Shown here: piece by piece, positions 1 through 64,000 of the stretch
Position numbering within the stretch: position 1 is the first letter of the stretch
How the letters are laid out: each line of letters opens with the position of its first letter
Assembly: GCA_018400015.1 (NCBI GenBank)
Contig: JAGYNB010000001.1
Location: 264,124 to 328,123 of the forward strand
Length of the DNA stretch: 64,000 nucleotides
Direction of reading: 5' to 3'
DNA from: Candidatus Omnitrophota bacterium
Lineage (GTDB): Bacteria > Omnitrophota > Gorgyraeia > Gygaellales > Gygaellaceae
The notes under the pieces: model-generated
Database searches by the model: none
The model's input: the letters and a program-made list of their open reading frames with translations, nothing else
Told to the model about the DNA's origin: nothing
Program-made: the position numbers and the translations under genes

Positions 1-34
1 ACTATAATTTTACAAGAAGGGGGTGTAGTAGATA

Positions 35-235
35 ATGGCAACAGGAACAGTTAAGTGGTTCAATAACCAAAAAGGTTATGGTTTTATAACTCCTGAGTCA
101 GGTAATGATGTTTTCGTACATCATACTGATATTCAAGGTGACGGTTACAAGTCTTTAGAAGAAGGTCAAAAAGTTGAGTTTGAAATTGCTCAAGGTCCTA
201 AAGGTGAACAAGCCAAGAACGTAGTAAAGTTATAA
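35..235 (+). CDS. cspA: Cold-shock protein, CspA family
   Basis: 66 aa; [18 protein letters not shown]...VFVHH is the classic cold-shock domain RNP motif; RBS aaggggg 10 nt upstream. Confidence 0.9.
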
Positions 236-253
236 CCATAAAGAAAAAAAAGA

Positions 254-284
254 AAGACCCGGGAATGTTCCCGGGTCTTTTCTT
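254..284 (+). terminator. Rho-independent terminator between the two csp genes
   Basis: Perfect 11-bp stem aagacccggga/tcccgggtctt (254-264 / 269-279), 4-nt loop, followed by ttctt. Confidence 0.6.
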
Positions 285-302
285 GAGAAGGGATAACCTA
301 AA

Positions 303-506
303 GTGCATACAGGAAAAGTTAAGAAACTTATAAGAGATAAAGGTTTTGGTTTTATTAAAGATGTAGACGGCAGGCAGGTTTTTTTTCATAAGAGCACGAT
401 AATCGATAATCGTTTTGATTCTTTAATTGAAGACCAGCTTGTTGAGTTTGAAGTTGAGAAGTCAGATAAAGGCCCACGCGCTTTTAATGTTAAAGTCTTG
501 GATTAA
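303..506 (+). CDS. Cold-shock protein, CspA family (GTG start)
   Basis: 67 aa; VKKLIRDKGFGFIKDVDGRQVFFH cold-shock domain motif; second paralog in tandem. Confidence 0.85.
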   Translation: MHTGKVKKLIRDKGFGFIKDVDGRQVFFHKSTIIDNRFDSLIEDQLVEFEVEKSDKGPRAFNVKVLD

Positions 507-539
507 AAGCTAGATTACCAATCAGTTATTGATTTACCT

Positions 540-2108
540 ATGCTTGAACAGAACAAAAAAAGATACAGATTAAGAATAGTTATTCCTGCATATCCGGCGT
601 TTAATATTTATTCCTGCGTAGCTGATAAAACTACGGCTTTAGGGCCGGTTTGTGTAGCCAGTTCAGTAAATGAAATGTCGGGTTGGGATGTTGAGATAAT
701 TGATGAGAATAACCTGCGTATGTACGGTCCGCGTGCTCAAGATATTGGTGCAGATCATGAATTTTTACAGCAGTTAAGGCCTGCAGATGTGGTTGGTTTT
801 TATGGAGGCCTTACCAGTACAATTCCACGCCTTTACGATATAGCTAATTTTTATAAACAAAAAGGAGTAATTACGGTTGCCGGCGGCCAGCACTTTGCTC
901 AAGAAAATATTGCCGAGGCATTAAGTTCAGGGGTCGATTATGTGGTTATTGGAGAAGGTGAAGAGACGATTAAAGAGCTTCTTGTGGCGCTGCAGAATAA
1001 TAATGAGTTAGATTCGATTAAAGGCATTGCTTTTTTGGAGGATGGTAAGATAATTGAAACTTCTAAAAGAGAGCCTTTGATGGATTTTGACAATTTGCCA
1101 TTGCCTGATTTTTCTTTGGTGCGTTATGCAAAGATAAAGATGTATCCTGTGGAAAGAATCCGTGGCTGCGGCATGAATTGCGAATTTTGCACGGTAAAAG
1201 ATAAGCCGCGTTTTTCTTCTCCCGAGAGGCTTCTTGAGCGTATCAGTTATATTGTAGAAACTAAAGACGCCAGACATTTCTTTATAGTCGATGATTTATT
1301 TGGTCAACAAAGAGAAGAAACTATAAGATTTTGTAAGATGCTTAAGGATTATCAAGCGAATATCAACAGAAGGCTTGATTTCACGGTTCAGATAAGACTG
1401 GATAAGGCAAAAGATACCGAACTTTTGACTGTTATGCGCGAATCCGGCATAAATACAGTCGCCATTGGTTTCGAGTCCCCTATTGATGAAGAGCTAGAGG
1501 CAATGAATAAGCATCTTAAGGCGCAGGAAATGTTATCTCTTGTAAAGGTGTTTCATAGGTTTGGATTTTTGATCCATGGTATGTTTATTTTTTGCTATCC
1601 TATGAAGGAGGGGAATCATTTTGACATGTCCGTTGATGAAAGAGTAAAACGGATGAAGGATTTTGTAAAGAAAGCTAGAATTGATACTATACAGGTGATG
1701 TTGCCTGTCCCCCTTCCCGGAACCGAGTTAAGATCAAGGCTTGCGGCGCAGGGCCGCATATTTGCACTTAAAGATATAGGTTGGCAGTATTATGACGGTA
1801 ATTTCCCTCTTTTTATCCCCGATGAGCCTATGACTGCAGAGGATATGCAATGTTCCATAAGAAAGATCATGGGTAAGTTTTATCAGTTTAGGTATATGTT
1901 TATGGTGGTGGTTAGCATATTTTCTTTTCCGGCGATTGTGTTCTTTTTTAGCAATATTAAAAAAGGCTGGAGAATATGGTATCGTTTGTGGCGCAATACC
2001 TTGATTCGTTTTGGTGGTTGGATAACCATTAAGGGTTGGACAAGCGAATTTAAGAAAAATAAATTTTCTCAGCGTCTGCAACAGGCGCAAACACATCTAA
2101 AAGGTTAA
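540..2108 (+). CDS. B12-binding radical SAM protein (class B-like) with C-terminal transmembrane segment
   Basis: 522 aa; N-terminal Rossmann-like B12-binding region; RGCGMNCEFC CxxxCxxC motif; hydrophobic tail MFMVVVSIFSFPAIVFFF. Confidence 0.75.
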   Translation: MLEQNKKRYRLRIVIPAYPAFNIYSCVADKTTALGPVCVASSVNEMSGWDVEIIDENNLRMYGPRAQDIGADHEFLQQLRPADVVGFYGGLTSTIPRLYDIANFYKQKGVITVAGGQHFAQENIAEALSSGVDYVVIGEGEETIKELLVALQNNNELDSIKGIAFLEDGKIIETSKREPLMDFDNLPLPDFSLVRYAKIKMYPVERIRGCGMNCEFCTVKDKPRFSSPERLLERISYIVETKDARHFFIVDDLFGQQREETIRFCKMLKDYQANINRRLDFTVQIRLDKAKDTELLTVMRESGINTVAIGFESPIDEELEAMNKHLKAQEMLSLVKVFHRFGFLIHGMFIFCYPMKEGNHFDMSVDERVKRMKDFVKKARIDTIQVMLPVPLPGTELRSRLAAQGRIFALKDIGWQYYDGNFPLFIPDEPMTAEDMQCSIRKIMGKFYQFRYMFMVVVSIFSFPAIVFFFSNIKKGWRIWYRLWRNTLIRFGGWITIKGWTSEFKKNKFSQRLQQAQTHLKG

Positions 2109-2234
2109 TTCGTAATAAGCCGCGTTAATATTCAAGCTCAGTTTTTCCAATAAAGTTATGGTTAGCTTTTTGATTTTTCTTATTCAATATGATAGAATAC
2201 ATCCAAGTCAATCAAATAAATTATTATTAAGCCT

Positions 2235-2894
2235 GTGATGTCTTTAGATGCTATAAAAATAAGAAGACTAGAAAAGAAAGATATCCCTACTTTAAGAAAG
2301 TTGGCTGCTGATACTGCATATTTTGGCAGTGCCTGCGAGAATTTTTTTCCTGACAGAGAGTTTTTGTCGGTTTTAATCATGGATTATTATCTATTTTTTG
2401 AACCTGAGCATACTTGGGTGGCAGATGACAATGGAGAGGCTGTTGGCTATCTTTCTGCAGGGTTTGATGAATCTTCATATGCAAAGTATATGTTAAGATA
2501 CATGCCGAAATATTTTTTAAGATTTTTAATAAAAGGCGGCCTTTTTGATAAAAGGACAATAAAATTAATCTGGTATAATCTGTTGGTTGCGATCAATAAA
2601 CAGAATCAGCTAAAAAAAATTGACTATAGTAAATACCCAGTACATATCCACCAGAATATGAAACAGGGATATCGAGGTAAAGGTATCGGTAGCGGTTTGG
2701 TAAAGGCTTTTTTAGAATTTGTAGATAATAAAAAGTTTGGTGTTCATTTTCGCGCATTACGAGAGGTCGATAATTTTGCCTTTTTCGAAAGGTACGGTTT
2801 TAGAAAAATAGATTATAAAAGGGTTCCTATTTGGGAGAAGTGGCTTAATAGGAGCCCGCTTTATTTTATGGAATATGTAAGAGAAAGCGCATGA
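2235..2894 (+). CDS. GNAT-family N-acetyltransferase
   Basis: 219 aa; acetyl-CoA binding-like HIHQNMKQGYRGKGIGSGLVKAFLEF motif; stop overlaps next gene start (ATGA). Confidence 0.55.
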   Translation: MMSLDAIKIRRLEKKDIPTLRKLAADTAYFGSACENFFPDREFLSVLIMDYYLFFEPEHTWVADDNGEAVGYLSAGFDESSYAKYMLRYMPKYFLRFLIKGGLFDKRTIKLIWYNLLVAINKQNQLKKIDYSKYPVHIHQNMKQGYRGKGIGSGLVKAFLEFVDNKKFGVHFRALREVDNFAFFERYGFRKIDYKRVPIWEKWLNRSPLYFMEYVRESA

Positions 2895-3541
2895 TAGACA
2901 AAGTTATTAGTAAAGAATCCCTCCAGACAGGAATAAAGCGTATTTCACTTACCTTTGATGATGGCCCGGATAGGCTTTATACGCCCAAGATTCTAGATAT
3001 CTTAAGAGATTTTAATATAAAAGCAACTTTTTTCGTTGTGGGTAAAAATGCCCAGAATAACCCTGATATAATCACTCGTATCAACAAAGAAGGCCATGAT
3101 ATCGGTAATCATACATTTAGGCATCCGGTAAGCCCGCTTTTACTGAGGAGGAAGAACTTCATTAGGGAAGAGATTCTAAAAACTAACCGTATATTAAACA
3201 AGATCTTAGGCAAGATCCCGCTTTTTTTCCGTCCGCCTCTTGCAAGGTGGGATGCCTCAAGCAAGGATTTAATTTCTCAGGCAAGAAAGTTTGGCCACGT
3301 GAGCGTAGGTTGGTCGTGTTCTTCTGTTGATTGGATAGGCAGCCGCAAGATAATAGCAAATAAAATACTTAAGAATCCCAAAAAAGACGGCGATATTATA
3401 CTTTTGCATGACGGTGCGGAGAAAACATTCATCAAAAAAAGAAGCGCAACGGTAGAGATGCTTCCTGCGATTATCAAAGATTTACAAGAAAAATCTTTCC
3501 AGATGCTGTCATTAACCAAGTTGTTGTCTAATTTTCATTGA
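2891..3541 (+). CDS. Polysaccharide deacetylase (CE4 / NodB homology domain)
   Basis: 216 aa; LTFDDGPD...ATFFVVG...GHDIGNHTFRHP are the canonical NodB motifs. Confidence 0.8.
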   Translation: MIDKVISKESLQTGIKRISLTFDDGPDRLYTPKILDILRDFNIKATFFVVGKNAQNNPDIITRINKEGHDIGNHTFRHPVSPLLLRRKNFIREEILKTNRILNKILGKIPLFFRPPLARWDASSKDLISQARKFGHVSVGWSCSSVDWIGSRKIIANKILKNPKKDGDIILLHDGAEKTFIKKRSATVEMLPAIIKDLQEKSFQMLSLTKLLSNFH

Positions 3542-3628
3542 TTAAAACATTAATAATATCTATTGCAAAATAAAAGAGTATATTATAGAATATGCTCGTC
3601 TTTATAAATCCTTCAAAGGGGTATCGTT

Positions 3629-5374
3629 ATGAAAAATAAGCCAATCAATAAAGGAATAGAAAATCTTCGAAAATCCGGTAGTAATGTTTATAAAAAAGGC
3701 GCGCAGATGTTGCCGTGTGTGTCTTTGATGATGGCAGAAGGAGTTTTGGACTCTGTTAAAGATTTAAAGAAGCCTTTTGTGACTATTGTCAATTCCTACA
3801 CTACGCATATACCCGGTCACGCCCATTTGGATAAGATCGGAGAAGTCGTAAAAAAACAGCTTGAAGGTATGGGTGTTAATGTTTGGTATGCTAATATTGG
3901 CGGTGCAATTTGTGACGGTATTGCCATGGGACATTTTGGGATGAAGTATTCGCTAGCTTCCCGCGAGCTTATTACTGACCAGATCGAAACGATTATCGCA
4001 GCGCATCCTTGCGATGCCTGGATTGGGATCGGCAATTGCGACAAAATCGTTCCGGGGATGTATAATGCCATGGTCAGGCTTAATATTCCGTCTATTTACG
4101 TAAGCGGCGGACCGATGCTTGCTGGTAAAAATAATACTGATTTAATATCTGTTTTTGAAGGTGTGGGAAAATACAGTGTAGGTAAACTTTCTAAGAAGTC
4201 ATTGGAAGAATTAACAGAAGTTGCCTGTCCAGGTTACGGTAGTTGTTCAGGGATGTTTACGGCTAATTCGATGAATTGTTTGGGTGAAGTATTAGGTTTT
4301 GCCTTATCCGGTAACGGCACAATTCCGGCAACAATCCGTGTGAAAGATAAAACCAGACAGTTTACGATTAACCCCCAAAGGATAAGCCTTGCGAAAAAAG
4401 CAGCCAGAACTTTGGTAGATTTAATGAAGAAAAATATTAGACCTCTAGATATTTTAACCAAAGACTCAATTGATAATGCTTTTGTTCTTGATATGGCTAT
4501 GGGTGGTTCTACCAACACAGTGCTGCATATCTTGGCTTTAGCGCATGAGGCAGGAATAGATTATGATTTAAACCGGATTAGTTATATTGCTAAAAATACG
4601 CCAAACGTAATAAAGATTGCTCCTTCAAGGCCAGAGGTTCATTTAGAACATGTTCACAAAATAGGCGGAATGGGAGCAATATTAAAATCAGTTGTTAAAT
4701 CTAAGAAAACGCCCTTGAAACTTAACGCAAAGACAGTTTACGGTAGTTTAAAGAATTATGTTTTAGGATCTCCAGAACCAGATGGCAATATTTTACGCAG
4801 TGTTGATAATGCTTTTTCCAAACAAGGCGGTTTGGCAATTCTTTTTGGCAATATTGCCAAAAAGGGTGCGGTGGTAAAAACCAGCGGTGTGGAAGCTGAC
4901 ATGATGCGTTTTACAGGACCAGCTAAGATATATAATTCTCAGGAAGAAGCATTAGAGGGTATTTTAAAAGGAGAAGTCAAAGACGGTGATGTGGTCATAA
5001 TTCGTTATGAAGGTCCAAAAGGCGGACCTGGTATGCAGGAAATGCTTTCTCCTACAGCGGCAATTAAAGGTGCAGGGATAAAGGCGGCGCTCATAACCGA
5101 CGGCAGATTTTCCGGAGGTACGCGCGGGTTATGCATAGGGCATGTTTCACCTGAAGCCGCATCCGGCGGCGAGATAGGTTTGTTAAAAAACAAAGATATA
5201 ATTGAAATCGATGTTGAGAAAAAATCATTAAACGCCAAGGTTTCTAGCCAAGAGTTTAAAAGAAGGGCCAAAGGTAAAAAACCCTTTGTCTGTAAGGTGG
5301 AGGGCGGTTGGCTTCGCAGGTATTCATATTTTGTCACTAGCGCAGACACTGGCGCAGTATTAAGCAATCCTTAA
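3629..5374 (+). CDS. ilvD: Dihydroxy-acid dehydratase (IlvD/EDD family)
   Basis: 581 aa; CDKIVPGM and SGGPM motifs; the C-terminal GG-rich region is typical of IlvD/EDD dehydratases. No other ilv genes nearby. Confidence 0.7.
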
Positions 5375-5385
5375 ATAGAATATTT

Positions 5386-6516
5386 ATGCAAAAAGTTTTT
5401 AAACGTAATCTTAAAATTATAAGCGTACTTATACTTTTGTACCTATTTTTAGTAAGTATAAAGATGATGGGTAGTTCTTTTAAGATGTTTGGTTCCGGAT
5501 TCGCTGAACGTCTGATTTGTTCCTGCAGTAATCCTATTGTAGGCCTATTTATCGGGATTTTGGTTACAAGCATAATACAGAGTTCTTCCACCACCACCTC
5601 CTTAGTAGTTGGTTTTGTTGGAGGGGGAATGCTTCCGATTGGGTATGCTATTCCGATTATTATGGGAGCGAATATCGGCACAACTATTACCAATAGTCTT
5701 GTATCGTTGTCTTTTGTAACCAGAAGAGAGGATTTTAGAAGGGCTTTTTCCGGAGCAACCATGCATGATTTCTTTAATCTCTGTTCGGTAATCCTGTTTT
5801 TGCCTTTAGAATTGAAATTCCACTTTCTGCAGCGGTCAGCTTTATTTCTAACGAAAATATTCGAGACAGTCGGCGGGGTAAGATTTACAAGCCCTTTAAA
5901 GATAATAATCGATCCGATTATAGATTTAATTGAACACTTACTAAAGAATGTTATACATACTCCTGATATTGCCTGCGGGGTTATAATGCTTTCGGTTTCG
6001 GTAATTGTAATGATATTTTCTCTTGTATATATCGTTAAAGTTATGCGTTCTTTGATTATTTCCAAGACCGAAGGTTTTATCCATAAATATCTTTTTAGGA
6101 ATGACGCTACGGCATTTGTATTGGCTTTGTTATTGACAGCGGTAGTACAAAGCAGTTCGGTTACCACGGCTTTAGTGGTGCCGTTAATTGGAGCAGGTAT
6201 ACTTACGGTTTATCGGGCATATCCATATGTTTTGGGAGCAAATCTGGGGACTACTTTTACCGCGCTTTTAGCATCTTTAGCAACCGTGACTATTTTAAAC
6301 GGCAAGGCAGTAAATACTATCGGAATAACCGCTGCATTCGCTCACTTAATGTTTAATATCTGCGGAATTGTTGTTTTTTATCCTTTAAGAAAAATCCCCA
6401 TATATTTTGCAACTAAACTTTCTGATTTGGCATACCGTAAGAGAAGATGGGCGCTTGTTTATGTATTGGGGTTTTTTATTGTGATTCCTTTGGTTATGAT
6501 TTTCTTTGTTAAGTAA
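5386..6516 (+). CDS. Na+/phosphate cotransporter (NptA / Na/Pi-II family)
   Basis: 376 aa polytopic membrane protein with duplicated QSSSTTTSL / QSSSVTTAL repeat motifs characteristic of Na/Pi cotransporters. Confidence 0.75.
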   Translation: MQKVFKRNLKIISVLILLYLFLVSIKMMGSSFKMFGSGFAERLICSCSNPIVGLFIGILVTSIIQSSSTTTSLVVGFVGGGMLPIGYAIPIIMGANIGTTITNSLVSLSFVTRREDFRRAFSGATMHDFFNLCSVILFLPLELKFHFLQRSALFLTKIFETVGGVRFTSPLKIIIDPIIDLIEHLLKNVIHTPDIACGVIMLSVSVIVMIFSLVYIVKVMRSLIISKTEGFIHKYLFRNDATAFVLALLLTAVVQSSSVTTALVVPLIGAGILTVYRAYPYVLGANLGTTFTALLASLATVTILNGKAVNTIGITAAFAHLMFNICGIVVFYPLRKIPIYFATKLSDLAYRKRRWALVYVLGFFIVIPLVMIFFVK

Positions 6517-6540
6517 ATTCAAAAGAAAGAGGTGGTTTAA

Positions 6541-7212
6541 ATGTTAAGAGAAATAATTGCTATCTGGAAGGGTGAAAGTTTTATGAATAAGGTGGTTGAG
6601 GAATTCGTCCAGATGCTTGAGGATGCCAATAGTGTTTTCGAAAAGTCATGGAGTGCATTTAAGGAAAATAATGTTAATGATCAGATAAAAAACGAGATTT
6701 ACGATAAAGATAAGTCCGTTAATAAAAGAGAACGCTCGATAAGGAGGATGCTTCTAGAGCATTTAAGCATAAATCCTCAGCAGGATGTTTCCGGGTGTCT
6801 TGCGATGATAAGTCTGGTAAAAGATGCAGAGCGTATAGGAGACTATGCTAAAAATATCTTTGAGGTGGCGATACTTATGTCTGAGGAATTGAAAGACATG
6901 AAGTATGTCTTTAGGCTTAGCGAAATCCAATCTAGGATTAATTTACATTTTGTGGCACTTTTTACGGCTTTTAAGGATTCCGATGAGGCTAGCGCAAAAA
7001 AGGTTTTGGATGATTATAAAGCTATTAAAGAACAGTGCAACAGCGTTTTAAATGATCTTTTGGGTGATTCTATGTCCAATAAAGAGGCAGTTTCAACTGC
7101 TTTGCTTTCCAGGTACCTCAAGAGGATAAACTCTCATATCAGCAATATTGCTTCAGGATTGGTCTATCCCTTGGATAGAATAGATTTCGTAAGGGGCGGT
7201 ATTTTAGAATAG
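6541..7212 (+). CDS. PhoU-like phosphate-signalling protein
   Basis: 223 aa; DAERIGDYAKNIFE PhoU-domain motif; directly downstream of the Na/Pi transporter. Confidence 0.65.
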   Translation: MLREIIAIWKGESFMNKVVEEFVQMLEDANSVFEKSWSAFKENNVNDQIKNEIYDKDKSVNKRERSIRRMLLEHLSINPQQDVSGCLAMISLVKDAERIGDYAKNIFEVAILMSEELKDMKYVFRLSEIQSRINLHFVALFTAFKDSDEASAKKVLDDYKAIKEQCNSVLNDLLGDSMSNKEAVSTALLSRYLKRINSHISNIASGLVYPLDRIDFVRGGILE

Positions 7213-7222
7213 GCAAGCTTCA

Positions 7223-7251
7223 TTGACTAAATTCAGGTAGCGTACTATAAT
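7223..7251 (+). promoter_or_regulatory. Sigma70-like promoter upstream of the sensor kinase
   Basis: TTGACT (7223-7228), 17-nt spacer, TATAAT (7246-7251); 45 nt upstream of the ATG at 7297. Confidence 0.4.
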
Positions 7252-7296
7252 TATATCAACAGGCGATTTCTTGAGAAAGCCTATAATAATCCTATC

Positions 7297-10200
7297 ATGA
7301 ATCAAGCTGTCCAAAAAAGATTATCTGCAAAATACAACAAATTAAATTCATTCACCATGTATAAAACTACAATCGACTCTATGGCTGATGCCATACACGT
7401 CATTGATCGGGATTTTAATATTGTCATATTCAATAAACAATTTAAAAGATGGAACCGTATTCTAAAACTAGAGACTAAAGCTGTGGGAAAGAAGCTTTTT
7501 GATATTTATCCATTCTTGCCAAAGAAAGTTTTGTATGAGTATAAACAGGTTTTTGAAACGGGAAAGGTTTTATCTACAGAAGAATCCAATGTTATAAACA
7601 ATAAAGAATATGTTACTGAAACACGTAAGATCCCTGTTGTCGAAAAAGGGGAAGTTGTAAATATTATTACCGTAGTGCGGGATATTACCGAGCGTAAAAC
7701 AAAAGAAAAAGAACTTCTGCTTAAGAATATGGCTATAGAATCTTCGATGGCAGGTTTTGCCATAGCGGATATGAAAGGTAAGCTGATTTCTGTAAACAAA
7801 GCCTTTTTAAAGATATGGGGATATAACAGTAAAAAACAGGTTTTGGGAAGACCGGTCAGTCAATTTTGGTTAACGGAAAGACAGGTTGTGGATGTCTTGC
7901 AAGACATAGGAGAAAATAGCGAGTATTTCGGAGAAATGGATGCAAAAAGAAAAAATGGTTCTTCTTTTGTCGCTAAGGTTTCAGCATGTCTTGTTAAAGA
8001 TAAAGATAATAAGTCCATTGCGATGATGGCTTATTTTATGGATGTTACCAAAGAAAAACAAATCAGAGAGAATTTAAAGGATTCGGAAGAAAAGTACCGG
8101 CTGGTTATGGAGAATATGAACGATTTGGTTTTTCAGATTTCTCCGCTTGGGTTCATTCAGTATGTAAGCCCGAAAGTTAAAGAGTTTTATGGTTATGATC
8201 CGCAGAAACTCATAGGCAAACATTTAAAGCAAACCACAGTTTTAAGTCAACTGCCTAAAGCTTTATTGATATTGAAACGTGTTTTAAGTGGTGATAGCAT
8301 AAGAGGTTTTGAAATAAGGCTTAAAGACAAAAAAGGTAAATCTACCGCAATGGAGATTAATATATCTCCGGTAATGAGTAATGGACGTATCATAGGTGCT
8401 CAAGGAGTGATGAGGGATGTTACCCACACCAGAAAGATTCAGCTTGCCATAAGAAAGAACGAACAGCTTCTTAAAGCTATTATAACCAACAGTCCAAACT
8501 GTGTTTATGCAAAAGATAGCAGGGACAGATTCATTTTAGTCAATAAAAAGATGGCTTCTTTGTTTTCGCTAACACCGGAGGATTTTATAAATAAAACCGT
8601 AGATGATATATTGAATAAGTTTGGTAAAAAGGCGAGAAATAAGTTTAAGAAGATGTTCGATACCGATAAGCAGGTTATCAGAGAAAAGAAAATAAGAGTT
8701 TATCCGCAGGATAATTTTGTATTTCCTAATGGGAAAGAACTTTGCTGTAGGGTGAATAAAATTCCTTTTGATACCGCTGATTACAGAAATTGTGTTTTAT
8801 GTATTGGGATCGATTTGACCGATTATAAAAAAGCTATTGAACAGGTAAGCCTTTTAAAGGAAAGAATAGAGTTTATTTTGGGAGCAACGAAAACCGGCCT
8901 AGATATTATCGACAGCGATTTTAATATTATTTATGTAGACCCGGTTTGGGCAAATAAATACGGTAATCCCATAGGCAGAAAATGTTATGAATATTTTATG
9001 AAACGTAAAACACCTTGTCTTGATTGCGGTGTGATAAAAGCTAAACGTACGAAAAAACCTGTAGTTTCAGATGAAGTCTTGGTTAGAGAAAAGAATAGGC
9101 TTGTGCAGGTAACAACTATTCCTTTTAATGACGGTAAAGGCAATCTGTTGTTTGCTGAGGTTAACGTCGATATCACCGAAAGAAAGAAATCAGAGGAAAA
9201 ATTGGCGGATTCCGAAAGAAGAATGGAAGAGCTTTATGAAAGCAGCCGTGATGGGTATGTATTCGTGGACATGCAAGGCAATGTAAAAGAATATAATAAT
9301 GCTTATAAGGATATGCTTGGCTATAGCGATAAAGAGATCGCCAAATTAAATTATAAAAAACTTACTCCTAAAAAATGGCACGCTATGGAAGATACGATTG
9401 TTAAAAATCAGATATTAAAGTACGGATTTTCCGAACTATATGAAAAAGAGTATATTAGAAAAGACGGTAAAGTTATTCCCGTAGAATTAAGGACTTATTT
9501 AGTAAGGGATGTTTTTGGTATGCCCGAGGGGATGTGGGCGTTTATTAGAGATATTTCGCGCAGAAAAGATATAGAAAATAAATTAAAACAGGCTTATGAT
9601 AGGTTAAAAACAACTCAGGACAGTCTTATCTTGTCAGAAAAACTTGCCGCATTGGGCAAGTTCTCATTAGGAATTGCTCATGAGGTAAAAAATCCTCTTG
9701 GTATTGCCCTGGGAGGAGTGGAATTCTTAGATCAAAAACTGGGCTCTAGTGATAAAGAAATTGCCATTACAACCAGCAAGATAAAAGACGCGCTTATGAG
9801 AGCGAATAAGATACTTTATTCGCTGTTGCAGTCGGCAAGGCCATCAAGTATGAATATCGCCGAAGGCGATATAAATGAATTGATTGATGATGTATTAAGC
9901 CTGGTAAGATTCAAGATCGATCCAAAAAATATAGTTATAGAAAAATCATATGCATTAGATTGTATAAATGTAATGATGGATAAATCCCAGATTCATCAGG
10001 TGATGTTTAATGTTTTTATGAATGCTATTGAGGCAATTGATAAAAAAGGCAAGATATCAGTAAAAACATATGTAAAATTATCAAACGATAACAAAAAACA
10101 ATGTGTGATAGAAATTATTGATACTGGCAAAGGGATAAAAAAGGATCATTTTTCTAAATTATTTGAGCCATTTTTTAGCACAAAAGACAAAGAAAAAGGT

Positions 10201-10317
10201 TTGGGGCTAGGGCTTATTATTGTTAAAAATATAATCGACAGGCACAAAGGGGCCTTTTCCATAAAAAGTCAGGCCAATAAGGGTACTTGTGTATTGGTTA
10301 CTTTACCTATGAACTAA
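7297..10317 (+). CDS. Multi-PAS sensor histidine kinase
   Basis: 1006 aa; several PAS/PAC-like repeats; H-box LGKFSLGIAHEVKNPLG; C-terminal HATPase_c (N, G1, G2 boxes: IIDTGKGI, GLGLGL). Confidence 0.85.
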   Translation: MNQAVQKRLSAKYNKLNSFTMYKTTIDSMADAIHVIDRDFNIVIFNKQFKRWNRILKLETKAVGKKLFDIYPFLPKKVLYEYKQVFETGKVLSTEESNVINNKEYVTETRKIPVVEKGEVVNIITVVRDITERKTKEKELLLKNMAIESSMAGFAIADMKGKLISVNKAFLKIWGYNSKKQVLGRPVSQFWLTERQVVDVLQDIGENSEYFGEMDAKRKNGSSFVAKVSACLVKDKDNKSIAMMAYFMDVTKEKQIRENLKDSEEKYRLVMENMNDLVFQISPLGFIQYVSPKVKEFYGYDPQKLIGKHLKQTTVLSQLPKALLILKRVLSGDSIRGFEIRLKDKKGKSTAMEINISPVMSNGRIIGAQGVMRDVTHTRKIQLAIRKNEQLLKAIITNSPNCVYAKDSRDRFILVNKKMASLFSLTPEDFINKTVDDILNKFGKKARNKFKKMFDTDKQVIREKKIRVYPQDNFVFPNGKELCCRVNKIPFDTADYRNCVLCIGIDLTDYKKAIEQVSLLKERIEFILGATKTGLDIIDSDFNIIYVDPVWANKYGNPIGRKCYEYFMKRKTPCLDCGVIKAKRTKKPVVSDEVLVREKNRLVQVTTIPFNDGKGNLLFAEVNVDITERKKSEEKLADSERRMEELYESSRDGYVFVDMQGNVKEYNNAYKDMLGYSDKEIAKLNYKKLTPKKWHAMEDTIVKNQILKYGFSELYEKEYIRKDGKVIPVELRTYLVRDVFGMPEGMWAFIRDISRRKDIENKLKQAYDRLKTTQDSLILSEKLAALGKFSLGIAHEVKNPLGIALGGVEFLDQKLGSSDKEIAITTSKIKDALMRANKILYSLLQSARPSSMNIAEGDINELIDDVLSLVRFKIDPKNIVIEKSYALDCINVMMDKSQIHQVMFNVFMNAIEAIDKKGKISVKTYVKLSNDNKKQCVIEIIDTGKGIKKDHFSKLFEPFFSTKDKEKGLGLGLIIVKNIIDRHKGAFSIKSQANKGTCVLVTLPMN

Positions 10318-10332
10318 AACAGGAGACGTTAG

Positions 10333-10701
10333 ATGAAAAAAATAATGATAGTTGATGATGAAAATGATTTTTGTTTTTTTATCAAGAAAAACCTAGAAAT
10401 TACCAAGTTGTTTGAGGTTGTAGTTTGTACAGATGCAAACAAAGCATTTAACGAGATAAAGAAAGAAAAACCAGACCTTGTTATTTTGGATGTGGCTATG
10501 CCTGGTAAAGATGGCAGCCAGATTGCTCAGGAAATAAAAGAAGATCCTGATCTTGTAAACCTGCCGTTTATATTTTTGACAGCTTTAGTTACTGGAGAAG
10601 AAGCAAAAAGGCAGGCTGATCAGAGTAAACGCCAGTATATATTCGCCAAACCTGTTGAAATACAAAGTCTTATCACCGCAATAAACAGAATTTTGAATTG
10701 A
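10333..10701 (+). CDS. Response regulator, receiver domain only (CheY-like)
   Basis: 122 aa; MIVDDE...LDVAMPGKDG with conserved Asp; no output domain. Confidence 0.8.
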   Translation: MKKIMIVDDENDFCFFIKKNLEITKLFEVVVCTDANKAFNEIKKEKPDLVILDVAMPGKDGSQIAQEIKEDPDLVNLPFIFLTALVTGEEAKRQADQSKRQYIFAKPVEIQSLITAINRILN

Positions 10702-10730
10702 TCTGAAGTAATTCTAAGAAAGTTTAACCC

Positions 10731-10785
10731 TTGACAAGTGCAGGAAGTGTATGCTATACTTTAACTGGAAATGAAAATCATTTTC
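10731..10785 (+). promoter_or_regulatory. Promoter with putative Fur box upstream of fur
   Basis: TTGACA (10731-10736), 18-nt spacer, TATACT (10755-10760). 10770-10785 aATGAaAATCATTtTC matches the Fur-box core AATGATAATCATTATC with 2 mismatches, and is the perfect palindrome GAAAAT-c-ATTTTC. Confidence 0.4.
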
Positions 10786-10803
10786 AATAAGGGGATGAGA
10801 TAA

Positions 10804-11265
10804 ATGCGGTTTGGAAGAAGAGGTTTTTGTAAAGCATGGCAGGGTCAGATTAAAGATGCCGGGTATCGTTTAACTATACCCAGACAGGTTATTTTGGATG
10901 TGCTAGCAAATAACACCGGGCATCTAAGCGCTGAAGATATTTATTTAAAAGTGCATAAGATTTATCCTCAGATAGGCCTAACAACTATTTATAGGACTTT
11001 GGATTTGTTGGTTAGTGTGGGGGTTGTTTTAAAAAGCGATTTTGGAGATGGACGTGCGCGTTTTGAAATAAAAATAAAAGATAAAACACACCATCATCAT
11101 TTAATATGTACTAAATGTTCACGAGTAATAGATTATACGGATTTTATTGATAAAGAACTAAAACTTTTAGCCGAGACTAAAAAAGGGTTAAGTGAGAAGT
11201 TTGATTTTGAAATTACAGGCCATTTGATTCAATTTTACGGAGTATGTAAAGACTGCAGGTCTTAA
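10804..11265 (+). CDS. Fur-family metalloregulator (Fur/Zur/PerR)
   Basis: 153 aa; winged-helix N-terminus; HHHHLICTKC and CKDC metal-binding motifs. Confidence 0.8.
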   Translation: MRFGRRGFCKAWQGQIKDAGYRLTIPRQVILDVLANNTGHLSAEDIYLKVHKIYPQIGLTTIYRTLDLLVSVGVVLKSDFGDGRARFEIKIKDKTHHHHLICTKCSRVIDYTDFIDKELKLLAETKKGLSEKFDFEITGHLIQFYGVCKDCRS

Positions 11266-11281
11266 AACAAAGGAGGGTATT

Positions 11282-11650
11282 ATGCCTAGAGGAGACGGAA
11301 CAGGTCCTATGGGACAGGGTTCAATGACAGGAAGAGGTTTAGGCTATTGTGCTGGTTTTAATGCACCAGGATATGCCAATTCAGGTTTTGGCAGAGGATT
11401 TGGTATGGGTGCAGGTCGCGGTATGGGAAGAGGCAGGCGCAACTGGTTTTACCAGACAGGGCTTCCTGGATGGGTAAGAGCGGGTTATGGTATGAGCGCT
11501 TACGGCAATCCTTATATGTCTGCCAACCAAGCTTATGCACCTTCAAAGAAGGACCAGCTTGATTATTTAAATAATGAAGCTGAAAGTTTAAAGGCAAGGT
11601 TAAAGGATATAGATTCTCAGATCAATAGTCTAGATAAGCAAGAAGAATAG
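11282..11650 (+). CDS. DUF5320-like glycine-rich / coiled-coil protein
   Basis: 122 aa; Gly-rich GRGxGMG repeats then a C-terminal coiled coil. This architecture commonly precedes NifB/NifX-like genes in anaerobes. Confidence 0.55.
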   Translation: MPRGDGTGPMGQGSMTGRGLGYCAGFNAPGYANSGFGRGFGMGAGRGMGRGRRNWFYQTGLPGWVRAGYGMSAYGNPYMSANQAYAPSKKDQLDYLNNEAESLKARLKDIDSQINSLDKQEE

Positions 11651-11670
11651 GTAAACTAAAAGGAGATAAT

Positions 11671-12060
11671 ATGCGGTTTGCAATATCTACTGACGCAGGT
11701 GAGGTGTCTGCACATTTTGGCAGGTGCCCGTCTTTTACAATCGTTGATATTGAAGAAGGGATAGTAAAAAGTAGGACTATAGTGGCTAATCCAGGACATC
11801 ATCCAGGACATATTCCTAAATTTCTGCATGATAAGGGTGTAAATTGCGTTATTGCCGGCGGAATGGGTATGAATGCAACTAATTTATTCAATCAGTTTGA
11901 TATAAAAACGGTTGTGGGCGCGGTTGGTTCTATTGATGAGGTGGTTGAAGCCATACTTAAAGGTAATTTAACCGCTGGTGAAAGTACATGCAAACCTGGA
12001 CAGGGCAAAGGATATGGTTTGGATAAGACTGTCTGCGATCATGAAGACGGTCATGACTAA
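11671..12060 (+). CDS. NifB/NifX-like 'dinitrogenase FeMo-cofactor biosynthesis' domain protein
   Basis: 129 aa; AxHFGRCPxFTIVD...VIAGGMGMNA motif of the PF02579-type fold. Confidence 0.7.
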   Translation: MRFAISTDAGEVSAHFGRCPSFTIVDIEEGIVKSRTIVANPGHHPGHIPKFLHDKGVNCVIAGGMGMNATNLFNQFDIKTVVGAVGSIDEVVEAILKGNLTAGESTCKPGQGKGYGLDKTVCDHEDGHD

Positions 12061-12074
12061 CAGAAGGAGAGATA

Positions 12075-12440
12075 ATGAAAGTTTGTGTTAGTGCTCAAGG
12101 CGATAATTTAGATTCAAGCGTTGATCCGCGTTTTGGCCGTTGCCAGTATTTTGTTTTTGTTGATACGGATACTTTGGAATTTGAAGCTGTTAATAATCCC
12201 AACATTACCGGTATGGGCGGAGTGGGCATACAGTCAGCCCAGTTTATTGTCTCTAAAGGAGCAGAAGCTGTTCTTACGGGCAATGTCGGGCCGAACGCTT
12301 TCACTACATTACAGGCAGCTAATTTAAAAATCATTACTGGTGTAGCGGGCTCGGTAAAAGAGGCAGTGGATAATTATAAAAACGGAAAATACAATTCTAC
12401 AAACGGTCCCAGCGTAGATTCTAAATTCGGGATGTCTTAA
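12075..12440 (+). CDS. NifB/NifX-like 'dinitrogenase FeMo-cofactor biosynthesis' domain protein (paralog)
   Basis: 121 aa; DPRFGRCQYFVFVD...VLTGNVGPNA, same fold as the upstream gene. Confidence 0.7.
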   Translation: MKVCVSAQGDNLDSSVDPRFGRCQYFVFVDTDTLEFEAVNNPNITGMGGVGIQSAQFIVSKGAEAVLTGNVGPNAFTTLQAANLKIITGVAGSVKEAVDNYKNGKYNSTNGPSVDSKFGMS

Positions 12441-12451
12441 ATAATGCTATT

Positions 12452-13312
12452 ATGATAATATCAGTTGCAAGCGGCAAGGGTGGAACAGGTAAAACAACTG
12501 TTGCTGTTAATTTGGCTTTGTCTTTGGATGAAAAGCTGCAGTTTTTAGATTGCGATGTTGAAGAGCCTAATGCCCATTTATTTCTAAAGCCTAAAATAGA
12601 ACATGTCCAGCCGAGTTTTATTAAGGTGCCTGAGATAGATGAGTCTAAATGCAGTCTCTGCGGTAAGTGCCAGTCTGTTTGTCAATACAATGCATTAGCG
12701 GTTATGCCTAAAACCGATAAGGCAAGCGGCAAGGTTATGGTTTTCCAGCAACTTTGCCATGGCTGCGGTGGATGTATGTTGTTATGTCCTGAAAAAGCAA
12801 TAAAAGAAGTTGATAGGAAAATCGGCGTTGTGGAAATAGGCAAAGCCAAAGATATTGATTTTTTCCACGGGAAACTCGACATATCGGAACCTATGGCTCC
12901 TCCTTTAATCCGCCACGTCAAAAGATATATTGATAAGAATGCATTAGTTATCAGTGACTGTCCGCCAGGTACTTCTTGTCCTGTGGTTACGGCAGTCAAG
13001 GGAAGTGATTTTTGCCTATTGGTAACTGAACCAACGCCATTTGGCCTGCATGATTTAACCCTAGCTGTAGAATTATTAAGGATAATTCATGTAAAATTTG
13101 CTGTTGCAATCAATAAATCAGGTGAAACAGATAATATAATTGACGATTACTGTAAAAAAGAGAACATCCCTATATTATTAAAGCTTCCTTTTGATAAAAA
13201 AATAGCCTCAGCTTATTCTAAAGGCGAGAATATCGTAGAGGTGTTCAAAGAATACAAAAACAATTTTAAAGGTCTATTTAATTCAATAAAAACAATAGTA
13301 AACAATAAATGA
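12452..13312 (+). CDS. MinD/Mrp-family P-loop ATPase with inserted 2x[4Fe-4S] ferredoxin domain
   Basis: 286 aa; deviant Walker A SGKGGTGKTT; two CxxCxxCxxxC motifs (CSLCGKCQSVC, CHGCGGCMLLCP). Confidence 0.8.
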   Translation: MIISVASGKGGTGKTTVAVNLALSLDEKLQFLDCDVEEPNAHLFLKPKIEHVQPSFIKVPEIDESKCSLCGKCQSVCQYNALAVMPKTDKASGKVMVFQQLCHGCGGCMLLCPEKAIKEVDRKIGVVEIGKAKDIDFFHGKLDISEPMAPPLIRHVKRYIDKNALVISDCPPGTSCPVVTAVKGSDFCLLVTEPTPFGLHDLTLAVELLRIIHVKFAVAINKSGETDNIIDDYCKKENIPILLKLPFDKKIASAYSKGENIVEVFKEYKNNFKGLFNSIKTIVNNK

Positions 13313-14163
13313 AACAGATACTTGTTATAAGCGGCAAGGGTGGAACAGGTAAAACAGTATTGTCTGCTTCGTTTGCATCGTTAGCAAAAAAATGCGTAGT
13401 TTCCGATTGTGATGTGGATGCGGCGGATTTACATCTATTGCTTAGGCCAAAGGTAAAAGAAACAATTAATTTTAAAAGCGGTAAAAGCGCCAATATTGAT
13501 GAGAATTTATGCATAAAATGCGGCAAATGCATTAATTTTTGCAGGTTTGATGCTATTACCAGTGACATTAGAATTGACCATGCTTCCTGTGAAGGTTGCG
13601 GTGTATGTACTTATTTTTGCCCTGTTTCGGCGATTAAGATGATAGAAAACGAATGTGGAGAGTGTTTTATATCCGATACTCGTTATGGCACCATGGTCCA
13701 TGCGCGGCTGGGGATTGCTGAAGAAAATTCCGGCAAGCTGGTGAGCCTGGTGAGAAAAAAATCTCAGGAGATAGCTGCGGAACAAAATTGCGAGTTTTTG
13801 ATAATTGACGGGCCTCCGGGAATAGGTTGTCCGGTTATTGCTTCTCTTTCCGGTGTGGATGTTGCGGTTATTGTAACTGAGCCTACCTTATCGGGTTTGC
13901 ATGATGCAAAAAGAGTAATTGAGGTGGCGCGCCACTTCAAAGTTGCAGTTAATTTAGTAATAAATAAGTTTGACCTTAATCTGGATATGACTAAAACCAT
14001 AGAAGGCTATTGCAGTAAAAATAATATTAGGTTGTTGGGTAAGATTGCTTTTGATGAAGCATTTGTTAAAAGCCTTATTGAGGTAAAGCCGATAGTAGAG
14101 TGTGAGTATAGCAAGGTAAATAAGGATATAGTGGATATTTGGCAGAAGTTAGCTTATAATTAA
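13309..14163 (+). CDS. MinD/Mrp-family P-loop ATPase with inserted 2x[4Fe-4S] ferredoxin domain (paralog)
   Basis: 284 aa; SGKGGTGKT; CIKCGKCINFC and CEGCGVCTYFCP; start overlaps the stop of the upstream paralog. Confidence 0.8.
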   Translation: MKQILVISGKGGTGKTVLSASFASLAKKCVVSDCDVDAADLHLLLRPKVKETINFKSGKSANIDENLCIKCGKCINFCRFDAITSDIRIDHASCEGCGVCTYFCPVSAIKMIENECGECFISDTRYGTMVHARLGIAEENSGKLVSLVRKKSQEIAAEQNCEFLIIDGPPGIGCPVIASLSGVDVAVIVTEPTLSGLHDAKRVIEVARHFKVAVNLVINKFDLNLDMTKTIEGYCSKNNIRLLGKIAFDEAFVKSLIEVKPIVECEYSKVNKDIVDIWQKLAYN

Positions 14164-14168
14164 AAATA

Positions 14169-14960
14169 ATGAAAGAACAAAATTTTAAATATATCTATGG
14201 ACCTGTTTCCAGCTGGCGGCTGGGAAGTTCGCTCGGAGTTGATCCTATATGTACGCGTGGCAAGGTATGTTCTTTTAACTGCATTTATTGCCAGATAGGC
14301 AAGACAACAAAGCTAACTACCAAAAGAGAGGTTTTTGTAGACGCGGATAAGATTGTAAGCGAGATAAAATTACTGCCCAAAAGAAGAATCGATTATATTA
14401 CTTTATCCGGTATGGGAGAGCCGACTTTAGCAGCGAATTTATCCGAGATTATAAAAAAAATCAGGAGAATACGCAAAGAAAAAATTGCCGTAATCACCAA
14501 TTCTTCTCTTTTAGGCGATAAAGATGTCAGAAGAGATTTATCCTTGGTGGACTTTGTGATTGCAAAATTAGACGCTCCCAATGAATGGATATATTCTAAG
14601 ATCAACAGGCCCTATGGACTGGTGAAGTTTAATGATATAGTAAAAGGTATAAAGAATTTTAAAAAAACTTTTAAGAAAAAACTTGCTATACAGATAATGT
14701 TTACTGCTATCAATAAGGATTTTGCTTTAGAGTTGTCGCGTTTGGTTAATTCGATTAATCCCGATGAAGTGCAGATTAATACCCCCTTAAGGCCTTCGAA
14801 GATAGAGCCTTTAATCAAGAAGGAGTTAAAGAAGATCACGGATATTTTCAAAAAAACCTGCAAGAAGATAAATGTTGTGAGCGTTTATGATGTTAAAAAG
14901 AAGAAAGTGGAATCAATCAGCCAGCCGGATACCTTAAGAAGAAGAGGTAAACCTTATTAG
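14169..14960 (+). CDS. Radical SAM protein (small, single domain)
   Basis: 263 aa; CSFNCIYC CxxxCxxC motif near the N-terminus; GMGEPT SAM-binding motif. Confidence 0.7.
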   Translation: MKEQNFKYIYGPVSSWRLGSSLGVDPICTRGKVCSFNCIYCQIGKTTKLTTKREVFVDADKIVSEIKLLPKRRIDYITLSGMGEPTLAANLSEIIKKIRRIRKEKIAVITNSSLLGDKDVRRDLSLVDFVIAKLDAPNEWIYSKINRPYGLVKFNDIVKGIKNFKKTFKKKLAIQIMFTAINKDFALELSRLVNSINPDEVQINTPLRPSKIEPLIKKELKKITDIFKKTCKKINVVSVYDVKKKKVESISQPDTLRRRGKPY

Positions 14961-14963
14961 TTT

Positions 14964-15854
14964 ATGCAGACCTACCTAGATTGTATCCCTTGTTTTTTCA
15001 AGCAGGCAATAGAATCATCCCGCATGATCGGCGCCTCAAATAATGAACAGGAGTGCATTATAAGGGAGATTTCTCAATTGTTAGCTGAGGCTTCTTTTAG
15101 GCAGTCTCCACCTGAGATAGCAAGTTCAATCCATGCGATAATAAAGAAGGTTACAGGTAACCCCGATCCCTATAGGCAGATTAAAATTAAAAGCAATAAG
15201 AAAGCTTTGAAGATTTATCCAAAGTTAAAAAGAATTGTAAAGAGTAAAGCCAACAGGCTTTTAATAGCAACAGAGCTGGCTATTGCCGGCAATATCATTG
15301 ATTACGGGGTTAAAAATTCTCTTAATGTTGAAGAGGAGCTAAAGAAAATATTAGTTCAGGAAGAGCAAAATCTTAAAAAGAAAAAAAAGTTTTTTGATTT
15401 TTCTCATTTTGAAAAAGACTTAAAGAAAGCCGATAGAATTGTTTATTTGGCTGATAATGCAGGCGAGATTGTTTTCGACCGTGTATTATTAGAAGAGATT
15501 AAATCACTTTTTCCAAAGAAGAAGATTTATTTTGTTGTAAAGGAAAAACCGATTATAAACGATGCCTTGGCCGGTGATGCTTTGTTTTGCAAGATCGATA
15601 AATTTACCGAGATTATCTCTTCCGGATTAGACACTCCCGGCACTGTTTTGGCTAGATGCAGTAAAAGTTTTTTAAATATTTTTAATAAAGCGGATATGGT
15701 TATCAGTAAAGGCCAGGGCAATTTTGAGTCGTTAAGTTCATCAAAAAAGAAAATCTACTTTTTATTCATGGCCAAATGCCCTGTAGTTGCAGATAGCATT
15801 GCTTGTCAGGTAGGCGATATTAACTTAGTCAATAGCAGTCTGAGAAGATTATAA
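14964..15854 (+). CDS. DUF89 / ARMT1-like (damage-control phosphatase family) protein
   Basis: 296 aa; the LADNAGEIVFD and VISKGQGNFE motifs are typical of the DUF89 metal-dependent phosphatase fold. Confidence 0.55.
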   Translation: MQTYLDCIPCFFKQAIESSRMIGASNNEQECIIREISQLLAEASFRQSPPEIASSIHAIIKKVTGNPDPYRQIKIKSNKKALKIYPKLKRIVKSKANRLLIATELAIAGNIIDYGVKNSLNVEEELKKILVQEEQNLKKKKKFFDFSHFEKDLKKADRIVYLADNAGEIVFDRVLLEEIKSLFPKKKIYFVVKEKPIINDALAGDALFCKIDKFTEIISSGLDTPGTVLARCSKSFLNIFNKADMVISKGQGNFESLSSSKKKIYFLFMAKCPVVADSIACQVGDINLVNSSLRRL

Positions 15855-15866
15855 ATAAAAAGTATT

Positions 15867-16580
15867 ATGCATAAAATATTATTGATTAAACAGGGTTCAA
15901 CCAAAAAAGACCGTTCTCTTCGCAAATGGGGATTAAGTTTTTTAATCGATGATGATATCATATTCGATACTTTTGGCTCAAGAGAAGATCTTATTGCAGA
16001 GATTAAAAGTTTATCGATAGATTTAAACAAAATACGTCATGTAGTTATCTCACACGATCACTGGGATCATATAGAAGGGTTATCCTACATATTAGAAAGA
16101 AATAAAGATCTTACCGTATACCTGCCGTTTAAAACAAATGAAGATTTAATAAACAAAATTATCTCTTCCGGAGTAAATTTAGAATTAGTAAATCAAAGCA
16201 TAAAGATAAAAGATGGTATTTTTGTAAGTAAGCAGATGGTTAATGCTTTGGATAAAAATACCGTTTTTGAGCATTGTCTGGTGATTGATACAACAGAGGG
16301 TTTGGTTGTGATTACAGGCTGTGCGCACCCTGGGATTGATTATATGGTAAAAGAAGTAAAGAATGATTTTAAAAAGCGGATCAGGTTGTTAATTGGCGGA
16401 TTTCATTTGAAGAATGAGCCGGAAGATAAAATAAGAGCGGTTATAGACAGGCTTATTGTTCTTGGCGTAAAAGAAGTTGCGCCAATCCATTGTACAGGGG
16501 AAGTTGCTACAGGTTTATTCAAAGAGTATTTTAAGGATAGATTTATCGATTTAATTAATTCCCGCCAGGTTACAGTTTAA
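15867..16580 (+). CDS. MBL-fold metallo-hydrolase
   Basis: 237 aa; ISHDHWDHIEG metallo-beta-lactamase zinc-binding motif. Confidence 0.7.
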   Translation: MHKILLIKQGSTKKDRSLRKWGLSFLIDDDIIFDTFGSREDLIAEIKSLSIDLNKIRHVVISHDHWDHIEGLSYILERNKDLTVYLPFKTNEDLINKIISSGVNLELVNQSIKIKDGIFVSKQMVNALDKNTVFEHCLVIDTTEGLVVITGCAHPGIDYMVKEVKNDFKKRIRLLIGGFHLKNEPEDKIRAVIDRLIVLGVKEVAPIHCTGEVATGLFKEYFKDRFIDLINSRQVTV

Positions 16581-16640
16581 TAGAAACCCTTAAATTTTAT
16601 TCGCAATAGTTTGTTGTTTTTGGTAGAATAATAAATAATT

Positions 16641-17384
16641 ATGAGAAAGAAAAGGAATATTTTTGTTGTTTTGTTTTTTTGTTTAGTGTTGTCATCATGC
16701 GCTTCTGCAGTAGTTAAGCCTGTTTCTGGGCCTATTTATCAGCCGCCTGCTCCTGTAATAAGGGCTAATATAACCCATACGGTAGCACCTGGTGAAACTG
16801 TCTGGCGTATAAGCAAGATGTATGATGTACCGATGAACGATGTCATCAGATACAATAATATCAAAAGGGTGGATGATCTGAAGATGGGGCAGAAATTAGT
16901 CATTCCTAATGCCGCACCGATTAAGCCGGTTATTACTCTTTATCCGTCCCGAAAATGGAAATATATCATAATCCACCACAGCGCTACTGATGAGGGCAAT
17001 GCATTTTGTTTTTATAATTCACATAGAAAAAGAGGCTGGAAGGACTTGGGGTATCATTTTGTAATCGATAATGGCACTAAAGGAAAAACCAATGGCCAGA
17101 TTGAGACGTCTTCTCGTTGGCTTAAGCAGGAAGACGGCGCTCATTGTAAGGCCAATAATATGAATTCAAGGGGAATTGGAGTCTGTTTGGTGGGAAATTT
17201 TAGTAAAGAAAGATTATCAGACAAACAAATGGATTCTTTAGTTTATCTGGTCGATACTTTAAGAAAGTATTACGGGGTTCCTTTAAGCAATATCCTTGGC
17301 CATGGTCAGGTAAAAGGTGCAAGGACAGAGTGTCCGGGAAAACTTTTCCCCTGGTCTGAATTCAAAAGAAGATTATCGCAGTAA
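16641..17384 (+). CDS. N-acetylmuramoyl-L-alanine amidase (Amidase_2/PGRP) lipoprotein with LysM domain
   Basis: 247 aa; signal peptide + lipobox LSSC; LysM (HTVAPGETVWRISKMY...GQKLVIP); amidase_2 motifs IIIHHSAT...GYHFVIDNG...CPG. Confidence 0.8.
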   Translation: MRKKRNIFVVLFFCLVLSSCASAVVKPVSGPIYQPPAPVIRANITHTVAPGETVWRISKMYDVPMNDVIRYNNIKRVDDLKMGQKLVIPNAAPIKPVITLYPSRKWKYIIIHHSATDEGNAFCFYNSHRKRGWKDLGYHFVIDNGTKGKTNGQIETSSRWLKQEDGAHCKANNMNSRGIGVCLVGNFSKERLSDKQMDSLVYLVDTLRKYYGVPLSNILGHGQVKGARTECPGKLFPWSEFKRRLSQ

Positions 17385-17408
17385 TATTTTTTAAAAAAGG
17401 AGGCTGTT

Positions 17409-17864
17409 ATGAAGGCAAAAGAGATAATGTCGAAAAATGTCATTACAGTCTCACCTAGCGACGATGCCCAAGATGCTTTAGGTTTATTACAGAGAAAGCG
17501 CATAAGCGCCCTTCCGGTTGTAAATGAAAAAGGCGAAGCAATAGGGATGTTTAGTGAAAAAGAGATTCTTTCTTTTGTTTTTCCCAGTTACATCCAGCAT
17601 GTAGGTAATTTTGTTTATGAAGAAAACCCCAAGTCAATCAAGAAAAAATTCAACGAACTAAAAGGTGTTCCTGTTAAAAAACTTATGCGTGATGGCGTGC
17701 TTACGATAAATGAAAACGCTACGCTTTGTGAGATAGCCCGTATCATGATGACGGAAAAATCCCGCAGAATATGCGTTATCGATGATAATAATAAGCTTTT
17801 AGGCATAGTTGGCCGTTGTGATGCCATAGCTGCTTTTATCAAGGAAGCAGAAGAGGCAAAATAA
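17409..17864 (+). CDS. CBS-pair domain protein
   Basis: 151 aa; two CBS motifs (VITVSP...ALPVVNEKGEAIGM; VLTINENATL...RRICVIDDNNKLLGIV). Confidence 0.75.
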   Translation: MKAKEIMSKNVITVSPSDDAQDALGLLQRKRISALPVVNEKGEAIGMFSEKEILSFVFPSYIQHVGNFVYEENPKSIKKKFNELKGVPVKKLMRDGVLTINENATLCEIARIMMTEKSRRICVIDDNNKLLGIVGRCDAIAAFIKEAEEAK

Positions 17865-17870
17865 TAATCA

Positions 17871-19253
17871 ATGATTAAAAAGTTTATAATTCTTTTCAGT
17901 CTTGTTTTGACTGCCGGTATTCTCGCTTCAAAAATCGGTTTTACTACTCAGCAGGTAATTGCCATATCCATATTTTCAACATCCATCCTCGGTACTCTTT
18001 TTTTCTGGGATTTCCGCTTGAGTTTCGCATTTTTAGGCACATCAATACTGCTTATAACTAAGACAATCAATTTAGAAAGTGTTATTAAGTATTCATCTTT
18101 AGAGGTAATACTTTTTTTAGTTGGCATGATGGTTTTGGTGGGATTGTTGAAGAATGCAGGATTTTTTGCCTGGATTGTCAGTCTTATTTTAAGGATAAAG
18201 AATCTTAACGCCAACAGATTCCTGATTGCAATTTCATTTATTTCTGCTCTTTTAGCCTGTGCTGTGGATGAGGTTACTTCAATCATATTCGTAGTTGCGG
18301 CGATATTTGAAATCTGCGATTATTTTGAGGTAGAACCCACGCCATTTTTAATAATTTCAATTCTATCAACCAATATCGGTTCAAGCGGTACGGTTTTGGG
18401 TAATCCCATCGGTATTTTAATTGCTGCAAAATCAGGCCTGACGTTCGAAGATTTTATTCTAAAGGCGTTTCCGATAATGCTTCTATGTATCGGGGTAACC
18501 TTTTTAGTGGTGAAGAAATGGTTTAAAAAGCCGCTGCAGGAGCTGGACAATAAAATTAAGGAGTTTGGCTATAATGATATGTTGGTAAGGTTGATTTCAG
18601 TTCCTCCGGAAAGGGAGCTGAAGATTAGTCTGGGTATTTTTGGCGTGACGTTATTTTTTATTGCCTTGCATCATAGATTAGAGGTGCTTCTGGGTTTAGA
18701 GCCTAATACAATACTTTTGATCATGCCTTTAATCTCAAGCGGATGTGTGATGATCTGGAAACACAAACGCGCCAGGGAATATATTGAAAAGCATGTTGAG
18801 TGGTGGACGCTTTTGTTTTTTATGCTTCTTTTTGCCCAGGCAGGCACATTAAAGTATACCGGCGCGACCGATGTCTTAGCGGAAAAGTTAGTCAGTTTTG
18901 CCGGCAGCAGCGTTAATTTCTTAATCACAATTGTATTGTGGGTTTCGGCAATCGGTTCGTGCATGCTGGATAATGTAGTGTTAGTGGCCGCGTTTATTCC
19001 TATAATACAGAGTTTTGAGTCTTTTAGTATAAGTGTACAGCCTTTATGGTGGGCGCTATTATTCGGCGGATGTTTCGGCGGCAATATTACCATAATCGGC
19101 TCAACCGCCAATATCGTTGCTTTAGGAATATTAGAAAAAGATAAAAATATAAAGATAACATTCTTTAAGTGGTTCTGGATCGGCTTGACTATAGGTTTGA
19201 TGACCACAACCATTGTCTGGATAGTTTTAACCATACTTCCATTTTATAAATAG
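17871..19253 (+). CDS. SLC13/ArsB/NhaD-superfamily anion permease
   Basis: 460 aa, ~12 TM; internal repeat topology; GSSGTVLGNPIG and GGNITIIGSTANIV motifs typical of ion-transporter superfamily permeases. Confidence 0.6.
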   Translation: MIKKFIILFSLVLTAGILASKIGFTTQQVIAISIFSTSILGTLFFWDFRLSFAFLGTSILLITKTINLESVIKYSSLEVILFLVGMMVLVGLLKNAGFFAWIVSLILRIKNLNANRFLIAISFISALLACAVDEVTSIIFVVAAIFEICDYFEVEPTPFLIISILSTNIGSSGTVLGNPIGILIAAKSGLTFEDFILKAFPIMLLCIGVTFLVVKKWFKKPLQELDNKIKEFGYNDMLVRLISVPPERELKISLGIFGVTLFFIALHHRLEVLLGLEPNTILLIMPLISSGCVMIWKHKRAREYIEKHVEWWTLLFFMLLFAQAGTLKYTGATDVLAEKLVSFAGSSVNFLITIVLWVSAIGSCMLDNVVLVAAFIPIIQSFESFSISVQPLWWALLFGGCFGGNITIIGSTANIVALGILEKDKNIKITFFKWFWIGLTIGLMTTTIVWIVLTILPFYK

Positions 19254-19262
19254 GAGATATTT

Positions 19263-19709
19263 ATGAATATAGCCGAATATATTAAAAAAGAGTGTTTAGT
19301 AATGGATTTAAGCTCCAATATAAAAGAAGATGCGATAGCCGAAGTAGCCGCTACTTTTAGTGATGAAAGCGTAAAGGATAAACAGCTTTTTGTAAAAGAG
19401 ATCCTGCAAAGGGAAGAGGAAGGCTCAACCGGAATCGGTTTTGGCGTGGCAATTCCCCATGCGCGCACAGACCAGGTAAAAGATTTTGTCATTGGTTTTG
19501 GCCGTTCTAAAGCTGGAATTGAGTTTAATTCTATTGATAAACAAAAAGTGCATATTATTTTCGTATTAGGGGCAAACCCTGATTATATGAGTCTGTATTT
19601 AAGGATGCTGGCAGAGTTAGCAAAGTATCTCATGTATGAAGATGTAAGAGAAAAGATTATTGCTGCAGCAGACACAGAATATGTTTTAAGGGTATTCAAT
19701 AAGGGTTGA
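19263..19709 (+). CDS. ptsN: PTS EIIA-Ntr-like regulatory protein (PtsN family)
   Basis: 148 aa; GIGFGVAIPHART with the phospho-acceptor His of the EIIA(Fru/Ntr) fold. Confidence 0.7.
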   Translation: MNIAEYIKKECLVMDLSSNIKEDAIAEVAATFSDESVKDKQLFVKEILQREEEGSTGIGFGVAIPHARTDQVKDFVIGFGRSKAGIEFNSIDKQKVHIIFVLGANPDYMSLYLRMLAELAKYLMYEDVREKIIAAADTEYVLRVFNKG

Positions 19710-19731
19710 ATAAAGCTATTTTTAAATTAAA

Positions 19732-21132
19732 ATGAAAAAGTACGCATTAATCTTAGCCGGAGGCAAAGGTACTAGGCTTTGGCCGCTTTCCCGGGCTAAT
19801 CATCCCAAACAGTTCATTGATTTTATCAATGGACAGTCATTGTTTCAGCTTACGATAACTAGGCTGTTGGGATTTTTTAAAGCTAGTGATATTTATTTTA
19901 TCACACAATCAGATTATGAGTTTACGGTTAAAAACCAGATCGATCAGATAAAAGGGTTAAATAGCCTAAAGAAGAAAGTTTTAAAGAATAATCTTGTATT
20001 TGAGCCAAGTTCAAAAAACACCCTTGCGGCAATCACCTTAGGCATGAGGTATATCCAGCAGCATAATAGATTATCTGATAAGGATTTATTTTATGTATTT
20101 GCTTCTGATCATGTTATTGAGCCGATAAATAAATTTAAGCAGGCCCTTAAGCAGGCTCAAGATATAGCAATCCAGGATAAGATAGTTATTTTTGGCGTTA
20201 AGCCAAAGTATCCTAAACAGGGATACGGTTATGTGTTGGTAAAGGATAAATTTGCTAATGGGTATTTGGTAGAGAAGTTTGTGGAAAAGCCGTCTTTAAC
20301 CCGTGCCAAGCAATTATTAAAAAAGCATGCTTATTGGAATGCAGGGATATTTTGTTTTAACAAAAAGCATTTTATAAAAGAACTGCAGAAGAATTCCCCT
20401 AAGCTGTACAGATTGTATAAGACTTCCTTAAAGAAGATGCAGCAGGATTTTAAAAGATTAGAGTCTATTTCCATTGATTATGCAATTATGCAAAAGACCA
20501 AAGATATTGCCTTAGTGAAGTTTGACCTTAACTGGTCTGACTTGGGCAGCTGGGACAGTTTTATTGAGTTTTACAAAAAAGACAAGGGTAATGTCAGTAT
20601 TGGCAAAGCGGAGTTTATCAATTCAAAAGGATGCTTTGCCCGTTCTGAAAAAAGGCTTATTTCCTTTGTCGGTATTAACGATGTTATTGCCATAGATTCA
20701 TCTGATGCGCTGTTAATCGTAAAAAAGGGCAATTCCGATAAGGTAAAAGAATTAACTATGCAGGTTGAGCGAAAAGGCCTGACGCATTCTAAAGAAAGCC
20801 TTACCGTGCATAGGCCATGGGGTTATTATACGGTTTTACATGAACAGAAGCATTATAAGGTAAAGGAAATCGGCATATATCCAAAAAAGGCAATATCTTT
20901 GCAGACGCATAAATACAGAAGCGAGCACTGGAATGTGGTGGAAGGCGAGCTGATTGTGTTTATTAATAGGAAGCGAAAGAAGGTTATACGCAATCAGAGT
21001 GTATTCGTTGGTAAGAATACCAAGCATAAAGTATATAATCCGGGGAAAAAGACATCCCGGATAATCGAGGTACAGATCGGCAGTTACGTTGGAGAAGACG
21101 ATATTAAAAGGTTTGATAAGTACAGAGCATAG
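19732..21132 (+). CDS. manC: Bifunctional mannose-1-phosphate guanylyltransferase / mannose-6-phosphate isomerase (ManC/CpsB type)
   Basis: 466 aa; N-terminal nucleotidyltransferase ILAGGKGTRLWPLS; C-terminal type-II PMI cupin region (SLQTHKYRSEHWNVVEG). Confidence 0.8.
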   Translation: MKKYALILAGGKGTRLWPLSRANHPKQFIDFINGQSLFQLTITRLLGFFKASDIYFITQSDYEFTVKNQIDQIKGLNSLKKKVLKNNLVFEPSSKNTLAAITLGMRYIQQHNRLSDKDLFYVFASDHVIEPINKFKQALKQAQDIAIQDKIVIFGVKPKYPKQGYGYVLVKDKFANGYLVEKFVEKPSLTRAKQLLKKHAYWNAGIFCFNKKHFIKELQKNSPKLYRLYKTSLKKMQQDFKRLESISIDYAIMQKTKDIALVKFDLNWSDLGSWDSFIEFYKKDKGNVSIGKAEFINSKGCFARSEKRLISFVGINDVIAIDSSDALLIVKKGNSDKVKELTMQVERKGLTHSKESLTVHRPWGYYTVLHEQKHYKVKEIGIYPKKAISLQTHKYRSEHWNVVEGELIVFINRKRKKVIRNQSVFVGKNTKHKVYNPGKKTSRIIEVQIGSYVGEDDIKRFDKYRA

Positions 21133-21270
21133 TTTGATAACGCTACTTTTATCTTATATATTTGTTTCTGCAGATAATTAGTTTTGATTATTTAAAGAAA
21201 TAAGCTTTTTAGTCAAGCGATATAATCATAATGAAGGTTAGCTTCCCGCTTTTTTTATCTCTAAACTACG

Positions 21271-22293
21271 ATGAACGACATTAAGCAATATTCTCTGGAT
21301 GAGTTAAAATCTGCTTTTAAAGATATGCGCCTACCGTCATTTGCTGCCGGTCAGGTATTTGACTGGATTTATAAAAAAAGAATAGAAGATTTTGATAAAA
21401 TGAGCAATCTTTCCAAAGCGACAAGGCAGACGCTAAATGAGAGTTTCTTCTCTGCCTATCCAAAAATAGCCGAAAGAATAAAATCAAGCGACAACACGGA
21501 AAAATTCCTTTTTGAACTAGATGACGGGGCATTGATTGAAACAGTATTAATTCCTGAGAAGACGCGCACTACATTATGTATTTCTACTCAAGTTGGGTGC
21601 AGATTTAATTGTAAATTCTGCATGAGTGCAAAGGGCGGTTTTAAGCGCAATTTAACCGCATCTGAGATAATCAACCAGTATCTGGTTATACTTGATTTAA
21701 TATCGCCAAAACGAATTACCAATATTGTTTTTATGGGAATAGGCGAGCCGTTGGATAATTATGATAACTTAACCAAAGCAATCGATATCTTGCAGGAACC
21801 AATAGGCATAGCTTTAAGTAAAAGAAGGCTGTGCGTCTCAACGTGCGGGATAATACCGAATATGGAAAGGCTTGTTAAAAGTTATCCTTTGGTGAAGCTT
21901 TCGGTTTCACTGCATAGCGCTTTTAACGATAAAAGAACTAAGATTATGCCGGTAAATAGAAAATATCCCATTGATGAGCTGATCAAAGCCTTAAAATCAG
22001 TCAGCAGGATACAAAAGTTTCCCGTAACTTTTGAGTATGTATTATTGAGCGGTTTTAATGATTCGAAAGAAGATGCATCAGAGCTTGCCCGAATTTTAAA
22101 TAGACTGAGGTCTAAAGTTAACCTGATCGTTTATAACCGTTCCAGCCTTGATTTTAAATCCTCCGAAGAAGACACGATAAGGCAATTTACACAAATTTTA
22201 AAAGCCAAGAGTGTGACTTTTACCTTGCGCCGTTCCCGCGGCGAGGATATCGATGCTGCCTGCGGTCAATTAAGGGCTTCCTGGAAGAAGTGA
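21271..22293 (+). CDS. rlmN: 23S rRNA/tRNA adenine C2-methyltransferase RlmN (radical SAM)
   Basis: 340 aa; CRFNCKFC rSAM motif; conserved downstream C (CGIIPN) and MGIGEPL motif typical of RlmN/Cfr. Confidence 0.8.
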   Translation: MNDIKQYSLDELKSAFKDMRLPSFAAGQVFDWIYKKRIEDFDKMSNLSKATRQTLNESFFSAYPKIAERIKSSDNTEKFLFELDDGALIETVLIPEKTRTTLCISTQVGCRFNCKFCMSAKGGFKRNLTASEIINQYLVILDLISPKRITNIVFMGIGEPLDNYDNLTKAIDILQEPIGIALSKRRLCVSTCGIIPNMERLVKSYPLVKLSVSLHSAFNDKRTKIMPVNRKYPIDELIKALKSVSRIQKFPVTFEYVLLSGFNDSKEDASELARILNRLRSKVNLIVYNRSSLDFKSSEEDTIRQFTQILKAKSVTFTLRRSRGEDIDAACGQLRASWKK

Positions 22294-22371
22294 TAAAATA
22301 TATTGACGAGTGAGGTTTATTGTGCTAAAAATCATCTTTAGCATGGATAATTATCAAGGAGGTGATAATCT

Positions 22372-22566
22372 ATGAAAAAGATTTTAAAGAGGATGACAGG
22401 CAGAACCACCACTAAAAATAGAAAGAATTCTTTAAGTGGTGATGAGTTTTTTGCTAAAGTGCAGCAGAAGGCCTTTGAGCTTTATGAAAAAAGAGGCTTT
22501 ACTTCCGGTAATGAGTGGTCGGATTGGTTTGAGGCAGAAAAACTTGTAAAATCAGGTAAATTTTAG
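22372..22566 (+). CDS. Small DUF2934-like protein
   Basis: 64 aa; IAxxAYxLYEKRGfxxGxexxDWxxAE-type motif; strong RBS aaggagg. Confidence 0.45.
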   Translation: MKKILKRMTGRTTTKNRKNSLSGDEFFAKVQQKAFELYEKRGFTSGNEWSDWFEAEKLVKSGKF

Positions 22567-22614
22567 TTAACAAAGCGATTTATTGTAGCCTTTTTATTAT
22601 CAACAGGTTATAAA

Positions 22615-22648
22615 ATAAGGGTAAGCTGTAAGCTTGCCCTTATTTTTT
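22615..22648 (+). terminator. Rho-independent terminator
   Basis: Stem taagggtaagct/agcttgccctta (one G-U wobble), then TTTTTTG. Confidence 0.55.
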
Positions 22649-22690
22649 GTTGATTAGAGTCTATGTTTGAGTTAGAATATTACTCATAAC

Positions 22691-23851
22691 ATGCTACCAT
22701 TAATCATATTAATTCTTTTTTTAAGGCCGTTTATTTCCGAGTTTATAAGCCTGAGATTTGATAGTTTGTTCAGCCTTATTTTAGTTTTAATGATTTCTAT
22801 TTATCTTATCGTCAGCAAGAAGATCAGGAAGACTAAATACGATAAACTCATTTTCTTTTATTTCCTTACCATTATAATTGCCGGTTTTTTCTCGTCAGAT
22901 TTAGTAAAAAGTATCAGCAATATACATAAATATACAACTTCGATTATGATTTTTTATTTAGTTTTCTTGGAAGAAGAAAGAAGACTTTTTATACCCTTTA
23001 TCATAGTCAGTGGTTTTTTCATAAGTATTTATTCGCTGTTTCATTTATTTTTCGTTCCCGGAATGGTGATGGATTATCTTAATAAACAGGGGATTGTTTA
23101 TCCTTTTGCAGAAAATTTTCTTGCAAGGAGAAGGGCTTTTGTCCCTTTTGTTTCTCCCAACCTTCTTGCAGGATATATAGCTATGGTTTTTTCCATTGCT
23201 TCTGGGTTTGTTATGGAGCGTTTGCGTAGGCAAAACAAATCACCAGTTTTGATTTTCTATGTTCTTATTTTATTGACTTTGTTTTTTGTTCTGTTTGCCA
23301 CAAAATCAATAGGGGCTTGGTTATCGTTATTGGCTTCTTTATCGTGCTATGTTTTATTCAGGAAACGAATAAACGGGAAATCTTTGTTTTATATAGCTCT
23401 AATTACTGTTTTTTTGCTGGTTATTTTGTATCTACGTTTTAAAGAATCGAGTGTTATTACTTTTCCATCTTTTTCTTTGCATCAAAGGATAAATTATCTT
23501 TTGGAGAGTTTTAAGGTTATATCGGCCCATCCTTTTATGGGCGTGGGTTTAGGTAATTTTATGATCAAAGAAACACTTTTTTGCCATAATTCTTTTATTC
23601 AGATATGGGCTGAAGCTGGCATTGCCGGGTTTATTTCATGGTTGATTTTAGTGGCTGTATTTATTAGAGAGTCAATTATTGGTTTGAAAATAAAGAAAGA
23701 CTATTTTTTTGACGGTTTATTTATAGCTGGAATGTGTTTTATTTTCCATAATTTTGCAGATTTTAGTTATTTTATTCCGCAGGTTTCGTTTATTTGGTGG
23801 ATGGTTTTAGGTTTTATTCTTGCCGAGAGCAGGTTAAGTACTAATGAGTAA
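22691..23851 (+). CDS. O-antigen ligase/polymerase-family (Wzy_C) polytopic membrane protein
   Basis: 386 aa, ~10-12 TM; Wzy_C-like HNSFIQIWAEAGIAGF motif in the distal periplasmic loop. Confidence 0.6.
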   Translation: MLPLIILILFLRPFISEFISLRFDSLFSLILVLMISIYLIVSKKIRKTKYDKLIFFYFLTIIIAGFFSSDLVKSISNIHKYTTSIMIFYLVFLEEERRLFIPFIIVSGFFISIYSLFHLFFVPGMVMDYLNKQGIVYPFAENFLARRRAFVPFVSPNLLAGYIAMVFSIASGFVMERLRRQNKSPVLIFYVLILLTLFFVLFATKSIGAWLSLLASLSCYVLFRKRINGKSLFYIALITVFLLVILYLRFKESSVITFPSFSLHQRINYLLESFKVISAHPFMGVGLGNFMIKETLFCHNSFIQIWAEAGIAGFISWLILVAVFIRESIIGLKIKKDYFFDGLFIAGMCFIFHNFADFSYFIPQVSFIWWMVLGFILAESRLSTNE

Positions 23852-25148
23852 AAAAAATATTATTATATTGGGCGCCGGTCTTTGCGGCTTAAGCGTTGCC
23901 TGGCACCTTAAAAAGATGGGTATAGCTGCTTGTGTATATGAAAAAGAAGATAAAGTGGGGGGGCTTTGCAAAAGCGAGAGCATAGGGGATTTTGAGTTTG
24001 ATTATGATGGTCATGTTTTACATTTTAGATATCCCTATGTATTTAATCTTGTTCAGAGGTTGTTGAATAACAATATACTTGAATTTAAAAGGAGTTCATG
24101 GTTTTATTTTCATGGTAAATATTTTCCTTATCCGTTTCAGGCAAATCTGTATGGTTTTCCTTTCCGCATAAGCCGGGAATGTCTTCTTGGGTTCATTGAG
24201 GCGCAGAAGAATAAAAAAACAGCAGATAATAAAAACACAAGTTTCTTAGACTGGATAAATCATACGTTCGGTCCGGGTATTGCCAAATATTTTATGATTC
24301 CTTATAACGATAAATTTTGGACAGTTGCTCCAAAAAGATTGACTTATCATTGGTCAAAGCGCGTTATTCCGGTTCCTTCTTTGAGCCAGATTATTGAAGG
24401 CACATTATCGCAGAGCAAGAATGACTTTGGTTACAATATACAGTTTTGGTATCCTAGATCCGGAGGAATTATGCAGCTGCCTTTAGCTTTTGCAAAAGGC
24501 AATAAAAATATTTTCACAGGTGTTTCGGCAGTTCAGATAGATCTTAAAAAGAAAATAGTTTATCTTTCAAACGGCGAAAAAAATAAATTCGATTATTTGA
24601 TTTCTACGATACCTTTGCCAGAGCTTGGTGGTATAATTAAAGATATGCCTTATTCGATAAAAAGGTCTTTGAATAGGCTAAGATGGAACTCCATTTTTAA
24701 CCTGAATTTGGGTTTTGACGATAAACGAAAAGTTAATCGACATTGGATTTATTTTCCTCAGAAAAATATTAGTTTTTTTAGAGTCGGGTTCTATAGCAGT
24801 TTTTCAGCAGGTTCATGCCCTAAGGAAAAAAAAGCTATTTATACAGAAGTGTCTTATTCGCGTTTAAGGCCACTGCGCCGCAAAGGAATAAAAGACAGAA
24901 TAAAGAGAGATTTAATTAAAACTGGAATAATCGCCTCAAAAAATGATATTGTTGTTGAGTTTGAGAATGATATTAAATACGGTTATCCGATTTACGATAA
25001 GAATTATGCACCGGCTAGATTGGCGATATTGGATTACTTAAAGCAGAATAAAATGTTTTCATGCGGCAGATACGGGTCGTGGGCATATATGTCTATGGAG
25101 GATGTTATCCTTGATGGGTATAGGATTGCAAATTCAATTAAGGGATGA
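23844..25148 (+). CDS. FAD/NAD(P)-binding oxidoreductase, UDP-galactopyranose mutase-like (Glf family)
   Basis: 434 aa; N-terminal Rossmann ILGAGLCGLSVA; GGL...DGHVLHF, YNDKFWTV and C-terminal YGSWAYMSMEDVI resemble UGM/protoporphyrinogen-oxidase-like folds. Confidence 0.45.
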   Translation: MSKKNIIILGAGLCGLSVAWHLKKMGIAACVYEKEDKVGGLCKSESIGDFEFDYDGHVLHFRYPYVFNLVQRLLNNNILEFKRSSWFYFHGKYFPYPFQANLYGFPFRISRECLLGFIEAQKNKKTADNKNTSFLDWINHTFGPGIAKYFMIPYNDKFWTVAPKRLTYHWSKRVIPVPSLSQIIEGTLSQSKNDFGYNIQFWYPRSGGIMQLPLAFAKGNKNIFTGVSAVQIDLKKKIVYLSNGEKNKFDYLISTIPLPELGGIIKDMPYSIKRSLNRLRWNSIFNLNLGFDDKRKVNRHWIYFPQKNISFFRVGFYSSFSAGSCPKEKKAIYTEVSYSRLRPLRRKGIKDRIKRDLIKTGIIASKNDIVVEFENDIKYGYPIYDKNYAPARLAILDYLKQNKMFSCGRYGSWAYMSMEDVILDGYRIANSIKG

Positions 25149-25927
25149 ATATTAAAAAGAGAATAATTAGTAATTTCTATAAAAAAGATATATTGCTGGA
25201 TATGTCTTTCAGGCAGATGCGGTTAAAATATGCCGGAGCCAAATTGGGTTTATGGTGGGCTGTTATTTCTCCTTTTATTCTTGCTTTGAGTATTAATTTT
25301 GTTTTTAGACATGCTTTCAAGATCAATATTGATAATTTCGCTTTTTTTGTACTTTCAGGGATTATCCCCTGGATTTATATTACCAATACCTTATCTGAAT
25401 CAACAAGCGTATTAATTAATGATGCTTCATTGGTAAGACAAGGATCAATTCCTATAGAGTTTTTGCCGTTTTCTACCGCTCTTGCCAATTTATTGATTTT
25501 TCTTATAGGTATGTTGTTTTTATTGCCTTTTTTTATCATAATCAAATATAACATAGTATTTATGTTGTGGTTTTTACCATTTGTTATACTGATGCATTTT
25601 ATGTTTTTGACAGGGTTAGCGTTATTTGTATCATTTATAAATGTTTTTGTCAGAGATTTTTCCCATCTATTGAATAGTATTTTTATGGTTTGGTTTTGGG
25701 TGACTCCAGTATTTTATTCGCTGGAAATGATTCCTTCTTCATATAGATGGGTTTGTTTATTAAACCCCGTGACTTATTACGTTATAATGTACAGGGATAT
25801 TTTGTTTTACGGGCAATTACCAGATTTAAATATTATTCTCGCTGGTTTGTTCATCGCGATGGTATCTTTATTGTCTGGGTATAGCACATTTATCAAAAAT
25901 GAGTTTTCAATTTTAAAACGATTATGA
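25145..25927 (+). CDS. wzm: ABC-2 type polysaccharide exporter permease (Wzm/TagG/KpsM-like)
   Basis: 260 aa, 6 TM; ABC-2 family signature region; translationally coupled to the downstream ATPase. Confidence 0.75.
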   Translation: MNIKKRIISNFYKKDILLDMSFRQMRLKYAGAKLGLWWAVISPFILALSINFVFRHAFKINIDNFAFFVLSGIIPWIYITNTLSESTSVLINDASLVRQGSIPIEFLPFSTALANLLIFLIGMLFLLPFFIIIKYNIVFMLWFLPFVILMHFMFLTGLALFVSFINVFVRDFSHLLNSIFMVWFWVTPVFYSLEMIPSSYRWVCLLNPVTYYVIMYRDILFYGQLPDLNIILAGLFIAMVSLLSGYSTFIKNEFSILKRL

Positions 25928-27984
25928 ATGCGCTAAGTTTTAATAAAGTAAGTGAAAAGTACCGTATTAAGTTTGTTGAAAACGGTATAGTTTCTTGGGA
26001 GGAAATATGGGCCTTAAGAGATATAAGTTTTAATTTGAAAAAGGGAGAGGTGTTAGGTTTAATCGGACATAATGGTGCCGGTAAGACTACGTTACTAAAA
26101 TTGATATCAGGAGCAATTGTTCCTGATGAAGGGGTTATTGATGTTGTTGGCAGGATCTCTGTATTGATGGAGCTGGGTATAGGGTTTAATCCGGAGTTTA
26201 CTGGCAGAGAAAATATTATTTTCAATGCAAAAATATATGGATTTAATGAGGAAAGCTTAGCGGTTAAGATTGATAAGATAATCGAATTCGCGGATTTAGG
26301 CAGATTTATAGACTCGCCAATAAAATATTATTCTCAAGGCATGTATATGCGTTTGGCATTTGCCTTGGCTATATTTGTTGATCCGGACATACTTTTAATC
26401 GATGATATTTTAGCCGTGGGTGACGAAGATTCTCACAGAAAGTGTATAAGTAAAATATTTGAATTGAAAGCATCTGGTAAAACCATAGTTTTGGTAACTC
26501 ACGATATAACTATGGTGGAAATGCTTTGCGATAGAGTGATTCTGTTGGAAAAAGGGAGAAAGATTAAAGAGGGATTACCAAAAGAGGTAACCAGATATTA
26601 CCTTCAGGCATGCCAGGCCCGCATTAAGGCAAAGCAGGAAGAAGAGACCAGGCTTCTTCGCCAGCAGCGTACGATAACAAATGGTGACATAAGCCTCTAT
26701 GCTGATGTCGAAAGCAAGGCCTTAAGAATTTACCATAAGGACAAGGAAATAACCAATGGCAACGGCCTGCATAGTTCCTTTTTGATAAATGATATATGGT
26801 ATGAATTCCAGGCAGATTGGGAAATAGAAAAGATTGATGAAGGCGTCTTGAAGGTGGGTATGCATTTTGATAGTTTTATTCAGAATATAATCTTAACGCT
26901 GAATCAGGGCGTGTTGGAAATAAATATTGAATATAGTGTTCTAGAAAATAATAATTTGGACAGTTATCATATTAAGTTTGAGTTTGCCGATAGTTATAAA
27001 ACTTGGTTTTGTCATGACGACAGAGGGAGTTTTGATGTGCAGGATTATATAGATTATGCAGCTCCGGTACGCTTAAAAGATAATAAAGTGAGTAAAATTG
27101 CTTTTATTCATGGAGAAAAAACTGAGATTCCTTCCCTTTTGATCGAAGTTTTATCGGATTTAGACAAGAGAATAGCTTCTCTTTATCGTAGAAATGATTT
27201 ATCGTGCGAGAGGGTTTGTTTTCAGTCTAGTTTTATTGTTCCCCGGATGAAAGGTTTTTCAGAAAATTATAGCGGTGCGTTTCAAGCAAAAATTAATTTT
27301 AAAGATAAAATAGAAGAATCTGAAATTACTGATAATAAATTGGAATTTATATATCAGCTTTCAAATGGCGATCTCGATTTTATCTTCGATCGTGGTAAGG
27401 GGAAAATAATTTATAGAGGCAATGAATTAACGTCTGGATTGGGATTTTATACCACTGTTCGTTCAAAAGGGATGTGGTTTGATTCTTCGCAAGCGTTTTG
27501 GAAGGTTGAAAAAAAGAGCAAGAACAAGATTGAATGTTTTGGCCAGTGGTTTTATCTTCCTATTTTACAGAGATGGAGTATTTGTGTAGGCAAAAAAGGT
27601 ATTGATTTTGATATAAGGATGGATATTCCTGAGGAATGCATAACAGAGCTAAGGCACTCAGCATTGATGTTAAGTAACAATTATAAAAAATGGTTCGTAA
27701 ACGATAATATTTTCGGCGATTTTTTGGAAGAATATCATGAAGAATACGATACTATTCCTTTTCGTTTTTGGAGTGGCAATACCGCTGTGCTTGCTGCTTT
27801 ATCTGCAAAAAAGAACTTTCCTCAGGTATTTTTTAAAAGCAAGAATTGTCCATTGGCAATAGTGGAAAATAGTGAATCTATTTATTGGGCAAGGAGATTT
27901 CAGTTTCAGTCTAAAACGGATAATAAGGTAAGCTTGGGCAATAAAGGCATATTTTTTGCAGGCAAAATAACGATCAATGATTAG
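25924..27984 (+). CDS. wzt: Polysaccharide ABC exporter ATPase (Wzt/TagH-like) with ~430-aa C-terminal extension carrying two copies of a putative glycan-binding domain
   Basis: 686 aa; Walker A GHNGAGKTT, signature YSQGM, Walker B LLIDD within the first ~250 aa. The C-terminal extension has two related ~120-aa modules: W.EFQADWEIEK...YKTWF and WFDSSQAFWKVEK...WFYLPILQRWSI...YKKWF. Confidence 0.8.
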   Translation: MNALSFNKVSEKYRIKFVENGIVSWEEIWALRDISFNLKKGEVLGLIGHNGAGKTTLLKLISGAIVPDEGVIDVVGRISVLMELGIGFNPEFTGRENIIFNAKIYGFNEESLAVKIDKIIEFADLGRFIDSPIKYYSQGMYMRLAFALAIFVDPDILLIDDILAVGDEDSHRKCISKIFELKASGKTIVLVTHDITMVEMLCDRVILLEKGRKIKEGLPKEVTRYYLQACQARIKAKQEEETRLLRQQRTITNGDISLYADVESKALRIYHKDKEITNGNGLHSSFLINDIWYEFQADWEIEKIDEGVLKVGMHFDSFIQNIILTLNQGVLEINIEYSVLENNNLDSYHIKFEFADSYKTWFCHDDRGSFDVQDYIDYAAPVRLKDNKVSKIAFIHGEKTEIPSLLIEVLSDLDKRIASLYRRNDLSCERVCFQSSFIVPRMKGFSENYSGAFQAKINFKDKIEESEITDNKLEFIYQLSNGDLDFIFDRGKGKIIYRGNELTSGLGFYTTVRSKGMWFDSSQAFWKVEKKSKNKIECFGQWFYLPILQRWSICVGKKGIDFDIRMDIPEECITELRHSALMLSNNYKKWFVNDNIFGDFLEEYHEEYDTIPFRFWSGNTAVLAALSAKKNFPQVFFKSKNCPLAIVENSESIYWARRFQFQSKTDNKVSLGNKGIFFAGKITIND

Positions 27985-30346
27985 GCATATTTTAAAAAGA
28001 ATTAAAGCGCATTTTAAAAAAGGCGGTTTGTTATATGTCGGATTACGTGTTGTTAAATATCTTAAATTTCTAATTATATCTTTGATTATAAAAATAAAGC
28101 GTGATAAAAAAAAGTCAGTTACCTTAAAGGAAACAGTTTTATCATCAGATAATCTTAAGATTGTAGTTTTAAATTCAGGAATAAACTTTTTATGGAAGGA
28201 TGTTCTTTTTACTGTTCATCCTGGTGTGAATTTAGGTTTTAATATATTGGGGTTATGGAATGATTCTGCCAGGGCCGATTGGCATATCGTAGAGAAGGCA
28301 ACTAATTACTTAAAAATAAAAGTTTATTTCTGGGAATTGCCTTTGAACCAAACATGGGAAATTAAGCTTTTAAGTAAAAACAGGGTAAAAATAGATATTT
28401 GGCTTGAGGTTGAGGAATGGTTGCATATTGATGAAATTCGGCTTTTGTGTCTTGCCGAAGGAAAATATAAATGTTGGATTAATAATTTTGAAATAAATAA
28501 TTTCCAGAAATTTGGCAATGCCTGGCGGGATATATGTATGAGTTCAGAGGTTTCTTCTTTGGTGGGCTTGAGGTTTCCTAAAATCAACGATATTCCTTCG
28601 TTTACTATGGAAACAGACGAAAAAGACACCTTTGCCATTATTCAGAATTCTCCCCAGAATATGTCAGCGCATGCAGTTGGTTTTAGAAAGATTATCCCAA
28701 CCGGAAAAAGAGATTATGCTCCCGGCACATATGGACTTTTCTCAGTTTATTTTAATTTTTTTAGTTCTGATCAGCCTCTTGATAATAAAATCGAGCTTTT
28801 AAGAAAAATAGATCTTAAAAAAATGTCAGCCGTTAATAATAGAGCGAGCAGTACTTATAATCAAGGGATTTTGTTGGTTAATCTTCCATGGCAGGAGGAA
28901 GGCCAATTCGGCGTGAGAGCAGGTTCACGCTGGCCACATATAAAAGATTATTACGAAGGCGATTATACTCCTTTTCCTTTTTTTCTGGCTTACTCAGTCG
29001 CATTATTAAGAAAACACGGTTTTAAATCTATGATAATTGATGCTCTGGCAGAGAGACTTAACGAAAACATATTTCTAGAGAAAGTTTCTAGATTGGGTGC
29101 TGATATTTTAGTCGCAGAGGTTTCAACGCCTTCATTTAAAAACGACATTTCGCTTTTGAAGAAAATGTCGGGGAAGGGAATGAAAATTGTAGTTTGCGGT
29201 CCGCATATTGAGATTCATGAAAGAGATTTCTTGAGTAAGCATCCTTTTATAGATTATGTTTTGTTCGGGGAATACGAGTTTTCTTTACTTGATTTGGTTA
29301 CTGCCATATTTGAAAATAAGCCGCTTTGCGATGTCAAAGGTTTAATCTACCGTGAAGGCGACACTATTATTAAAAACCCTCCAAGAGAAGCTTTTGACAT
29401 AAACTTGCTGCCTTGGCCTTCCCGGGAAGATCTACCTATGGAAAAGTATTGGGATTTGCCTGGTAATATCCCTTATCCATCTGTACAGATGGCTGCTTCT
29501 AGAGGCTGTCCTTTTGGCTGTAATTTTTGTCTTTGGCCCCAGGTAATGTATTTGGGTAATCATTACAGGGTAAGAGATGTTAAGGATACAATAGATGAAA
29601 TGGAGTATCTTGTAAGGGAAATGGGGTTTAAGTCTGTTTACTTTGATGACGATACTTTCAATATAGGCAAAACAAGAATGCTGGATTTTTGCAACGAAAT
29701 TAAAAAACGCGGTTTAAATGATATTCCTTGGGCGATTATGGCAAGAGCAGATTTAATGGATGAAGAGATATTGAACAATATGGAATCTGCGGGACTTTGG
29801 GCTGTTAAGTATGGAGTGGAAAGCCCAAACAGTAAGCTCATTAAGACAATAAATAAAGATATGGGTATCGATAAGACAACGAGAAATATAAAGATTACAC
29901 AGGGGTTGGGGATTAAAACTCATCTTACTTTTTGTTTTGGAGCAGATGGTGAAACAAAAGATACGGTTCAAGAAACTATTAATTATGCCTTGAAGCTTAA
30001 TCCGGAATCAGTACAGTTTTCCATTCTTACTCCTTTTCCCGGAACAAAATTGTACGAAAAACTGGACAAGGAAGGAAGAATTTTAACTAAAGATTGGTTT
30101 AAATATGACGGTCATTATCAATGCGTTTTTCGTCATGATAACTTTACCCCTGAGGAGTTGGTTGCTATTAAGAAACGCGCTTACGGTATCTGGCTGGATC
30201 ATACAAGAAGAAGAAGGGGCGTAAAAGGAGACATAGACAGGTTCAATAAATATCTAAGAAAACATGGATTAGCCAAGGCAATTAGCAAGACCTTATCTTA
30301 TTTTGAATTTGTTATGTTTAAAAGAAAAGAGTTTCTGAATGGATAA
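27977..30346 (+). CDS. B12-binding radical SAM protein with N-terminal TM helix and Wzt-CTD-like domain
   Basis: 789 aa; TM LIISLIIKI; residues ~55-190 carry LWNDSARADWHIVEK...FWELPLNQTWEI...YKCWI, homologous to the Wzt C-terminal modules; B12-binding region; ASRGCPFGCNFC rSAM cluster. Confidence 0.75.
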   Translation: MIRHILKRIKAHFKKGGLLYVGLRVVKYLKFLIISLIIKIKRDKKKSVTLKETVLSSDNLKIVVLNSGINFLWKDVLFTVHPGVNLGFNILGLWNDSARADWHIVEKATNYLKIKVYFWELPLNQTWEIKLLSKNRVKIDIWLEVEEWLHIDEIRLLCLAEGKYKCWINNFEINNFQKFGNAWRDICMSSEVSSLVGLRFPKINDIPSFTMETDEKDTFAIIQNSPQNMSAHAVGFRKIIPTGKRDYAPGTYGLFSVYFNFFSSDQPLDNKIELLRKIDLKKMSAVNNRASSTYNQGILLVNLPWQEEGQFGVRAGSRWPHIKDYYEGDYTPFPFFLAYSVALLRKHGFKSMIIDALAERLNENIFLEKVSRLGADILVAEVSTPSFKNDISLLKKMSGKGMKIVVCGPHIEIHERDFLSKHPFIDYVLFGEYEFSLLDLVTAIFENKPLCDVKGLIYREGDTIIKNPPREAFDINLLPWPSREDLPMEKYWDLPGNIPYPSVQMAASRGCPFGCNFCLWPQVMYLGNHYRVRDVKDTIDEMEYLVREMGFKSVYFDDDTFNIGKTRMLDFCNEIKKRGLNDIPWAIMARADLMDEEILNNMESAGLWAVKYGVESPNSKLIKTINKDMGIDKTTRNIKITQGLGIKTHLTFCFGADGETKDTVQETINYALKLNPESVQFSILTPFPGTKLYEKLDKEGRILTKDWFKYDGHYQCVFRHDNFTPEELVAIKKRAYGIWLDHTRRRRGVKGDIDRFNKYLRKHGLAKAISKTLSYFEFVMFKRKEFLNG

Positions 30347-33300
30347 GCTGTTAGTAAAAGGTATTAATAGCGAAAAGCATGCCTTTGCAGGTCCTAAAAT
30401 AGTACAGATTGATCTTACGGGTAAATGTAATAATAGTTGTATAGGCTGCTGGGTGCACTCTCCTTATATAAAAAACCCACCTAGAGACAAGAATGCAGTG
30501 CTTTCATTTGAAAGAATATCGAGATTAATAGATAATTTGGCACAGTTGGGTACGCGTGAGATTTTTTTATCAGGGGCAGGTGAACCTTTTTTGCATCCTG
30601 AAGTTTTCAGGATTATCGAGGCAATAAAAGCAAAAGGTTTAAAACTTAATATAATTACCAATTTTAGTTTGATCAATAGAAGAAATGCAGAGAAGTTGGT
30701 TGATTTGAAAGTAGATATGATTACAGCAAGCATTTGGGGAGGTGATGAGGACACCTATATAAAAACTCACCCAGGTAAATCCGCAAATGATTTTGCGGCA
30801 ATCAGAAACAATATTAAAACACTGTCGCAAATAAAGAATAAAAATAATGTTTTTTTCCCTCATGTTAAGATTTTTAATGTTATTTGCAATTTGAATTGCA
30901 ACAATATACATAGTATGATCGATTTTGCTTTGGAGGCCGAGGCAGAATCTATTGAATTTCAAATCATGGATATCGTCGAAGGCTCTACTGATTTTTTAAG
31001 GTTGTCATCAGATGATATCAATATTATTAAACAGCAATTTTGTACACTTTTTGAACGAAATGATCTGTTTTTTAGAGATATAAATGAATATAATGCAGAA
31101 AATAGCAGATCTCAAGAATTATTTGAATTTTCAGGAAGGTTTATCAAGATACCCGTTGGTTTTCGTTTAGAAGAGAAGATTGAATGTACCGAAGGTAAGA
31201 ATATTTGTTTGCGTTCCTTAATCTGTCCCTCCGGATTTACCAGTTTGCCTTCTGAATCCAATCCGTTAGTCAAAGAGGACTGCAATAAGATTATTTTTAA
31301 GCGCAGCAAAGAGGAGTGTATGAACTGCAGGCATTTTAAAACAGATTGTCCTGTAAATAGAGATTTCGATATTCCCTTTAAGTATCTTCAGGTTCTTGGA
31401 CATTATCCGTTTATGAGAAGAATTAATTCTGCGGATATATATAAAAAAGAATATGAGCGTGATTTTATTGATAAATTACCTTGTTACATCGGATGGATAT
31501 ATTCTCGAGTCATATCTACGGGAGACGTTATTCCATGTTGCAAAGCGATTAATAAACCGTTGGGTAATATCAATAAAGAATATTTCAAAGAGATATGGGA
31601 CTCACAAGATTACCAAGAATTCCGGTTTAATGCCAAAAATCTGTCAAAAGCTGATGGTTATTTTAATGAAATTGATTGTTTTAAATCATGTGATAACGTG
31701 GGAATGAATATTCAGATTATTGATAATTTATCCAAAATTAATCTGGAAAAAGATCATGGTTGTAAGCTCGAAGCTGTTTATAATGGAGCAAAGTTGTATA
31801 AAAAACTGCCTCAAGCAGAGCAACAAATAATAGTAATGGCAAATTCATTCCATAACGGAAATCTTAATAAATACACCGACGAATTCGGAAAAGGCGTAGT
31901 AATCGATGGCGGATTTAAATATGGTTATGCTGAGTATGAGGTAGACTTTACTAATTCTGGGATTTATGAATTATGGTTATGTTATGCCAGCAATGAGAAA
32001 AGAGGGTTAAAGATATATATTGATGGACAGTTAGTTAAGGATAAAGCAGCTGATTATATAACCGGTGGTTGGGATAAAAGTCATTTAATTTGGAGTAAAG
32101 AACTAAAGATTTCTAACATAAAAGGCAAGCATTATATAAAGTTTGCATCGAATAATGTTTTTCCCCATATACATAGTTTTGTTTTTTTATCGAATGTAAA
32201 AAGAGAAGATTCTGATTTGATTGAATGCGGTTGTGAACAGATTTATGATGGAAAATTTCCATTCGGTGTTTTACGTGAAAAAATTAAGCGAAATGGAATA
32301 ATAATTGCATTCCGGTCTTTAGCTAAGTATATCTTGTCAGGAAAGTTTTTGAATAGCTATCTTGATATTTTGGGCATTTTTAATGGCAGTTATGCATTCA
32401 AAGGCCCTTTTCATGTGCAAATTGATCTTACTTATCGGTGTAACAATGATTGTATTGGTTGTTGGTGTAACTCACCGCTTCTTGGAGAAAAACGGATAAC
32501 AAACGAGAAGAAAAACGAAACGTTGCCTTATCCGTTAGTGATTGATTTGTTGGATGAGATTTCAGCAATGGGTGTTAAGGAAATTTATTTTTCAGGCGGA
32601 GGAGAGCCTTTTATGCATCCGAATATATTCGAAATCTTAGAATATGCAAAATCAAAGAAGCTATTATGTTATATTAATACCAATTTTACTCTTTTGGACA
32701 AAGAGAAAATTAACAAACTTATTGAGTTGGGCATAGATCATTTGACTGTGAGTACTTGGGCGGCAACCGCACAGACTTATGCAAAAACGCATCCTAACAA
32801 GAACGAAGATACTTTTAATACTATTCGCGAGAACTTAAAGTTTCTTAATAGTGTTAAAAAAACAAAACCTCATATAAAACTTTATAATGTTATATTTAAT
32901 TATAATTATCATGAGTTAAAAGAGATGATCTTATTTGCAAAGGATACGGGTTGTGAATCGGTAGAGTTTACTGTTCTTGATACGATTCCCGGGAAAACGG
33001 ATAGACTGCTTTTAAATAAGGAGCAGATCAAGGAACTCGAAGAATCTGTGATCCAAATTAAGGCGGGTATAGACAGCAAAGGTTTATATGAGGGAGTGTT
33101 GTTGTTTCGGTTTGAATCGTTTTTAAGAAGGATTTCCTCGCGTGAGGATTTATCTAATGCAACGTACGATAGGAATATTATCGATAAAATTCCCTGTTAT
33201 ATCGGATGGTGTTTTTCACGCATTATGCCAAATGGCGATGTTAATGCATGTTTAAAGGCGCATCGCATACCCAGCGGTAATTTATTTCAGCAGAACTTCA

Positions 33301-34661
33301 GGGAGATTTGGAATGGCGATAAACAGATATTTTTTCGAAAAAAAACTTTAGTGAAAGAGAAGAAGGGAGAGTTTTTTACTCTTATTGGCAATGATCTGGA
33401 CATTAAAGAAGCAGGTTGTTATAAAAGTTGTGATGATATCGGAAGAAATATATATATGCATAATAGAATAATGTCTTTAACCCTTGTTGAGAGATTTTTT
33501 CTTAAGATTTTGTCAAAGATATTCAAAAAACCGCCAGTGTCCAAAGAGAACAAAATTCTTAAAAATAACGATTTGATAAGAAAAGGTATCTTAACGAAAC
33601 GTAAGGCATTTGTCGGGCCAGAACAGGTGGTGGTTGATATTACTAATCGTTGTAATTTAAGATGTGTTGCCTGCTGGTTGTATTCTCCTGTATTAAAGAA
33701 TCCTCCGAAAAGCGATATTTTATCTGCAGAGTTATCTTTCGATCGTTTATCCGGTTTAATTAAAGAGCTTGCGGCTATGGGTACAAAAAGAATAAGATTT
33801 ACCGGAGGAGGAGAGCCTTTTTTGTATTCTCGTATTTTTGATGCTATAGCCTTAGCCAAACAAAGAAAATTGATTTGTTCTGTGACAACAAATTTTACGT
33901 TATTAAATAAGAAAAAGATCGATGAATTGATTAAGCTTGGTATTGATGAACTTACTGTAAGTCTTTGGGCTTCAAACGAGGATAATTACAGGATAATGCA
34001 TCCGGGCTGTGCTCAGGATATGTTTAAAATGATAGACGATAATTTAGATATGCTTATACAAAATAAAAAAAAGAAACCTTTTGTTACTGCGGCCAATGTG
34101 ATATCCAATCTTAACTATCGATATCTTGAGCAGATGTTCGATTTTGCTGTAAAAAAAGGGTTGGATTCGGTCTACTTTACATTGCTTGATCCTTTAGAAG
34201 GTACAGATGAACTACTTTTGGATTCAGGGCAAAAGAAAGATGTTTTAAAACAGTGTGAGAATATAAAAAGAAAAATTAAACTGTTTTCATCAGAAAAAAG
34301 AATTGAATTGCATTATTTTGATGGTTTTATATCGAGGCTTACTCAATCTCAATCAAGAGACGGTAATTATGATAAACAAAGGGTCCAAGGCGTACCTTGT
34401 TATGCAGGATGGTTGTTTGCGAGGATAATGGCGGATGGGTCTGTGTCTCCTTGCTGTCGGGCAGTAAAGAAAACAATGGGCAACATCAATAAAAATTGTT
34501 TTAAGGATATTTGGTTCTCGCGAATATATAATGAGTTTAGATCCAAAGCACTGCTTTTAGATAAAGCCGATATTTATTTTAAAGATATAGGATGTTTTAA
34601 AACATGCGATAATCTAATGCATAATGAACATATGCATAATATTCTAACATATGGAAAGTAA
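30339..34661 (+). CDS. Giant tri-modular radical SAM/SPASM(twitch)-domain protein with internal beta-sandwich (CBM-like) insert
   Basis: 1440 aa; three tandem modules, each with a CxxxCxxC motif (CNNSCIGC, CNNDCIGC, CNLRCVAC) and an SPASM-like tail (PCYIGW/PCYAGW...GDVxPCC/NAC...GN(I/L)...EIW). Residues ~470-625 (nt ~31746-32214) form an extra Trp/Tyr-rich putative carbohydrate-binding insert. Confidence 0.75.
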   Translation: MDKLLVKGINSEKHAFAGPKIVQIDLTGKCNNSCIGCWVHSPYIKNPPRDKNAVLSFERISRLIDNLAQLGTREIFLSGAGEPFLHPEVFRIIEAIKAKGLKLNIITNFSLINRRNAEKLVDLKVDMITASIWGGDEDTYIKTHPGKSANDFAAIRNNIKTLSQIKNKNNVFFPHVKIFNVICNLNCNNIHSMIDFALEAEAESIEFQIMDIVEGSTDFLRLSSDDINIIKQQFCTLFERNDLFFRDINEYNAENSRSQELFEFSGRFIKIPVGFRLEEKIECTEGKNICLRSLICPSGFTSLPSESNPLVKEDCNKIIFKRSKEECMNCRHFKTDCPVNRDFDIPFKYLQVLGHYPFMRRINSADIYKKEYERDFIDKLPCYIGWIYSRVISTGDVIPCCKAINKPLGNINKEYFKEIWDSQDYQEFRFNAKNLSKADGYFNEIDCFKSCDNVGMNIQIIDNLSKINLEKDHGCKLEAVYNGAKLYKKLPQAEQQIIVMANSFHNGNLNKYTDEFGKGVVIDGGFKYGYAEYEVDFTNSGIYELWLCYASNEKRGLKIYIDGQLVKDKAADYITGGWDKSHLIWSKELKISNIKGKHYIKFASNNVFPHIHSFVFLSNVKREDSDLIECGCEQIYDGKFPFGVLREKIKRNGIIIAFRSLAKYILSGKFLNSYLDILGIFNGSYAFKGPFHVQIDLTYRCNNDCIGCWCNSPLLGEKRITNEKKNETLPYPLVIDLLDEISAMGVKEIYFSGGGEPFMHPNIFEILEYAKSKKLLCYINTNFTLLDKEKINKLIELGIDHLTVSTWAATAQTYAKTHPNKNEDTFNTIRENLKFLNSVKKTKPHIKLYNVIFNYNYHELKEMILFAKDTGCESVEFTVLDTIPGKTDRLLLNKEQIKELEESVIQIKAGIDSKGLYEGVLLFRFESFLRRISSREDLSNATYDRNIIDKIPCYIGWCFSRIMPNGDVNACLKAHRIPSGNLFQQNFREIWNGDKQIFFRKKTLVKEKKGEFFTLIGNDLDIKEAGCYKSCDDIGRNIYMHNRIMSLTLVERFFLKILSKIFKKPPVSKENKILKNNDLIRKGILTKRKAFVGPEQVVVDITNRCNLRCVACWLYSPVLKNPPKSDILSAELSFDRLSGLIKELAAMGTKRIRFTGGGEPFLYSRIFDAIALAKQRKLICSVTTNFTLLNKKKIDELIKLGIDELTVSLWASNEDNYRIMHPGCAQDMFKMIDDNLDMLIQNKKKKPFVTAANVISNLNYRYLEQMFDFAVKKGLDSVYFTLLDPLEGTDELLLDSGQKKDVLKQCENIKRKIKLFSSEKRIELHYFDGFISRLTQSQSRDGNYDKQRVQGVPCYAGWLFARIMADGSVSPCCRAVKKTMGNINKNCFKDIWFSRIYNEFRSKALLLDKADIYFKDIGCFKTCDNLMHNEHMHNILTYGK

Positions 34662-36042
34662 TAATTTAATTAGTTATTTGGATGTATTTTTCCAAAAAGA
34701 TTGCTTTGAAAGAATAAATTCAATTATTGATCCGGATAGCCTTCAATTTAAGCCTGCCAAAGAAGTTTACGAAGATTTAAGATATTATGTGTCTAGATTT
34801 AAGACTAACAAATTCGAATTTAACAGTTATTGCAATTTAAATACGGGTTTTCTATCAAAATTGTGCGATTTGATTATTAACGCTGATTTCTGTATCAAGT
34901 GGTCGAGCCCCGCAGTTTTCAAAAAGGATTTTAACGAAGATAATATTCTACAATTAAAGAAATCAGGATGTTATAGACTTGTTTTTGATTTGTTCTCTGC
35001 ATCGGATAATTTTCTTGAAAGAATGAAAATACCTTTTGACAGCCGAGTGGTTATAAATATATTGCAAAAGTGTAAAGAGCATGGGATTGATGTTGGAATT
35101 AGGTTGTTGTTTTATCATCCGCAGTCAGATATAACTGATTTTGATAACACATTGGAGTTTATTCGTTTAAATTCAGAATATATCAAGGAGATATCCTGCG
35201 TTGACTTATGTATTAGCTCTTTTTTGCGACAGCCTAGATGCAGGAATTTTTATTCCTGCAAAGGCGATAGTAATAATAATTATTCTTCTTTGGCTAAGCG
35301 CATCATGAAACCTTACCGCATAATCAAAGATTTAGGTATTCCGGCGGTTGTTTTTTCTCCATCTGAACAGCAGTTTGATTTAATCAATAGTTTCTTTACT
35401 CGCCACGTAATTTGTAACAGAAATTTATCTTTAGTTTTTGATGGCGGTTGTTGCCATATTTTCTGGAAGAATATGCGCTTAACTAAAGGTTTCGGAATAT
35501 ATACATCTATTTTTGCTTTAGGTAATTGGCAAGATTCTCGGCAGGTCGATTGGAAATTTGTCTGTAAAGACAATTCTAGCATAGTTGTTGTTGGCAATTG
35601 GAAATTCTTGCCTATAGTACAGCAATGGCGTATAGAGATGTTTGCTGAAAATAAGATTTCTTTTTGTGTAACTATGGAAATCAAGGATGGTATCATTATA
35701 GATGGTGAACAGCAGTTTAATGTCATGTTAGACTCAGTATATAAAAGCTGGTTTTTCTCTAAAGATCTTTCCAATATTTTTCCAGAATTTTTTAACAAAG
35801 AGTGGGTTAATTTATTTGAGAAAACAATTGAACACGCTGATTGTATTGGCGTTGAGGCAAATTCTGAAAAATTCCCTGATTTGAGATTGCGCTGCGATTT
35901 TTTCCATGGAAGAAAGCTGGCCGTATTGAACACGCCATTAGAGTTTAGTTCCAGAAAGCTTAAGGCATATTTTTTCGACATGAATAAAAAACCACCAGGG
36001 GAAATAGTTTATTTTAAAGGAGAGATTTTAATTGGCAAATAA
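34651..36042 (+). CDS. Degenerate radical-SAM-like (no CxxxCxxC) protein fused to Wzt-CTD-like domain
   Basis: 463 aa; residues ~90-190 align to the distal half of the B12-rSAM barrel of ORF 36032 (LKKSGCYRLVFDLFSASDNFLERM... vs KAGCTRLCYGIESASDDVLKRM...) but the Cys triad is absent. Residues ~255-380 carry NWQDSRQVDWKFV...WKFLPIVQQWRI...YKSWF. Confidence 0.5.
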   Translation: MESNNLISYLDVFFQKDCFERINSIIDPDSLQFKPAKEVYEDLRYYVSRFKTNKFEFNSYCNLNTGFLSKLCDLIINADFCIKWSSPAVFKKDFNEDNILQLKKSGCYRLVFDLFSASDNFLERMKIPFDSRVVINILQKCKEHGIDVGIRLLFYHPQSDITDFDNTLEFIRLNSEYIKEISCVDLCISSFLRQPRCRNFYSCKGDSNNNYSSLAKRIMKPYRIIKDLGIPAVVFSPSEQQFDLINSFFTRHVICNRNLSLVFDGGCCHIFWKNMRLTKGFGIYTSIFALGNWQDSRQVDWKFVCKDNSSIVVVGNWKFLPIVQQWRIEMFAENKISFCVTMEIKDGIIIDGEQQFNVMLDSVYKSWFFSKDLSNIFPEFFNKEWVNLFEKTIEHADCIGVEANSEKFPDLRLRCDFFHGRKLAVLNTPLEFSSRKLKAYFFDMNKKPPGEIVYFKGEILIGK

Positions 36043-38002
36043 TGTTTATGATGCTGCTTTAGTTATGATGCCTCCGTGGGAGCCTAAGATAGCGCCTTTA
36101 GGTCTTGCTTATATTGCTGAACATTTAAAAAGCAATGGGTTGAAAGTTAAGATTATTGATTTTAATCTGCGTCTTTATAAGCAGTCTGATGAGAGAAAGC
36201 GCATTTTTTGGAATATTTCCAACATTAACTTTATGCCTCTTCCGGAAATTACGGCCAGAATGTCAAGTTTATTTAAAAAAGAAATTGACGGTTTAACCGA
36301 TGAGCTTATTTCTTGTAACGCCGGTGTAATAGGTTTTTCTGTCAATATTACCAGTATTGGTCTTGCCGGCAAGATAAGTTCGATCATAAAGCAAAAGGAC
36401 AGCAGTAAAATAGTTGTTTTTGGGGGAACAGGTTGTTTTTGGCAAAATGATAGAGATAGTATTGCTAGAGAAGATTTGGCATCCATAGATGCTTTTGTGA
36501 TAGGGGAAGGAGAGGAAGCTTTCACAAAAATAGTCGAGAGTCGGGGAGAGTTAATTAACCAGCTTTCTTGTGTTCTCAGCAAAGAGCAGGGTTTTCAGAA
36601 TAGGGTAATGCCCTGTCATATTTCGGATATTAATTCTTTAAGTTTTCCTAAATTTGCTGATTTTGATTTGAATTCGTATTTAGATAAGCATGTACCGATG
36701 CTGATCAGCAGAGGATGTATAGGAGGATGTGTTTATTGCATTGACCGTTTAATGTGCGGTAAATATAGAGCAAGGGACGCAGAGAGTATTATCGAAGAAA
36801 TGCAATATCATATAAATTATAATAAAATCAACGATTTTGCTTTTAATGATTTGATATGCAACGGTGATCTCAGGCAGCTGGAGAAGCTATGTGATTTAAT
36901 TATCGCTTCCGGACTTAAAGTTGTATGGAATAGCTATGCAATGATACGTAAAGATATGACGAAGGATTTATTTGATAAGATGCATAAGGCGGGCTGCACA
37001 AGGTTATGTTATGGGATTGAGAGCGCTTCCGACGATGTATTAAAAAGAATGAATAAATTTTATCTTTCAGATGATGCCAAAAGGATAGTTCAATTAACTC
37101 ATGATGCGGGGATAAACACTGCTTTTAATGTTATAGTTGGTTTTCCCGGCGAAACAATGGAAGATTTTGAAGAAACAATTAGTTTTATTGTCGATAATCA
37201 CGCATCGATAAATGAAATAACTAATATATCAAGTTTTGCAGTAATGCAGAATTCAGTTTTAGGCAAAGATACAGAAAAGTTCGGTATAATTATTCCCGAA
37301 AATAAAGATCTAAACTATTTTGTTGATAATAGAGGGTTGGATTTAAACGGGAGAATTAAACGAGTTTATAAAACTGTATTTACATCCGTAATGCTGGGTA
37401 TTAAAAATGTTATTGTAAATGTACCAAGTTATAATATCAGTTCTGATAATAATTTGGTTATGATGATTAATTTACCTCCGGCACGTGTTGATATGCCGTG
37501 TTTAGGTCTGTTGAAGATGCACAATAAACTAAATATAGCGAATGTAAAGAAAATTATAAGGGATTCGAATATTGAGTTATTTCGGATGGTTAACGAGGAT
37601 GAAAAAAGATTATGGCTAACGGAAAATTATTTTTCTTGGTTAAAGCCAGAATTTCTATTGAAAGAATACAGCCATTTGAGTGATGTTTTTTTTCAATATA
37701 TAAACGATATTGTTTCTTCTGGCGCGGGGAGAATCTACTTTTTCATAAATAAGGAGAATTGGATGTTATCTTGTAAGATATCTAACTATCTTAAGAAGAT
37801 TAGGCCAGATCTATTACTTTTTTATAACCAGGATTCTTCCGAAGAATTTATTGCGATGGACGATATTGATTTTTGCAAGATTAAACCTTTTGTTGAAAGC
37901 TTTGAAAGAAAAGAAATCAAAGATAAACAACCATTAAAATATGATTTATTAGATTTAAGTTTATACGAAGATTTATGTTTACCTATAGACCTGATTAAAT
38001 AA
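36032..38002 (+). CDS. B12-binding radical SAM protein
   Basis: 656 aa; N-terminal B12-binding-like Rossmann (ALVMMPPWEPKIAPLGLAYI); SRGCIGGCVYC cluster; GIESASDDVL, IVGFPGET core motifs. Confidence 0.75.
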   Translation: MANNVYDAALVMMPPWEPKIAPLGLAYIAEHLKSNGLKVKIIDFNLRLYKQSDERKRIFWNISNINFMPLPEITARMSSLFKKEIDGLTDELISCNAGVIGFSVNITSIGLAGKISSIIKQKDSSKIVVFGGTGCFWQNDRDSIAREDLASIDAFVIGEGEEAFTKIVESRGELINQLSCVLSKEQGFQNRVMPCHISDINSLSFPKFADFDLNSYLDKHVPMLISRGCIGGCVYCIDRLMCGKYRARDAESIIEEMQYHINYNKINDFAFNDLICNGDLRQLEKLCDLIIASGLKVVWNSYAMIRKDMTKDLFDKMHKAGCTRLCYGIESASDDVLKRMNKFYLSDDAKRIVQLTHDAGINTAFNVIVGFPGETMEDFEETISFIVDNHASINEITNISSFAVMQNSVLGKDTEKFGIIIPENKDLNYFVDNRGLDLNGRIKRVYKTVFTSVMLGIKNVIVNVPSYNISSDNNLVMMINLPPARVDMPCLGLLKMHNKLNIANVKKIIRDSNIELFRMVNEDEKRLWLTENYFSWLKPEFLLKEYSHLSDVFFQYINDIVSSGAGRIYFFINKENWMLSCKISNYLKKIRPDLLLFYNQDSSEEFIAMDDIDFCKIKPFVESFERKEIKDKQPLKYDLLDLSLYEDLCLPIDLIK

Positions 38003-38021
38003 GCAAAAAAATAATAAAATT

Positions 38022-40571
38022 ATGCAGAGTACGTTTCCTGAGAATTTATCGATTCAAACTACATCCATTTGCAATGCTCATTGTATTTTTTGTCCTTATG
38101 AGCAGATTAAAGATAAATTTCCCGCAAAGGTTATGGATAATAGTTTGTTTAGAAAGATTATAGATGAATCTAGCTCTTATCGTCAAATCAAGAGAATAAT
38201 TCTTTATATGAATAATGAACCTTTGACTGATAAGTTTATTATTGAGCGGATTAATTATGCAAAGGAGAAAATTCCTTGGTCCAGCGTGCATTTATTGACT
38301 AACGGTAGTCTTCTGAATGATGCATTGATAAGAAATCTGCTAGATTCTCGGCTTGACTGGATTGGTTTTAGTTTACATGGGGTAAGGAAGCAGACTTTTG
38401 AAAAGACAATGGGCATAGACTATGATAAAACATTTAAAAATGTAAATAATTTTATAAACTCGGCGAAAGAAGTAAAAAATATAAAAGAATACGTAATGGT
38501 TACTTTTTTGCGCCATATATATTTAAGTGAATCTGAAAAAGAAGAAGCCTTTGCTTATTGGAAAAGCAAAGGTATAGAGAGAATTAGTTATTTTGATGGT
38601 CCTGTCAGCCGTGCCGGAAACGTAAAGAATATGCCAACGGTAAGAAATCATTCGGTTTATGGCTGTAATTCAATTTGGGCAAATGAGATGATGCATATAG
38701 TTGAGGATGGAAATGTTGTTGCCTGTTGCATGGATTGGAATAGAGAAATAAACTTAGGCAATCTTAATGCTGATTCGATTGCTCAGGTGTGGAATTCACA
38801 AAGTTACAACGAATTTAGAGAAAGAAGAGACGGTTTATTGTCTTCAGAAGAAGAATTTCTGTGTAAAAGGTGCGAAATGGCAAAGACCGGTGAAACAGAT
38901 ACTAATATCCGGACAAGAAATAGCGGCAATTTGGATATTGGATTAGTAACGCTTCCTCCTTGGGGGGTTGAGAATCCTCCTATTGGGCTGGGCTATTTAG
39001 ATTCGCACCTGAGGAACAAGGGTTTTAAGACAAAGATATTTGATTTTAATATTTTATTTCATAATAGTGTTGAAGATTCTTTAAAGATGCTTTGGCATGT
39101 GGAAAATAAAAACTATTGGAGCAATAAAGAGACATTTTCCTTGCTGGTTAATATTTTCAAGAAACAGATAGAGGAAACGGTTGCTATATTGTTGTCGTCT
39201 AATTGTAAGTTTTTTGGATTTTCTGTAGTTGATCCCAAGGAAAGAATTACAATAGAAGTTATAAAAAGAATGAAGAAGAAAGCACCTCAAATAAAAGTAA
39301 TTCTAGGCGGGCCCGCCTGTTCCAGCGATGTGCAAAGAGAATTCTTTTTGCATAATGCCCCTGGGGTTATAGATTATTTTGTTGTCGGAGAAGGAGAAGA
39401 AACTCTTGAGAAAATTATCGACAACGAGATTAAATCAATAAATCCCCCTAGGGAAAATGGTGTTGCATTTTATGAATCCAAGAAATGGCATTACATTCCA
39501 AGGGATCCGATAAAGCCCTTGGATAAAATCGGTTTCCCTAAGTATGCCGGTATCAATCTCAAGGAGTATAACGGAGGCCGTTCCCTTCTTGTAGAATGGT
39601 CCAGGGGGTGTATAGGAAATTGTAGTTTTTGTAAGAATTATCACTTGGTTAAGGGCTATCGCTTCAGAAGCCCTAAAAACATAGTAGAAGAATTAAGTTA
39701 TTTTGTAAACAATCATAATATACGCGAATTTACAGTATGCGACAGTTTAATGAATGGGAATTTTAAACAGCTCAATGACGTTTGTGATGAAATTATTAAA
39801 AAAGGAATCAATATTAGATGGTCTGGTCAAATTGCATCAAGAAAAGAAATGACTGTTGATTTATTCACTAAGATGAAAAGGGCAGGCTGTTTAAAGATGC
39901 AGATTGGTGTTGAGAGCGGTTCGGATTTAGTTTTAAAGAAAATGAATAAAATTTATACTTCGAAAATCTCCCGAAATACAGTAAGAAATGCAAATAAGGC
40001 GGGTATTGAAACGGAAATATTTATAATCATAGGTTTTCCCGGAGAATCGCATAAAGAATTTATGAAAACCTATGATTTTATAAAACATAACGCCGCCTAT
40101 ATTGATACAGTTAAATCAATTAATACGCTTCATTTAATCGCAGGCACAGAGGTTTATGAACAAAAAGAGAAGTTTGGCATAAAAGAACTTCCCAGTGAAA
40201 ACTGGCATTATCTTTGGGAGACAATAGATGGCAATAATTATTCCGTAAGGAAAGAAAGAGCACAAAAAATCTTGGATTTATGTTGGCGATTAGGTATTAA
40301 GGTTATGGAAACGAACATAAAAGAAGGCAAAGAGGCGTCAGCGACAGTTTATGAAAAAATGGCAATTCCACAAGCAGTAGAAAAATTAAAGTTTGAAATA
40401 AATAAATTACAGGGTTTGCCTCAGCAGAATAAGGTAAAAACAAAGATGAGAAGAAGTTGTCTGAAATATATTCTTCTTGTTCCTATAGTTTTCTATACTT
40501 TATTTTACATAATTTATTTCCAGTTATTTAGGTTGATAAAAGGCAGGTTTATATTAGGGGGAAGCGAATAA
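38022..40571 (+). CDS. Dual radical SAM fusion: N-terminal SPASM/twitch-type rSAM + C-terminal B12-binding rSAM, C-terminal TM anchor
   Basis: 849 aa; first domain CNAHCIFC with VACCMDWN...LGNL...VWNS SPASM-like tail; second domain B12-binding + SRGCIGNCSFC; hydrophobic C-terminus ILLVPIVFYTLFYIIYFQLF. Confidence 0.75.
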   Translation: MQSTFPENLSIQTTSICNAHCIFCPYEQIKDKFPAKVMDNSLFRKIIDESSSYRQIKRIILYMNNEPLTDKFIIERINYAKEKIPWSSVHLLTNGSLLNDALIRNLLDSRLDWIGFSLHGVRKQTFEKTMGIDYDKTFKNVNNFINSAKEVKNIKEYVMVTFLRHIYLSESEKEEAFAYWKSKGIERISYFDGPVSRAGNVKNMPTVRNHSVYGCNSIWANEMMHIVEDGNVVACCMDWNREINLGNLNADSIAQVWNSQSYNEFRERRDGLLSSEEEFLCKRCEMAKTGETDTNIRTRNSGNLDIGLVTLPPWGVENPPIGLGYLDSHLRNKGFKTKIFDFNILFHNSVEDSLKMLWHVENKNYWSNKETFSLLVNIFKKQIEETVAILLSSNCKFFGFSVVDPKERITIEVIKRMKKKAPQIKVILGGPACSSDVQREFFLHNAPGVIDYFVVGEGEETLEKIIDNEIKSINPPRENGVAFYESKKWHYIPRDPIKPLDKIGFPKYAGINLKEYNGGRSLLVEWSRGCIGNCSFCKNYHLVKGYRFRSPKNIVEELSYFVNNHNIREFTVCDSLMNGNFKQLNDVCDEIIKKGINIRWSGQIASRKEMTVDLFTKMKRAGCLKMQIGVESGSDLVLKKMNKIYTSKISRNTVRNANKAGIETEIFIIIGFPGESHKEFMKTYDFIKHNAAYIDTVKSINTLHLIAGTEVYEQKEKFGIKELPSENWHYLWETIDGNNYSVRKERAQKILDLCWRLGIKVMETNIKEGKEASATVYEKMAIPQAVEKLKFEINKLQGLPQQNKVKTKMRRSCLKYILLVPIVFYTLFYIIYFQLFRLIKGRFILGGSE

Positions 40572-40676
40572 TAATGTCGGTTATTTTGTTATGCTGGAGA
40601 GAATTTTTTTAAAAAATAAAATTGATTGGTTATTCGGTAGCGGCATAGTGGATTTGAAAAACAAAAGGTAAAGATT

Positions 40677-41840
40677 ATGCGTATTTTGATGGTTCATCCC
40701 CATGATATTCATTCATCAGTTGAACCTTGGACCAGAAGAGTCAAAAGTTTAGCGGAAGAGTTCGCGAAAAGCGGGCATGAAGTAAGATTGGTTTATTTTC
40801 CTTTAAAGAAAAGAGATCCAACTAACAGTAGTAACAATCTATATGAAGAGTTTGTGTTTAATCGTAATTGTTCTTTCACTAATTTTATTAAAAATACAGT
40901 TAAGTTAATAAAATTGGCTGAGTGGTCTGATGTTATGCATTTTCAAAAATGTCATCATTACGCCTCAATCCCTACAGTCATAGCAGCTTATATAAAAAAG
41001 AAGCCGTTACATTACGATTGGGATGATTGGGAAGAAATGATTTGGTATGAATCTTGCGGGAGAGGATTACATTCTTTGTTTATAGGATTTTCTTTTAGGA
41101 TTTTGGAAAGGTTTTTGCCTGTATTTGCTGATAGTGTATCTGTAGCAAGCCATCATTTAAGAACGCTTGCTTTGAAATATGGAGTAAATGAAGATAGGAT
41201 TTGTCTTGCTCCGGTAGGGGTAGATTCTAAAGAGTTTAATCCCTCTGTTGCATCGGGAAATATTAAAGATAACTATAATATTAAAGGAAATTTAGTGCTC
41301 TATGTTGGTCAATTACATGGTGCACAGTATATTGAGTTACTTATAAAAGCGGCAAAATCTGTACTGGAGCAAAGAAAAGATACCACTTTTATGATAGTGG
41401 GTGAAGGAGTTATGGAGAGAGATTTAAGGATCCTGACCAGGGATTTGGGCATAGATGACAAGGTAATATTTACAGGATCAGTTTCACATGGCCAAATTCC
41501 GGCGTATATAAACGCAGCGGATGTGTGTGTTGCTCCTTTTAGGGATACTTTGGTTACTCGTTGTAAAAGCCCTTTGAAGATAGTGGAATATTGTTCATGC
41601 GCCAAGGCGATAGTTGCAAGCAATGTAGGGGAAGTGAGAAGGATGCTGGGGGGAGTTGCCGTATTGGTTGAGCCGGGTAATTTCCAAGCTTTATCAGAAG
41701 GAATCTTGCGACTTTTGAATGAGAAGCAGTTAAGAGCTAATCTGGGAAAATTTGCACGTCTTCGCGTAGAGAAGCATTATAATTGGGCAAATACAGCAGG
41801 GGCAATATTTTCTTTATACCAAAGAATCTGCATAAAATAA
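40677..41840 (+). CDS. Glycosyltransferase, family 4 (GT-B)
   Basis: 387 aa; C-terminal EX7E-type motif region LKIVEYCSCAKAIVASNVGEV. Confidence 0.75.
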   Translation: MRILMVHPHDIHSSVEPWTRRVKSLAEEFAKSGHEVRLVYFPLKKRDPTNSSNNLYEEFVFNRNCSFTNFIKNTVKLIKLAEWSDVMHFQKCHHYASIPTVIAAYIKKKPLHYDWDDWEEMIWYESCGRGLHSLFIGFSFRILERFLPVFADSVSVASHHLRTLALKYGVNEDRICLAPVGVDSKEFNPSVASGNIKDNYNIKGNLVLYVGQLHGAQYIELLIKAAKSVLEQRKDTTFMIVGEGVMERDLRILTRDLGIDDKVIFTGSVSHGQIPAYINAADVCVAPFRDTLVTRCKSPLKIVEYCSCAKAIVASNVGEVRRMLGGVAVLVEPGNFQALSEGILRLLNEKQLRANLGKFARLRVEKHYNWANTAGAIFSLYQRICIK

Positions 41841-41850
41841 AATATTCATT

Positions 41851-42957
41851 GTGAAAATCTTATTTATAACAAGAGAAGGATATAAAATGGCGGGAGCCAG
41901 AATTCGTTGTTATAATTTTTCAAGAAATCTTATTGCCCGCGGCATTGATGCGCAGGTTGTGTCTTTTAAGGATGGTTTTGGCGCGTTTGACGGTGCAGAA
42001 GAATCAAAAATGACATTGAATGACAAAATAAGAGCAAATTTAAAGGTTTTAAATTATATAAGGCAGCAGAAGGACATAATCTTATTGATTCAGCGGTTTA
42101 ATTATCATTCTTTTGCACCTTTCTTGATGCATATTTTTGCAAAAACGAAAACTATTTTTGATCTTGATGATTGGGAAATGGATGAAAACCCAAGATATCA
42201 TTTTGGTTTTTATCCATCATCAAAAGCCCATTTTTTTTCAAAGGTTATCGCAAAAAGAAGTAATTTTTGTATAGGGGCCAGTAGGTTTTTGCAGGATTTT
42301 TTAAGCCTTTCAAACAAAAAAAGTTATTATCTTCCATCAGGCGTAGACACGGAAAAGTTTTATCCTGTTTATGATAATTTGAATAACCGGGAGTTTGTTT
42401 TTGCTTGGATAGGGACATTGAATAGAATGGAGTATATAGAGAATTTAGAGTCGCTTTTTCGTTGTTTTCAACAGGTAAGAAGAGTTTATCCATTTGTTTA
42501 TCTTGATATTATCGGTTCTGGTATATATGAGGTTGAATTAAAGGAAATAGTAAGGCTTATTGGAGATTCCCATATAAGGTTAAAAGGGTGGATTGATCCC
42601 GATAAGGTTAATAGTTATTTGGCATCGGTTAATGTTGCTGTTATGCCAATGGTGAGATCAAATAATTTTAATTTTTCCAAAAGCCCTGTTAAGCTTTTTG
42701 AGTATATGTCAACAGGAAAACCCGTTGTTGCAAGCAGTATAGGAGAAGCAAGCAAAATAATCCAAGACGGATCAAACGGTTTTTTGGCAAAAACAGAGAA
42801 AGAATTTACAGAAAAGATGCTTATTTTGGTCAATGACCCTGAGTTGTGTATAAAGCTGGGCAAAGAAGCTGTCAGAACAATTGAACAAAATTATTCATTA
42901 AATATCTTGGGTGATAAGTTGTATAACATGATTTTAGAGAATATACAATGTTCTTGA
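41851..42957 (+). CDS. Glycosyltransferase, family 4 (GT-B)
   Basis: 368 aa; KLFEYMSTGKPVVASSIGEA GT4 motif. Confidence 0.7.
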   Translation: MKILFITREGYKMAGARIRCYNFSRNLIARGIDAQVVSFKDGFGAFDGAEESKMTLNDKIRANLKVLNYIRQQKDIILLIQRFNYHSFAPFLMHIFAKTKTIFDLDDWEMDENPRYHFGFYPSSKAHFFSKVIAKRSNFCIGASRFLQDFLSLSNKKSYYLPSGVDTEKFYPVYDNLNNREFVFAWIGTLNRMEYIENLESLFRCFQQVRRVYPFVYLDIIGSGIYEVELKEIVRLIGDSHIRLKGWIDPDKVNSYLASVNVAVMPMVRSNNFNFSKSPVKLFEYMSTGKPVVASSIGEASKIIQDGSNGFLAKTEKEFTEKMLILVNDPELCIKLGKEAVRTIEQNYSLNILGDKLYNMILENIQCS

Positions 42958-43805
42958 GCATAGTTATTTTAACATTTAACAGCGGAGATTTTATAAAAAG
43001 ATGCCTTGATTCTTTGTTCTCTAATGTCTTAGAAGATACAGAAGTTATAGTTGTGGATAATGCTTCGACTGACAAGACAAAGGAGATTCTTAAATTATAT
43101 TCGTCTAAGTTACGATTTATCGCGAACGAAAGCAATCTTGGTTCCTGCGCAGGCAGAAATATTGCTATTGATAATTCTTCTGGTGATTGGATATTATTTT
43201 TGGACTGTGATATAGTCTTGCATAAAGATTTTATTGAGCAGATTATTCTTAAAATTAAATCTGTTTCAGGCCGGGTTGGTGCGGTTCAGCCGTTGATTCT
43301 TAAATCTGATTCAGAAACTATTTATTCTTGTGGAATTCGTCTTACTTTTCTTAGAAGGTTTTTTGATATTGGCAGGGATAAATCCGACAGAAGAAAATTT
43401 GCCTGTGAGAGAAGTATTTTTGGAGCATGTTCCGCAGCATCCGTTTATAGACGTAATATGATCGAGCAGATAAAAGATCAGTATGGTTATTTTGATGAGC
43501 GTTTTTTCTTTTTAGTAGAAGATGTAGATTTGTCGTGGCGCGCCAGAAAAAAAGGCTGGGAGACATTATTTTTTCCTGGTGCAAAATGTATCCATGCCGG
43601 CAACAGCTCATATTTTTCAAAACACTTAAGGCAGTATCTCAGTTTCCGCAATAGATACTATATGATATTAAAGAATGAAAATAAATATTTCCTTCTGCTA
43701 AAATCATTATTTTATATTTTTTACGATGTCCCCAGATTGGTTTTTTTATTATTTACTAATCCGTATATTTATCAGCGAAAGCTGAAATTATCCCAGCAGT
43801 ATTAA
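42948..43805 (+). CDS. Glycosyltransferase, family 2 (GT-A)
   Basis: 285 aa; SIVILTFNSG...VVDNASTD...LDCD DxD-type GT2 motifs. Confidence 0.75.
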   Translation: MFLSIVILTFNSGDFIKRCLDSLFSNVLEDTEVIVVDNASTDKTKEILKLYSSKLRFIANESNLGSCAGRNIAIDNSSGDWILFLDCDIVLHKDFIEQIILKIKSVSGRVGAVQPLILKSDSETIYSCGIRLTFLRRFFDIGRDKSDRRKFACERSIFGACSAASVYRRNMIEQIKDQYGYFDERFFFLVEDVDLSWRARKKGWETLFFPGAKCIHAGNSSYFSKHLRQYLSFRNRYYMILKNENKYFLLLKSLFYIFYDVPRLVFLLFTNPYIYQRKLKLSQQY

Positions 43806-43871
43806 CTTTCTTACCAGGTATGAGTTTATTCAGGGATAGCAGACTGATTATTTTTTTGCAAGTTAGAATAG

Positions 43872-44834
43872 ATGACTATAAATAAATTGATAAATAATAT
43901 GAAAATATGTTGTGTAATTGTGGCTTATAAAAATAAGCAATCATTGTTTAAATGCGTTTCTTGTGTTTTTGAACAATCGCTGGCAGTCAGCGATATAGTT
44001 ATTGTAAATAATCACGGCACGTTAGAGGATAATTTTAATTCAAGGATACCGATAACTATTATTAATAATTCAAACAATCTATTCTATGGAGTTTCGTTAA
44101 ATATTGCCATAAATAAGGTTCGGGCAGATTTTTATATTTGTTTAAATGACGACGCTTATATAGATAATAATTTTGTTAAAGAAGCAATCAAAGGGTTCGA
44201 CATTGGGGAAGATATTGGCATGGTCTGCGGTAAAGTTTTATCTTCTGATGGGATGAGAATAGATTCTGCTGGGTTATTTCTAGGATTAGCCAGGCAGCCT
44301 GTTGATAGAGGTCATCAAAAAGCCACAGCCGCAAGTTTTAATAATCAAAATTATGTTTTTGGTGTTCCCGGGGCTGTTGCTTTTTACAGAAAAACCATGT
44401 TGGATAGTGTTCGTATAGGAAGTGATTATTTTGATTCGGAGTATAAAATGTTTTATGAAGATATAGATCTGTGCTGGCGCGCCAATAGGTTAGGATGGCG
44501 TGCCTATTATGTTCCTTCGGCGCTTGCTTATCATCAAAGAGGGTTGAGTGCAAGAACTAACGATGGAGTTGGTAGAAGATTTGGCCGAAGGTTTTTAAAT
44601 AAAGAACTACATTTTGAATTGATCAAAAATAGATATCTTACGATAATAAAGAATGAAACCATTGCTGGTTTCTTAAGCCATATGTTGTTTATTATTGTTT
44701 ATGAGGCTGTTATTTGGTTGTATATTATTATTTTTAATCCTCTTATCGCCATGAATTTCATTCGGTTATTTTCGCTTAAGAAGGCTTTTAGAAAAAGGAA
44801 GCTGATAAATAATTTAGTTCTTAAAAAAAGTTAA
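43872..44834 (+). CDS. Glycosyltransferase, family 2 (GT-A)
   Basis: 320 aa; CCVIVAYKN...LNDDAY; shares GVPGAVAFYRK / EDIDLCWRA motifs with the preceding GT2 (paralogs). Confidence 0.7.
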   Translation: MTINKLINNMKICCVIVAYKNKQSLFKCVSCVFEQSLAVSDIVIVNNHGTLEDNFNSRIPITIINNSNNLFYGVSLNIAINKVRADFYICLNDDAYIDNNFVKEAIKGFDIGEDIGMVCGKVLSSDGMRIDSAGLFLGLARQPVDRGHQKATAASFNNQNYVFGVPGAVAFYRKTMLDSVRIGSDYFDSEYKMFYEDIDLCWRANRLGWRAYYVPSALAYHQRGLSARTNDGVGRRFGRRFLNKELHFELIKNRYLTIIKNETIAGFLSHMLFIIVYEAVIWLYIIIFNPLIAMNFIRLFSLKKAFRKRKLINNLVLKKS

Positions 44835-44858
44835 TTATATAATTTTATATTTAAATAC

Positions 44859-45989
44859 ATGAAGCGTATAAAAATACTTTTTATTATAACTTATCTTGAA
44901 CTTGGCGGTGCACAGAAGCAGTTGTTGTCGATATTGCAGTCGTTAGATAAAAAGCGTTATGATATTCATTTGTTTGCCGGTTCCTGCGGGTACCTTTTGG
45001 ATAAATTTAAAAATTTACAAGGCGTCACTTTAAAGCTATCTTCACATCTTAGGAGAGAAATAAGTTTATCTTGTGATCTAGCTTCCTTTCTGGAGATCTA
45101 TCATTATGTTAAGGTAAATGGATTCGATATAGTCCATTTGCACTCTCCCAAAGCTTCCTTTTTGGGGCGTTGGGCTGCATATTTAGCAGGCGCAAAAAAT
45201 ATTATATACACAGTGCATGGGTGGCCATTCCATGCTTTTATGAATCCTTTTTTGTTTTCTCTATATTGGATTATTGAGTTTAGCAGCGCCAGGATCACCA
45301 AGAAAATCATTGTAGTTTCCAAGGCAGATCTTAAGACCGGAATTACAAAATTCATAGCTGGGGAAAAAAAACTCGAGCTTATTTATTACGGTATTGATAT
45401 AGATAAATTCCATTCTATATCTTGCCATAGAAGAAATAGCTTTATAGACAATAAAACTATTATGGTCGTGTCTTCTTTTAAGAAACAAAAAGGCCTTAAT
45501 GATTTTCTGGTAGTTGTGAGTTTGCTTTTAAGGCAATTACCCGATACAAAGTTTATTCTTATTGGTAAAGGTCCTTTGTTTTCTGCTGTAAAAGATAAGT
45601 TAAAAAAAGAAAGTCTTGAAGGGTCTGTGGAGATGGTTGGCTGGCAGGAAAATATAGATATTTATTATGAAAAAGCCTCGCTATTATTATTAACATCCTT
45701 ATGGGAAGGTCTACCTGTTTGTTTGATTGAAGCGGTGGTTGCTGGTTTGCCTGTTGTATGCACTGATACAGGAGGGGTTAAGGATTTAATAAAAAATGCT
45801 GATAATGGAATAATAGTGCAGGTAAAGGATATCCTGGGCTTAAAAAATGCATGTTTAGACATGCTAGAAAACTATTCTGATTGGTATAAGAAAATAGTAA
45901 AATACAGATTTGATATTGATGTTTCTATCTGGAGCGATGATAGAATGTTAAGGCAACTGCAGGAAATTTATAGCGATATAGTTGAATAA
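44859..45989 (+). CDS. Glycosyltransferase, family 4 (GT-B)
   Basis: 376 aa; SLWEGLPVCLIEAVVAGLPVVCTDTGG GT4 motif. Confidence 0.75.
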   Translation: MKRIKILFIITYLELGGAQKQLLSILQSLDKKRYDIHLFAGSCGYLLDKFKNLQGVTLKLSSHLRREISLSCDLASFLEIYHYVKVNGFDIVHLHSPKASFLGRWAAYLAGAKNIIYTVHGWPFHAFMNPFLFSLYWIIEFSSARITKKIIVVSKADLKTGITKFIAGEKKLELIYYGIDIDKFHSISCHRRNSFIDNKTIMVVSSFKKQKGLNDFLVVVSLLLRQLPDTKFILIGKGPLFSAVKDKLKKESLEGSVEMVGWQENIDIYYEKASLLLLTSLWEGLPVCLIEAVVAGLPVVCTDTGGVKDLIKNADNGIIVQVKDILGLKNACLDMLENYSDWYKKIVKYRFDIDVSIWSDDRMLRQLQEIYSDIVE

Positions 45990-46017
45990 ATAACCTATTG
46001 TGTTAGAATAAATTACG

Positions 46018-47010
46018 ATGAAAATCGCATTATTTTTTATATTCAGTCTTGTTTTGAATGCAATATTGTTGAGTTTTGCTAATAAATTCGGTATAAAGTT
46101 TTCCTTATTCGGCAGGGAAAGGAAGATACCATTTACTGGAGGGCTAGCTATATTTTTAGGGTTTATTATATCTTTTGTTTGTATTGTTTTTTTTACTGAT
46201 TTAGTTTTTTCTTTTCAAGTCGTATGGTTCTTAGTTTTTTCTCTATTGATAATTATTGTTGAAACTGTAGATGATTTAAAGGATCTTTCTCTTAAGGCGA
46301 GGATATTTATACAGGTTTTAATAGTTTTTTTGTTTTTACTATTCTCAAAAAGGATTCAGATATATTTTCTCCCTGGTTGGTTAAATTATCTTGTTTCATT
46401 CATTTGGATAATAGGTATAACCAATGCTTTTAATCTTTTGGACATAGAAGATGGTTTATGCGGGGGAGTTAGTATTATAGTAGCAGCTTCATTATTAGTT
46501 ATTGCTTTGTTGAAAGTAGATTTGTTGATAATTTATTTGCTTTTGAGTCTGTTGCCTTCATTAATCGTATTTATATTTTTTAATTTCCCGCCAGCTAGGA
46601 TATTTATGGGCAATGCAGGAAGTCATTTCTTGGGTTTTTCTATAGCCGTTTTTTGCATTCAACAAGATTATGCCTTACCAAGCAATAAGATTTCTTTGCT
46701 GATTCCTTTTTTATTCTTAGTTGCGCCGATAATGGATACAATATATCTTGTTATCTCAAGAATAAGAAATAAAATACATCCTTTAAGAAAAAGCCCCGAT
46801 CATATATTCTTGCATCTTTTATCTAAAGGGTACTCTAAAAGGAAAATGTTGTTTTTGGTTTATTCTGTGACTTTACTTTGGTGTATGAGTGCAATAACGC
46901 TTTTTGAAGGGTTTAATTATATTTTTATCGTTTTGTTATTTCTTGCTGTTTTCTTAAGTGTGGTTGTTTATTTTATGGCTATTGGTGTAAAAGTTAATAA
47001 CAGTAGTTAA
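46018..47010 (+). CDS. wecA: Polyprenyl-phosphate HexNAc-1-phosphate transferase (WecA/MraY family), initiating glycosyltransferase
   Basis: 330 aa polytopic; ITNAFNLLDIEDGL (NAxNxxDGxDGL) signature. Confidence 0.75.
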   Translation: MKIALFFIFSLVLNAILLSFANKFGIKFSLFGRERKIPFTGGLAIFLGFIISFVCIVFFTDLVFSFQVVWFLVFSLLIIIVETVDDLKDLSLKARIFIQVLIVFLFLLFSKRIQIYFLPGWLNYLVSFIWIIGITNAFNLLDIEDGLCGGVSIIVAASLLVIALLKVDLLIIYLLLSLLPSLIVFIFFNFPPARIFMGNAGSHFLGFSIAVFCIQQDYALPSNKISLLIPFLFLVAPIMDTIYLVISRIRNKIHPLRKSPDHIFLHLLSKGYSKRKMLFLVYSVTLLWCMSAITLFEGFNYIFIVLLFLAVFLSVVVYFMAIGVKVNNSS

Positions 47011-47052
47011 TTTTTTTCGTTACAATATATACGTTATGTTAGTTAAAATAAT

Positions 47053-48321
47053 ATGGATATAAAAACTTTAAATCTTATTATATTTGTGACTGCGTATCTT
47101 TTGATTGTTTTATTTACCAAAAAAAGAACGTTTATATCTATAGTTGCCGCAATATTATTAATATTAACTGGTTGTCTTTCTTTTCAGGAAGCATTATTTT
47201 CAATAAACTGGAATGTATTGGGTATATTTGTAGGCATGCTTTTCGTTGCTGATATATTTATGGAAAGCAAAGTGCCGGCGTATCTTGCAGAAGTAATCAT
47301 AGATCGTTCTAAGAATGTCAGCTGGGCAATTCTTTTTATCTGTATTTTAAGCGGAGTCATTTCAGCATTTTTAGAAAATGTCGCAACTGTGATTATTATT
47401 GCGCCTATTGCCTTGTCTATGGCAAAAAAGCTTAATTTCAATCCTGTAAAGATGATGATAGCAATTGCTATATCGAGTAATCTTCAAGGGGCAGCGACTT
47501 TGGTGGGGGATCCTCCGAGTATGCTTTTAGGTGGTTTTGCCAAAATGAATTTTGCCCATTTCTTTTTCTATCAAGGGAAGCCCAGTATTTTCTTTGCCGT
47601 GGAGTTGGGGGCTGTGGTTTCATTTGCCGTTTTGTATTTGATTTTTAGAAACAGAAAAGAAAAACCTTTATTCTTGCCTTTAGAAAAGGTGCGTTCCTGG
47701 GTGCCTACGGTTATTCTTGGTGTATTGATTTTATTATTGGCCTTGACATCTTTTGTAGATCTTGAGTTTTCCTATATGGCGGGTATTTTATGTATGATGT
47801 TTGCTTTGGTTAGTTTAATCTACAAGAGGTTAATTGTAAAAGAAAGCATAATAAACAATTTTAAGTTTTTTGACTGGGATACATCAGTTTTTTTGGTAGC
47901 GATTTTTGTTCTTGTGGGCAGTCTTCAGGTCAATGGATGGATTGATATCATATCTTCCAAGATTTCAGGCATAATCGGCGCAAATGTACTCTTAGGTTTT
48001 ATACTCATAATATTATTTTCTATTATTTTTTCAGCTTTTATCGACAACGTACCATTTCTGGCAGCTATGCTACCTGTGGCTATAGGTATTTCTGCTAATT
48101 TGAACATAAATCCGACTTTGTTTTTATTCGCTTTGCTAATCGGTGCCAGTCTCGGCGGGAATATAACCCCGATTGGCGCATCGGCAAATATAGTAGCCTG
48201 CGGCTTGCTTAAAAAAGAGGGTTATAACGTAAGCTTTAGAGAATTTGCCTGCATAGGATTACCTTTTACCATTGCAGCGACTTTGGCTGCGTCAATATTT
48301 GTTTGGTTTATCTGGAGTTAA
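47053..48321 (+). CDS. SLC13/ArsB/NhaD-superfamily permease (paralog of 17871..19253)
   Basis: 422 aa, ~12 TM; GGNITPIGASANIVA and GAATLVGDPPSML repeat motifs. Confidence 0.6.
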   Translation: MDIKTLNLIIFVTAYLLIVLFTKKRTFISIVAAILLILTGCLSFQEALFSINWNVLGIFVGMLFVADIFMESKVPAYLAEVIIDRSKNVSWAILFICILSGVISAFLENVATVIIIAPIALSMAKKLNFNPVKMMIAIAISSNLQGAATLVGDPPSMLLGGFAKMNFAHFFFYQGKPSIFFAVELGAVVSFAVLYLIFRNRKEKPLFLPLEKVRSWVPTVILGVLILLLALTSFVDLEFSYMAGILCMMFALVSLIYKRLIVKESIINNFKFFDWDTSVFLVAIFVLVGSLQVNGWIDIISSKISGIIGANVLLGFILIILFSIIFSAFIDNVPFLAAMLPVAIGISANLNINPTLFLFALLIGASLGGNITPIGASANIVACGLLKKEGYNVSFREFACIGLPFTIAATLAASIFVWFIWS

Positions 48322-48342
48322 AAATTTAAAGTCGCTCTTGAC

Positions 48343-48367
48343 AAATGATACTAATATGGTATCATTT
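48343..48367 (+). promoter_or_regulatory. Palindromic operator candidate overlapping promoter of the rrf2-nifU-sufCBD operon
   Basis: Perfect 9-bp inverted repeat AAATGATAC-n7-GTATCATTT immediately after a TTGACA hexamer (48338-48343). Confidence 0.4.
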
Positions 48368-48486
48368 ATTAAGAGGAGGCCGATATGGATATAAACATCA
48401 GATACATGTTAAGGCCTGTAGCCCACTGTAAAGAAGGCTGCAGTATTTAGTCCTGGGCAAGACATTAAACTGCCCAGCATTTAATC

Positions 48487-48909
48487 ATGAAACTTATCAC
48501 AAGACACACGGCTTATGCGGTGGGTGCTATACTTTTTGCCGCAAAAAGCAAGCAAGATATAATTTCTGTTGAGGAATTTTATAAAGGAACCCGTATTCCA
48601 AAAGCTTTTTTAAGAAAGATCCTGCAGATTTTGAGTAAGAGGAATATATTCAGTTCTTTTAAAGGCAAACAAGGCGGTTTTCGTTTAAGGAAAAATTCGA
48701 ATCAGATATCTTTAATAGATATAGCTGATATTTTCCAAGAAGGTTTGAAGATAAACGAGTGTTTTTTCAAGAAAAAACTTTGTGATAGCGAAAAGAATTG
48801 CGCCTTAAAAAAGAAAATCGATGACATAGAAAGAATGGTTGTAAAAGAATTAGAAAGTATTACAATAGCCTCTTTATTAAATTACAATAAAAGAAGGAGA
48901 TTAAAATGA
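48487..48909 (+). CDS. Rrf2-family transcriptional regulator
   Basis: 140 aa; the [12 protein letters not shown]...[21 protein letters not shown] winged-HTH is typical of Rrf2 (IscR/SufR-like); stop overlaps the nifU-like start. Confidence 0.75.
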
Positions 48910-49127
48910 GAGAGAAAGTAGAAGCAGCTTTGAATATGATCAAACCGATATTACAGGCAGATGGAGGTAATGTTGAGCTTGTAGATGTAACAAGTGATGG
49001 AATTGTAAAAGTAAAATTAACCGGTGCCTGCGGAAGTTGCCCGATGAGTCAGATGACTTTAAAAATGGGCATAGAGCAGACCCTTAAAAAAGAAGTTCCT
49101 GAGGTTAAAGAAGTAATCTCGGTTTAA
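48906..49127 (+). CDS. NifU-like (Nfu C-terminal domain) Fe-S cluster carrier
   Basis: 73 aa; GACGSCPMS CxxC motif of the Nfu/NifU C-terminal domain. Confidence 0.7.
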
Positions 49128-49139
49128 CATGTTAATTTT

Positions 49140-49862
49140 ATGTTTTTCGAGATAAAAGACCTAACAGTTGAAGTTGAAGGTAAAACAATACTTAGAGATA
49201 TCAATCTTTCTATTGATAAAGATGAGGTTATGGTTCTTTTTGGTCCTAATGGAAGCGGGAAGACTACGCTTTTAAGGGCGATAATGGGTTTTGCTGGTTA
49301 TAAAGTAATTCAAGGTGAAATCATCTTTGAAGGCGAAAGAATAAATAATCTAACTATAGATGAGCGTGCCAGGCTTGGGTTAGGTATAATATATCAGCAC
49401 CCCGCGAGTATAAGGGGTGTAAAATTACATCAGATTGCCAGTTTTTTAACTAAAGATGATTCAAAAATAAAAGATCTCTCTCAGAGGCTGTCGCTTAGCA
49501 AGCATCTTGACAGAGACTTAAACCAGGGTTTTTCCGGAGGCGAGATGAAGCGGTCTGAGCTGTTTCAGATAATCCTGCAGGATTCTAAATTTCTCTGTCT
49601 TGACGAGCCGGAATCAGGAGTTGATATAGAAAATATTTCTATCATGGGTAAAGTTTTAGGCGAATATATTACCAAGTTAAAGAAATCCGCACTTGTAATA
49701 ACGCATACAGGATATATTCTAGATTATATAAATGCACAAAAAGGTTGTGTTATGATTGACGGGAAGCTTTGGTGTGTAGGCAATCCCAGACATATGTTTG
49801 AAAAAATCAAAGAGCTAGGCTATGAAAAGTGTAAAGACTGCCTCATCAGGAAAAGTACTTAA
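49140..49862 (+). CDS. sufC: Fe-S cluster assembly ATPase SufC
   Basis: 240 aa; Walker A GPNGSGKTTL, signature FSGGEMKRSE, Walker B LCLDEPESG. Confidence 0.85.
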   Translation: MFFEIKDLTVEVEGKTILRDINLSIDKDEVMVLFGPNGSGKTTLLRAIMGFAGYKVIQGEIIFEGERINNLTIDERARLGLGIIYQHPASIRGVKLHQIASFLTKDDSKIKDLSQRLSLSKHLDRDLNQGFSGGEMKRSELFQIILQDSKFLCLDEPESGVDIENISIMGKVLGEYITKLKKSALVITHTGYILDYINAQKGCVMIDGKLWCVGNPRHMFEKIKELGYEKCKDCLIRKST

Positions 49863-50946
49863 TACTAATCTGAAAAAGAATGATGTAGAGATTATTTCCT
49901 CTTCGGGAATGGATTTTTCTCAAGATAAACGCTCTGGGAGTTTTCTGCAATCCGATAATAAAATAGAGTTTATGAATACTTTGTATGACGGCCTTGATAT
50001 TATCGATATGGAAACCGCCCTGAAGAAAATACCTGAGGCAAAGAAATACTATGCGCGGGCTTTCAAGGAGTTAAAAAGAGATTTCCCCAAAGGCACAAAA
50101 GGCGGTTATTTTATTAGGGTAAAAAAAGGGACTGTCTTAAAGTTGCCCATACAGGCATGCCTGTTTTTAAAACAAAAAGCCTTTAAGCAAAAGGTGCATA
50201 ATTTGATAATTATTGAGGAAGGTGCAAAAGTTTATCTTATAACTGGTTGTTCCGCATCTAAAAGCGCATTTCATGCACACCATTTGGGTATATCTGAATT
50301 TTTCGTGAAAAAGGGAGCTTATTTGAATTTTACAATGATACATTCCTGGAAAGAAGATACTTTTGTGAAACCGATGAGCATTGCTATTGTAGAAGAAGAT
50401 GCTACATTTATATCAAATTACATATCTTTAAAACCTGTAAAGGAAGTTCAGATGTATCCTACGGCAGTATTAAAAGGGAAATCTGCCAGAGCGAGTTTTA
50501 ATTCTTTAATACTTTCTCATCCAGGCTCTGTCCAGGATATAGGTTCACGGGTGATATTTAAAGCTAAAAATACTCAAGCCGAGGTGATTTCCCGGGCAAT
50601 AAGCCTGGGTGGAAAGGTTATTGCCAGAGGTCATTTAAAATCAGAAGTTCCTCAAGTAAAGGCGCATCTTGAGTGCCGCGGTTTGATCTTGTCAGAAAAA
50701 GGGACTATACATGCTATTCCTGAAATGGAATCAGATTATAGAGATGTGAACATGTCTCATGAGGCAGCAATTGGAAAAATCAATAAAGAAGAGATAGAAT
50801 ATCTTTGTTCCAGGGGTTTTACGAGAAATCAAGCGCAATCAATTATAGTAAGAGGTTTTATGGATGTTGATGTTTTAGGTCTTCCTCAAGAGTTGAAGCA
50901 GGGAATAGAAGATTTAGAGAACAAAACTCTTCAGTCAAGTTTTTAG
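49822..50946 (+). CDS. SufB/SufD-family Fe-S assembly protein
   Basis: 374 aa; C-terminal beta-helix region similar to the SufBD fold (AHLECRGLILSEKGTIHAIPEME); the 41-nt overlap with sufC suggests the true start may be an internal Met. Confidence 0.65.
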   Translation: MKSVKTASSGKVLNTNLKKNDVEIISSSGMDFSQDKRSGSFLQSDNKIEFMNTLYDGLDIIDMETALKKIPEAKKYYARAFKELKRDFPKGTKGGYFIRVKKGTVLKLPIQACLFLKQKAFKQKVHNLIIIEEGAKVYLITGCSASKSAFHAHHLGISEFFVKKGAYLNFTMIHSWKEDTFVKPMSIAIVEEDATFISNYISLKPVKEVQMYPTAVLKGKSARASFNSLILSHPGSVQDIGSRVIFKAKNTQAEVISRAISLGGKVIARGHLKSEVPQVKAHLECRGLILSEKGTIHAIPEMESDYRDVNMSHEAAIGKINKEEIEYLCSRGFTRNQAQSIIVRGFMDVDVLGLPQELKQGIEDLENKTLQSSF

Positions 50947-50949
50947 AAG

Positions 50950-51660
50950 ATGAATTCTTTTAAGGCAAAATTGGTTGAAAAAATAAAGCGGACTCCCACC
51001 ATAGAGAGTTTTAGGTTTTCTATAATTGATAAACTTTCTTTTTTGCCGGGTCAGTATATTCAGGTTATGTTTGATTCGAGTAATCCTGATAATACAAAAA
51101 TAAATAAATATTTATCAATTTCCTGTTCGCCGTCAAAGGACTATATTGAAGTTACTAAAAGGTTGAGCGAGAGTGATTTCTCGTATCGTTTAAGGTCTTT
51201 GAAAGAGGCAGATGAATTAAGCTTCTCAGGTCCTTTTGGCAATTGTGTTTTTAGGCCCGAGTTTGAGAAAATAGCTTTTCTCATAGGCGGGATAGGCATT
51301 ACTCCTGTAATTTCTATGCTTGAGTATGTTGCCGAAAAAAACCTTTCTACGGATAGCATATTATTGTATTCTAATAGAAGTACAGAAGAAGCAGCCTTTA
51401 AGGATGTTTTAGATGGCTTTAGCGGGCATTCAAAGAACATAAAAACTATTTTTACCGTAAGCGAAGAAAGTGTTCAAAATCAAGATTATTTATATGGGCG
51501 GATTGATAAGACAATGGTGGAAAGCTATATGCCTGATTTTCAGCAGAGAATATTTTTTATTTTTGGGCCAGGCGCCATGGTAGAAGCCATGGTAAAGATT
51601 TTAAAAGATTTAAAAGTGCAAGAAGCCAACATAAAAAAAGAAGTCTTTATCGGCTATTAA
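50950..51660 (+). CDS. FNR-like FAD/NAD(P)-binding oxidoreductase
   Basis: 236 aa; FAD-binding barrel + NAD Rossmann (FLIGGIGITP, FIFGPGAM); no C-terminal Fe-S Cys cluster. Confidence 0.55.
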   Translation: MNSFKAKLVEKIKRTPTIESFRFSIIDKLSFLPGQYIQVMFDSSNPDNTKINKYLSISCSPSKDYIEVTKRLSESDFSYRLRSLKEADELSFSGPFGNCVFRPEFEKIAFLIGGIGITPVISMLEYVAEKNLSTDSILLYSNRSTEEAAFKDVLDGFSGHSKNIKTIFTVSEESVQNQDYLYGRIDKTMVESYMPDFQQRIFFIFGPGAMVEAMVKILKDLKVQEANIKKEVFIGY

Positions 51661-51671
51661 AAGGAGGCTTT

Positions 51672-52064
51672 ATGAAGACTATAAAAGAATTATTTAACAG
51701 CGCAGATTGGAAATTGGAAAAACATGTTCCGGTGATTGAGGTCAAAGGCAGTATTAAAAAGAGCGAGAATATAAATTTTAGTGTGAGCGTAGGAAAAGAA
51801 ATTACACATCCCAACACAACCGAACATCACATAGTTTATATGGAGGTATATTTTCTTCCTGATGCGGAGAGAAACCCGTATCTTCTTGGAAGGGTGGATT
51901 TTTCTGCGCATGGCGCATCTGTAAAAGGGCCTAATACAAGCGGTGTTTATACTGCTGCGATGATTGAATTGAGTTTTAAAACAGATTCACCCGGTACGAT
52001 TTTAGCATATAGCTACTGTAATATTCACGGGCTTTGGGACAGTTCTTACGAATTAAAGTTCTAG
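51672..52064 (+). CDS. sor: Superoxide reductase (neelaredoxin-type desulfoferrodoxin family)
   Basis: 130 aa; EKHVPVIE catalytic Glu-Lys-His motif plus His/Cys ligands (HPNTTEHH, CNIHG). Confidence 0.8.
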   Translation: MKTIKELFNSADWKLEKHVPVIEVKGSIKKSENINFSVSVGKEITHPNTTEHHIVYMEVYFLPDAERNPYLLGRVDFSAHGASVKGPNTSGVYTAAMIELSFKTDSPGTILAYSYCNIHGLWDSSYELKF

Positions 52065-52073
52065 GAGATTATT

Positions 52074-52940
52074 TTGGAAAATAAGCTTAAGCAAAAAATC
52101 ATAAATTTAGAAAATAACGAATTTACGGAATATCTTATCTACCAAAAAATTTCTAAATTAGTAAAGGATAAATCTCAATCGGAGGTTTTATCGCAGATTG
52201 CACAGGAAGAGTTAAAACACTGCGATATCTTTAAGTCTATCACTAAAGTAGAGCCAAAGCCGAAGCATTTAAAGCTGATTTTTTATGTTTTAACCGCGAG
52301 ATTATTGGGCCTTACTTTTGCTTTAAGGCTTATGGAATCCCAGGAAGGCTTAGCGCAAAGCACATATGAAAAAGTTAGTCAGATAGATTCGAGGATTGAA
52401 GAAATTATTAAAGATGAGAATAAGCATGAGAATGCACTTATTGATCTTATAAATGAAGACCGTCTTAAATATGTAAGTTCAATAGTGTTAGGTTTAAACG
52501 ATGCCTTGGTGGAATTAACCGGTGCATTGGTTGGATTTACCCTTGCGCTTCAGAATACCCGCCTTATTGCAATAGTCGGACTTATTACAGGGATAGCTGC
52601 TTCTATGTCTATGGCTGCTTCGGAATATTTATCCACAAAGCAGGAAAAGACCGACAAGAACCCCTTAAGGGCGAGTATCTATACAGGTTTTGCATATGTG
52701 TTAACGGTGTTATTTTTAGTTTTTCCGTACTTTTTATTGGAAAATGTAGTTTTATGTTTATTGTTGGTCATTTTCAATGCACTGCTGGTGATAGTTATAT
52801 TTACTTTCTATATTTCGGTTGCAAAGCAGTTATCTTTTAGAAAGCGTTTCTTAGAGATGGCTTCTATAAGCTTGACCATCGCCGGTATTAATTTTGTTAT
52901 TGGTCTAGGCATCAGAAAATTTTTCGGTATAGATATTTAA
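52074..52940 (+). CDS. Ferritin-like domain fused to VIT1/CCC1-family iron transporter
   Basis: 288 aa; N-terminal diiron-like EELKHCDIF...ENKHE helices; C-terminal 5-TM VIT1 region (GLNDALVELTGALVG). Confidence 0.65.
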   Translation: MENKLKQKIINLENNEFTEYLIYQKISKLVKDKSQSEVLSQIAQEELKHCDIFKSITKVEPKPKHLKLIFYVLTARLLGLTFALRLMESQEGLAQSTYEKVSQIDSRIEEIIKDENKHENALIDLINEDRLKYVSSIVLGLNDALVELTGALVGFTLALQNTRLIAIVGLITGIAASMSMAASEYLSTKQEKTDKNPLRASIYTGFAYVLTVLFLVFPYFLLENVVLCLLLVIFNALLVIVIFTFYISVAKQLSFRKRFLEMASISLTIAGINFVIGLGIRKFFGIDI

Positions 52941-52958
52941 TTAAACAAGGAGGATATA

Positions 52959-53135
52959 ATGGGACCTGTCGAAGCATTGAAAATAGCTCTTTCTAAGGAA
53001 GAAAGCTCCGTAGAGTTGTATACCAGACTTTCAACACAAGCGCCGGCAGCTCGTGATATTCTTCTTTTTTTAATTGAAGAAGAGCAAAAACATAAACATC
53101 TGATTGACAAAAAAATAGCAGAGTTAACAACCTAA
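52959..53135 (+). CDS. Small ferritin/rubrerythrin-like fragment protein (58 aa)
   Basis: Not in the ORF track (<60 aa). RBS aaggagg 5 nt upstream. Sequence MGPVEALKIALSKEESSVELY...LLFLIEEEQKHKHL resembles the first helix pair of ORF 54171. Confidence 0.3.
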   Translation: MGPVEALKIALSKEESSVELYTRLSTQAPAARDILLFLIEEEQKHKHLIDKKIAELTT

Positions 53136-53145
53136 AGGATAAACG

Positions 53146-53610
53146 ATGGTTAGTTTATCTATAGATGTGATCAAATTCTTCGAACGTCAGGGTTGCGTAT
53201 TGGTGGCGACTTTTTCTAGTGACGGCAGTATACATAATTCCTGTAAAGGCATTGTCAGGATTAACAAAAAAGGCGAAGTTTATATAATGGATCTTTATAA
53301 AGCAGTTACTTATAACAATCTTCAAAAAGATCATAGGATTTCCATAACGGCTTACAATGAAACTAAATTTACCGGATATAGCCTAAAGGGAAGAGCTAAA
53401 ATTCTTCCAGAAAGTGGCATAACAGCATCACTTTTAGATGATTGGAATAAAAGACTTACTTCAAGAATAGCCACAAGATTACTGGATAATATAAAAAGTA
53501 ATAATTCTTTAGCTCGACATCATGAAGCTCATTTGCCCAAGCCTAATTATTTAATTGTTATTCAGGTTGACGAAGTGGTTGATCTTGCTCCAAAAGAAGT
53601 GAAAATTTAG
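53146..53610 (+). CDS. Pyridoxamine 5'-phosphate oxidase-like FMN-binding split-barrel protein
   Basis: 154 aa; size and the GCVLVATFSSDGSIHNS pattern fit the PNPOx-like fold. Confidence 0.5.
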   Translation: MVSLSIDVIKFFERQGCVLVATFSSDGSIHNSCKGIVRINKKGEVYIMDLYKAVTYNNLQKDHRISITAYNETKFTGYSLKGRAKILPESGITASLLDDWNKRLTSRIATRLLDNIKSNNSLARHHEAHLPKPNYLIVIQVDEVVDLAPKEVKI

Positions 53611-53619
53611 AGGTGTTTT

Positions 53620-54156
53620 ATGTTTGTTTTGGCAATTAATGCAAGTCCAAGAATAAACGGAAATACGGATATATTGATTGATAAGGTATTGGAGGGGTTT
53701 ATTTCTAAAGGCTGTGATAGCGAGAAAATATATCTTGATAAACTTAACATAGCAGCTTACCGCGATGATCTGCCGCAGGATGATTTTAATAATGTTTTAG
53801 AGAAAATTAAAGCTGCTGATATTTTGATTTTGGGCTCACCGATATATTTTGGCAGCATGACAGCTCAATTAAAAACATTGATCGATCGCTTTCAAAGCGT
53901 GTGGGAAGATAAAATATTCAGAGGGTTAAATTTTTCGCACAAGAGGCAAAAGGGTATTTTTATATCCGTTCAGGGTGATAAAAAAAGCTCATATTTCGAT
54001 AATGCAAGATCTATCATTAAAAACTTTTTTGCTGTTACGGGCATAGAATATTCTAATGAATTATTTTGTACTGAGTGCGAAGATAAGCAAGACGTTTTAA
54101 ATAATAATGATTTACTGCAAGAAGCTTTTGAAATGGGGAAAGACTTTTCATTTTAA
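53620..54156 (+). CDS. Flavodoxin-like NAD(P)H-dependent FMN reductase
   Basis: 178 aa; the AINASPRINGNT...ILILGSPIYFGSMTAQLKTLIDR motif is typical of the NADPH-dependent FMN reductase / iron-sulfur-flavoprotein family (no Isf Cys cluster). Confidence 0.65.
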   Translation: MFVLAINASPRINGNTDILIDKVLEGFISKGCDSEKIYLDKLNIAAYRDDLPQDDFNNVLEKIKAADILILGSPIYFGSMTAQLKTLIDRFQSVWEDKIFRGLNFSHKRQKGIFISVQGDKKSSYFDNARSIIKNFFAVTGIEYSNELFCTECEDKQDVLNNNDLLQEAFEMGKDFSF

Positions 54157-54170
54157 TAAAGGAGAATTTT

Positions 54171-54668
54171 ATGGAAAATAAGATTTCCGGAGCGGAGTTG
54201 TTAAATATCGCTGTTAGAATTGAAAATAATGGTTATGCTTTTTATGATCAGTTTGCTAAAAAGGCTAAAGATAACGCAGTAAACGCTATGCTTATTTATT
54301 TAAGAGACGAAGAAAAGAAACACTCGGATAAATTTAGCTATATGCTAGAAGAATTGCATAAAAAAGCTGGTCAAGAAAGCCTTTATACGCAGGAATACTC
54401 TGCTTATATAAAAAGTATTGCTTCAAAGCTAGTATTTTCTCAAGAAAATACAGGTATAGAGATTGCTCAAGAAATGAAAAGCGATAAACAGGCAATTGAG
54501 AAGGCGATTGAATTTGAAAAAGATTCTATCCGTTATTATAATGCGATGAAAGAAGCGGTTTCTGAAGGAGAAAAGAACGTATTGGAAGAAGTGGTACATG
54601 AAGAAGAGGTGCATCTTGAGAAATTATCAGGTTTATTGGCAGGTTTAGAGAATGCAGGAGGTGTTTAA
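54171..54668 (+). CDS. Rubrerythrin/ferritin-like diiron protein
   Basis: 165 aa; paired E...EEKKH and EFEKDSIRYY...EEEVH helices consistent with a ferritin-like four-helix bundle. Confidence 0.55.
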   Translation: MENKISGAELLNIAVRIENNGYAFYDQFAKKAKDNAVNAMLIYLRDEEKKHSDKFSYMLEELHKKAGQESLYTQEYSAYIKSIASKLVFSQENTGIEIAQEMKSDKQAIEKAIEFEKDSIRYYNAMKEAVSEGEKNVLEEVVHEEEVHLEKLSGLLAGLENAGGV

Positions 54669-54905
54669 ATGAATAAGAATGTAATAGTGTATAGTACGCC
54701 TACATGTCCATATTGCGCGAAACTTAAAGATTTCTTAAAAGAAAATAATATTAATTTTACCGAATTTGATGTTTCTACTGATTTAACAGCAGCCCAGGAG
54801 ATGACTTCCAAGACAGGCCAGATGGGCGTGCCTGTTTTGGATATTGAGGGAGAAATTATTATTGGTTTTGATAAGGAAAAGATAAAATTCATTTTAGAAA
54901 TTTAA
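54669..54905 (+). CDS. Glutaredoxin-like protein
   Basis: 78 aa; YSTPTCPYCAKLKDFL CPYC active site; GVPVL cis-Pro region. Confidence 0.75.
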   Translation: MNKNVIVYSTPTCPYCAKLKDFLKENNINFTEFDVSTDLTAAQEMTSKTGQMGVPVLDIEGEIIIGFDKEKIKFILEI

Positions 54906-54924
54906 TAAAAAGGGAAACATAATT

Positions 54925-55869
54925 ATGCATATTTCTAAAGTTGCGGTTGTCGGTGTTGGCAGTGTAGGAAGCACGTTCGCTTATTCGCTGATGATTAGCG
55001 GCCTAGCAAGAGAAATAGTTTTAATTGACGCCAATAGGGAGCGCTTAATAGGCGAATGCATGGATTTAAACCACGGGGCGAGCTTTGTAAATCCGGTTGA
55101 TATTCATGAAGGTGATTATAAAGATTGTAAAGATGCTGATGTCGTGGTTGTTACTTTAGGAGCAAAACAAAGTCCGGGTCAGTCGCGGCTTGATTTAATA
55201 AAAACCAATGCCGGCATATTTAAAGAAGTGATTCCTAAAGTCGTAAAATATTGTAGGCAGGGGGTATTGTTGATTGTATCAAATCCCGTAGATATCCTCA
55301 CTTATCTTGCTTTGAAGATATCCGGAATCGAAAAAAATAGAGTTTTTGGTTCTGGTACAGTATTGGATAGTTCGAGGCTTAAGTATTCTATAAGTAAAAA
55401 CTGTAAAATTGATGCAAGGAATATCCATGCTTATATTATTGGAGAGCACGGTGATAGTGAATTGGTAGTATGGAGCCAGGCGAGCATTGCCGGAATGAAA
55501 ATTGCCGAATATTGTCCTAAGTGCAATAAGGCTTGTGATTATCACAAGAGGTTGAATAATATTTTTGATGAGGTTAAGAATTCCGCGTATGAGATTATTA
55601 AGCGCAAAGGCTCTACTTATTATGCCATAGGTTTATCTTTGGTTAAGATTGTGCAGGCAATAATAAGGGATGAAAATTCCATTCTGCCGGTTTCTAGTTT
55701 AATCGATGACTATTATGGGATAAAAGATGTTTGTTTTAGTCTTCCTTGCAAGGTTAACAGATCCGGAGTAGAAAAAGTTTTAAAGATAGAGTTGTCAAGT
55801 CAAGAACAGGTTCAGCTTAAAGAATCAGCGGATAAATTAAAGGGTATTATTGAATCGTTAGGTATATAA
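54925..55869 (+). CDS. ldh: L-lactate dehydrogenase (LDH/MDH family; Gln at substrate-specificity position suggests LDH)
   Basis: 314 aa; GVGSVGS NAD Rossmann; GAKQSPGQSRLDL (Q not R); IGEHGDSEL catalytic His loop. Confidence 0.75.
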   Translation: MHISKVAVVGVGSVGSTFAYSLMISGLAREIVLIDANRERLIGECMDLNHGASFVNPVDIHEGDYKDCKDADVVVVTLGAKQSPGQSRLDLIKTNAGIFKEVIPKVVKYCRQGVLLIVSNPVDILTYLALKISGIEKNRVFGSGTVLDSSRLKYSISKNCKIDARNIHAYIIGEHGDSELVVWSQASIAGMKIAEYCPKCNKACDYHKRLNNIFDEVKNSAYEIIKRKGSTYYAIGLSLVKIVQAIIRDENSILPVSSLIDDYYGIKDVCFSLPCKVNRSGVEKVLKIELSSQEQVQLKESADKLKGIIESLGI

Positions 55870-55898
55870 GTTTCTATTAAGGGTTTAAGGTAAATTAA

Positions 55899-55930
55899 AA
55901 AGGCAGCTGTTTAGGCTGCCTTTTTTGTTT
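55899..55930. terminator. Bidirectional rho-independent terminator between convergent ldh and glnA
   Basis: GGCAGC-tgtttag-GCTGCC hairpin flanked by A-run upstream and T-run downstream. Confidence 0.55.
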
Positions 55931-55943
55931 GTTATTGCATGGT

Positions 55944-57479
55944 TTAAAGAAGCGGAAGATATTTTTTGATTTCGTGTTGGGTAATTTGGATTCTGTATTC
56001 TTCCCACTCCTTCCTTTTGTTAAACAGGAACCTGTTAAATATATGGTTTCCCAGAGTTTCTTTTACGAATTGGCTGTTTTCGGTCTCTAATATTGCCTCA
56101 AACAGGTTCCCCGGCAAAGATGTAAGGCCGCGTTTTTCTCGTTCTTCCATGGCCATGTGGTATATATTTGGTTCTACCGGATCGGGAAGAGGGTATTTTT
56201 TTTCGATTCCTTCTAAACCTGCAGTGAGCATTACAGCAAACGCAAGATATGGATTGCATGCCGGGTCAGGGCAGCGCAATTCTGCGCGTGTTGCTTTTTC
56301 ATTACCAGGTCTATACATCGGTACTCGTATGAGCGTGGTTCTGTTTTTCTGCGCCCAGGAAGCGTATACAGGGGCTTCGTATCCTGAGACAAGCCTTTTA
56401 TATGAGTTTACCCACTGTGCAGTTAGAGAACATATTTCCCTGGCGTGTTTTAGCTGTCCGGAAATAAAATATTTGGCAATGCTTGATAAATGATGTCTGT
56501 CTTTTTTATCATAAAATGCGTTTTTGTCTTTATTGAACAATGATTGATGTATATGCATTCCAGAGCCGTTAAAACCGAATAAAGGCTTTGGCATAAAAGT
56601 AGCGTATACGCCGTTTTGTTGGGCGATTTCTTTTATGACGTACTTACAGGTGATTACGTTATCTGCAGCTTTTAAAGCGCTGGTGTATTTGGGGTCTATT
56701 TCGTGCTGGCTGGGCGCTACTTCATGGTGCGTAGCTTCCATAGTAATACCCATTTCTTCAAGAGTTCTTACAGTTTTATTTCTTAATGTGTTAGCTAAAT
56801 CATTAGGTATTAATTCGAAATACGACCCTTCGTCGATTATTTCAGGATTTTTCTCTGATTTAAAATAAAAGTATTCTATTTCCGCTCCGATCATAAAATC
56901 AAACCCGATTTTTTTAGCTCTTGCAAGGGCTCTTTTGAGAACATGCCTTGGGTCTCCTGCGTAAGGGGTTCCGTTCGTGGTGAGTATATCGCAGAACATC
57001 CTGGCAACAGGGTAATCTTTTGTTGTCCAGGGTAGTATTTTAAAAGTTGATGGGTCTGGAAGAGCAATGATATCGCTTTCTTCAGCCTCGGCAAAACCGG
57101 TGACAGAGGAGCCGTCAAAACCTTTGCCGTGTTCAAGAGCATCTTTTAACTCTCCCTTAGTGATAGAGACGCATTTTAAGATGCCCAGGATATCTACAAA
57201 CCAAAGCTGTATTGTTCTTATATCGTTTTGGTCAACTATTCTTAGAATTTCTTTAATCGAGGTTTTGTCTGAGGTGGTTGGTAAAGATGAAAAATTTGAT
57301 TGTTTATATGTGACAGTATTAAATCCTTTTTGGTTTTCGATTTCCTCCAAGGCAATAATGTATTGTTTACCTACTTTTTCTGCCTTTAATGATCCGTGGT
57401 TTATGCGTTCTATCACGGCCTGTCTTGAGATCTTAAGTACTTTGGCAGCTTCTGTAGGGCTTAAAAAATCCTTTTTCAT
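55944..57479 (-). CDS. glnA: Glutamine synthetase type I with N-terminal excisionase/MerR-like HTH DNA-binding domain
   Basis: GS motifs GFDGSS, KPLFGFNGSGMHIHQSL, NPYLAFAVMLTAGL; N-terminal ~65 aa LSPTEAAKVLKISRQAVIERI is an HTH_17-like domain. ATG at 57479 has a perfect RBS aaggagg; the tracked ORF extends to a TTG at 57497. Confidence 0.8.
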   Translation of the reverse strand: MKKDFLSPTEAAKVLKISRQAVIERINHGSLKAEKVGKQYIIALEEIENQKGFNTVTYKQSNFSSLPTTSDKTSIKEILRIVDQNDIRTIQLWFVDILGILKCVSITKGELKDALEHGKGFDGSSVTGFAEAEESDIIALPDPSTFKILPWTTKDYPVARMFCDILTTNGTPYAGDPRHVLKRALARAKKIGFDFMIGAEIEYFYFKSEKNPEIIDEGSYFELIPNDLANTLRNKTVRTLEEMGITMEATHHEVAPSQHEIDPKYTSALKAADNVITCKYVIKEIAQQNGVYATFMPKPLFGFNGSGMHIHQSLFNKDKNAFYDKKDRHHLSSIAKYFISGQLKHAREICSLTAQWVNSYKRLVSGYEAPVYASWAQKNRTTLIRVPMYRPGNEKATRAELRCPDPACNPYLAFAVMLTAGLEGIEKKYPLPDPVEPNIYHMAMEEREKRGLTSLPGNLFEAILETENSQFVKETLGNHIFNRFLFNKRKEWEEYRIQITQHEIKKYLPLL

Positions 57480-57490
57480 AGTTACCTCCT

Positions 57491-57555
57491 TTGACAATTG
57501 TTATGTTACTTTACGATTGACAAATGAATTATAACATATGATTTACGTTTGTCAA
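57491..57555. promoter_or_regulatory. Repeated TTGACAA half-sites / inverted repeat in the glnA-crtI divergent intergenic region
   Basis: TTGACAA at 57491-57497 and 57517-57523; inverted partner TTTGTCAA at 57548-57555 (TTGACAAA-n23-TTTGTCAA). Confidence 0.35.
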
Positions 57556-57651
57556 GTAGTTTTTATATTATTTTTGCTGTTATATTCAATTGAAAAAAAC
57601 CCTTGTTTGTATATATTTTTGGCAATAGAATAGTAATAACAGGAGGTTGCT

Positions 57652-59091
57652 ATGGCTGGTAAAATTATAGTTGTTGGTGCAGGAATTGGCGGTTTGGCTA
57701 CAGCAGCAAGATTATCAAGCAAGGGGTATGATGTTGAAGTGTTTGAGAAACTTCCTGTATGTGGAGGCAGAAACAATATAATAGAAGATAGAGGTTTTAA
57801 GTTTGATACAGGGCCTTCGTTTGTTTTGATGCCGGATTTTTTCGAAGAATTGTTTACATATTGCAATAAAGATATCAAAGATTATTTGGATTTAAAGGTA
57901 TTGGACCCAAGCTACAAGATTTTTTATCCGGATTCAGATGTTTTAACTGTTTTTAAAGATAGCGATAAAACCAAAGAGGAGCTGGAAAGAATAGAAAAGG
58001 GCGCTGCAAAAGGCTTTGATGGCTTTATCCGCGAGACCACCCGGCTTTATAATATAACTAGACCTTTATTGTACAAGTGCTTTTCTAAAAAAACCCTTTT
58101 TGACGTTAGATACCTACCGTTATTATTTAAGCTTAATCCTTTAAAAAGTTACTGGGATATTGCCAAGAAGTTTTTTAAAAGCGAGAAACTGCTTTATGCA
58201 TTTACTTTTGAGGCGATGTTTATGGGGGTTTCTCCTTTTAATGCTCCGGGTTTTTATAGTATTATCAGCTATGCCGACCATGTGCAAAAAATCTTTCATC
58301 CTATGGGCGGGATGTATGAAATACCCAAAAGCCTTGAGAAGATTTGTTTAGAAAACGGTGTGAAGATTCACTATAATTCACCGGTTAGTAAAATAAATAA
58401 GATCAACCGCAAGCTAAGCATTTCAACAGATACTATGATTACTGAAGCAGATAAAGTTGTTGTAAACGCCGATTATTCTTATACTCAGGAAAGTCTTTTA
58501 AAAAGAAAACTGCCTGATTATAAATATAGCTGCAGCGTATATCTGATTTATTTGGGTTTAAAGAAGAAATTAGGTCCTTTAGCGCATCATAATCTGTTTT
58601 TTTCTTCAAATCTTATAAAGAACCTGGATGAGATCTTTTCCTTAAAGAATGTTCCTGGCGATCCGTCTTTTTATATTCATGTGCCTACGGTTACAGATTC
58701 CAGTTTGGCTCCGGAAGGCAAGGAGATACTATATTTATTGATTCCCGTGCCTAATCTGGATAATCCAAAAGAAGATTTTTACTCAAAAGAGATTTATTTA
58801 AGGAATATTGTGTTTAATAAGATAAATAAAACCCTTGATATAAATCTGGAAGATTTAATTGAAGTCGAGCATAGGTTTTACCCCAAGGATTTCATCGGAA
58901 AATACAATATCAAATTTGGTGCAACCTTTGGTCTGGCCCATAATCTTATGCAGAGTGCTTTTTTTAGGCCTGTAAATTTCGACAATAAGTTCAGGAATCT
59001 TTATTTTGTAGGTGCAAGTACCCAGCCAGGTGGTGGATTGCCGGTTGTTATAGCAGCATCGAGAATAGTGGCAGATTTGATAACTCTTTAA
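57652..59091 (+). CDS. crtI: Phytoene desaturase-family FAD-dependent oxidoreductase (CrtI/CrtN-like)
   Basis: 479 aa; VVGAGIGGLATAARL...FEK..V.GGR Rossmann; C-terminal FVGASTQPGGGLPVV motif of the CrtI family. Confidence 0.75.
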   Translation: MAGKIIVVGAGIGGLATAARLSSKGYDVEVFEKLPVCGGRNNIIEDRGFKFDTGPSFVLMPDFFEELFTYCNKDIKDYLDLKVLDPSYKIFYPDSDVLTVFKDSDKTKEELERIEKGAAKGFDGFIRETTRLYNITRPLLYKCFSKKTLFDVRYLPLLFKLNPLKSYWDIAKKFFKSEKLLYAFTFEAMFMGVSPFNAPGFYSIISYADHVQKIFHPMGGMYEIPKSLEKICLENGVKIHYNSPVSKINKINRKLSISTDTMITEADKVVVNADYSYTQESLLKRKLPDYKYSCSVYLIYLGLKKKLGPLAHHNLFFSSNLIKNLDEIFSLKNVPGDPSFYIHVPTVTDSSLAPEGKEILYLLIPVPNLDNPKEDFYSKEIYLRNIVFNKINKTLDINLEDLIEVEHRFYPKDFIGKYNIKFGATFGLAHNLMQSAFFRPVNFDNKFRNLYFVGASTQPGGGLPVVIAASRIVADLITL

Positions 59092-59936
59092 TAAAGCTTA
59101 CTTAATTTTCTAATGTATTTGATCACTGCGTTAGTTGTAACATCAGGTGTAGAAGCCCCTGCAGTTACGCCAACACTTTTTACATTTTTAAGCCACTCTT
59201 TTTTAATATCAGTAGGTTTATTAACCCAGTAACTGTTTTTATTAAGTTCACGTGAGATTTGATAAAGCCTTTTTGTATTGGCGCTGTGTTTAGATCCGAT
59301 AATGATCATCACATCGTTTTCTAACGGGAGTTTCTTTATTTCTTTTTGTTTGAGCCTGGTAGGGTTACAGATGGTGTTAAAAAACATAAGGTGTTTTATG
59401 ACTTTTTTTAAATTATTTGAAACTCGCATCACCTTATTGTAATTTTGCGTAGATTGAACGACAACAGCTGCTTTTTTTACTTTTTTCAATGTTTTTAAAG
59501 GCAGTTTATGTTTTGTATCAATTAAAATAGCTTTTTTATCCAGCTGTCCAAGGATACCCAGGACCTCATCGTGTTTTTTGTCCCCGATAACTATTATCTT
59601 ATAACCTTTCTTTTCCATGGTCACAGCTATGTTATGGATTTCTTTTACCATGGGACAGGTGGCGTCTACAATGTTATATCCTAATTTATTAGCAGAGTTT
59701 ATTGTTTGTTTCCCTACCCCGTGTGCCCTGACAAGTAAGAGTTTATTTGTGCCCTTTTTTAGCTTAGTGACTTTTTTGATTCCGATTTTACTGATTTGTT
59801 TTACAACATCTTCGTTGTGTACGATATCTCCGAGCATCTCTACATTAAGGTGGGGTTTTTTGGTTTCATGGGCAATTTTTAAAGCGCGTTTTACCCCGAA
59901 GCAAAAACCAGCTGATTTTGCAAGATTGATTTTCAT
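59088..59936 (-). CDS. ispH: 4-hydroxy-3-methylbut-2-enyl diphosphate reductase IspH (LytB)
   Basis: 282 aa; MKINLAKSAGFCFGVKRAL N-terminus with the first cluster Cys; later Cys ligands (ATCPMV, NTICNPT). Confidence 0.85.
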   Translation of the reverse strand: MKINLAKSAGFCFGVKRALKIAHETKKPHLNVEMLGDIVHNEDVVKQISKIGIKKVTKLKKGTNKLLLVRAHGVGKQTINSANKLGYNIVDATCPMVKEIHNIAVTMEKKGYKIIVIGDKKHDEVLGILGQLDKKAILIDTKHKLPLKTLKKVKKAAVVVQSTQNYNKVMRVSNNLKKVIKHLMFFNTICNPTRLKQKEIKKLPLENDVMIIIGSKHSANTKRLYQISRELNKNSYWVNKPTDIKKEWLKNVKSVGVTAGASTPDVTTNAVIKYIRKLSKLY

Positions 59937-60814
59937 GATAGGTTCCTTAAGATATGCTTTAATAGGGTCATTATTTTTTTTATATTACTGACGTATATTC
60001 TTTTTGAGAATACATCATAACCTTTTTTTTCTATTTCTTCAAGAATAAGGGAGTAGATTTCACTCATTAAGGCAACCAACATTCGGAACTGTTTTTGTTT
60101 TATAAGCGCTATGCCTTGTTTTGAATGGAAGTAATAGCTTTTTGCTCTTTTAACCTGCATTTTTAATAGGTCTATAAAATCGTTATTTAAAGTGGAATCT
60201 TTGATATCATTTTCGCATAAATTGTATTGTTTTAATTCGTCAAGCGGCAGGTATATTCTGTTTCTGAAGTAATCTTCTTTTATGTCCCTGATTATATTGG
60301 TTAGTTGCATGGCAATTCCAAGCTCAATTGCGTGTTTTTGGGCGTCTTCATTATCTATGCCGATTATTTTAAGCAGCATAAGCCCGATTACCCCAGCAAC
60401 TTTATAGCAGTAGCTGTAAAGTTCGTTAAAATTACTGTACCTATTTTTATCTAGGTCTATCTCCATTCCTGAGATGAGTTCAATGAAGTATTCTTTTGGT
60501 ATGGAATATTTATTGGTAATGTGTCTGAGTGCCAGAAATAGATTCTCCTTGATTGGCTGGCTGCTATAAGAGATATTTATTTTAGATTTAATGTTATTTA
60601 GCTTATTCGCGGCGTTTACAGGGGTTAAATCAACGGCTTCATCAATGAGTCTACATACTGCATAAATACAGTAACAGGCAATTCTTTTTTCTTTGTTTAA
60701 TACCTTAGAGGCAAAGTAGAATGTCTTGGCGTGTTTTTTGGTTATGTATTGTGCCTTTTTAAAACCTGCCTCAAGTGAGTTTTCGGGTTTACGAATCATG
60801 AAAGTATTGTACAA
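59933..60814 (-). CDS. crtB: Phytoene/squalene synthase-family enzyme (CrtB-like)
   Basis: 293 aa; YCYKVAGVIGLM and GIAMQLTNIIRDIKED...RIYLP trans-isoprenyl diphosphate synthase head-to-head motifs. Confidence 0.75.
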   Translation of the reverse strand: MYNTFMIRKPENSLEAGFKKAQYITKKHAKTFYFASKVLNKEKRIACYCIYAVCRLIDEAVDLTPVNAANKLNNIKSKINISYSSQPIKENLFLALRHITNKYSIPKEYFIELISGMEIDLDKNRYSNFNELYSYCYKVAGVIGLMLLKIIGIDNEDAQKHAIELGIAMQLTNIIRDIKEDYFRNRIYLPLDELKQYNLCENDIKDSTLNNDFIDLLKMQVKRAKSYYFHSKQGIALIKQKQFRMLVALMSEIYSLILEEIEKKGYDVFSKRIYVSNIKKIMTLLKHILRNLS

Positions 60815-60845
60815 CTAACTTTGGTTTATTCCAAGAAGGATTTGA

Positions 60846-61190
60846 TTGTATTGTTTTTGGCTTTGCAGTAAAATAGTAGTAATGTCAGATTATATGCTTG
60901 TTTTACTATTATCGGTTTCGGTTCCTTTGGTGCTTAGTTTCTATCCAAAACTTAGATTCTACCAGAATACAAGAGCACTTTTTCTAAGTATAGGCTGTAT
61001 TTTACTTATTTTCGGCTCTTGGGATGTGTTTGCTACCTGGCGCGGGCACTGGTTTTTTAATCCAGAGAAAATTTTTGGTGTCCATGTAATTAATCTTCCC
61101 TTGGAAGAGGTTTTGTTTTTTATCGTGATTCCGTTTTGCTGTATTTTTACCTGGGAAGCCCTTAAGTTCATAAGAAAACGCATAAAATGA
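60846..61190 (+). CDS. Lycopene cyclase domain protein (CrtYc/CrtYe-like half)
   Basis: 114 aa, 3 TM; conserved INLPLEEVLFF (hPhEE) motif of heterodimeric carotenoid cyclases. Confidence 0.65.
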   Translation: MYCFWLCSKIVVMSDYMLVLLLSVSVPLVLSFYPKLRFYQNTRALFLSIGCILLIFGSWDVFATWRGHWFFNPEKIFGVHVINLPLEEVLFFIVIPFCCIFTWEALKFIRKRIK

Positions 61191-61477
61191 AAGAGTATAC
61201 TATCCTTGCGGCAATTTCTGTTATCGTAACCTGCTATATGGATAAAAAGCTGGATACGAAACTGCTTAAAAACGGACTTTTTTATCTGTTTATAGTTATT
61301 ATTTTCGGTTTTAAGCTGCTTGTTAACGGCTTTCTAACCGGTGAAGGGATCGTGCTTTATAATCCAGATTTTTTTCTGGGAGTTAGAATTACAAGCATTC
61401 CCTTAGAGGATTTTTTATTCGGCTTCAGCATGGTTACAATGAATGTCATCTTTTGGGAAAAATTAAAAAAGGAATGA
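61187..61477 (+). CDS. Lycopene cyclase domain protein (CrtYd/CrtYf-like half)
   Basis: 96 aa, 3 TM; TSIPLEDFLFGF motif; overlaps the stop of the partner gene. Confidence 0.65.
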   Translation: MKEYTILAAISVIVTCYMDKKLDTKLLKNGLFYLFIVIIFGFKLLVNGFLTGEGIVLYNPDFFLGVRITSIPLEDFLFGFSMVTMNVIFWEKLKKE

Positions 61478-62340
61478 AAAAGATAATTTTTATATTAGGA
61501 CTCTTATTGTTAGTTACAGTAAATATTGTTTTTTGTTTTGATTGGCGTAGTCTGCATGAAAAGGCCACCGTAAACGATTTAAAAGATCTTGATTCTGTAA
61601 AGCTGGACCCGCTTGAGAAAACCTATATACAAGCTTTAATTAATTTAAGTTTACATAATGACGTTAAAGCCAGAGATTTTTTTGAAGACATCCTTGAGAG
61701 AGATTCCAAAAACATTGCTGCCCTCTGGGGCACTGCAGAGGTGTTGCGTAGAGAGCATAAACTTGAAGAAAGCGAAAAGATTTTAAATAAAATTATAAAG
61801 ATAGATAAGGGTTTTGCGCCTGCCTATATAAGCCTTTCTTATATTCAATATATAAATTTGAATTTCGAGGATTCCGTTAGGCTCGCTGCTTATGTTATCA
61901 AACAAGGAAAAGATAAGGTTGGTACGGATAATTATGTCAGGGCTATATTGATGTTTGCAGGCGCCAAGGGGATGATTGCTCATTTTGGCGGGCCATTGTC
62001 AAAGGCAATAAATGGCATAAAAGTTTTTCCTAACTTGAAAAGGGCCGAAAAGATTCTTCCAGATGCTCCTGCGGTTTTATTCGGTTTAGGCAGTTTTTAT
62101 CTGCTTGCTCCTTCGATAATCGGCGGTGATTTGGAAAAAGCAGAGGAATACTTAAGAAAAGCCATAGAAAAAGATCCTTTATTTGTGGATCCATACGTCC
62201 GGCTTGCTCAAGTATATAGATTAAATAACAAAGAGGAAGAGTTCAGCAGGGTTTTAAATAAGGCATTAGAAATCGATCCAAAAAGCGAGCTTGCTCTTGA
62301 TATAAAATCAGGAGAGTGTAATTTTATCTGTTTTAAGTAG
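61453..62340 (+). CDS. TPR-repeat protein with N-terminal signal/anchor
   Basis: 295 aa; N-terminal hydrophobic segment; multiple TPR-like A..Y..LG...A helix pairs. Confidence 0.55.
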   Translation: MGKIKKGMKKIIFILGLLLLVTVNIVFCFDWRSLHEKATVNDLKDLDSVKLDPLEKTYIQALINLSLHNDVKARDFFEDILERDSKNIAALWGTAEVLRREHKLEESEKILNKIIKIDKGFAPAYISLSYIQYINLNFEDSVRLAAYVIKQGKDKVGTDNYVRAILMFAGAKGMIAHFGGPLSKAINGIKVFPNLKRAEKILPDAPAVLFGLGSFYLLAPSIIGGDLEKAEEYLRKAIEKDPLFVDPYVRLAQVYRLNNKEEEFSRVLNKALEIDPKSELALDIKSGECNFICFK

Positions 62341-63414
62341 TTAGTTGAGGATTTTATTGGTCAGGTCTTTAAGAATCTTTTTATAGCGTTTATCCATTCT
62401 TGATTTGTTAAGGAAGGTTTCCACCTTAGTATTTAATTTCACAATTTCTCTTTTTGCGTAAGCCAAAGATCCGCTTTGTATCAACAGTTTTCGCATCTGC
62501 AGAAGGTCTGATTTCTTTACCTTATTTTTATTCAATATTTTTTTAATAATCTGTTTATTTTTGCTGGATATGTTATAGGCGTGCCAAATAAGCAGGGTTT
62601 TTTTTGCTTCTTGAAGATCTGTCAAAGATGATTTGCCGCTTTGTTTTTGTTCGGTGAACATTCCGATTATATCATCTTTTATCTGAAACGCCCTCCCGAG
62701 ATTCAAGCCAATTTTAAATACTTTATTTATTTCTGATTTATTTGCCCCAGCAAGTATTGCTCCTGTTGCCAAAGGTGCGGCAAAGGTATATATGGCTGTT
62801 TTTAAGTCGTATATTTTATATATTTTTTCTTTTTTAATCTTTTCTAAATTCTGAGTGCCGTAAAGAAGTTCAATAAACTCCCCGCTGCCTGTGAATATTG
62901 CAGCTTCTATGAATTTTTTCAACGCCCTTTCTTTTAAGGAGAAATCAACTTTTACGCTTAAGAAAGCATGTATTGCAAGGGCATACATTACATCTCCTAC
63001 GACTATAGCAAGATCGCTACCTGTTGTTTTGGGCGATTTATATCGCTTGAGGTAATTATCAAGCGCTTTATGCATTGAAGGTTTGCCGCGTCTTTTATCC
63101 GACCTGTCGATTATGTCGTCATGAACAAGCATAAAGTCATGCAGGAGCTCCAAAGAAAGAGCAGATCTGTACAGACCAGAAGGGTTACTCTTAGAAAACG
63201 CTTTGAAGCCTACAATTAGAAGCAAAGGGCGGATTCGTTTTCCGGGTCGCAGAAGAAATTCCTTTATATTATTCGATAATATCGGCGAAATTTTCTTCAA
63301 TCCGCAGGTTTTATCTATATCTTTGAGGAATATTTTTAACTCTTGATTAAGTGTATTTTTTATTTTATGCAGCATTGTTTTATGATACCATATAGCTAGT
63401 TTAATCACAATCAA
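62341..63414 (-). CDS. crtE: Polyprenyl diphosphate synthase (GGPP synthase / CrtE-IspA family)
   Basis: 357 aa (true start probably the internal Met ~14 codons in); FARM LVHDDIIDRSDKRRGKPS and SARM FQIKDDIIG motifs. Confidence 0.8.
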   Translation of the reverse strand: MIVIKLAIWYHKTMLHKIKNTLNQELKIFLKDIDKTCGLKKISPILSNNIKEFLLRPGKRIRPLLLIVGFKAFSKSNPSGLYRSALSLELLHDFMLVHDDIIDRSDKRRGKPSMHKALDNYLKRYKSPKTTGSDLAIVVGDVMYALAIHAFLSVKVDFSLKERALKKFIEAAIFTGSGEFIELLYGTQNLEKIKKEKIYKIYDLKTAIYTFAAPLATGAILAGANKSEINKVFKIGLNLGRAFQIKDDIIGMFTEQKQSGKSSLTDLQEAKKTLLIWHAYNISSKNKQIIKKILNKNKVKKSDLLQMRKLLIQSGSLAYAKREIVKLNTKVETFLNKSRMDKRYKKILKDLTNKILN

Positions 63415-63437
63415 ATTTACTTAGTTTAACTAAACTA

Positions 63438-64000
63438 TGAATTTACTCAGGGCATTAAGAATCGAGTTTTTAAGCGTGAGTATTCTGCCGTTTATTTTCG
63501 GCAGTCTAGTCGATATAAGCAGTTTTAAGATCTTAACGTTCTGTTTAGGTATGATTTGTGTTATTTTTATGCATCTAAGCGCTAACTTGATTAACGATTA
63601 TGCAGATTCTTGCTATGGAGCGGATAATATCGATAAGAGGTTTTATAAACTTTTCGGCGGGTCAAAACTTATACAGGAGGGCGTTTACTCGAAACTGTTT
63701 TTCCTAAGACTGTCAATTGGCCTTGCTTTAGTTAGTTTTATAATGGCGATTAGCTTATCTATTTTGGTAAAAAGTTTTATTCCCGTAGTTTCTTTTCTGG
63801 TTATAGTTTTTCTCGGTTGGTCTTATTCTGTAGGTTTTTTTCGCTTTGTTTACAGGAGAACGGGAGAGCTTATTATATTTACTCTTTTTGGCCCGGCAAT
63901 AGTAATGGGAGCTTTCTTTTTACAGACAGGAGTATTCCCTAGTTTTAAGGCGTTTATATTATCAATACCTTTTGGTTTTTTAACAACATCGATTTTATTT
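63438..64000 (+). CDS. UbiA-family prenyltransferase (N-terminal part; runs off window)
   Basis: Polytopic; NDYADSCYGADNIDKR is the UbiA Asp-rich prenyl-diphosphate binding motif (NDxxDxxxD-like). Position after crtE suggests a carotenoid elongase/prenyltransferase. Confidence 0.6.

Follow-up and report, generated by a model that had tools for sequence, protein, structure and literature searches.

A conserved block of radical SAM genes within a predicted glycan export operon of an Omnitrophota bacterium

The 64,000-nucleotide stretch of DNA analyzed here (the window) contains an operon at ~22691-47010 with the order Wzy_C ligase, FAD enzyme, Wzm/Wzt ABC exporter, radical SAM (rSAM) block, five glycosyltransferases, and WecA-like primer, with the rSAM genes after Wzm/Wzt and ahead of the glycosyltransferases. 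Across 23844-36042, neighboring genes overlap by 4-11 nt at their start and stop codons, and from there to 47010 the gaps are at most 105 nt. The operon, its upstream neighbor, and the domains discussed below are as follows:

19732..21132, +, ManC-type mannose-1-phosphate guanylyltransferase/mannose-6-phosphate isomerase (Pfam NTP_transferase 1.6e-45, MannoseP_isomer 2.6e-34)
22691..23851, +, Wzy_C-family membrane protein, O-antigen ligase/polymerase type (Pfam Wzy_C 5.5e-12)
23844..25148, +, FAD-dependent amine-oxidase-fold enzyme (Pfam Amino_oxidase 1.2e-19)
25145..25927, +, Wzm, ABC-2 type permease of the glycan exporter (Pfam ABC2_membrane 1.2e-16)
25924..27984, +, Wzt/TagH-like ABC ATPase (residues 1-250; ABC_tran 1.8e-22) with two C-terminal GalM-like copies
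26674..27300, +, GalM-like domain, Wzt copy 1 (iterated HMM 3.6e-36)
27358..27975, +, GalM-like domain, Wzt copy 2, terminal (iterated HMM 1.2e-50)
27977..30346, +, R1: N-terminal hydrophobic helix, GalM-like domain, B12-binding domain, rSAM core (Pfam, motif scan, iterated HMM)
30339..34661, +, R2: 1440-aa fusion of three rSAM-twitch/SPASM modules and a CBM35/CBM6-like module (Pfam, three rSAM and three SPASM stretches)
31749..32318, +, CBM35/CBM6-like carbohydrate-binding module within R2
34651..36042, +, R3: cluster-less C-terminal half of a class-B-like rSAM barrel plus GalM-like domain (35410-36033)
36032..38002, +, R4: B12-binding domain and rSAM, CX3CX2C at residue 229 (Pfam, motif scan)
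38022..40571, +, R5: BtrN-like twitch rSAM (38022-38921) fused to a B12-rSAM (38922-40571) (Pfam, motif scan)
40677..47010, +, three GT4 and two GT2 glycosyltransferases and a WecA/MraY-family transferase (Pfam)
46018-47010, +, the WecA/MraY-family polyprenyl-phosphate sugar-phosphate transferase (Pfam)

The ManC-type gene just upstream of the operon likely supplies GDP-mannose. The Wzy_C gene, which opens the tightly packed run, has homologs in three related loci (L017, L032, and L040). Matches of the FAD enzyme to PRK07208-type (189 bits) and UDP-GALP_mutase (1.7e-9) models are below cut-off (NCBIfam) and suggest a weak resemblance to UDP-galactopyranose mutase; in four related loci (L010, L012, L025, and L038) Wzm comes directly after this gene, and in L016 the gene is again upstream of Wzm. 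Wzt matches TagH (183 bits) and galactan Wzt/RfbE (155 bits) below the equivalog cut-offs (NCBIfam), and no Pfam domain was found in it beyond ABC_tran at E ≤ 0.01. Two GalM-like copies replace the usual Wzt C-terminal domain. Copy 1 best matches internal (non-terminal) copies in the multi-copy Wzt of L046, L002, and L010, and copy 2 best matches the last Wzt copies of other loci; copy 2 is also 27% identical (E 1e-17) to the copy in R3.

The GalM-like domain is thus carried by Wzt (twice), R1, and R3. It is 4-13% identical to the galactose mutarotase (aldose 1-epimerase) superfamily, and the CBM-like module is 11-23% identical to CBM35/CBM6. Neither has a Pfam or PDB sequence match, and judged by sequence the GalM-like domain is a new domain. 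The predicted folds of the fused modules in the block are carbohydrate-binding rather than hydrophobic-pocket folds. No invariant or near-invariant His or Glu was found in either family alignment, and conservation falls mainly on Trp, Gly, Pro, Gln, and Phe, a pattern that fits a binding module and not an epimerase.

In R1, a hydrophobic helix (residues 18-38) precedes the GalM-like domain (28139-28759), and CX3CX2C lies at residue 511. Its B12-binding score (32.4 bits) is barely over the Pfam gathering score (32.1). Its nearest solved relative is AprD4 (1.9e-21) and its best NCBIfam match is HpnJ (226 bits, cut-off 577). The R2 modules (~30339-31748, 32319-33533, and 33534-34661, the first two separated by the CBM35/CBM6-like module) are 39-40% identical among themselves, and at least 95% of 60 homologs retain the three Cys triads along with 4-5 auxiliary Cys per module. 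Some 75 homologs have at least 99% query coverage and belong to Omnitrophota wherever named; the nearest solved relatives of module 2 are PqqE, BtrN, and DesII (BtrN 9e-5). R3 has no Cys triad, and its PF04055 score (24.8 bits) is under the gathering score of 29.5. It is 34% identical to R4 residues 248-399, and its ortholog in L009 (32% identity, full length) has the same architecture, likewise without the triad. R4 and the C-terminal half of R5 are 33% identical over 462 residues; R4 also matches PhpK-type and RiPP C-methyltransferase-type models at ~110 bits, below cut-offs (NCBIfam). The N-terminal half of R5, annotated as rSAM-SPASM by domain search, has BtrN as its sole solved relative (6e-14), with four auxiliary-cluster Cys positions paired in the alignment. 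A transmembrane helix is predicted at the C terminus of R5 (residues 812-836); terminal hydrophobic helices are therefore found in R1 (N-terminal) and R5 (C-terminal). Distant sequence matches of the B12-rSAM proteins are TsrM, TokK, CysS, and OxsB, and no rSAM of the glycan block reaches the equivalog cut-off of a functionally defined family (NCBIfam).

Three further rSAM genes lie outside the operon and are unrelated to it:

540..2108, +, separate B12-rSAM with a C-terminal transmembrane helix (Pfam B12-binding 52.5 bits, plus rSAM)
14169..14960, +, small stand-alone rSAM (Pfam, NCBIfam)
21271..22293, +, RlmN, housekeeping rRNA/tRNA adenine C2 methyltransferase (TIGR00048 377 bits, cut-off 290)

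The protein at 540 is 23-28% identical to R1, R4, and R5, and its gene is followed by a GNAT gene (2235-2894) and a CE4 polysaccharide deacetylase gene (2891-3541). The rSAM at 14169 sits in an Fe-S gene cluster with Fur, DUF5320, NifX-like, and MinD-ferredoxin neighbors. No cobalamin synthesis or uptake gene was found within the window; the Pfam matches to "CbiA" at 12452 and 13309 come from P-loop proteins of the MinD/ParA type. An isoprenoid/carotenoid-type cluster occupies 57652-63414.

An earlier note on this DNA had read the window as exceptionally dense in rSAM domains, with 13 cores in nine proteins. Pfam PF04055 and motif scanning confirmed an rSAM domain at each coordinate of its list, and domain scans of the remaining ORFs of 100 aa or more in the window found no others. 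The count is nevertheless lower: eight proteins hold 11 cores, of which 10 have CX3CX2C intact, and the earlier figure also disagrees with the list that accompanied it. A six-frame search returns 13 CX3CX2C strings; those at 18155, 47388, and 54942 are out of frame with their host genes. Five B12-binding class B enzymes had been proposed; a B12-binding domain is present in four proteins (540, R1, R4, and the C-terminal half of R5), and R3 (34651) is a remnant of a class-B-like barrel. R3 had also been called a pseudogene: the Cys triad is indeed absent, but the ORF is intact and conserved, hence no pseudogene. Cobalamin is not the main theme, since SPASM/twitch and other non-B12 types make up 6 of the 10 intact cores, related loci expand single-module rSAM-SPASM genes, and AprD4, the nearest solved relative of the B12-domain enzyme R1, is not known to use cobalamin. 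Nor are the duplications recent: the paralogs are only 23-40% identical, while orthologs in other genomes reach 50-71%. The density itself holds for the whole window (8 rSAM proteins in ~57 genes, binomial P = 2e-5 at a generous 2% background, such rates being general knowledge and not derived from the source genome), but outside the five-gene block it is not exceptional (3 in ~52, P = 0.09). Rather than being spread over the window, 8 of the 11 cores fall in five adjacent, overlapping genes at 27977-40571.

The presumed origin in an uncultivated, anaerobe-type lineage with rSAM-rich loci is borne out: IlvD is 90% identical to that of Candidatus Gygaella obscura (phylum Omnitrophota), and we found 47 related loci, mostly in Omnitrophota MAGs. 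The rSAM block is syntenic in more than 30 of them, with the recurrent order FAD enzyme, Wzm, Wzt, domain proteins, R1, R2, R4/R5, GT4, GT4, GT2; some carry 14-16 CX3CX2C motifs per ~25 kb. Loci of 12 kb or longer number 34; of these, 31 have the R1 core (≥40% identity), 29 have the GalM-like domain, and 20 have the first GT4 behind the rSAM block (≥40% identity). Wzm with the Wzt ATPase domain occurs in 12, a figure limited by the available flank. In L038, 9 of 10 scanned ORFs are single-module rSAM-SPASM proteins, the class expanded in related loci. A 48-aa ORF family adjoins the rSAM array in L016, L018, L026, L038, and L043; no small ORF family common to most loci was found. Within the loci compared, rSAM density appears to be a property of this locus family rather than genome-wide.

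We propose, with a probability of about 0.6, that the rSAM density stems from a conserved operon (~22691-47010) in which the eight rSAM-type modules of five genes tailor an ABC-exported, lipid-linked surface glycan, coupled to export. Judging from their anatomy, R1 and R5 would be held at the membrane by their terminal helices, and the rSAM enzymes would dock on the glycan via the GalM-like domain (R1, R3) and the CBM35-like module (R2), where the 5'-deoxyadenosyl radical could abstract sugar C-H hydrogens. By analogy, the BtrN-like twitch modules (the N-terminal half of R5 and the three R2 modules) may oxidize or epimerize secondary alcohols, the AprD4/HpnJ-like R1 may dehydrate or rearrange a sugar, and the class B modules (R4 and the C-terminal half of R5) may C-methylate. 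The two Wzt GalM-like domains, placed where other Wzt proteins have a glycan-recognition domain, may recognize the glycan, possibly in its modified state; this recognition would couple export to tailoring, and the exported chain would then be ligated by the Wzy_C protein. The suggestion that modification gates export comes solely from the GalM-like domain common to the rSAM proteins and Wzt. Glycan tailoring is favored by the packing into one operon, the synteny across related loci, the terminal hydrophobic helices, and the nearest solved relatives, BtrN, AprD4, and DesII, which modify sugars. Against it count the lack of equivalog matches in the block, the 48-aa ORF family of five related loci, and the fact that rSAM-SPASM enzymes are best known for peptide substrates.

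Peptide maturation of the proteusin or sactipeptide type, with rSAM-SPASM and B12-rSAM enzymes modifying a ribosomal peptide that the ABC transporter exports, would suit the SPASM domains, which are typical of peptide maturases, the weak NCBIfam likeness to maturases (rSAM_ocin_1, 151 bits for 38022; ApyD; StsB; all below cut-off), and the 48-aa ORFs beside the array in five loci. We consider it very unlikely: neither a precursor peptide nor an RRE was found in the window, where the sole small ORF in the gaps encodes a DUF2934 protein, and the small ORF family is not one shared by most loci. With Cys triads beginning at residue 30 (R2) and 17 (R5), the N termini are too short to hold an RRE. 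Moreover, the transporter is of the Wzm/Wzt ABC-2 type, not a peptidase-ABC exporter, and the system includes five glycosyltransferases, a WecA-like primer, and two predicted sugar-binding folds. A small pseudo-oligosaccharide of the aminoglycoside type, instead of a surface polymer, is similarly improbable. BtrN, AprD4, and DesII are all enzymes of pathways for aminoglycoside or deoxysugar antibiotics, and the cluster does hold glycosyltransferases and an exporter; it also holds a polyprenyl-phosphate-priming WecA-family enzyme, a Wzy_C ligase-type protein, and Wzm/Wzt, whereas no inosose synthase or aminotransferase was found within the window, and CBM-type modules usually bind polymers.

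Tailoring of membrane lipids, by bridging, cyclizing, or methylating lipid cores (cf. Hbs, Grs, Hgm) or by HpnJ-like action on hopanoid side chains, is unlikely, although several observations point that way. HpnJ is the best NCBIfam match of R1, a "lipid biosynthesis B12-binding/radical SAM" model is matched by all B12-rSAM proteins (intact ones 69-109 bits) and weakly by R3 (26 bits), and the window holds the isoprenoid/carotenoid-type cluster. SPASM/twitch and B12-rSAM pairs (Hbs/Hgm) also modify membrane-spanning lipids, for which Omnitrophota have Hbs and Mss homologs (bioRxiv 10.1101/2023.10.20.563219). The HpnJ and lipid-model scores are, however, far under the family cut-offs, Tes matches among the rSAM proteins scanned fall short of the NCBIfam cut-off (best 19.8 bits against 450), the fused modules have predicted carbohydrate-binding folds and no hydrophobic pockets, and the conserved neighbors are Wzm/Wzt and glycosyltransferases. 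HpnJ itself works on a sugar head group, so even a glycolipid head group as the target would amount to glycan chemistry. Finally, the window might be a mere sample of a genome rich in rSAM and B12-rSAM genes throughout. Its anaerobe-type candidate phylum, the 3 rSAM genes among ~52 beyond the block, and the rSAM-rich related loci would agree with such a generic trait. It is nonetheless quite unlikely, given that those 3 genes are not significant at a 2% background, that 8 of 11 cores lie in contiguous, overlapping genes whose order is kept across more than 30 loci, and that the rSAM-rich stretches of related loci are the same island rather than scattered genes.

AprD4 (apramycin C3' diol-dehydratase rSAM; PDB 6FD2) is the closest solved structure to the R1 core, and HpnJ (hopanoid cyclitol-ether rSAM) the closest NCBIfam model; both act on sugar rings. 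The R1 scores (97 bits against an equivalog cut-off of 500 for AprD4; 226 against 577 for HpnJ) are well short of either, and both lack its N-terminal helix and GalM-like domain. BtrN (butirosin 2-deoxy-scyllo-inosamine dehydrogenase, a twitch rSAM; PDB 4M7T/4M7S) aligns to the N-terminal half of R5 in the rSAM core and C-terminal region at low identity. Unlike BtrN, R5 carries a fused B12-rSAM and membrane helix and is encoded in a predicted polymer-export operon, not in an aminoglycoside cluster. Class B rSAM methyltransferases (TsrM, TokK, CysS, GenK-type) have an N-terminal B12-binding domain and then the rSAM core, as do 540, R1, R4, and the C-terminal half of R5, for which cobalamin use is predicted and no equivalog match was obtained. 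Relative to galactose mutarotase and CBM35/CBM6, the present modules occur in cytoplasmic rSAM proteins and not in secreted glycosidases. ABC-transporter-dependent O-antigen and glycan pathways, for example E. coli O9a, use Wzm/Wzt with a substrate-recognizing Wzt C-terminal domain. As in O9a-type pathways, the operon described here combines an ABC-2 permease and an ATPase with a C-terminal extension with a polyprenyl-phosphate primer, several glycosyltransferases, and a Wzy_C ligase-type protein.

Radical SAM (rSAM) domains were counted by scanning every ORF of at least 100 aa judged a plausible gene in the window (G+C 35%, nearly all genes on the + strand) against Pfam; membership of PF04055 required both a score over the gathering threshold and a CX3CX2C triad. 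Combined with a motif scan, this gives 11 rSAM cores, 10 intact, in 8 proteins. The rSAM domains fall in the following genes only, all of which had been named in the earlier note and each of which is matched by Pfam:

540: B12-binding domain and rSAM domain (Pfam)
14169: rSAM domain (Pfam)
21271: RlmN (TIGR00048, 377 bits against a cut-off of 290; RlmN_N, 4.7e-14)
27977: R1, B12-binding domain and rSAM domain (Pfam)
30339: R2, three rSAM-SPASM modules (Pfam)
34651: R3, rSAM barrel fragment (Pfam, below the gathering score)
36032: R4, B12-binding domain and rSAM domain (Pfam)
38022: R5, an rSAM-SPASM module followed by a B12-rSAM module (Pfam)

Ten cores both exceed the threshold and carry the triad (540, 14169, 21271, 27977, three in 30339, 36032, and two in 38022), and the motif scan finds ten in-frame CX3CX2C triads in the window; a six-frame search returns 13 such strings, three of them out of frame. 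The crowd of rSAM enzymes described in the earlier note is therefore present, but its count of 13 cores in nine proteins is too high and contradicts its own list. The product of 21271 passes the RlmN equivalog test and has the RlmN N-terminal domain. A B12-binding domain (PF02310, gathering score 32.1) lies N-terminal to the rSAM core, the class B arrangement, in four proteins: 540 (52.5 bits), 27977 (32.4 bits, borderline), 36032 (38.1 bits), and the C-terminal half of 38022 (47.0 bits). By domain content, then, 540, R1, R4, and the C-terminal half of R5 are class B enzymes, which may use cobalamin; AprD4, the solved relative nearest to R1, carries a B12-binding domain but is not known to use cobalamin. 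Five such enzymes had been proposed, and the fifth can only be the 34651 remnant.

Against a generous 2% background taken from general knowledge, 8 rSAM proteins among ∼57 genes has a binomial probability of 2e-5, in line with the exceptional density claimed for the window. The density does not extend beyond one block, however: with the same background, the 3 rSAM proteins among ∼52 genes outside it give P = 0.09. Eight of the 11 cores fall in five adjacent genes with overlapping start and stop codons (R1 to R5, 27977-40571), so the excess is concentrated, not spread across the window. No cobalamin genes were found in the window; Pfam hits to “CbiA” were rejected as such because the proteins concerned are MinD/ParA-type ATPases carrying ferredoxin inserts.

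The five genes of the block are embedded in what is, from its gene content, a typical ABC-transporter-dependent glycan operon:

19732: ManC gene, just upstream of the operon
22691: Wzy_C ligase-type membrane protein
23844: FAD enzyme, weakly similar to UDP-galactopyranose mutase
25145: Wzm, ABC-2 permease
25924: Wzt/TagH-like ATPase
27977-40571: rSAM block (R1 to R5)
40677-45989: three GT4 and two GT2 glycosyltransferases
46018: WecA/MraY-family primer enzyme

The operon places the Pfam families ABC2_membrane and ABC_tran next to five glycosyltransferases and a Glycos_transf_4 primer enzyme, as in ABC-dependent glycan pathways. The Wzt/TagH-like ATPase falls under both the TagH and the Wzt equivalog cut-offs (NCBIfam). 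The remaining rSAM proteins (540, 14169, and the housekeeping enzyme RlmN) are unrelated to the operon, 540 being a lone membrane-anchored B12-rSAM that adjoins a GNAT acetyltransferase and a CE4 polysaccharide deacetylase. These three genes (540-3541, +) may form a second sugar-modifying trio; in L007, a related locus from another genome, the end of the available sequence downstream of the rSAM block holds a CE4 homolog (41% identity). The G+C fraction over 22000-48000, which holds the operon, is 0.32-0.355, slightly below that upstream (∼0.35-0.40) and overlapping that downstream (0.345-0.38). Other gene groups in the window are:

10804-15854 (+): tight cluster of Fur, DUF5320, two NifX-like proteins, two MinD/ParA ATPases with ferredoxin inserts, rSAM 14169, and an ARMT1-like phosphatase
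48487-54668 (+): oxidative-stress/Fe-S block of Rrf2 regulator, SufC, SufBD, FNR-like reductase, desulfoferrodoxin, rubrerythrin-VIT1 fusion, PNPOx-like protein, FMN reductase, and rubrerythrin
55944-57497 (-): glutamine synthetase with an N-terminal HTH_17 (MerR/excisionase-type) DNA-binding domain, an unusual fusion
57652-63414: isoprenoid/carotenoid-type cluster of amine-oxidase-fold desaturase, IspH, squalene/phytoene synthase, lycopene-cyclase domain protein (60846-61190), TPR protein, and polyprenyl synthase

Sequence searches of the PDB give the nearest solved relatives of the block enzymes. BtrN is the sole match of the R5 N-terminal half (6e-14), the alignment spanning the rSAM core and C-terminal region with four auxiliary-cluster Cys positions paired; R2 module 2 matches PqqE, BtrN, and DesII; the R1 core matches AprD4 best (1.9e-21), followed by TsrM, TokK, and CysS; and the R5 C-terminal half matches an uncharacterized rSAM protein, OxsB, and AprD4. 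The substrates of BtrN, AprD4, and DesII are sugars or aminocyclitols. No enzyme in the window other than RlmN reaches an NCBIfam equivalog cut-off; the best model for R1 is HpnJ (226 bits against a cut-off of 577), and AprD4 scores 97 against 500. All three R2 modules and the R5 N-terminal half match PF13186, the SPASM/twitch family, and with 4-5 conserved auxiliary Cys per module, fewer than the seven of the full SPASM motif, these modules look twitch-like. SPASM/twitch, rather than B12, is the main expanded class, contrary to the idea of a mainly cobalamin-dependent expansion. In R2 all three triads and the 4-5 auxiliary Cys of each module are kept in at least 95% of 60 homologs, and on this conservation all three modules look active. 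Four further conserved Cys (C296, C327, C330, and C337; residues 296-337, 31224-31349) form a site in an insert of module 1 that is missing from modules 2 and 3; this site may hold another metal or cluster. A hydrophobic helix is found at the N terminus of R1 and at the C terminus of R5.

BLAST within the window links three stretches by homology (E 1e-17 to 3e-5): the last 430 residues of Wzt, the N-terminal part of R1, and the second half of 34651 (R3). An iterated HMM search of the window and related loci recovers ∼165 copies of this ∼207-aa domain, herein the GalM-like domain: 2-5 tandem copies after the Wzt ATPase domain, copies at the N or C terminus of B12-rSAM proteins, 1-3 copies preceding rSAM-SPASM modules, and stand-alone proteins. 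On the Wzt of the window two copies occupy the place of Wzt_C, which Pfam does not detect (E≤0.01 for the whole protein; E≤1 for the terminal copy alone). Each copy in the window is nearest to the same-position copies of orthologous proteins; that of 34651 is closest to its own ortholog and then to the last Wzt copy. Single copies have no Pfam match at E≤1, a separate scan of 64 copies gave none either, and a profile search found no sequence relative in the PDB. Among 1.84 billion cluster representatives the domain occurs in only 634 proteins (E≤1e-3), mostly in 2-9 copies; a profile of the four window copies, weak for a collection of 5.8 billion proteins, found nothing there at E≤1e-5.

The fold of the domain was predicted from an alignment of the window copies with stretches of proteins from the R2 homolog search. 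The model has the β-supersandwich topology of aldose-1-epimerases; Wzt chains are absent among the 60 best matches of the domain. Conservation falls mainly on Trp, Gly, Pro, Gln, and Phe, and no His or Glu is invariant or nearly so in alignments of 12 or of 64 copies. This pattern fits a binding module better than an epimerase, and assignment as an aldose 1-epimerase was rejected for want of the conserved catalytic His/Glu. A module within R2 is predicted to adopt a β-jelly-roll matching CBM35/CBM6 structures.

R3 (34651) carries one half of an rSAM barrel. It scores 24.8 bits against the PF04055 threshold of 29.5, aligns only to profile positions 83-166 (the C-terminal half of the barrel), and lacks the Cys triad in the motif scan, so it is not counted as a PF04055 member; the remnant is 34% identical to residues 248-399 of 36032. 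A decaying pseudogene, as the earlier note had it, was rejected, since the ORF is intact and an ortholog in another genome (L009, 32% identity over the full length) has the same truncated barrel, the same C-terminal domain, and no triad.

The host of the window is placed by its IlvD (3629-5374), which is 90% identical to a protein of Candidatus Gygaella obscura (phylum Omnitrophota); the remaining named matches are Omnitrophota or PVC group, save one labeled “bacterium”. The 1440-aa triple rSAM protein R2 has ∼75 homologs (at least 99% coverage, 43-59% identity), the named ones being Omnitrophota. The best of these anywhere is 59% identical, against 90% for IlvD in Ca. Gygaella obscura; the rSAM locus may be absent, unassembled, or hypervariable in this closest known relative, as is often the case for surface-glycan loci. 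A scan of species-representative genomes yields 47 related loci, ∼31 from named Omnitrophota and 8 from “uncultured Planctomycetia/Planctomycetota” bins; the others include one PVC-group bin, one unclassified bacterium, two Deltaproteobacteria-type bins, and five archaeal bins. The proposed expansion of cobalamin chemistry across the lineage is only partly supported: the lineage association is real, but the density belongs to one locus family.

Searching the loci by tblastn with the proteins of the window reveals a recurring order: FAD enzyme, Wzm, Wzt, domain proteins, R1, R2, R4/R5, GT4, GT4, GT2. Of the loci, 34 are 12 kb or longer; 31 of these have the R1 core (40% identity or more), 20 the first GT4, 20 an R4/R5-type B12-rSAM, and 12 Wzm with the Wzt ATPase domain, this last count being limited by the available upstream flank. 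The array in the window comprises eight rSAM-type modules, seven with an intact triad; three loci (L038, L025, and L026) are denser, with 14-16 CX3CX2C motifs per ∼25 kb. In many loci the three modules of R2 are separate genes, and in L038 (4700-25579), L025, and L026 single-module rSAM(-SPASM) genes of ∼330-360 aa are strung together in long tandem arrays; nine of 10 further ORFs scanned in L038 encode such proteins. R2 modules share 39-40% identity within the window, compared with 54-71% to the best ortholog elsewhere, and B12-rSAM proteins 23-33%, compared with 50-61%. Since paralogs are less alike than orthologs, the duplications and the fusion are old; the recent duplication of B12-rSAM paralogs that the earlier note wished to see checked is rejected.

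Domain content, gene order, and conservation, along with the predicted folds and the nearest relatives, are shown here and are most simply fitted by a model in which a lipid-linked glycan undergoes radical tailoring on the cytoplasmic side of the membrane; the substrate and chemistry are our inference, and we assign the model a probability of about 0.6. In this scheme the sugar-binding modules would target the rSAM enzymes to the glycan; twitch modules would oxidize or epimerize it, R1 would dehydrate or rearrange it, and R4 and the R5 C-terminal half would C-methylate it. The same GalM-like module on Wzt would couple recognition to export, which would then be gated by modification.

Arrays of rSAM enzymes may also act as peptide maturases, and a RiPP system has one loose end in its favor, a 48-aa ORF family adjoining the rSAM array in five related loci. 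We consider it unlikely: no precursor peptide was found, the only small ORF in the gaps of the operon being a DUF2934 protein, and no small ORF family is common to most loci. The Cys triads begin at residue 30 in R2 module 1 and residue 17 in R5, which leaves no room for a RiPP recognition element; no PqqD-type Pfam match was found on the rSAM proteins, and the exporter is Wzm/Wzt. The DUF2934 protein itself (64 aa, 22372-22566, +) lies in the sole sizeable gap between RlmN and the operon and was rejected as a precursor on its family assignment. The ORFs of 47-50 aa lie just upstream of the array (L016:14656-14808, L018:5256-5399, L026:14659-14799, L038:14634-14780, and L043:14563-14709). Their consensus, MAETNWQKF.KH.KNGG.FYA..RG.KY..WR...GIDWRKFSR, resembles residues 9-30 at the R1 N terminus, and they could encode a detached anchor helix or a separate peptide.

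Tailoring of a lipid core deserves mention, as bridged tetraether lipids are made and methylated by pairs of SPASM/twitch and B12-rSAM enzymes, and homologs of Hbs and Mss occur in Omnitrophota (10.1101/2023.10.20.563219). Here, however, the modules fused to the enzymes have predicted carbohydrate-binding folds, and the conserved neighbors are glycan genes. The presence of a polyprenyl primer enzyme, a ligase, and a Wzm/Wzt exporter speaks against a small aminoglycoside-like product. Beyond the tailoring of a lipid-linked glycan, we tentatively entertain, at somewhat under even odds, that Omnitrophota make an unrecognized class of surface glycan, in which chains would be remodeled in the cytoplasm by rSAM arrays, the GalM-like family would be the shared handle of tailoring enzymes and Wzt, and only radical-modified polymer would be exported.

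A literature search returned no description of this cluster, of fusions of rSAM with carbohydrate-binding modules, or of Wzt with mutarotase-like domains; in a 2026 preprint on giant Omnitrophota proteins, rSAM is named as one of their “sugar metabolism” domains and analyzed no further. What is new is an rSAM tailoring block without precedent in an ABC-transporter-dependent glycan cluster, together with a new domain family with a predicted role in recognition, which if confirmed would join the small set of known Wzt cargo-recognition modes. For enzymologists the locus supplies a defined set of candidate glycan-modifying rSAM enzymes, and for annotators grounds against labeling such loci as RiPP or ladderane clusters. 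Omnitrophota are a widespread, uncultivated phylum of very small bacteria, with host dependence possible; if our inference holds, their envelope would contain C-methylated, deoxygenated, epimerized, or oxidized sugars. So far, rSAM enzymes that tailor sugars have been described in a handful of antibiotic pathways, each with one or two of them; in contrast, the loci described here place up to about a dozen inside a polysaccharide export operon, fused to predicted sugar-binding modules.

Follow-up and report, generated by a model that had tools for sequence, protein, structure and literature searches.

The gene set of the orange protein (ORP) system is found in an anaerobic Omnitrophota bacterium directly downstream of a gene for a Fur-family regulator, and it is probable that this regulator, the product of the first gene, acts as the dedicated repressor of an ORP-type operon. 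The genes are orthologous to the core of the Desulfovibrio orp clusters, and the promoter and operator layout in front of them is conserved across phyla together with one Fur subfamily.

The module consists of fur, a DUF5320 gene, two Nitro_FeMo-Co genes (NifX1 and NifX2) and two MinD-like ATPase genes (A and B) (Table 1). A first-pass annotation of the 64-kb stretch of DNA analysed (the window) had listed these six open reading frames, and ORF and Pfam checks agree with it on positions, + strand and families. The spacers from fur to ATPase B are 16, 20, 14, 11 and −4 nt, the last being a 4-nt overlap of the ATPase B start with the ATPase A gene. The short spacing persists beyond position 14163 through the radical SAM, DUF89 and metallo-beta-lactamase (MBL) genes, and the conserved unit probably reaches position 16580. 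The radical SAM gene is present in 16 of 80 DUF5320 loci, including 6 of the 15 Fur-headed ones, and is syntenic in Ca. Gygaella; the DUF89 and MBL genes are found in 17 and 22 of the 80 loci, respectively. A 60-nt gap with a promoter-like site (16600–16629) follows the MBL gene. We infer that the nine genes from fur to MBL are co-transcribed. That all genes run on one strand, as had been argued, is true, but the argument is weak because the + strand carries nearly all genes between 540 and 55869. The 3′ limit of the operon cannot be read from the sequence, since the genes of the window are mostly co-directional and closely spaced.

Table 1. Features of the fur-headed ORP-type gene cluster (positions in the window)
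Feature	Position	Strand	Remarks
−35 hexamer TTGACA	10731–10736	+	part of 11/12 promoter match
Extended −10 element TGcTATACT	10752–10760	+	−10 hexamer TATACT at 10755–10760
Predicted Fur-family operator AAATGAAAATCATTTTCAATA (21 bp)	10769–10789	+	core is a perfect 7-1-7 palindrome
Ribosome-binding site (RBS) AGGGGA	10790–10795	+	8 nt ahead of fur ATG; direct reading
Fur-family regulator gene fur	10804–11265	+	PF01475, 6e-30; product 153 aa
DUF5320 gene	11282–11650	+	PF17253, 9.5e-27
Nitro_FeMo-Co (Di-Nase) gene NifX1	11671–12060	+	PF02579
Nitro_FeMo-Co gene NifX2, ORP orthologue	12075–12440	+	PF02579
MinD-like P-loop ATPase, paralogue A, Orp3/Orp4 type	12452–13312	+	inserted 2x[4Fe-4S] ferredoxin domain
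MinD-like P-loop ATPase, paralogue B, Orp3/Orp4 type	13309–14163	+	inserted 2x[4Fe-4S] ferredoxin domain
Radical SAM gene, probable added operon member	14169–14960	+	5-nt spacer; family search, synteny
DUF89/ARMT1-like metal-dependent phosphatase, probable operon member	14964–15854	+	1.8e-71; 3-nt spacer
Metallo-beta-lactamase-fold gene, probable final gene of conserved unit	15867–16580	+	12-nt spacer

The sigma-70 promoter at 10731–10760 shows TTGACA and TATACT separated by 18 nt, with a TG extension of the −10. With 11 matches at the 12 consensus positions, it outranks every other site in 10200–17500, in line with the near-consensus promoter annotated earlier. Downstream of it is a perfect 7-1-7 palindrome, TGAAAATCATTTTCA (10772–10786), the sole exact copy in the window; the Fur-box-like sequence AATGAAAATCATTTTC (10770–10785) pointed out in the first-pass annotation is present and falls on this palindrome. 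By direct reading, 15 of 19 positions match the classical E. coli Fur box. The operator (10769–10789) lies at approximately +5 to +20 relative to the inferred transcription start and, in the Fur PWM scan that had been suggested, scores 29.2 bits on a matrix whose 14 training sites include this one. Perfect 7-1-7 palindromes are not rare in the window (12 in 64 kb, or ~0.02 expected in the 102-nt spacer); the case for an operator rests on cross-phylum conservation. Given that conservation, the palindrome is predicted to be a real operator. No second box and no iron-uptake gene were found in the 64-kb window, which thus gives no sign of an iron regulon.

Ca. Gygaella keeps both promoter elements (−35 and extended −10) as well as the block from box to RBS, despite divergence of the flanking spacer. 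A box with three or fewer mismatches is situated 25–35 nt upstream of fur in 13 of 14 further Fur-headed loci. The layout TTGACA, 17–18 nt, TATAAT-like hexamer, box, RBS, fur is the same in 14 Fur-headed loci, which span Omnitrophota, WOR-3, Poribacteria, Planctomycetia, Auribacterota, Atribacterota and others; across the 14 orthologous loci TTGACA is invariant, and an AAGGAG-like motif is found at the place of the RBS. A genuine site had been expected to recur upstream of orthologous operons, and the palindrome is conserved 5′ of fur-DUF5320 operons in at least 14 loci from several phyla. A second box directly upstream of DUF5320 is displayed by ten Fur-headed loci. The PWM was trained without these ten spacer sites and without the L066 site. 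In 874 kb of DUF5320 loci, its matches of at least 20 bits are found 5′ of fur or, at the same loci, between fur and DUF5320, save at L046; with one exception, the box is missing from loci that have no fur. In a 19-mer scan of metagenomes, 46 of 120 sites are next to fur, to DUF5320 or to a gene of the module, and the module comes after 21 of the 30 informative box-adjacent Fur-family genes. Species-level DUF5320 loci have fur next to DUF5320 in 15 of 80 cases, in many phyla. The predicted Fur control is a recurrent cross-phylum arrangement and is not unique to this genome. Nor does it belong to the module as such, since 65 of the 80 DUF5320/ORP loci are without fur and some are led by sigma-54 EBP, DUF134 or PadR regulators.

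By sequence identity, the regulators of the Fur-headed loci are one tight Fur subfamily: they share 54–59% identity across phyla vs. 36% to the nearest other Fur. An N-terminal, Trp-containing (Trp-rich) arm and a 6-residue acidic insertion (DFIDKE), the latter specific to the subfamily, set the regulator apart from delta-proteobacterial Fur. Candidate ligands are H40, E88, H96–H99 and H140, all conserved within the subfamily (H96–H99 as HHHH), and C102/C105 and C148/C151 form structural CxxC pairs. HMM and PDB searches rank Fur above PerR, with Zur far behind, and the top NCBIfam and PDB matches are Furs. The closest relative outside the module is a feoAB-linked Fur, which shares the box and the ligand set (104 bits vs. 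35–84 bits for the box-sharing, znuA-linked Zurs). The regulator thus looks like a Fur, not a Zur or PerR; a Zur or PerR had been named as what would speak against the annotation, and the protein carries the Fur H/E/H/H ligands, lacks the Zur sensor Cys and has Furs as best matches. The metal sensed, judged from the ligand set, is most probably Fe2+. Metalloregulator control, claimed in the first-pass annotation, is supported by the conserved predicted operator together with this Fur-type regulator.

The operator has the same 7-1-7 core as the delta-proteobacterial FUR box WTGAAAATNATTTTCAW, predicted ahead of both fur and feoAB (Rodionov et al. 2004, PMC545781), e.g. the Desulfuromonas fur2-feoB1 site tTGAAAATCATTTTCAg 5′ of fur (PMC545781). 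Fur-type ligands are a further likeness, and the delta-proteobacterial box is situated 30–37 nt 5′ of fur. However, that box is also found in front of feoAB, porins and flavodoxin and defines a global iron regulon, whereas here it is seen at the fur-ORP operon only. The operator is also near-identical to the box TAATGAAAATNATTTTCATTA of actinobacterial Zur (M. tuberculosis/M. avium FurB, S. coelicolor Zur; PMC4298942), as is the recognition-helix motif GLTTVYRTL. Unlike these Zurs, the regulator is without the M-site ligands (D65/C79 in ScZur), overall similarity is low at 53 bits, and both znuABC and ribosomal-paralogue targets are absent.

It is rather unlikely, though to be weighed, that the regulator senses a non-iron signal, with zinc (Zur-like), Mn/Ni/Co (Mur/Nur-like) or peroxide (PerR-like) as candidates, and that the ORP module answers it. 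The operator consensus TAATG[GA]AAA[CT]CATTTTCAATA is all but identical to the Zur box of mycobacteria (PMC4298942 Table 2), and because mycobacterial Zur uses the same box type (PMC4298942) the box alone cannot name the metal. Eight box-adjacent Fur-family genes in the metagenomes are Zur-like, with ZnuA after three of them. Every NCBIfam match of the regulator is below the equivalog cut-off, and BsPerR scores as high as EcFur against it (85 vs. 86 bits). The His/Glu ligand set common to Fur, Mur and Nur is not metal-specific. Zinc is argued against by the missing Zur sensor ligands, the D65/C79 equivalents being Leu/Lys (variable across the subfamily) whereas all znuA-linked regulators found with this box in the metagenome scan have the sensor Cys, and by the far lower Zur scores (40 bits in NCBIfam, 41–58 bits in PDB). 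The B. subtilis PerR box is TTATAAT; the G at position 2 of the box suits Fur and Zur, but not this PerR box. In addition, the rubrerythrin, superoxide reductase and VIT1 genes of the same window are without a box in the PWM scan.

Described as functionally uncharacterised in the first-pass annotation, the module is by its orthologues the ORP complex system of Desulfovibrio, which is known and partly studied (PMC6345978, PMC8359166). NifX1, NifX2 and both ATPases show one-to-one best matches with the OrpR-headed cluster of Desulfovibrio sp. X2. NifX2 shares 43% identity with the ORP of this cluster (5e-27), and its best PDB match is D. gigas ORP (2WFB, 2.6e-20). NifX1 shares 39% identity with the second Di-Nase protein, matches the MrpORP Di-Nase domain (NF041136 positions 265–365, 8e-28) and displays the HFGRC and C-terminal CDH motifs described in PMC6345978. 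The ATPases are of the CbiA/ParA type, each with a deviant Walker A (GKGGTGKT) and two CxxCxxCxxxC(P) motifs, and are 39% (A, 8e-80) and 46% (B, 3e-88) identical to their X2 counterparts. They are indeed paralogues with two [4Fe-4S] motifs each, as had been annotated (35% identity). NifX1 and NifX2, also called paralogous, are so only distantly (28% identity) and belong to different subfamilies. Both have the Nitro_FeMo-Co fold of NifB/NifX/NafY but are closest to ORP and MrpORP, and a scan covering most of the larger open reading frames of the window found no nif structural or assembly genes; the earlier view that the module does not serve nitrogenase maturation holds. At other loci, NifU_N/IscU and Mrp genes repeatedly adjoin the module.

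The ORP complex and orp operons are known from D. vulgaris Hildenborough, D. gigas and D. alaskensis (Fievet 2011; PMC3897727, PMC6345978, PMC8359166). Common to both systems are an anaerobic host, a dedicated local regulator heading the cluster, a single-domain ORP, two [4Fe-4S] MinD-like ATPases and a second Di-Nase module similar to the MrpORP C-terminal domain. Here the regulator is a Fur-family protein at a sigma-70 promoter in one co-directional operon, whereas the Desulfovibrio orp genes form two divergent operons under the sigma-54 activator OrpR with IHF. The Di-Nase domain is free-standing, with no Mrp/NBP35 P-loop domain and thus no MrpORP fusion, an Orp5-like Cys-rich [2Fe-2S] protein was not found here, and radical SAM, DUF89 and MBL genes are attached. 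The slot before ORP holds DUF5320 here and, in Desulfovibrio sp. X2, a Gly/Arg-rich protein in which no homology to DUF5320 could be detected. A link of Orp proteins to cell division has been proposed in the literature.

In the proposed mechanism, transcription would start from the strong promoter, and a Fur dimer loaded with metal (probably Fe2+) would bind the operator at 10772–10786, just 3′ of the −10 and spanning the transcript start, and block initiation or early elongation. A drop in metal would release the repressor, so that more regulator and the rest of the operon would be made: DUF5320, the two Di-Nase cluster-binding proteins, the two Orp3/Orp4-type Fe-S ATPases and probably the radical SAM, DUF89 and MBL products. 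Both the repression and the sign of the metal response are suggested by this layout. In analogy to ORP, MrpORP and IssA, the operon may encode proteins that bind, assemble or pass on labile Fe-S or heterometal-sulfide clusters, a role backed by the biochemistry of these proteins (PMC6345978, PMC5524996). Of the metal trafficking or storage role put forward earlier, the exclusion of nitrogenase maturation stands for the scanned open reading frames, and cluster handling is a likely role by analogy. Desulfovibrio orp operons are ON at low redox potential via the Fe-S sensor OrpR (PMC8359166). Under a classical holo-Fur repressor the operon would be ON when Fe2+ is scarce, a logic that differs from that of OrpR and may be opposite.

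Reversed logic, with an apo-repressor or a metallated activator turning the operon ON at plentiful iron and sulfide and with DUF5320 and Di-Nase proteins forming a split IssA-like store, is improbable. Expression in reducing, Fe- and S-rich conditions would fit OrpR logic, and IssA, the thioferrate iron-sulfur storage protein of Pyrococcus furiosus (PMC5524996), shares the IPR003731/PF02579 globular domain and a cationic, Gly/Arg/aromatic-rich segment, probably disordered, with a single Cys. The N-terminal 86 aa of DUF5320 (pI 10.4, 24 Gly, 8 Arg/Lys, 13 aromatic, one Cys, the invariant C23) are close in composition to the 70-aa IssA tail (pI 10.7, 15 Gly, 7 cationic, 14 aromatic, one Cys; PMC5524996). 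Gly/Arg tails are also found on other cluster members, and L121:5104–5730 is a natural fusion of an ORP-like domain, a DUF5320-like tail and a coiled coil. However, the likeness of the tails is one of composition, the domain E-value of the fusion is weak (0.009), and AF2 gives DUF5320 just disorder and one helix (the C-terminal part, residues 89–121). Here the segment is on a separate protein that also has a coiled-coil helix, and IssA responds to sulfur and iron via other regulators. Moreover, autoregulation from an operator placed between −10 and RBS is the classical holo-repressor layout. Highly improbable is an incidental adjacency, in which the box serves only the autoregulation of a general-purpose fur, the genes behind it being separately expressed with no functional tie to the regulator. 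fur genes are often autoregulated from a box ~30 nt upstream (PMC545781), short spacers prove little in a co-directional, tightly packed window, and a weak promoter-like site is found inside the operon at 14132–14160. But no terminator was found in the 16-nt fur-DUF5320 spacer, and the recurrent fur-DUF5320 adjacency, the second boxes right before DUF5320, the tight regulator subfamily and the module behind most informative box-adjacent Fur-family genes in metagenomes all argue for a functional tie.

An ORP operon under its own Fur-type repressor is thus the preferred reading. It would place the orange protein gene set of an uncultured Omnitrophota bacterium under a regulator whose site is conserved in many phyla, and the poorly understood, anaerobe-specific ORP system would thereby be tied to metal status.

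The six open reading frames predicted in the first-pass annotation are all present, on the + strand and in the expected families. The palindrome described there as Fur-box-like is a perfect 7-1-7 palindrome, TGAAAATCATTTTCA, and is the sole exact copy in the window. Positions are collected in the table.

Features of the Fur-headed operon, with positions in the window
Feature	Position	Strand	Remarks
Promoter	TTGACA(10731)-18-TATACT(10760)		upstream of fur; TG extension; top sigma-70-like site in 10200–17500
Palindromic operator (box)	10772–10786		directly after the promoter
Ribosome-binding site AGGGGA	between palindrome and fur ATG
fur	10804–11265	+	FUR-domain protein, PF01475; 153 aa
DUF5320 protein	11282–11650	+
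NifX1	11671–12060	+	Nitro_FeMo-Co ('Di-Nase')
NifX2	12075–12440	+	Nitro_FeMo-Co ('Di-Nase')
ATPase1	12452–13312	+	CbiA/ParA/MinD-type P-loop; GKGGTGKT; two CxxCxxCxxxC(P) motifs
ATPase2	13309–14163	+	CbiA/ParA/MinD-type P-loop; GKGGTGKT; two CxxCxxCxxxC(P) motifs
Radical SAM gene	14169–14960		tight spacing continues here past 14163
DUF89/ARMT1-like gene	14964–15854		tight spacing
MBL-fold gene	15867–16580		tight spacing

The layout on one strand with short spacers, taken earlier as a mark of the operon, is correct as described, but it carries little weight because almost every gene between 540 and 55869 shares both properties. The tight spacing also runs past the second ATPase gene, and the conserved unit probably extends to 16580, after which there is a 60-nt gap with a promoter-like site. 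A terminator scan shows no convincing terminator inside the unit or at its end. An Rfam scan of the whole window yields no RNA family, and therefore no riboswitch or leader explains the conserved 5′ region. Directly upstream of the fur promoter, positions 7297–10701 encode a 1006-aa multi-PAS histidine kinase and a single-domain response regulator. This pair was rejected as part of the system; it is syntenic in 'Candidatus Gygaella obscura' only and is missing from the other Fur-headed loci.

Perfect 7-1-7 palindromes are not rare in the 35% GC window (12 copies), thus the functional case for the palindrome rests on comparison across genomes. 'Ca. Gygaella obscura' (Omnitrophota), whose DUF5320 protein shares 80% identity with the window protein, shows full synteny: ilvD, histidine kinase, response regulator, fur, DUF5320, two NifX, two ATPases, radical SAM, DUF89 and MBL. 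In the spacer upstream of fur most positions have diverged between the two, and what is retained consists of the −35 element, TGnTATACT and the block GGAAATGAAAA[T/C]CATTTTCAATAAGG. With the window 15-mer as the sole probe, sequences with three mismatches or fewer are found 25–35 nt before fur in 13 further Fur-headed loci, so that the palindrome is kept upstream of orthologous operons. All 14 aligned loci display a common layout, i.e. cTTGACA, about 17 nt, a TATAAT-like hexamer, 5–8 nt, the box, AAGGAG and ATG. The box consensus is TAATG[G/A]AAA[C/T]CATTTTCAATA; the box of a Poribacteria locus is identical to the window sequence, and that of an Auribacterota locus, GATAATGAAAATCATTATC, has one mismatch to the classical Fur box. 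A palindromic operator over its own or a target promoter, as expected of Fur, is thus found at the window fur.

A PWM was trained with the sites in fur-DUF5320 spacers and the L066 site left out. Across 874 kb of listed DUF5320 loci, its matches of 20 bits or more lie upstream of fur, in fur-DUF5320 spacers, and at one site in locus L046; at this threshold, L046 is the only DUF5320 locus lacking fur that carries a box. Elsewhere in the window the PWM and a mismatch search give only low-scoring intragenic matches at 10356, 52451 and 401, and no regulon is visible locally.

Ten loci display a second box between fur and DUF5320, where the spacer is short; it is usually inverted and lies right in front of the DUF5320 ribosome-binding site. 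These boxes are situated 14–50 nt past the fur stop codon (L007, L008, L011, L013, L015, L052, L055, L058, L066 and L071), with no obvious promoter seen between the two boxes at these loci. The second box could act as an internal roadblock, with tighter repression of the module than of fur. It is missing in the window and in 'Ca. Gygaella', where the fur-DUF5320 spacer is 16 nt, which in the window leaves no room for the site.

An unbiased metagenome scan for AATGRAAAYCATTTTCAAT gave at least 120 sites, and 46 of the 120 listed adjoin fur, DUF5320 or another module gene. In low-GC metagenome contigs (L117, L176, L197) the same 19-mer box also precedes the gene of a conserved membrane protein, about 366 aa long and with His-rich motifs (HDCDGHAHGHNEH), which may be a further target of metal regulation by a Fur-family protein.

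The first-pass annotation called the module functionally uncharacterised; it is the known ORP system. The best solved relative of NifX2 is the D. gigas orange protein (PDB 2WFB, E-value = 2.6e-20). NifX1 matches the Di-Nase domain at the C terminus of MrpORP (NCBIfam NF041136 positions 265–365, 8e-28, 97.7 bits against a cut-off of 450), whose HFGxC and C-terminal CDH motifs (PMC6345978) it shares. ATPase1 and ATPase2, which share 35% identity, agree with the published description of Orp3 and Orp4. Each has two Cys motifs for 2x[4Fe-4S]. In the ORP system the proteins associate into one complex and bind Fe-S and Mo/Cu-S clusters, which may hold for the window proteins as well. In a PDB sequence search MinD and polyferredoxin are matched separately, and no solved structure has the ATPase architecture. 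Thus a single-domain ORP (of the Orp8 type of D. vulgaris Hildenborough, or D. gigas type) and two adjacent paralogous 2x[4Fe-4S] MinD-like ATPases, as in the ORP system, are present in the window.

The direct comparison was made with proteins of Desulfovibrio sp. X2. The X2 cluster is headed by an OrpR-like sigma-54 activator, after which come ORP, ATPase A, ATPase B and a second Di-Nase protein. ATPase1 and ATPase A share 39% identity (8e-80) and ATPase2 and ATPase B 46% (3e-88), both pairs being reciprocal best matches; NifX2 is 43% identical to the ORP (5e-27) and NifX1 39% identical to the second Di-Nase protein (7e-15). From these one-to-one matches the module core is orthologous to the orp cluster.

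There are differences from D. vulgaris. MrpORP (Orp9) is a fusion of an Mrp/NBP35 P-loop with a Di-Nase domain, whereas in the window the Di-Nase half is a separate protein and the operon contains no Mrp-type gene. The operon also lacks an Orp5-like protein and the sigma-54/OrpR/IHF control. In D. vulgaris, control consists of sigma-54, the Fe-S redox sensor OrpR (DVU2106) and IHF, whereas the window has a sigma-70-type promoter and a Fur-family gene in place of the EBP. The slot before ORP is taken by DUF5320 in the window and by a 112-aa Gly/Arg/Gln-rich protein in Desulfovibrio sp. X2. Equivalence of DUF5320 with Desulfovibrio orp7 was rejected for this strain: the 112-aa protein has no Pfam match and an hhalign probability of 2.5% against the DUF5320 profile. 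It is the product of one of two genes without a Pfam match between the OrpR-like activator and ORP (L204:5059–5900); the other product is a Di-Nase-like domain with a Gly/Arg/Cys-rich tail. Cationic Gly-rich segments therefore appear general in ORP clusters, even those without DUF5320.

Nitrogenase cofactor maturation (NifB/NifX/NafY) would be expected to bring association with nifHDK/nifEN; no nif gene is found among the window open reading frames scanned and the closest relatives are ORP and MrpORP, as the first-pass annotation had anticipated in setting nitrogenase maturation aside.

A DUF5320 profile scan with one genome per species confirmed 468 stretches, of which 80 loci are listed, from Omnitrophota, Planctomycetota, Chloroflexota, Actinomycetota, Bacillota, Spirochaetota, Thermodesulfobacteriota and others. 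When the window proteins are mapped onto these 80 loci, DUF5320 is adjoined by the NifX2 type in 55, the ATPase1 type in 48, the NifX1 type in 43 and the ATPase2 type in 41; MBL (22), DUF89 (17) and radical SAM (16) are less frequent. Other recurrent neighbors are a third Di-Nase-like protein (often with a Gly/Arg/Cys tail), a SAM methyltransferase, TrmO_N, an FAD-dependent disulfide reductase, NifU_N/IscU, Mrp and DUF364. DUF5320, the radical SAM protein, DUF89 and the MBL-fold protein are thus added to the conserved ORP partners. The neighboring regulator type varies by lineage: Fur at 15 of the 80 listed loci, DUF134 at 14, a sigma-54 EBP at 12 and PadR at 8. Comparison of these neighborhoods shows Fur recurring beside DUF5320, and the placement of the operon under Fur is supported; it is not peculiar to this genome, but is a variant that recurs across phyla.

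The identity of the regulator was weighed among Fur, Zur and PerR. The structural Cys4 zinc site (C102/C105 and C148/C151) in the FUR domain (PF01475) is kept across the subfamily. H40, E88, H96–H99 and H140 align with Fur ligands (the H33, E81, H88, H90 site of VcFur and the second H/D/E/H site), the second-site Asp of Fur being replaced by His in the window protein. Module-linked orthologues share 54–59% identity with it across phyla, together with H40, E88, H96–H99, H140 and the two CxxC pairs. They are marked by an N-terminal arm, which reads (P)WWHG in most members and AWQG in the window protein, and by an acidic insertion of six residues that follows the first CxxC. In an alignment with the verified sequence of S. 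coelicolor Zur (ScZur; sensor site D65, C79, H85, H87), the D65 and C79 positions are Leu and Lys in the window protein and variable in the subfamily, so that the sensor Cys of Zur is missing. For PerR, there is a Glu at the position of B. subtilis PerR D85, which does not discriminate since B. subtilis Fur has Asp there; the D104 position falls within the subfamily-specific insertion, and the rubrerythrin and SOR genes of the window carry no box. NCBIfam models rank Bacillus Fur (127 bits) over PerR (86) and Zur (40), all under the equivalog cut-offs, and PDB matches give the same order. Against the window regulator, E. coli Fur scores 86 bits, B. subtilis PerR 85, Zur-like proteins 35–84 and ScZur 53; the E. 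coli and B. subtilis queries are what we take to be those sequences, and among these ScZur alone was checked against the PDB. The nearest relative outside the module is a feoAB-linked Fur (36% identity, 104 bits).

The box itself cannot decide the metal, because its core is common to delta-proteobacterial Fur boxes upstream of fur/feoAB (PMC545781) and mycobacterial Zur boxes (PMC4298942). Among the listed metagenome sites, 30 box-adjacent Fur-family genes are informative: 21 precede the module, eight are Zur-like with Cys in the sensor region, and the remaining one is a conventional Fur with FeoA/FeoB downstream. Three of the eight Zur-like genes have ZnuA (PF01297) after them, two identified by Pfam and one by eye. 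One operator type appears to serve three Fur-family sensors (module Fur, feoAB-linked Fur and znuA-linked Zur), a caution that regulons should not be assigned from motifs alone. From its residues and rankings, the window regulator is probably a separate Fur paralogue whose sensor site is of the Fur type and probably takes Fe2+, in agreement with the first-pass choice of Fur. In an Atribacterota locus (L060:5884–6387), the module-linked Fur has CHQH for HHHH and a Cys at the equivalent of window H140, which may point to a different sensed species there.

DUF5320 carries the invariant N-terminal motif MP.GDGTGP.G.G..TGR..G.CAG. Its N-terminal 86 residues (pI 10.4, 24 Gly, 8 Arg/Lys, 13 aromatic, a single Cys) agree, in composition only, with the published description of the IssA tail (PMC5524996). 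The AF2 model (mean pLDDT 58.7) shows disorder in the N-terminal part and a lone confident helix at 89–121. A literature search on DUF5320 function, of incomplete coverage, found nothing relevant. Variants are seen elsewhere. Many DUF5320 proteins (P0005, P0010, P0012, P0021 and others; L008:6881–7381) have an extra N-terminal 24-residue copy, MP.FDGTGP.G.G..TGRG.G.C, before the full domain; in L031 and L033 an RG-repeat tail replaces the coiled coil. At L169:8069–8584 two small proteins with an extremely high content of Trp, Tyr, Gly and Pro come after a module-type Fur; the second still matches PF17253 via the coiled coil and is an aromatic-rich DUF5320 variant.

IssA is an IPR003731 domain with its own C-terminal cationic Gly/aromatic-rich tail, whereas NifX1 and NifX2 are both tailless and a protein of IssA-tail-like composition is encoded separately; with no fused tail, the window proteins differ from IssA in this respect. 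In a metagenome open reading frame (L121:5104–5730) an ORP-like Nitro_FeMo-Co domain is fused to a Gly/Arg/aromatic segment plus coiled coil, a part similar to the C-terminal two-thirds of DUF5320. By analogy, this fusion and the DUF5320 composition may hint at a split IssA-like arrangement. In it the cationic Gly/Arg/aromatic arm of DUF5320, held as a multimer by the coiled coil, would enclose an anionic Fe-S polymer or cluster on the Di-Nase domains. That DUF5320 and the ORP-like Di-Nase proteins form such an iron-sulfur buffer, with the Fe-S ATPases loading and unloading it and the dedicated Fur paralogue setting its level by cytosolic Fe2+, is an improbable reading as a whole.

Comparison shows that the predicted design is conserved: the promoter is strong, the operator spans the transcript start, fur comes first and the very short spacers hold no terminator; some other lineages add a second operator ahead of DUF5320. 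A metallated Fur dimer would repress, and loss of metal would derepress the whole operon and fur, in parallel with Fur-repressed suf operons. The operon products would handle labile Fe-S or heterometal-sulfide clusters, since ORP, the MrpORP Di-Nase domain and IssA bind or store such clusters. ORP binds a Mo-Cu-S cluster; the MrpORP Di-Nase domain binds an Fe-S cluster, and MrpORP matures Orp3/Orp4 (PMC6345978); IssA, of the same domain family, stores thioferrate (PMC5524996). However, the direction of the response is in tension with OrpR logic: in D. vulgaris the orp operons are on at low redox potential and off upon oxidation (PMC8359166), whereas a classical holo-Fur repressor would switch the operon on at scarce Fe2+.

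The window encodes many B12-binding radical SAM and SPASM enzymes, and the organism therefore has a high Fe-S cluster demand. A run of very large radical SAM proteins follows an ABC-transporter ATPase fusion at 25924–40571, with glycosyltransferase genes next; among its members are B12-binding radical SAM proteins (789, 656 and 849 aa) and a 1440-aa protein in which three radical SAM and three SPASM domains are combined, and the run could be a peptide- or lipid-modification cluster. An iron/redox island at 48487–54668 consists, in order, of an Rrf2-family regulator, SufC, SufB/D, an NAD-binding oxidoreductase, a desulfoferrodoxin-type superoxide reductase, a VIT1-family iron transporter, a PNPOx-like protein, an FMN-reductase and rubrerythrin. 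A Fur-type box is absent throughout the island, where the best PWM match (12 bits) lies inside the VIT1 gene. The larger window open reading frames scanned include no nif, feo or siderophore genes, and box searches of the window show no second box.

The evidence supports the first-pass interpretation, corrected on four points: the module is the already known ORP system, the arrangement recurs across phyla, the unit probably runs to 16580, and the box type is common with Zur. A literature search of incomplete coverage found nothing relevant on a Fur-ORP link or on COG1149/COG1433 in Fur regulons. The ORP system is conserved in strict anaerobes and has been studied in Desulfovibrio for some 20 years; to our knowledge OrpR is its sole known regulator and is confined to delta-proteobacteria. 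The role of the system is still called unclear (PMC8359166). In at least eight other lineages the orthologous core is headed by a dedicated, highly conserved Fur-family repressor with one or two conserved operators, as predicted here. This compact regulator-operator pair is testable in vitro without culture of the host. If the split-buffer reading were true, anaerobic bacteria of ten or more phyla would have a widespread 'iron-sulfur ferritin' and the ORP complex would gain its long-sought function. The Fur-headed layout is an independent, easily tested clue that ties the ORP system to metal status, probably iron.

Follow-up and report, generated by a model that had tools for sequence, protein, structure and literature searches.

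Within the stretch of 64,000 nucleotides that we analyzed (the window), a surface-glycan assembly and export operon occupies positions 22691-47010, and it raises the question of what a block of radical SAM (rSAM) enzymes would do among genes for making and exporting a glycan. The operon is real, although the original prediction of it requires corrections. An unbroken series of long plus-strand open reading frames (ORFs) runs across the region, and all the parts mapped between 22612 and 47010 lie on that strand. The tight co-directional packing that had been predicted is present, with stop/start overlaps at every junction from g1 through g8 and junctions, in order from g1 to g15, of -8, -4, -4, -8, -8, -11, -11, +19, +105, +10, -10, +66, +24, and +28 nt. 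There are 15 genes rather than 16, since the intergenic spaces are all too small to hold a further one. Strand uniformity is likewise correct but is not special to the locus; all long ORFs from 540 to 55,869 are co-directional, so strand alone does not delimit it. The GC content of the locus (0.337) is slightly below that of its flanks (0.370 and 0.355). Its 5' boundary is marked by a terminator-like hairpin with a 16-bp stem and a T run (22612-22646), which closes the upstream unit and is preceded by a 64-aa ORF (22372-22566). Just 5' of g1 lies a promoter-like site, TTGATT-17-TAGAAT (22650-22678), whose 9/12 match is weak evidence. The manC gene at 19732, which had been proposed to supply GDP-mannose, is present, but its link to the glycan locus is unproven; an RlmN-like gene, the 64-aa ORF, and the terminator-like hairpin separate the two.

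The predicted ABC-transporter-dependent (Wzm/Wzt) export system is borne out by ABC2_membrane and ABC_tran domains. Wzm, an ABC-2 permease, is encoded by g3 (25145-25927; PF01061, 61 bits; galactan Wzm model 54 bits, below cutoff), and the Wzt ATPase is encoded by g4 (25924-27984), which joins a nucleotide-binding domain (aa 1-245; PF00005, 80.8 bits) to two tandem C-terminal domains of mutarotase fold (GM domains). TagH/Wzt-type NCBIfam models also match g4, and a domain search of the Wzt C-terminus gave no match to Wzt_C (PF14524). Upstream, g1 (22691-23851) encodes a polytopic membrane protein whose predicted Wzy_C-family assignment holds (PF04932, 46.2 bits against a cutoff of 31.7, model positions 2-149 of 149), with about 10 hydrophobic segments and the loop SAHPFMGVGLGNF; a search for relatives in the PDB found none. 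It is probably a WaaL/PglL-type ligase that would work after export. Since a Wzm/Wzt pathway is expected to use a WaaL-type ligase, the presence of Wzy_C together with Wzm/Wzt is not paradoxical. The 'Glf-like' label given to g2 (23844-25148) proves stronger than Pfam or NCBIfam alone would imply. The bacterial Glf model scores just 37 bits, and the protein matches eukaryote-type UDP-galactopyranose mutases (UGMs) over its full length (4dsg, E 1e-44, aa 5-416). It retains most UGM signature motifs (GHV, PYPFQ, WxYFP, FxR, GYP, and GRxGSWxY) and has an Ile at the position equivalent to TcUGM R176. Its presumed role is to supply a furanose donor.

The genes expected for glycan assembly lie at the 3' end, where domain calls confirm three GT4s, two GT2s, and a WecA-like initiator. 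The GT4s are g10 (40677-41840; 57% identical to its counterpart in the related locus L002), g11 (41851-42957), and g14 (44859-45989), and the GT2s are g12 (42948-43805) and g13 (43872-44834). The two GT2s are paralogous as proposed (26% identity over 296 aa, E 2e-31), but the motifs said to be common to both are not; GVPGAVAFYRK (aa 164) and EDIDLCWRA (aa 196) are both found in g13, and g12 has the degenerate forms GACSAASVYRR and EDVDLSWRA. The initiator, g15 (46018-47010), is a polyprenyl-phosphate HexNAc-1-phosphate transferase of the WecA/MraY superfamily (PF00953, 105 bits; WecA model TIGR02380, 89.7 bits, under the cutoff of 326).

The sole gap of more than 100 nt, at 40572-40676 as originally reported, is the seam that divides the export/tailoring module from the one for glycosyltransferases. 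The internal promoter suggested for it is not upheld, as its promoter-like matches score 9/12 and such matches are no commoner across 21000-40999 than in shuffled sequence (80 found, 81 expected). A terminator search in the gap detected none, and the gap holds an ORF of 12 codons. In related loci, the seam between the two modules is nevertheless variable: in L002 this junction holds 625 nt that include a secreted ORF of 128 aa, and L007 and L008 have other inserts.

Between exporter and seam lies the rSAM block, which had been given as a label only and is the distinctive part of the locus. Radical_SAM, B12, and SPASM domains are found as the label implies, making up eight radical-SAM enzyme domains. 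Seven are active modules, three B12-type and four SPASM/twitch-type, distributed over g5, g6, g8, and g9. The B12-binding enzyme g5 (27977-30346) has a hydrophobic helix at aa 18-38, a GM domain between this helix and the radical SAM part (aa ~49-290; 28121-28846), and CPFGCNFC at aa 511. The 1440-aa g6 (30339-34661) is a triple radical SAM-SPASM/twitch fusion (three PF04055 and three PF13186 domains, with CxxxCxxC at aa 30, 701, and 1105) whose modules are mutually 39-40% identical; it has about 70 near-full-length relatives, and nearly all of the named ones are from Omnitrophota MAGs. The B12-binding enzyme g8 (36032-38002) has CIGGCVYC at aa 229 and a degenerate extra Rossmann-like tail. 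The g9 fusion protein (38022-40571) starts with a radical SAM-twitch module resembling BtrN (aa 1-300), continues with a B12-binding radical SAM module (aa 305-770), and closes with a tail-anchor helix (aa 812-839). The membrane-anchor helices of g5 and g9 are also kept in L002. The eighth domain belongs to g7 (34651-36042), a pseudo-enzyme with half a barrel, neither CxxxCxxC nor a B12 domain, and a C-terminal GM domain (aa 249-463; 35395-36039). It is 33% identical to g8 aa 248-399, scores 75 bits against the Wzt C-terminus, and belongs to a conserved family; it is probably a non-catalytic adaptor. The closest solved relatives of these enzymes are the sugar-modifying AprD4 (6fd2, E 4e-21 with g5) and BtrN (4m7s, E 9e-13 with the N-terminal module of g9), and the match to BlsE is weaker. 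No reaction type can be assigned, because all NCBIfam rSAM matches fall under their family cutoffs.

Three features tie the rSAM block to the exporter and to the glycosyltransferases: carbohydrate-binding-type domains that they share, a conserved order of genes, and fusions between genes. The two GM copies of Wzt (aa 249-470, 26668-27333; aa 475-686, 27346-27981) were delimited by MAFFT alignment and a local HMM, and the second is modelled as a galactose-mutarotase-like beta-supersandwich whose C-terminal third is only moderately confident (pLDDT 50-70). The Wzt copies match the GM domains of g5 and g7 by blastp (75, 55, and 36 bits) and in the MAFFT alignment, and among the proteins of the window the GM HMM matches only Wzt, g5, and g7. 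In addition, g6 contains a CBM6/CBM35-like beta-jelly-roll module (aa ~485-624; 31791-32210). We infer that the GM domain binds glycan. Since Wzt bears two copies of the domain found in the enzymes, the tailoring and export steps would either recognize a common glycan or be coupled physically.

Searching 1.84 billion representatives in full with an HMMER profile yielded 299 matches at E<=1e-30; the total of 3867 matches is inflated because the profile also covered the pseudo-rSAM half. Among the best 148 of the 299, about 80 combine a Wzt nucleotide-binding domain with 2-8 GM copies, about 44 have GM domains and no detected ATPase domain (some are possibly fragments), about 10 are pseudo-rSAM-GM proteins, and about 14 carry active rSAM modules. 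Among them, P0029 and P0158 are direct Wzt-GM-rSAM/SPASM fusions. Each of the eight GM-type Wzt contexts that we looked at includes rSAM genes. The order Wzt-g5-g6-g7-g8-g9-GT4-GT4-GT2 is kept in L002 at 33-57% identity, and Wzm-Wzt-g5-g6 recurs in L005, L007, L008, and L010, where the rSAM and glycosyltransferase genes that follow are variable; most of the genomes concerned carry an Omnitrophota label. Other loci have fused parts: L006 joins homologs of g6 module 2 with a GT4 and with a carbamoyltransferase, and in L004 the CBM-like module is fused to the GT4 homolog.

These features lead us to favor, with moderate confidence, a recurring and mostly Omnitrophota-labelled operon type in which a lipid-linked glycan would undergo radical tailoring at the membrane and then gated, ABC-transporter-dependent export. 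The WecA-type g15 would prime polyprenyl phosphate at the cytoplasmic face, and the three GT4s and two GT2s would extend the chain with a furanose donor from the UGM-like g2. A membrane-tethered set made up of g5, g6, g8, and g9, with the pseudo-enzyme g7, would then rewrite sugar residues on the cytoplasmic lipid-linked glycan, capturing it through the GM domains of g5 and g7 and the CBM6/35-like module of g6. Judging from what the closest relatives of solved structure do, candidate reactions are C-methylation, dehydrogenation, and deoxygenation or dehydration. Wzm/Wzt would export the chain, and g1 would ligate it to its final acceptor. The polymer itself would be the substrate of the radical chemistry.

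It is unlikely that the rSAM enzymes instead act on monomers, making unusual donors (branched, deoxy, or keto sugars) from nucleotide sugars for the glycosyltransferases to use, while the GM domain merely scaffolds a transporter metabolon. AprD4, BtrN, and BlsE do act on small sugar substrates, known O-antigen rare sugars arise at the nucleotide-sugar level, and the GM domain, whose fold has non-glycan members, could serve protein-protein contacts. Soluble nucleotide-sugar substrates, however, give no obvious need for membrane anchors, a CBM6/35-like module, or a domain shared with the exporter ATPase, where it occurs in 2-8 tandem copies among the best 148 of 299 matches. The rSAM fusions to Wzt and GT4 better fit a growing lipid-linked chain, and the block contains no nucleotidyltransferase or dehydratase.

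We likewise doubt that this is an ordinary O-antigen or capsule locus whose rSAM genes make only a non-reducing terminal cap for a CBM-bearing Wzt, in the manner of WbdD in E. coli O9a. Seven active rSAM modules far exceed the needs of one cap, the tandem GM arrays suggest that binding is multivalent and runs along a repeat, not confined to one end, and GM domains on the enzymes themselves are hard to explain if the domain reads only a finished product. Such a cap would nevertheless agree with the O9a paradigm, in which the Wzt C-terminal binding domain is always paired with a terminating modification (PMC9445017, PMC3482155), with methyltransferases being the commonest kind of B12-rSAM enzyme (PMC12931638), and with the domain searches of the locus, which turned up neither a WbdD-like kinase/methyltransferase nor any other conventional terminator.

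A RiPP-like or lipid (ladderane- or hopanoid-like) cluster merely placed within the glycan locus, with the ABC-2 transporter exporting its product, is very improbable. In its favor, the best-known role of SPASM/twitch enzymes is peptide maturation, and most RiPP maturation is the work of SPASM and B12-rSAM enzymes. TIGR03975, a RiPP C-methyltransferase model, matches g8 (110 bits) and g9 (151 bits), g5 matches HpnJ and a ladderane model, one g6 ortholog is annotated 'AlbA', and squalene/phytoene synthase genes lie 13 kb downstream. Against it, these model matches are all under family cutoffs, a precursor peptide cannot fit in the largest gap, and small ORFs of related loci are not conserved. 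The locus also lacks an RRE, a protease, and any gene for lipid synthesis, its relatives show fusions to Wzt, GT4, and carbamoyltransferase, and the accessory modules are carbohydrate-binding folds. Genome-mining tools would probably label such loci RiPP or ladderane clusters, and calls of both kinds, which favor this alternative, have been made in Omnitrophota (PMC9902471).

Tailoring of a lipid-linked glycan before export is our preferred reading, and the combination of rSAM domains with the sugar-binding-type modules of the export pump suggests a so far undescribed chemical tailoring of polysaccharides; no account of a system like this one turned up in our literature searches. The locus resembles E. 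coli O9a and Aquifex aeolicus WzmWzt (PMC9445017) in its ABC-2 permease, its ATPase with a non-catalytic C-terminal extension, and its WecA-type initiation and cytoplasmic assembly on a polyprenyl carrier, but the extension consists of two tandem ~215-aa mutarotase-fold domains rather than a Wzt_C jelly roll, the GM domain is also present on tailoring enzymes, and a WbdD-type terminator is absent. With Klebsiella O2a D-galactan I and mycobacterial galactan (Glf, WecA, GlfT1/2, Wzm-Wzt) it shares a UGM-family gene beside Wzm/Wzt, a WecA-type initiator, and GT2s, and its proteins weakly match the galactan Wzm, galactan Wzt, and GlfT1 NCBIfam models, all far under cutoff. Its UGM, however, is eukaryotic-type with the R176 equivalent replaced, and neither galactan system has radical SAM enzymes or such a Wzt extension. 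HpnJ, a B12-type rSAM enzyme that rearranges a sugar on a membrane lipid (forming the hopanoid cyclitol ether from a glucosamine head group), is the best NCBIfam match of g5 (226 bits, 14-429/472), but g5 is under the equivalog cutoff of 578 and has an extra TM helix and a GM domain, and the locus is without hopanoid side-chain genes. The maturation of RiPPs by rSAM-SPASM and B12-rSAM enzymes that have fused RREs follows the same logic: a polymer, built with or without a template, is rewritten by several recognition-domain rSAM enzymes and then exported by a dedicated ABC transporter; here there is no precursor peptide or RRE, and the recognition modules are carbohydrate-binding folds with glycosyltransferases as partners. 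Finally, AprD4, BtrN, GenK, and BlsE, from aminoglycoside and nucleoside antibiotic pathways, likewise have B12 or twitch accessory domains and perform radical chemistry at carbohydrate C-H bonds. Those enzymes are soluble, single-module proteins with small-molecule substrates, whereas the modules described here are multiply fused, membrane-anchored, and equipped with carbohydrate-binding-type modules inside a polysaccharide export operon.

On computational evidence, we read the plus-strand locus at 22,691-47,010 as an ABC-transporter-dependent glycan pathway that appears to combine a new class of Wzt extension with a conserved battery of radical SAM (rSAM) tailoring enzymes. The original prediction had recognized the ABC-transporter-dependent glycan locus but was incomplete, and the proposed rSAM tailoring layer is added here. 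It had also counted sixteen genes, whereas the locus holds 15 long plus-strand ORFs (g1 to g15), which we assigned using Pfam and NCBIfam scans. The first of these, g1, encodes a Wzy_C-family membrane protein, as had been proposed (PF04932, 46.2 bits against a gathering score of 31.7, over the full model length), with approximately 10 hydrophobic segments and a His ahead of the motif GVGLGNF (SAHPFMGVGLGNF); a PDB sequence search with g1 aligned no solved WaaL at E<=1. The g2 protein is an amine-oxidase-fold flavoprotein by Pfam, and its Glf-like assignment is upheld by a full-length alignment to a eukaryote-type UGM, that of T. cruzi (4dsg; E 1e-44, aa 5-416), a match that rules out a generic amine oxidase. 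It keeps the UGM flavin and substrate motifs GHV, PYPFQ, WxYFP, FxR, GYP and GRxGSWxY, and has lost one substrate arginine, with Ile at the position equivalent to TcUGM R176 (RPYNFK). The bacterial Glf model TIGR00031 reaches 37 bits on g2 against a cutoff of 304 and covers the Rossmann end only. The substrate of g2 may be other than UDP-Galp.

The export and transferase genes were likewise recovered. Wzm (g3) matches PF01061 (61 bits), Wzt (g4) matches PF00005 (81 bits) and TagH/Wzt-type NCBIfam models, and the two genes adjoin, overlapping by 4 nt. Wzt is 686 aa long, with a 430-aa C-terminal extension on which Pfam finds no match even at E<=5, PF14524 (the Wzt_C jelly roll) included. Three GT4 genes (g10, g11 and g14) and two GT2 genes (g12 and g13) are present by Pfam, as is the WecA/MraY-type initiator (g15; PF00953, 105 bits). 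The GT2 proteins were said to be paralogues with common motifs; they are 26% identical, but both of the quoted motifs lie in g13, and g12 carries just degenerate counterparts. The upstream manC at 19,732 is present as described, but it is separated from the locus by an RlmN-like gene, a small ORF and a terminator. No MOP/Wzx-type Pfam match occurs among the 15 locus proteins, and a Wzy-dependent pathway is ruled out by the lack of Wzx together with the presence of Wzm/Wzt. By analogy, the conventional genes fit an ABC-transporter-dependent pathway (PMC9445017), in which the WecA-type enzyme would prime a lipid carrier, the GT4 and GT2 enzymes would extend the chain in the cytoplasm with furanose supplied by UGM, Wzm/Wzt would export the product, and the Wzy_C-family enzyme would ligate it to lipid A-core or some other acceptor.

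All genes of the locus lie on one strand, as originally noted, but this is not a special feature. All long ORFs from 540 to 55,869 are plus-strand, and strand alone therefore cannot delimit the locus. The locus has a clear 5' boundary. A 64-aa ORF (22,372-22,566, plus strand) with a strong Shine-Dalgarno sequence, AAGGAGG, lies between the RlmN-like gene and g1, and is followed by a terminator-like hairpin (22,612-22,646; 16-bp stem), the strongest such hairpin in the region, and by a weak promoter-like site (22,650-22,678) ahead of g1. The sequence of the small ORF includes FELYEKRGFTSGNEWSDWFEAEKLV and is DUF2934-like by eye. No Shine-Dalgarno sequence is recognizable at the g1 start (22,691), and just 12 nt separate the end of the promoter-like -10 element from the ATG; the g1 transcript may have almost no leader, or g1 may in truth begin further downstream. 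At the 3' end, a site scan found no terminator-like site beyond g15, and the next strong promoter-like site is at 48,338 (11/12, with extended TG). A CitMHS/ArsB-family transporter gene (47,053-48,321, plus strand) lies immediately downstream of the locus and may be co-transcribed with g15, since it begins 42 nt past g15 with no intervening terminator; a paralogue lies approximately 3.4 kb upstream of the locus (17,871-19,253, plus strand). The GC content of the locus is 0.337, versus 0.370 and 0.355 in the flanks.

The junctions from g1 to g15 measure -8, -4, -4, -8, -8, -11, -11, +19, +105, +10, -10, +66, +24 and +28 nt, confirming that 40,572-40,676, between g9 and g10, is the sole gap of more than 100 nt. 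An internal promoter had been suggested for this gap. We found no terminator in it, and the promoter-like matches there are weak; over 21,000-40,999, such matches are no commoner than in shuffled sequence (80 versus 81). Comparison with the equivalent junction in L002, a related locus in a MAG labelled Planctomycetia, revealed no conserved element. That junction is 625 nt long and contains an unrelated secreted ORF of 128 aa (L002 15949-16335) that has a signal-peptide-like N-terminus and is absent from the window. The same junction holds a GDSL gene in the related locus L007 and a 122-aa ORF in L008. Because related loci differ at this point, the gap is the seam at which a module for export and tailoring meets a glycosyltransferase module. 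An Rfam scan of the whole window found no RNA family.

Across the whole window, Fe-S and rSAM genes are unusually frequent. A further B12-binding rSAM gene (540-2108, plus strand) is followed by GNAT acetyltransferase and polysaccharide deacetylase genes, to 3541, and together these may make up another small group of glycan-modification genes, located 20 kb upstream of the locus. A run of small ORFs of approximately 120-130 aa, of which the one scanned (11,671-12,060) is Nitro_FeMo-Co/NifX-like, opens the stretch 11,282-15,854 (plus strand), which continues with two MinD/ParA-ferredoxin ATPases, a small rSAM protein and an ARMT1-like phosphatase. Beyond the locus, the strong promoter-like site at the head of 48,338-54,668 (plus strand) precedes genes for an Rrf2 regulator, SufC, SufBD, an NAD-binding oxidoreductase, desulfoferrodoxin, a VIT1 iron transporter, FMN reductase and rubrerythrin. 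Such a block, serving Fe-S assembly and the response to oxidative stress, is typical of an anaerobe. From approximately 55,900 to 63,400 gene orientation is mixed, and AT skew falls from about 0 to -0.15. This stretch includes glutamine synthetase (55,944-57,497, minus strand) and an amine-oxidase-fold flavoprotein (57,652-59,091), not a g2 paralogue, which adjoins a squalene/phytoene synthase (59,933-60,814, minus strand); the two resemble an hpnCDE-type squalene module.

The Wzt extension contains a recurring segment of approximately 215 aa, first seen in the translations, which we call GM. Within-locus BLAST relates the Wzt C-terminus to g7 (75 bits), g5 to g7 (55 bits) and Wzt to g5 (36 bits). 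In an alignment, Wzt has two GM copies in tandem (aa 249-470 and 475-686), and g5 (aa ~49-290) and g7 (aa 249-463) have one each; aromatic residues are invariant at W52, W77, Y113 and W116 (numbering of the second Wzt copy). No Pfam or NCBIfam model matched GM even at permissive thresholds, and a PDB profile search gave no significant sequence relative. A fold search predicts a mutarotase-like beta-supersandwich. GM is thus not the Wzt_C jelly roll, and the Wzt extension, judged from its sequence, is a new class.

The rSAM genes g5 to g9 span 12.6 kb. The g5 protein (789 aa) is a B12-binding rSAM protein with a 300-aa N-terminus to which Pfam and NCBIfam assign no family, g8 is likewise a B12-rSAM protein, and g9 (849 aa) has an rSAM-twitch module joined to a B12-rSAM module, with a hydrophobic tail at its end. 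PF02310 and PF04055 both match g5, g8 and the C-module of g9, which carry CxxxCxxC motifs at aa 511, 229 and 530, respectively, and are class B (B12-binding) rSAM proteins. The g6 protein (1,440 aa) consists of three fused rSAM-SPASM modules that are mutually 39-40% identical, with CxxxCxxC at aa 30, 701 and 1105, and contains a CBM6/35-like insert (the CBM-like module). Its three modules and the N-module of g9 match PF04055 and PF13186 and are of the SPASM/twitch type; a twitch-like form with a single auxiliary cluster is probable, since just 4-5 Cys are conserved per C-terminal SPASM-type domain across 33 orthologues. The g7 protein (463 aa) is 33% identical to the second half of the g8 barrel only. 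It has neither a cluster motif nor a B12 domain and is therefore a pseudo-enzyme, which would serve as an adaptor with no catalytic role. L002 retains the hydrophobic helices found at the N-terminus of g5 and the C-terminus of g9.

All scores for named class B equivalogs (HpnJ, BchE, PhpK, RiPP C-methyltransferase and AprD4) fall under their curated cutoffs, as with HpnJ (226 versus 578) and TIGR03975 (151 versus 282). Given that all NCBIfam rSAM matches are under family cutoffs, no named reaction can be assigned. The identification of g5 as HpnJ was rejected on its score, and the locus contains no hopanoid side-chain genes. Among solved structures, g5 is closest to AprD4 (E 4e-21) and the N-module of g9 to BtrN (E 9e-13), and g6 gives only weak matches to BtrN, MoaA, PqqE and BlsE. 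AprD4, BtrN and BlsE are sugar-modifying rSAM enzymes of aminoglycoside and nucleoside antibiotic pathways. By analogy, the B12-type modules could carry out C-methylation, and the other rSAM modules could carry out dehydrogenation, dehydration/deoxygenation or decarboxylation.

The GM profile was run in full with HMMER against 1.84 billion cluster representatives and returned 299 proteins at E<=1e-30. At E<=1e-3 the count rises to 3,867, an overestimate, since the 474-position profile also took in the pseudo-rSAM half. A word-index profile search with the GM alignment returned just two fragments. Local re-classification of the best 148 of the 299 gave approximately 80 proteins in which 2-8 GM copies follow a Wzt nucleotide-binding domain, approximately 44 with GM copies in which an ATPase domain was not detected (a few of these may be incomplete), approximately 10 with a g7-like pseudo-rSAM plus GM, and approximately 14 with active rSAM modules, either GM with B12-rSAM/rSAM-SPASM or multi-module rSAM without GM. 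In two of the Wzt-type proteins, P0029 and P0158, Wzt, GM repeats and an rSAM-SPASM enzyme are fused directly. The g6 protein has approximately 70 near-full-length relatives (43-59% identity), and those with a source name are nearly all from 'Candidatus Omnitrophica/Omnitrophota' MAGs, so the window too probably comes from this phylum.

Gene order in relatives joins the same components. L002 reads Wzt (four GM)-g5-g6-g7-g8-g9-gap-GT4-GT4-GT2, at 33-57% identity. The order WecA-UGM-Wzm-Wzt-g5-g6 is found in metagenome contig L005, followed by GT2, and in L010 (GCA_042570265.1), followed by a methyltransferase and a g9-like gene. L007 (GCA_022705945.1) has Wzm-Wzt-g5-g6, split g9-like genes and GT4-GT4-GT2, and L008 (GCA_043815185.1) has Wzm-Wzt-g5-g6-g9 and GT4-GT4-GT2. 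On two further metagenome contigs, WecA-UGM-Wzm adjoins a Wzt-GM5-rSAM fusion (L003), and UGM, WecA, Wzy_C, Wzm and a two-GM Wzt have B12-rSAM genes on both sides (L011). Each of the eight GM-type Wzt contexts examined has rSAM genes within its co-directional locus. Both L006 and L009 have a GT4 fused to a homologue of g6 module 2, and L006, where identity to that module is 40-51%, also has a carbamoyltransferase fused to one. In L004, g5, one g6 module and g8 form a single polypeptide, and a neighbouring GT4, 49% identical to g10, bears the CBM-like module. L006 and L009 also encode giant multi-module rSAM proteins of 2,074-2,331 aa, that of L006 with one SPASM-type and four B12-type rSAM modules. 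These giants adjoin the GT4-rSAM and carbamoyltransferase-rSAM fusions and sugar epimerase/dehydratase genes, and a Wallbacteria MAG of this set has a 762-aa Wzy_C protein near the giant rSAM protein.

The rSAM block is best explained, so far as sequence can indicate, as radical tailoring of a lipid-linked glycan at the membrane, because its enzymes are anchored and carry carbohydrate-binding-type modules, because one module is common to the enzymes and the exporter, and because other genomes fuse rSAM enzymes to the exporter or to glycosyltransferases. On this reading, GM would bind glycan rather than protein, and the rSAM substrate would be polymer rather than monomer. Monomer-level sugar synthesis with GM as a scaffold takes the opposite side on the substrate, and we consider it unlikely. 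Rather unlikely, too, is that the rSAM genes make a cap, a role equivalent to that of WbdD. An embedded RiPP or lipid cluster is the least likely of these three and quite improbable, because the locus has no ORF space for a precursor peptide gene and the fusion partners are all glycan enzymes; small ORFs of related loci are not conserved, and the locus has no RRE-type Pfam match. A bolder form of the tailoring reading, somewhat less likely than not, is post-assembly radical tailoring of a lipid-linked polysaccharide by several rSAM enzymes, each with its own glycan-recognition module (the GM supersandwich or a CBM6/35-like domain). In that case, C-methyl, keto, deoxy or cross-link modifications would be installed on the polymer at the membrane, and the tandem-GM Wzt ATPase would check or capture the tailored product for export.

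Peptides, lipids, cofactors, nucleic acids and small sugar antibiotics are known targets of rSAM tailoring. Neither a polysaccharide-acting rSAM enzyme nor an rSAM-Wzt glycan arrangement is described in the literature searched, which was thin on subscription journals, and this absence is no proof of novelty. A 2026 review of B12-dependent rSAM enzymes mentions no polysaccharide substrate (PMC12931638). A 2026 Omnitrophota preprint goes no further than a Pfam co-occurrence module, in which long proteins combine radical SAM with GT1 and phosphoglucomutase, and variable 'polysaccharide cassettes' (10.64898/2026.06.07.730766). If the tailoring reading is true, the rSAM superfamily would gain a new substrate class, GM would be a new, widespread and unmodelled glycan-recognition domain and Wzt class on O-antigen-type exporters, and unusual surface chemistry would be expected in Omnitrophota, the phylum of most named relatives. 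Omnitrophota are poorly known and mostly uncultured, and their envelope underlies cell-cell contact biology. The GM domains, the CBM-like module and single rSAM modules offer separable, testable proteins. Loci of this kind may be mistaken for RiPP or ladderane clusters by genome-mining tools.

The pathway proposed for the conventional part of the locus is drawn by analogy with the E. coli O9a, Klebsiella O2a and mycobacterial galactan systems. The tailoring proposed for its rSAM block would be the glycan counterpart of RiPP maturation.
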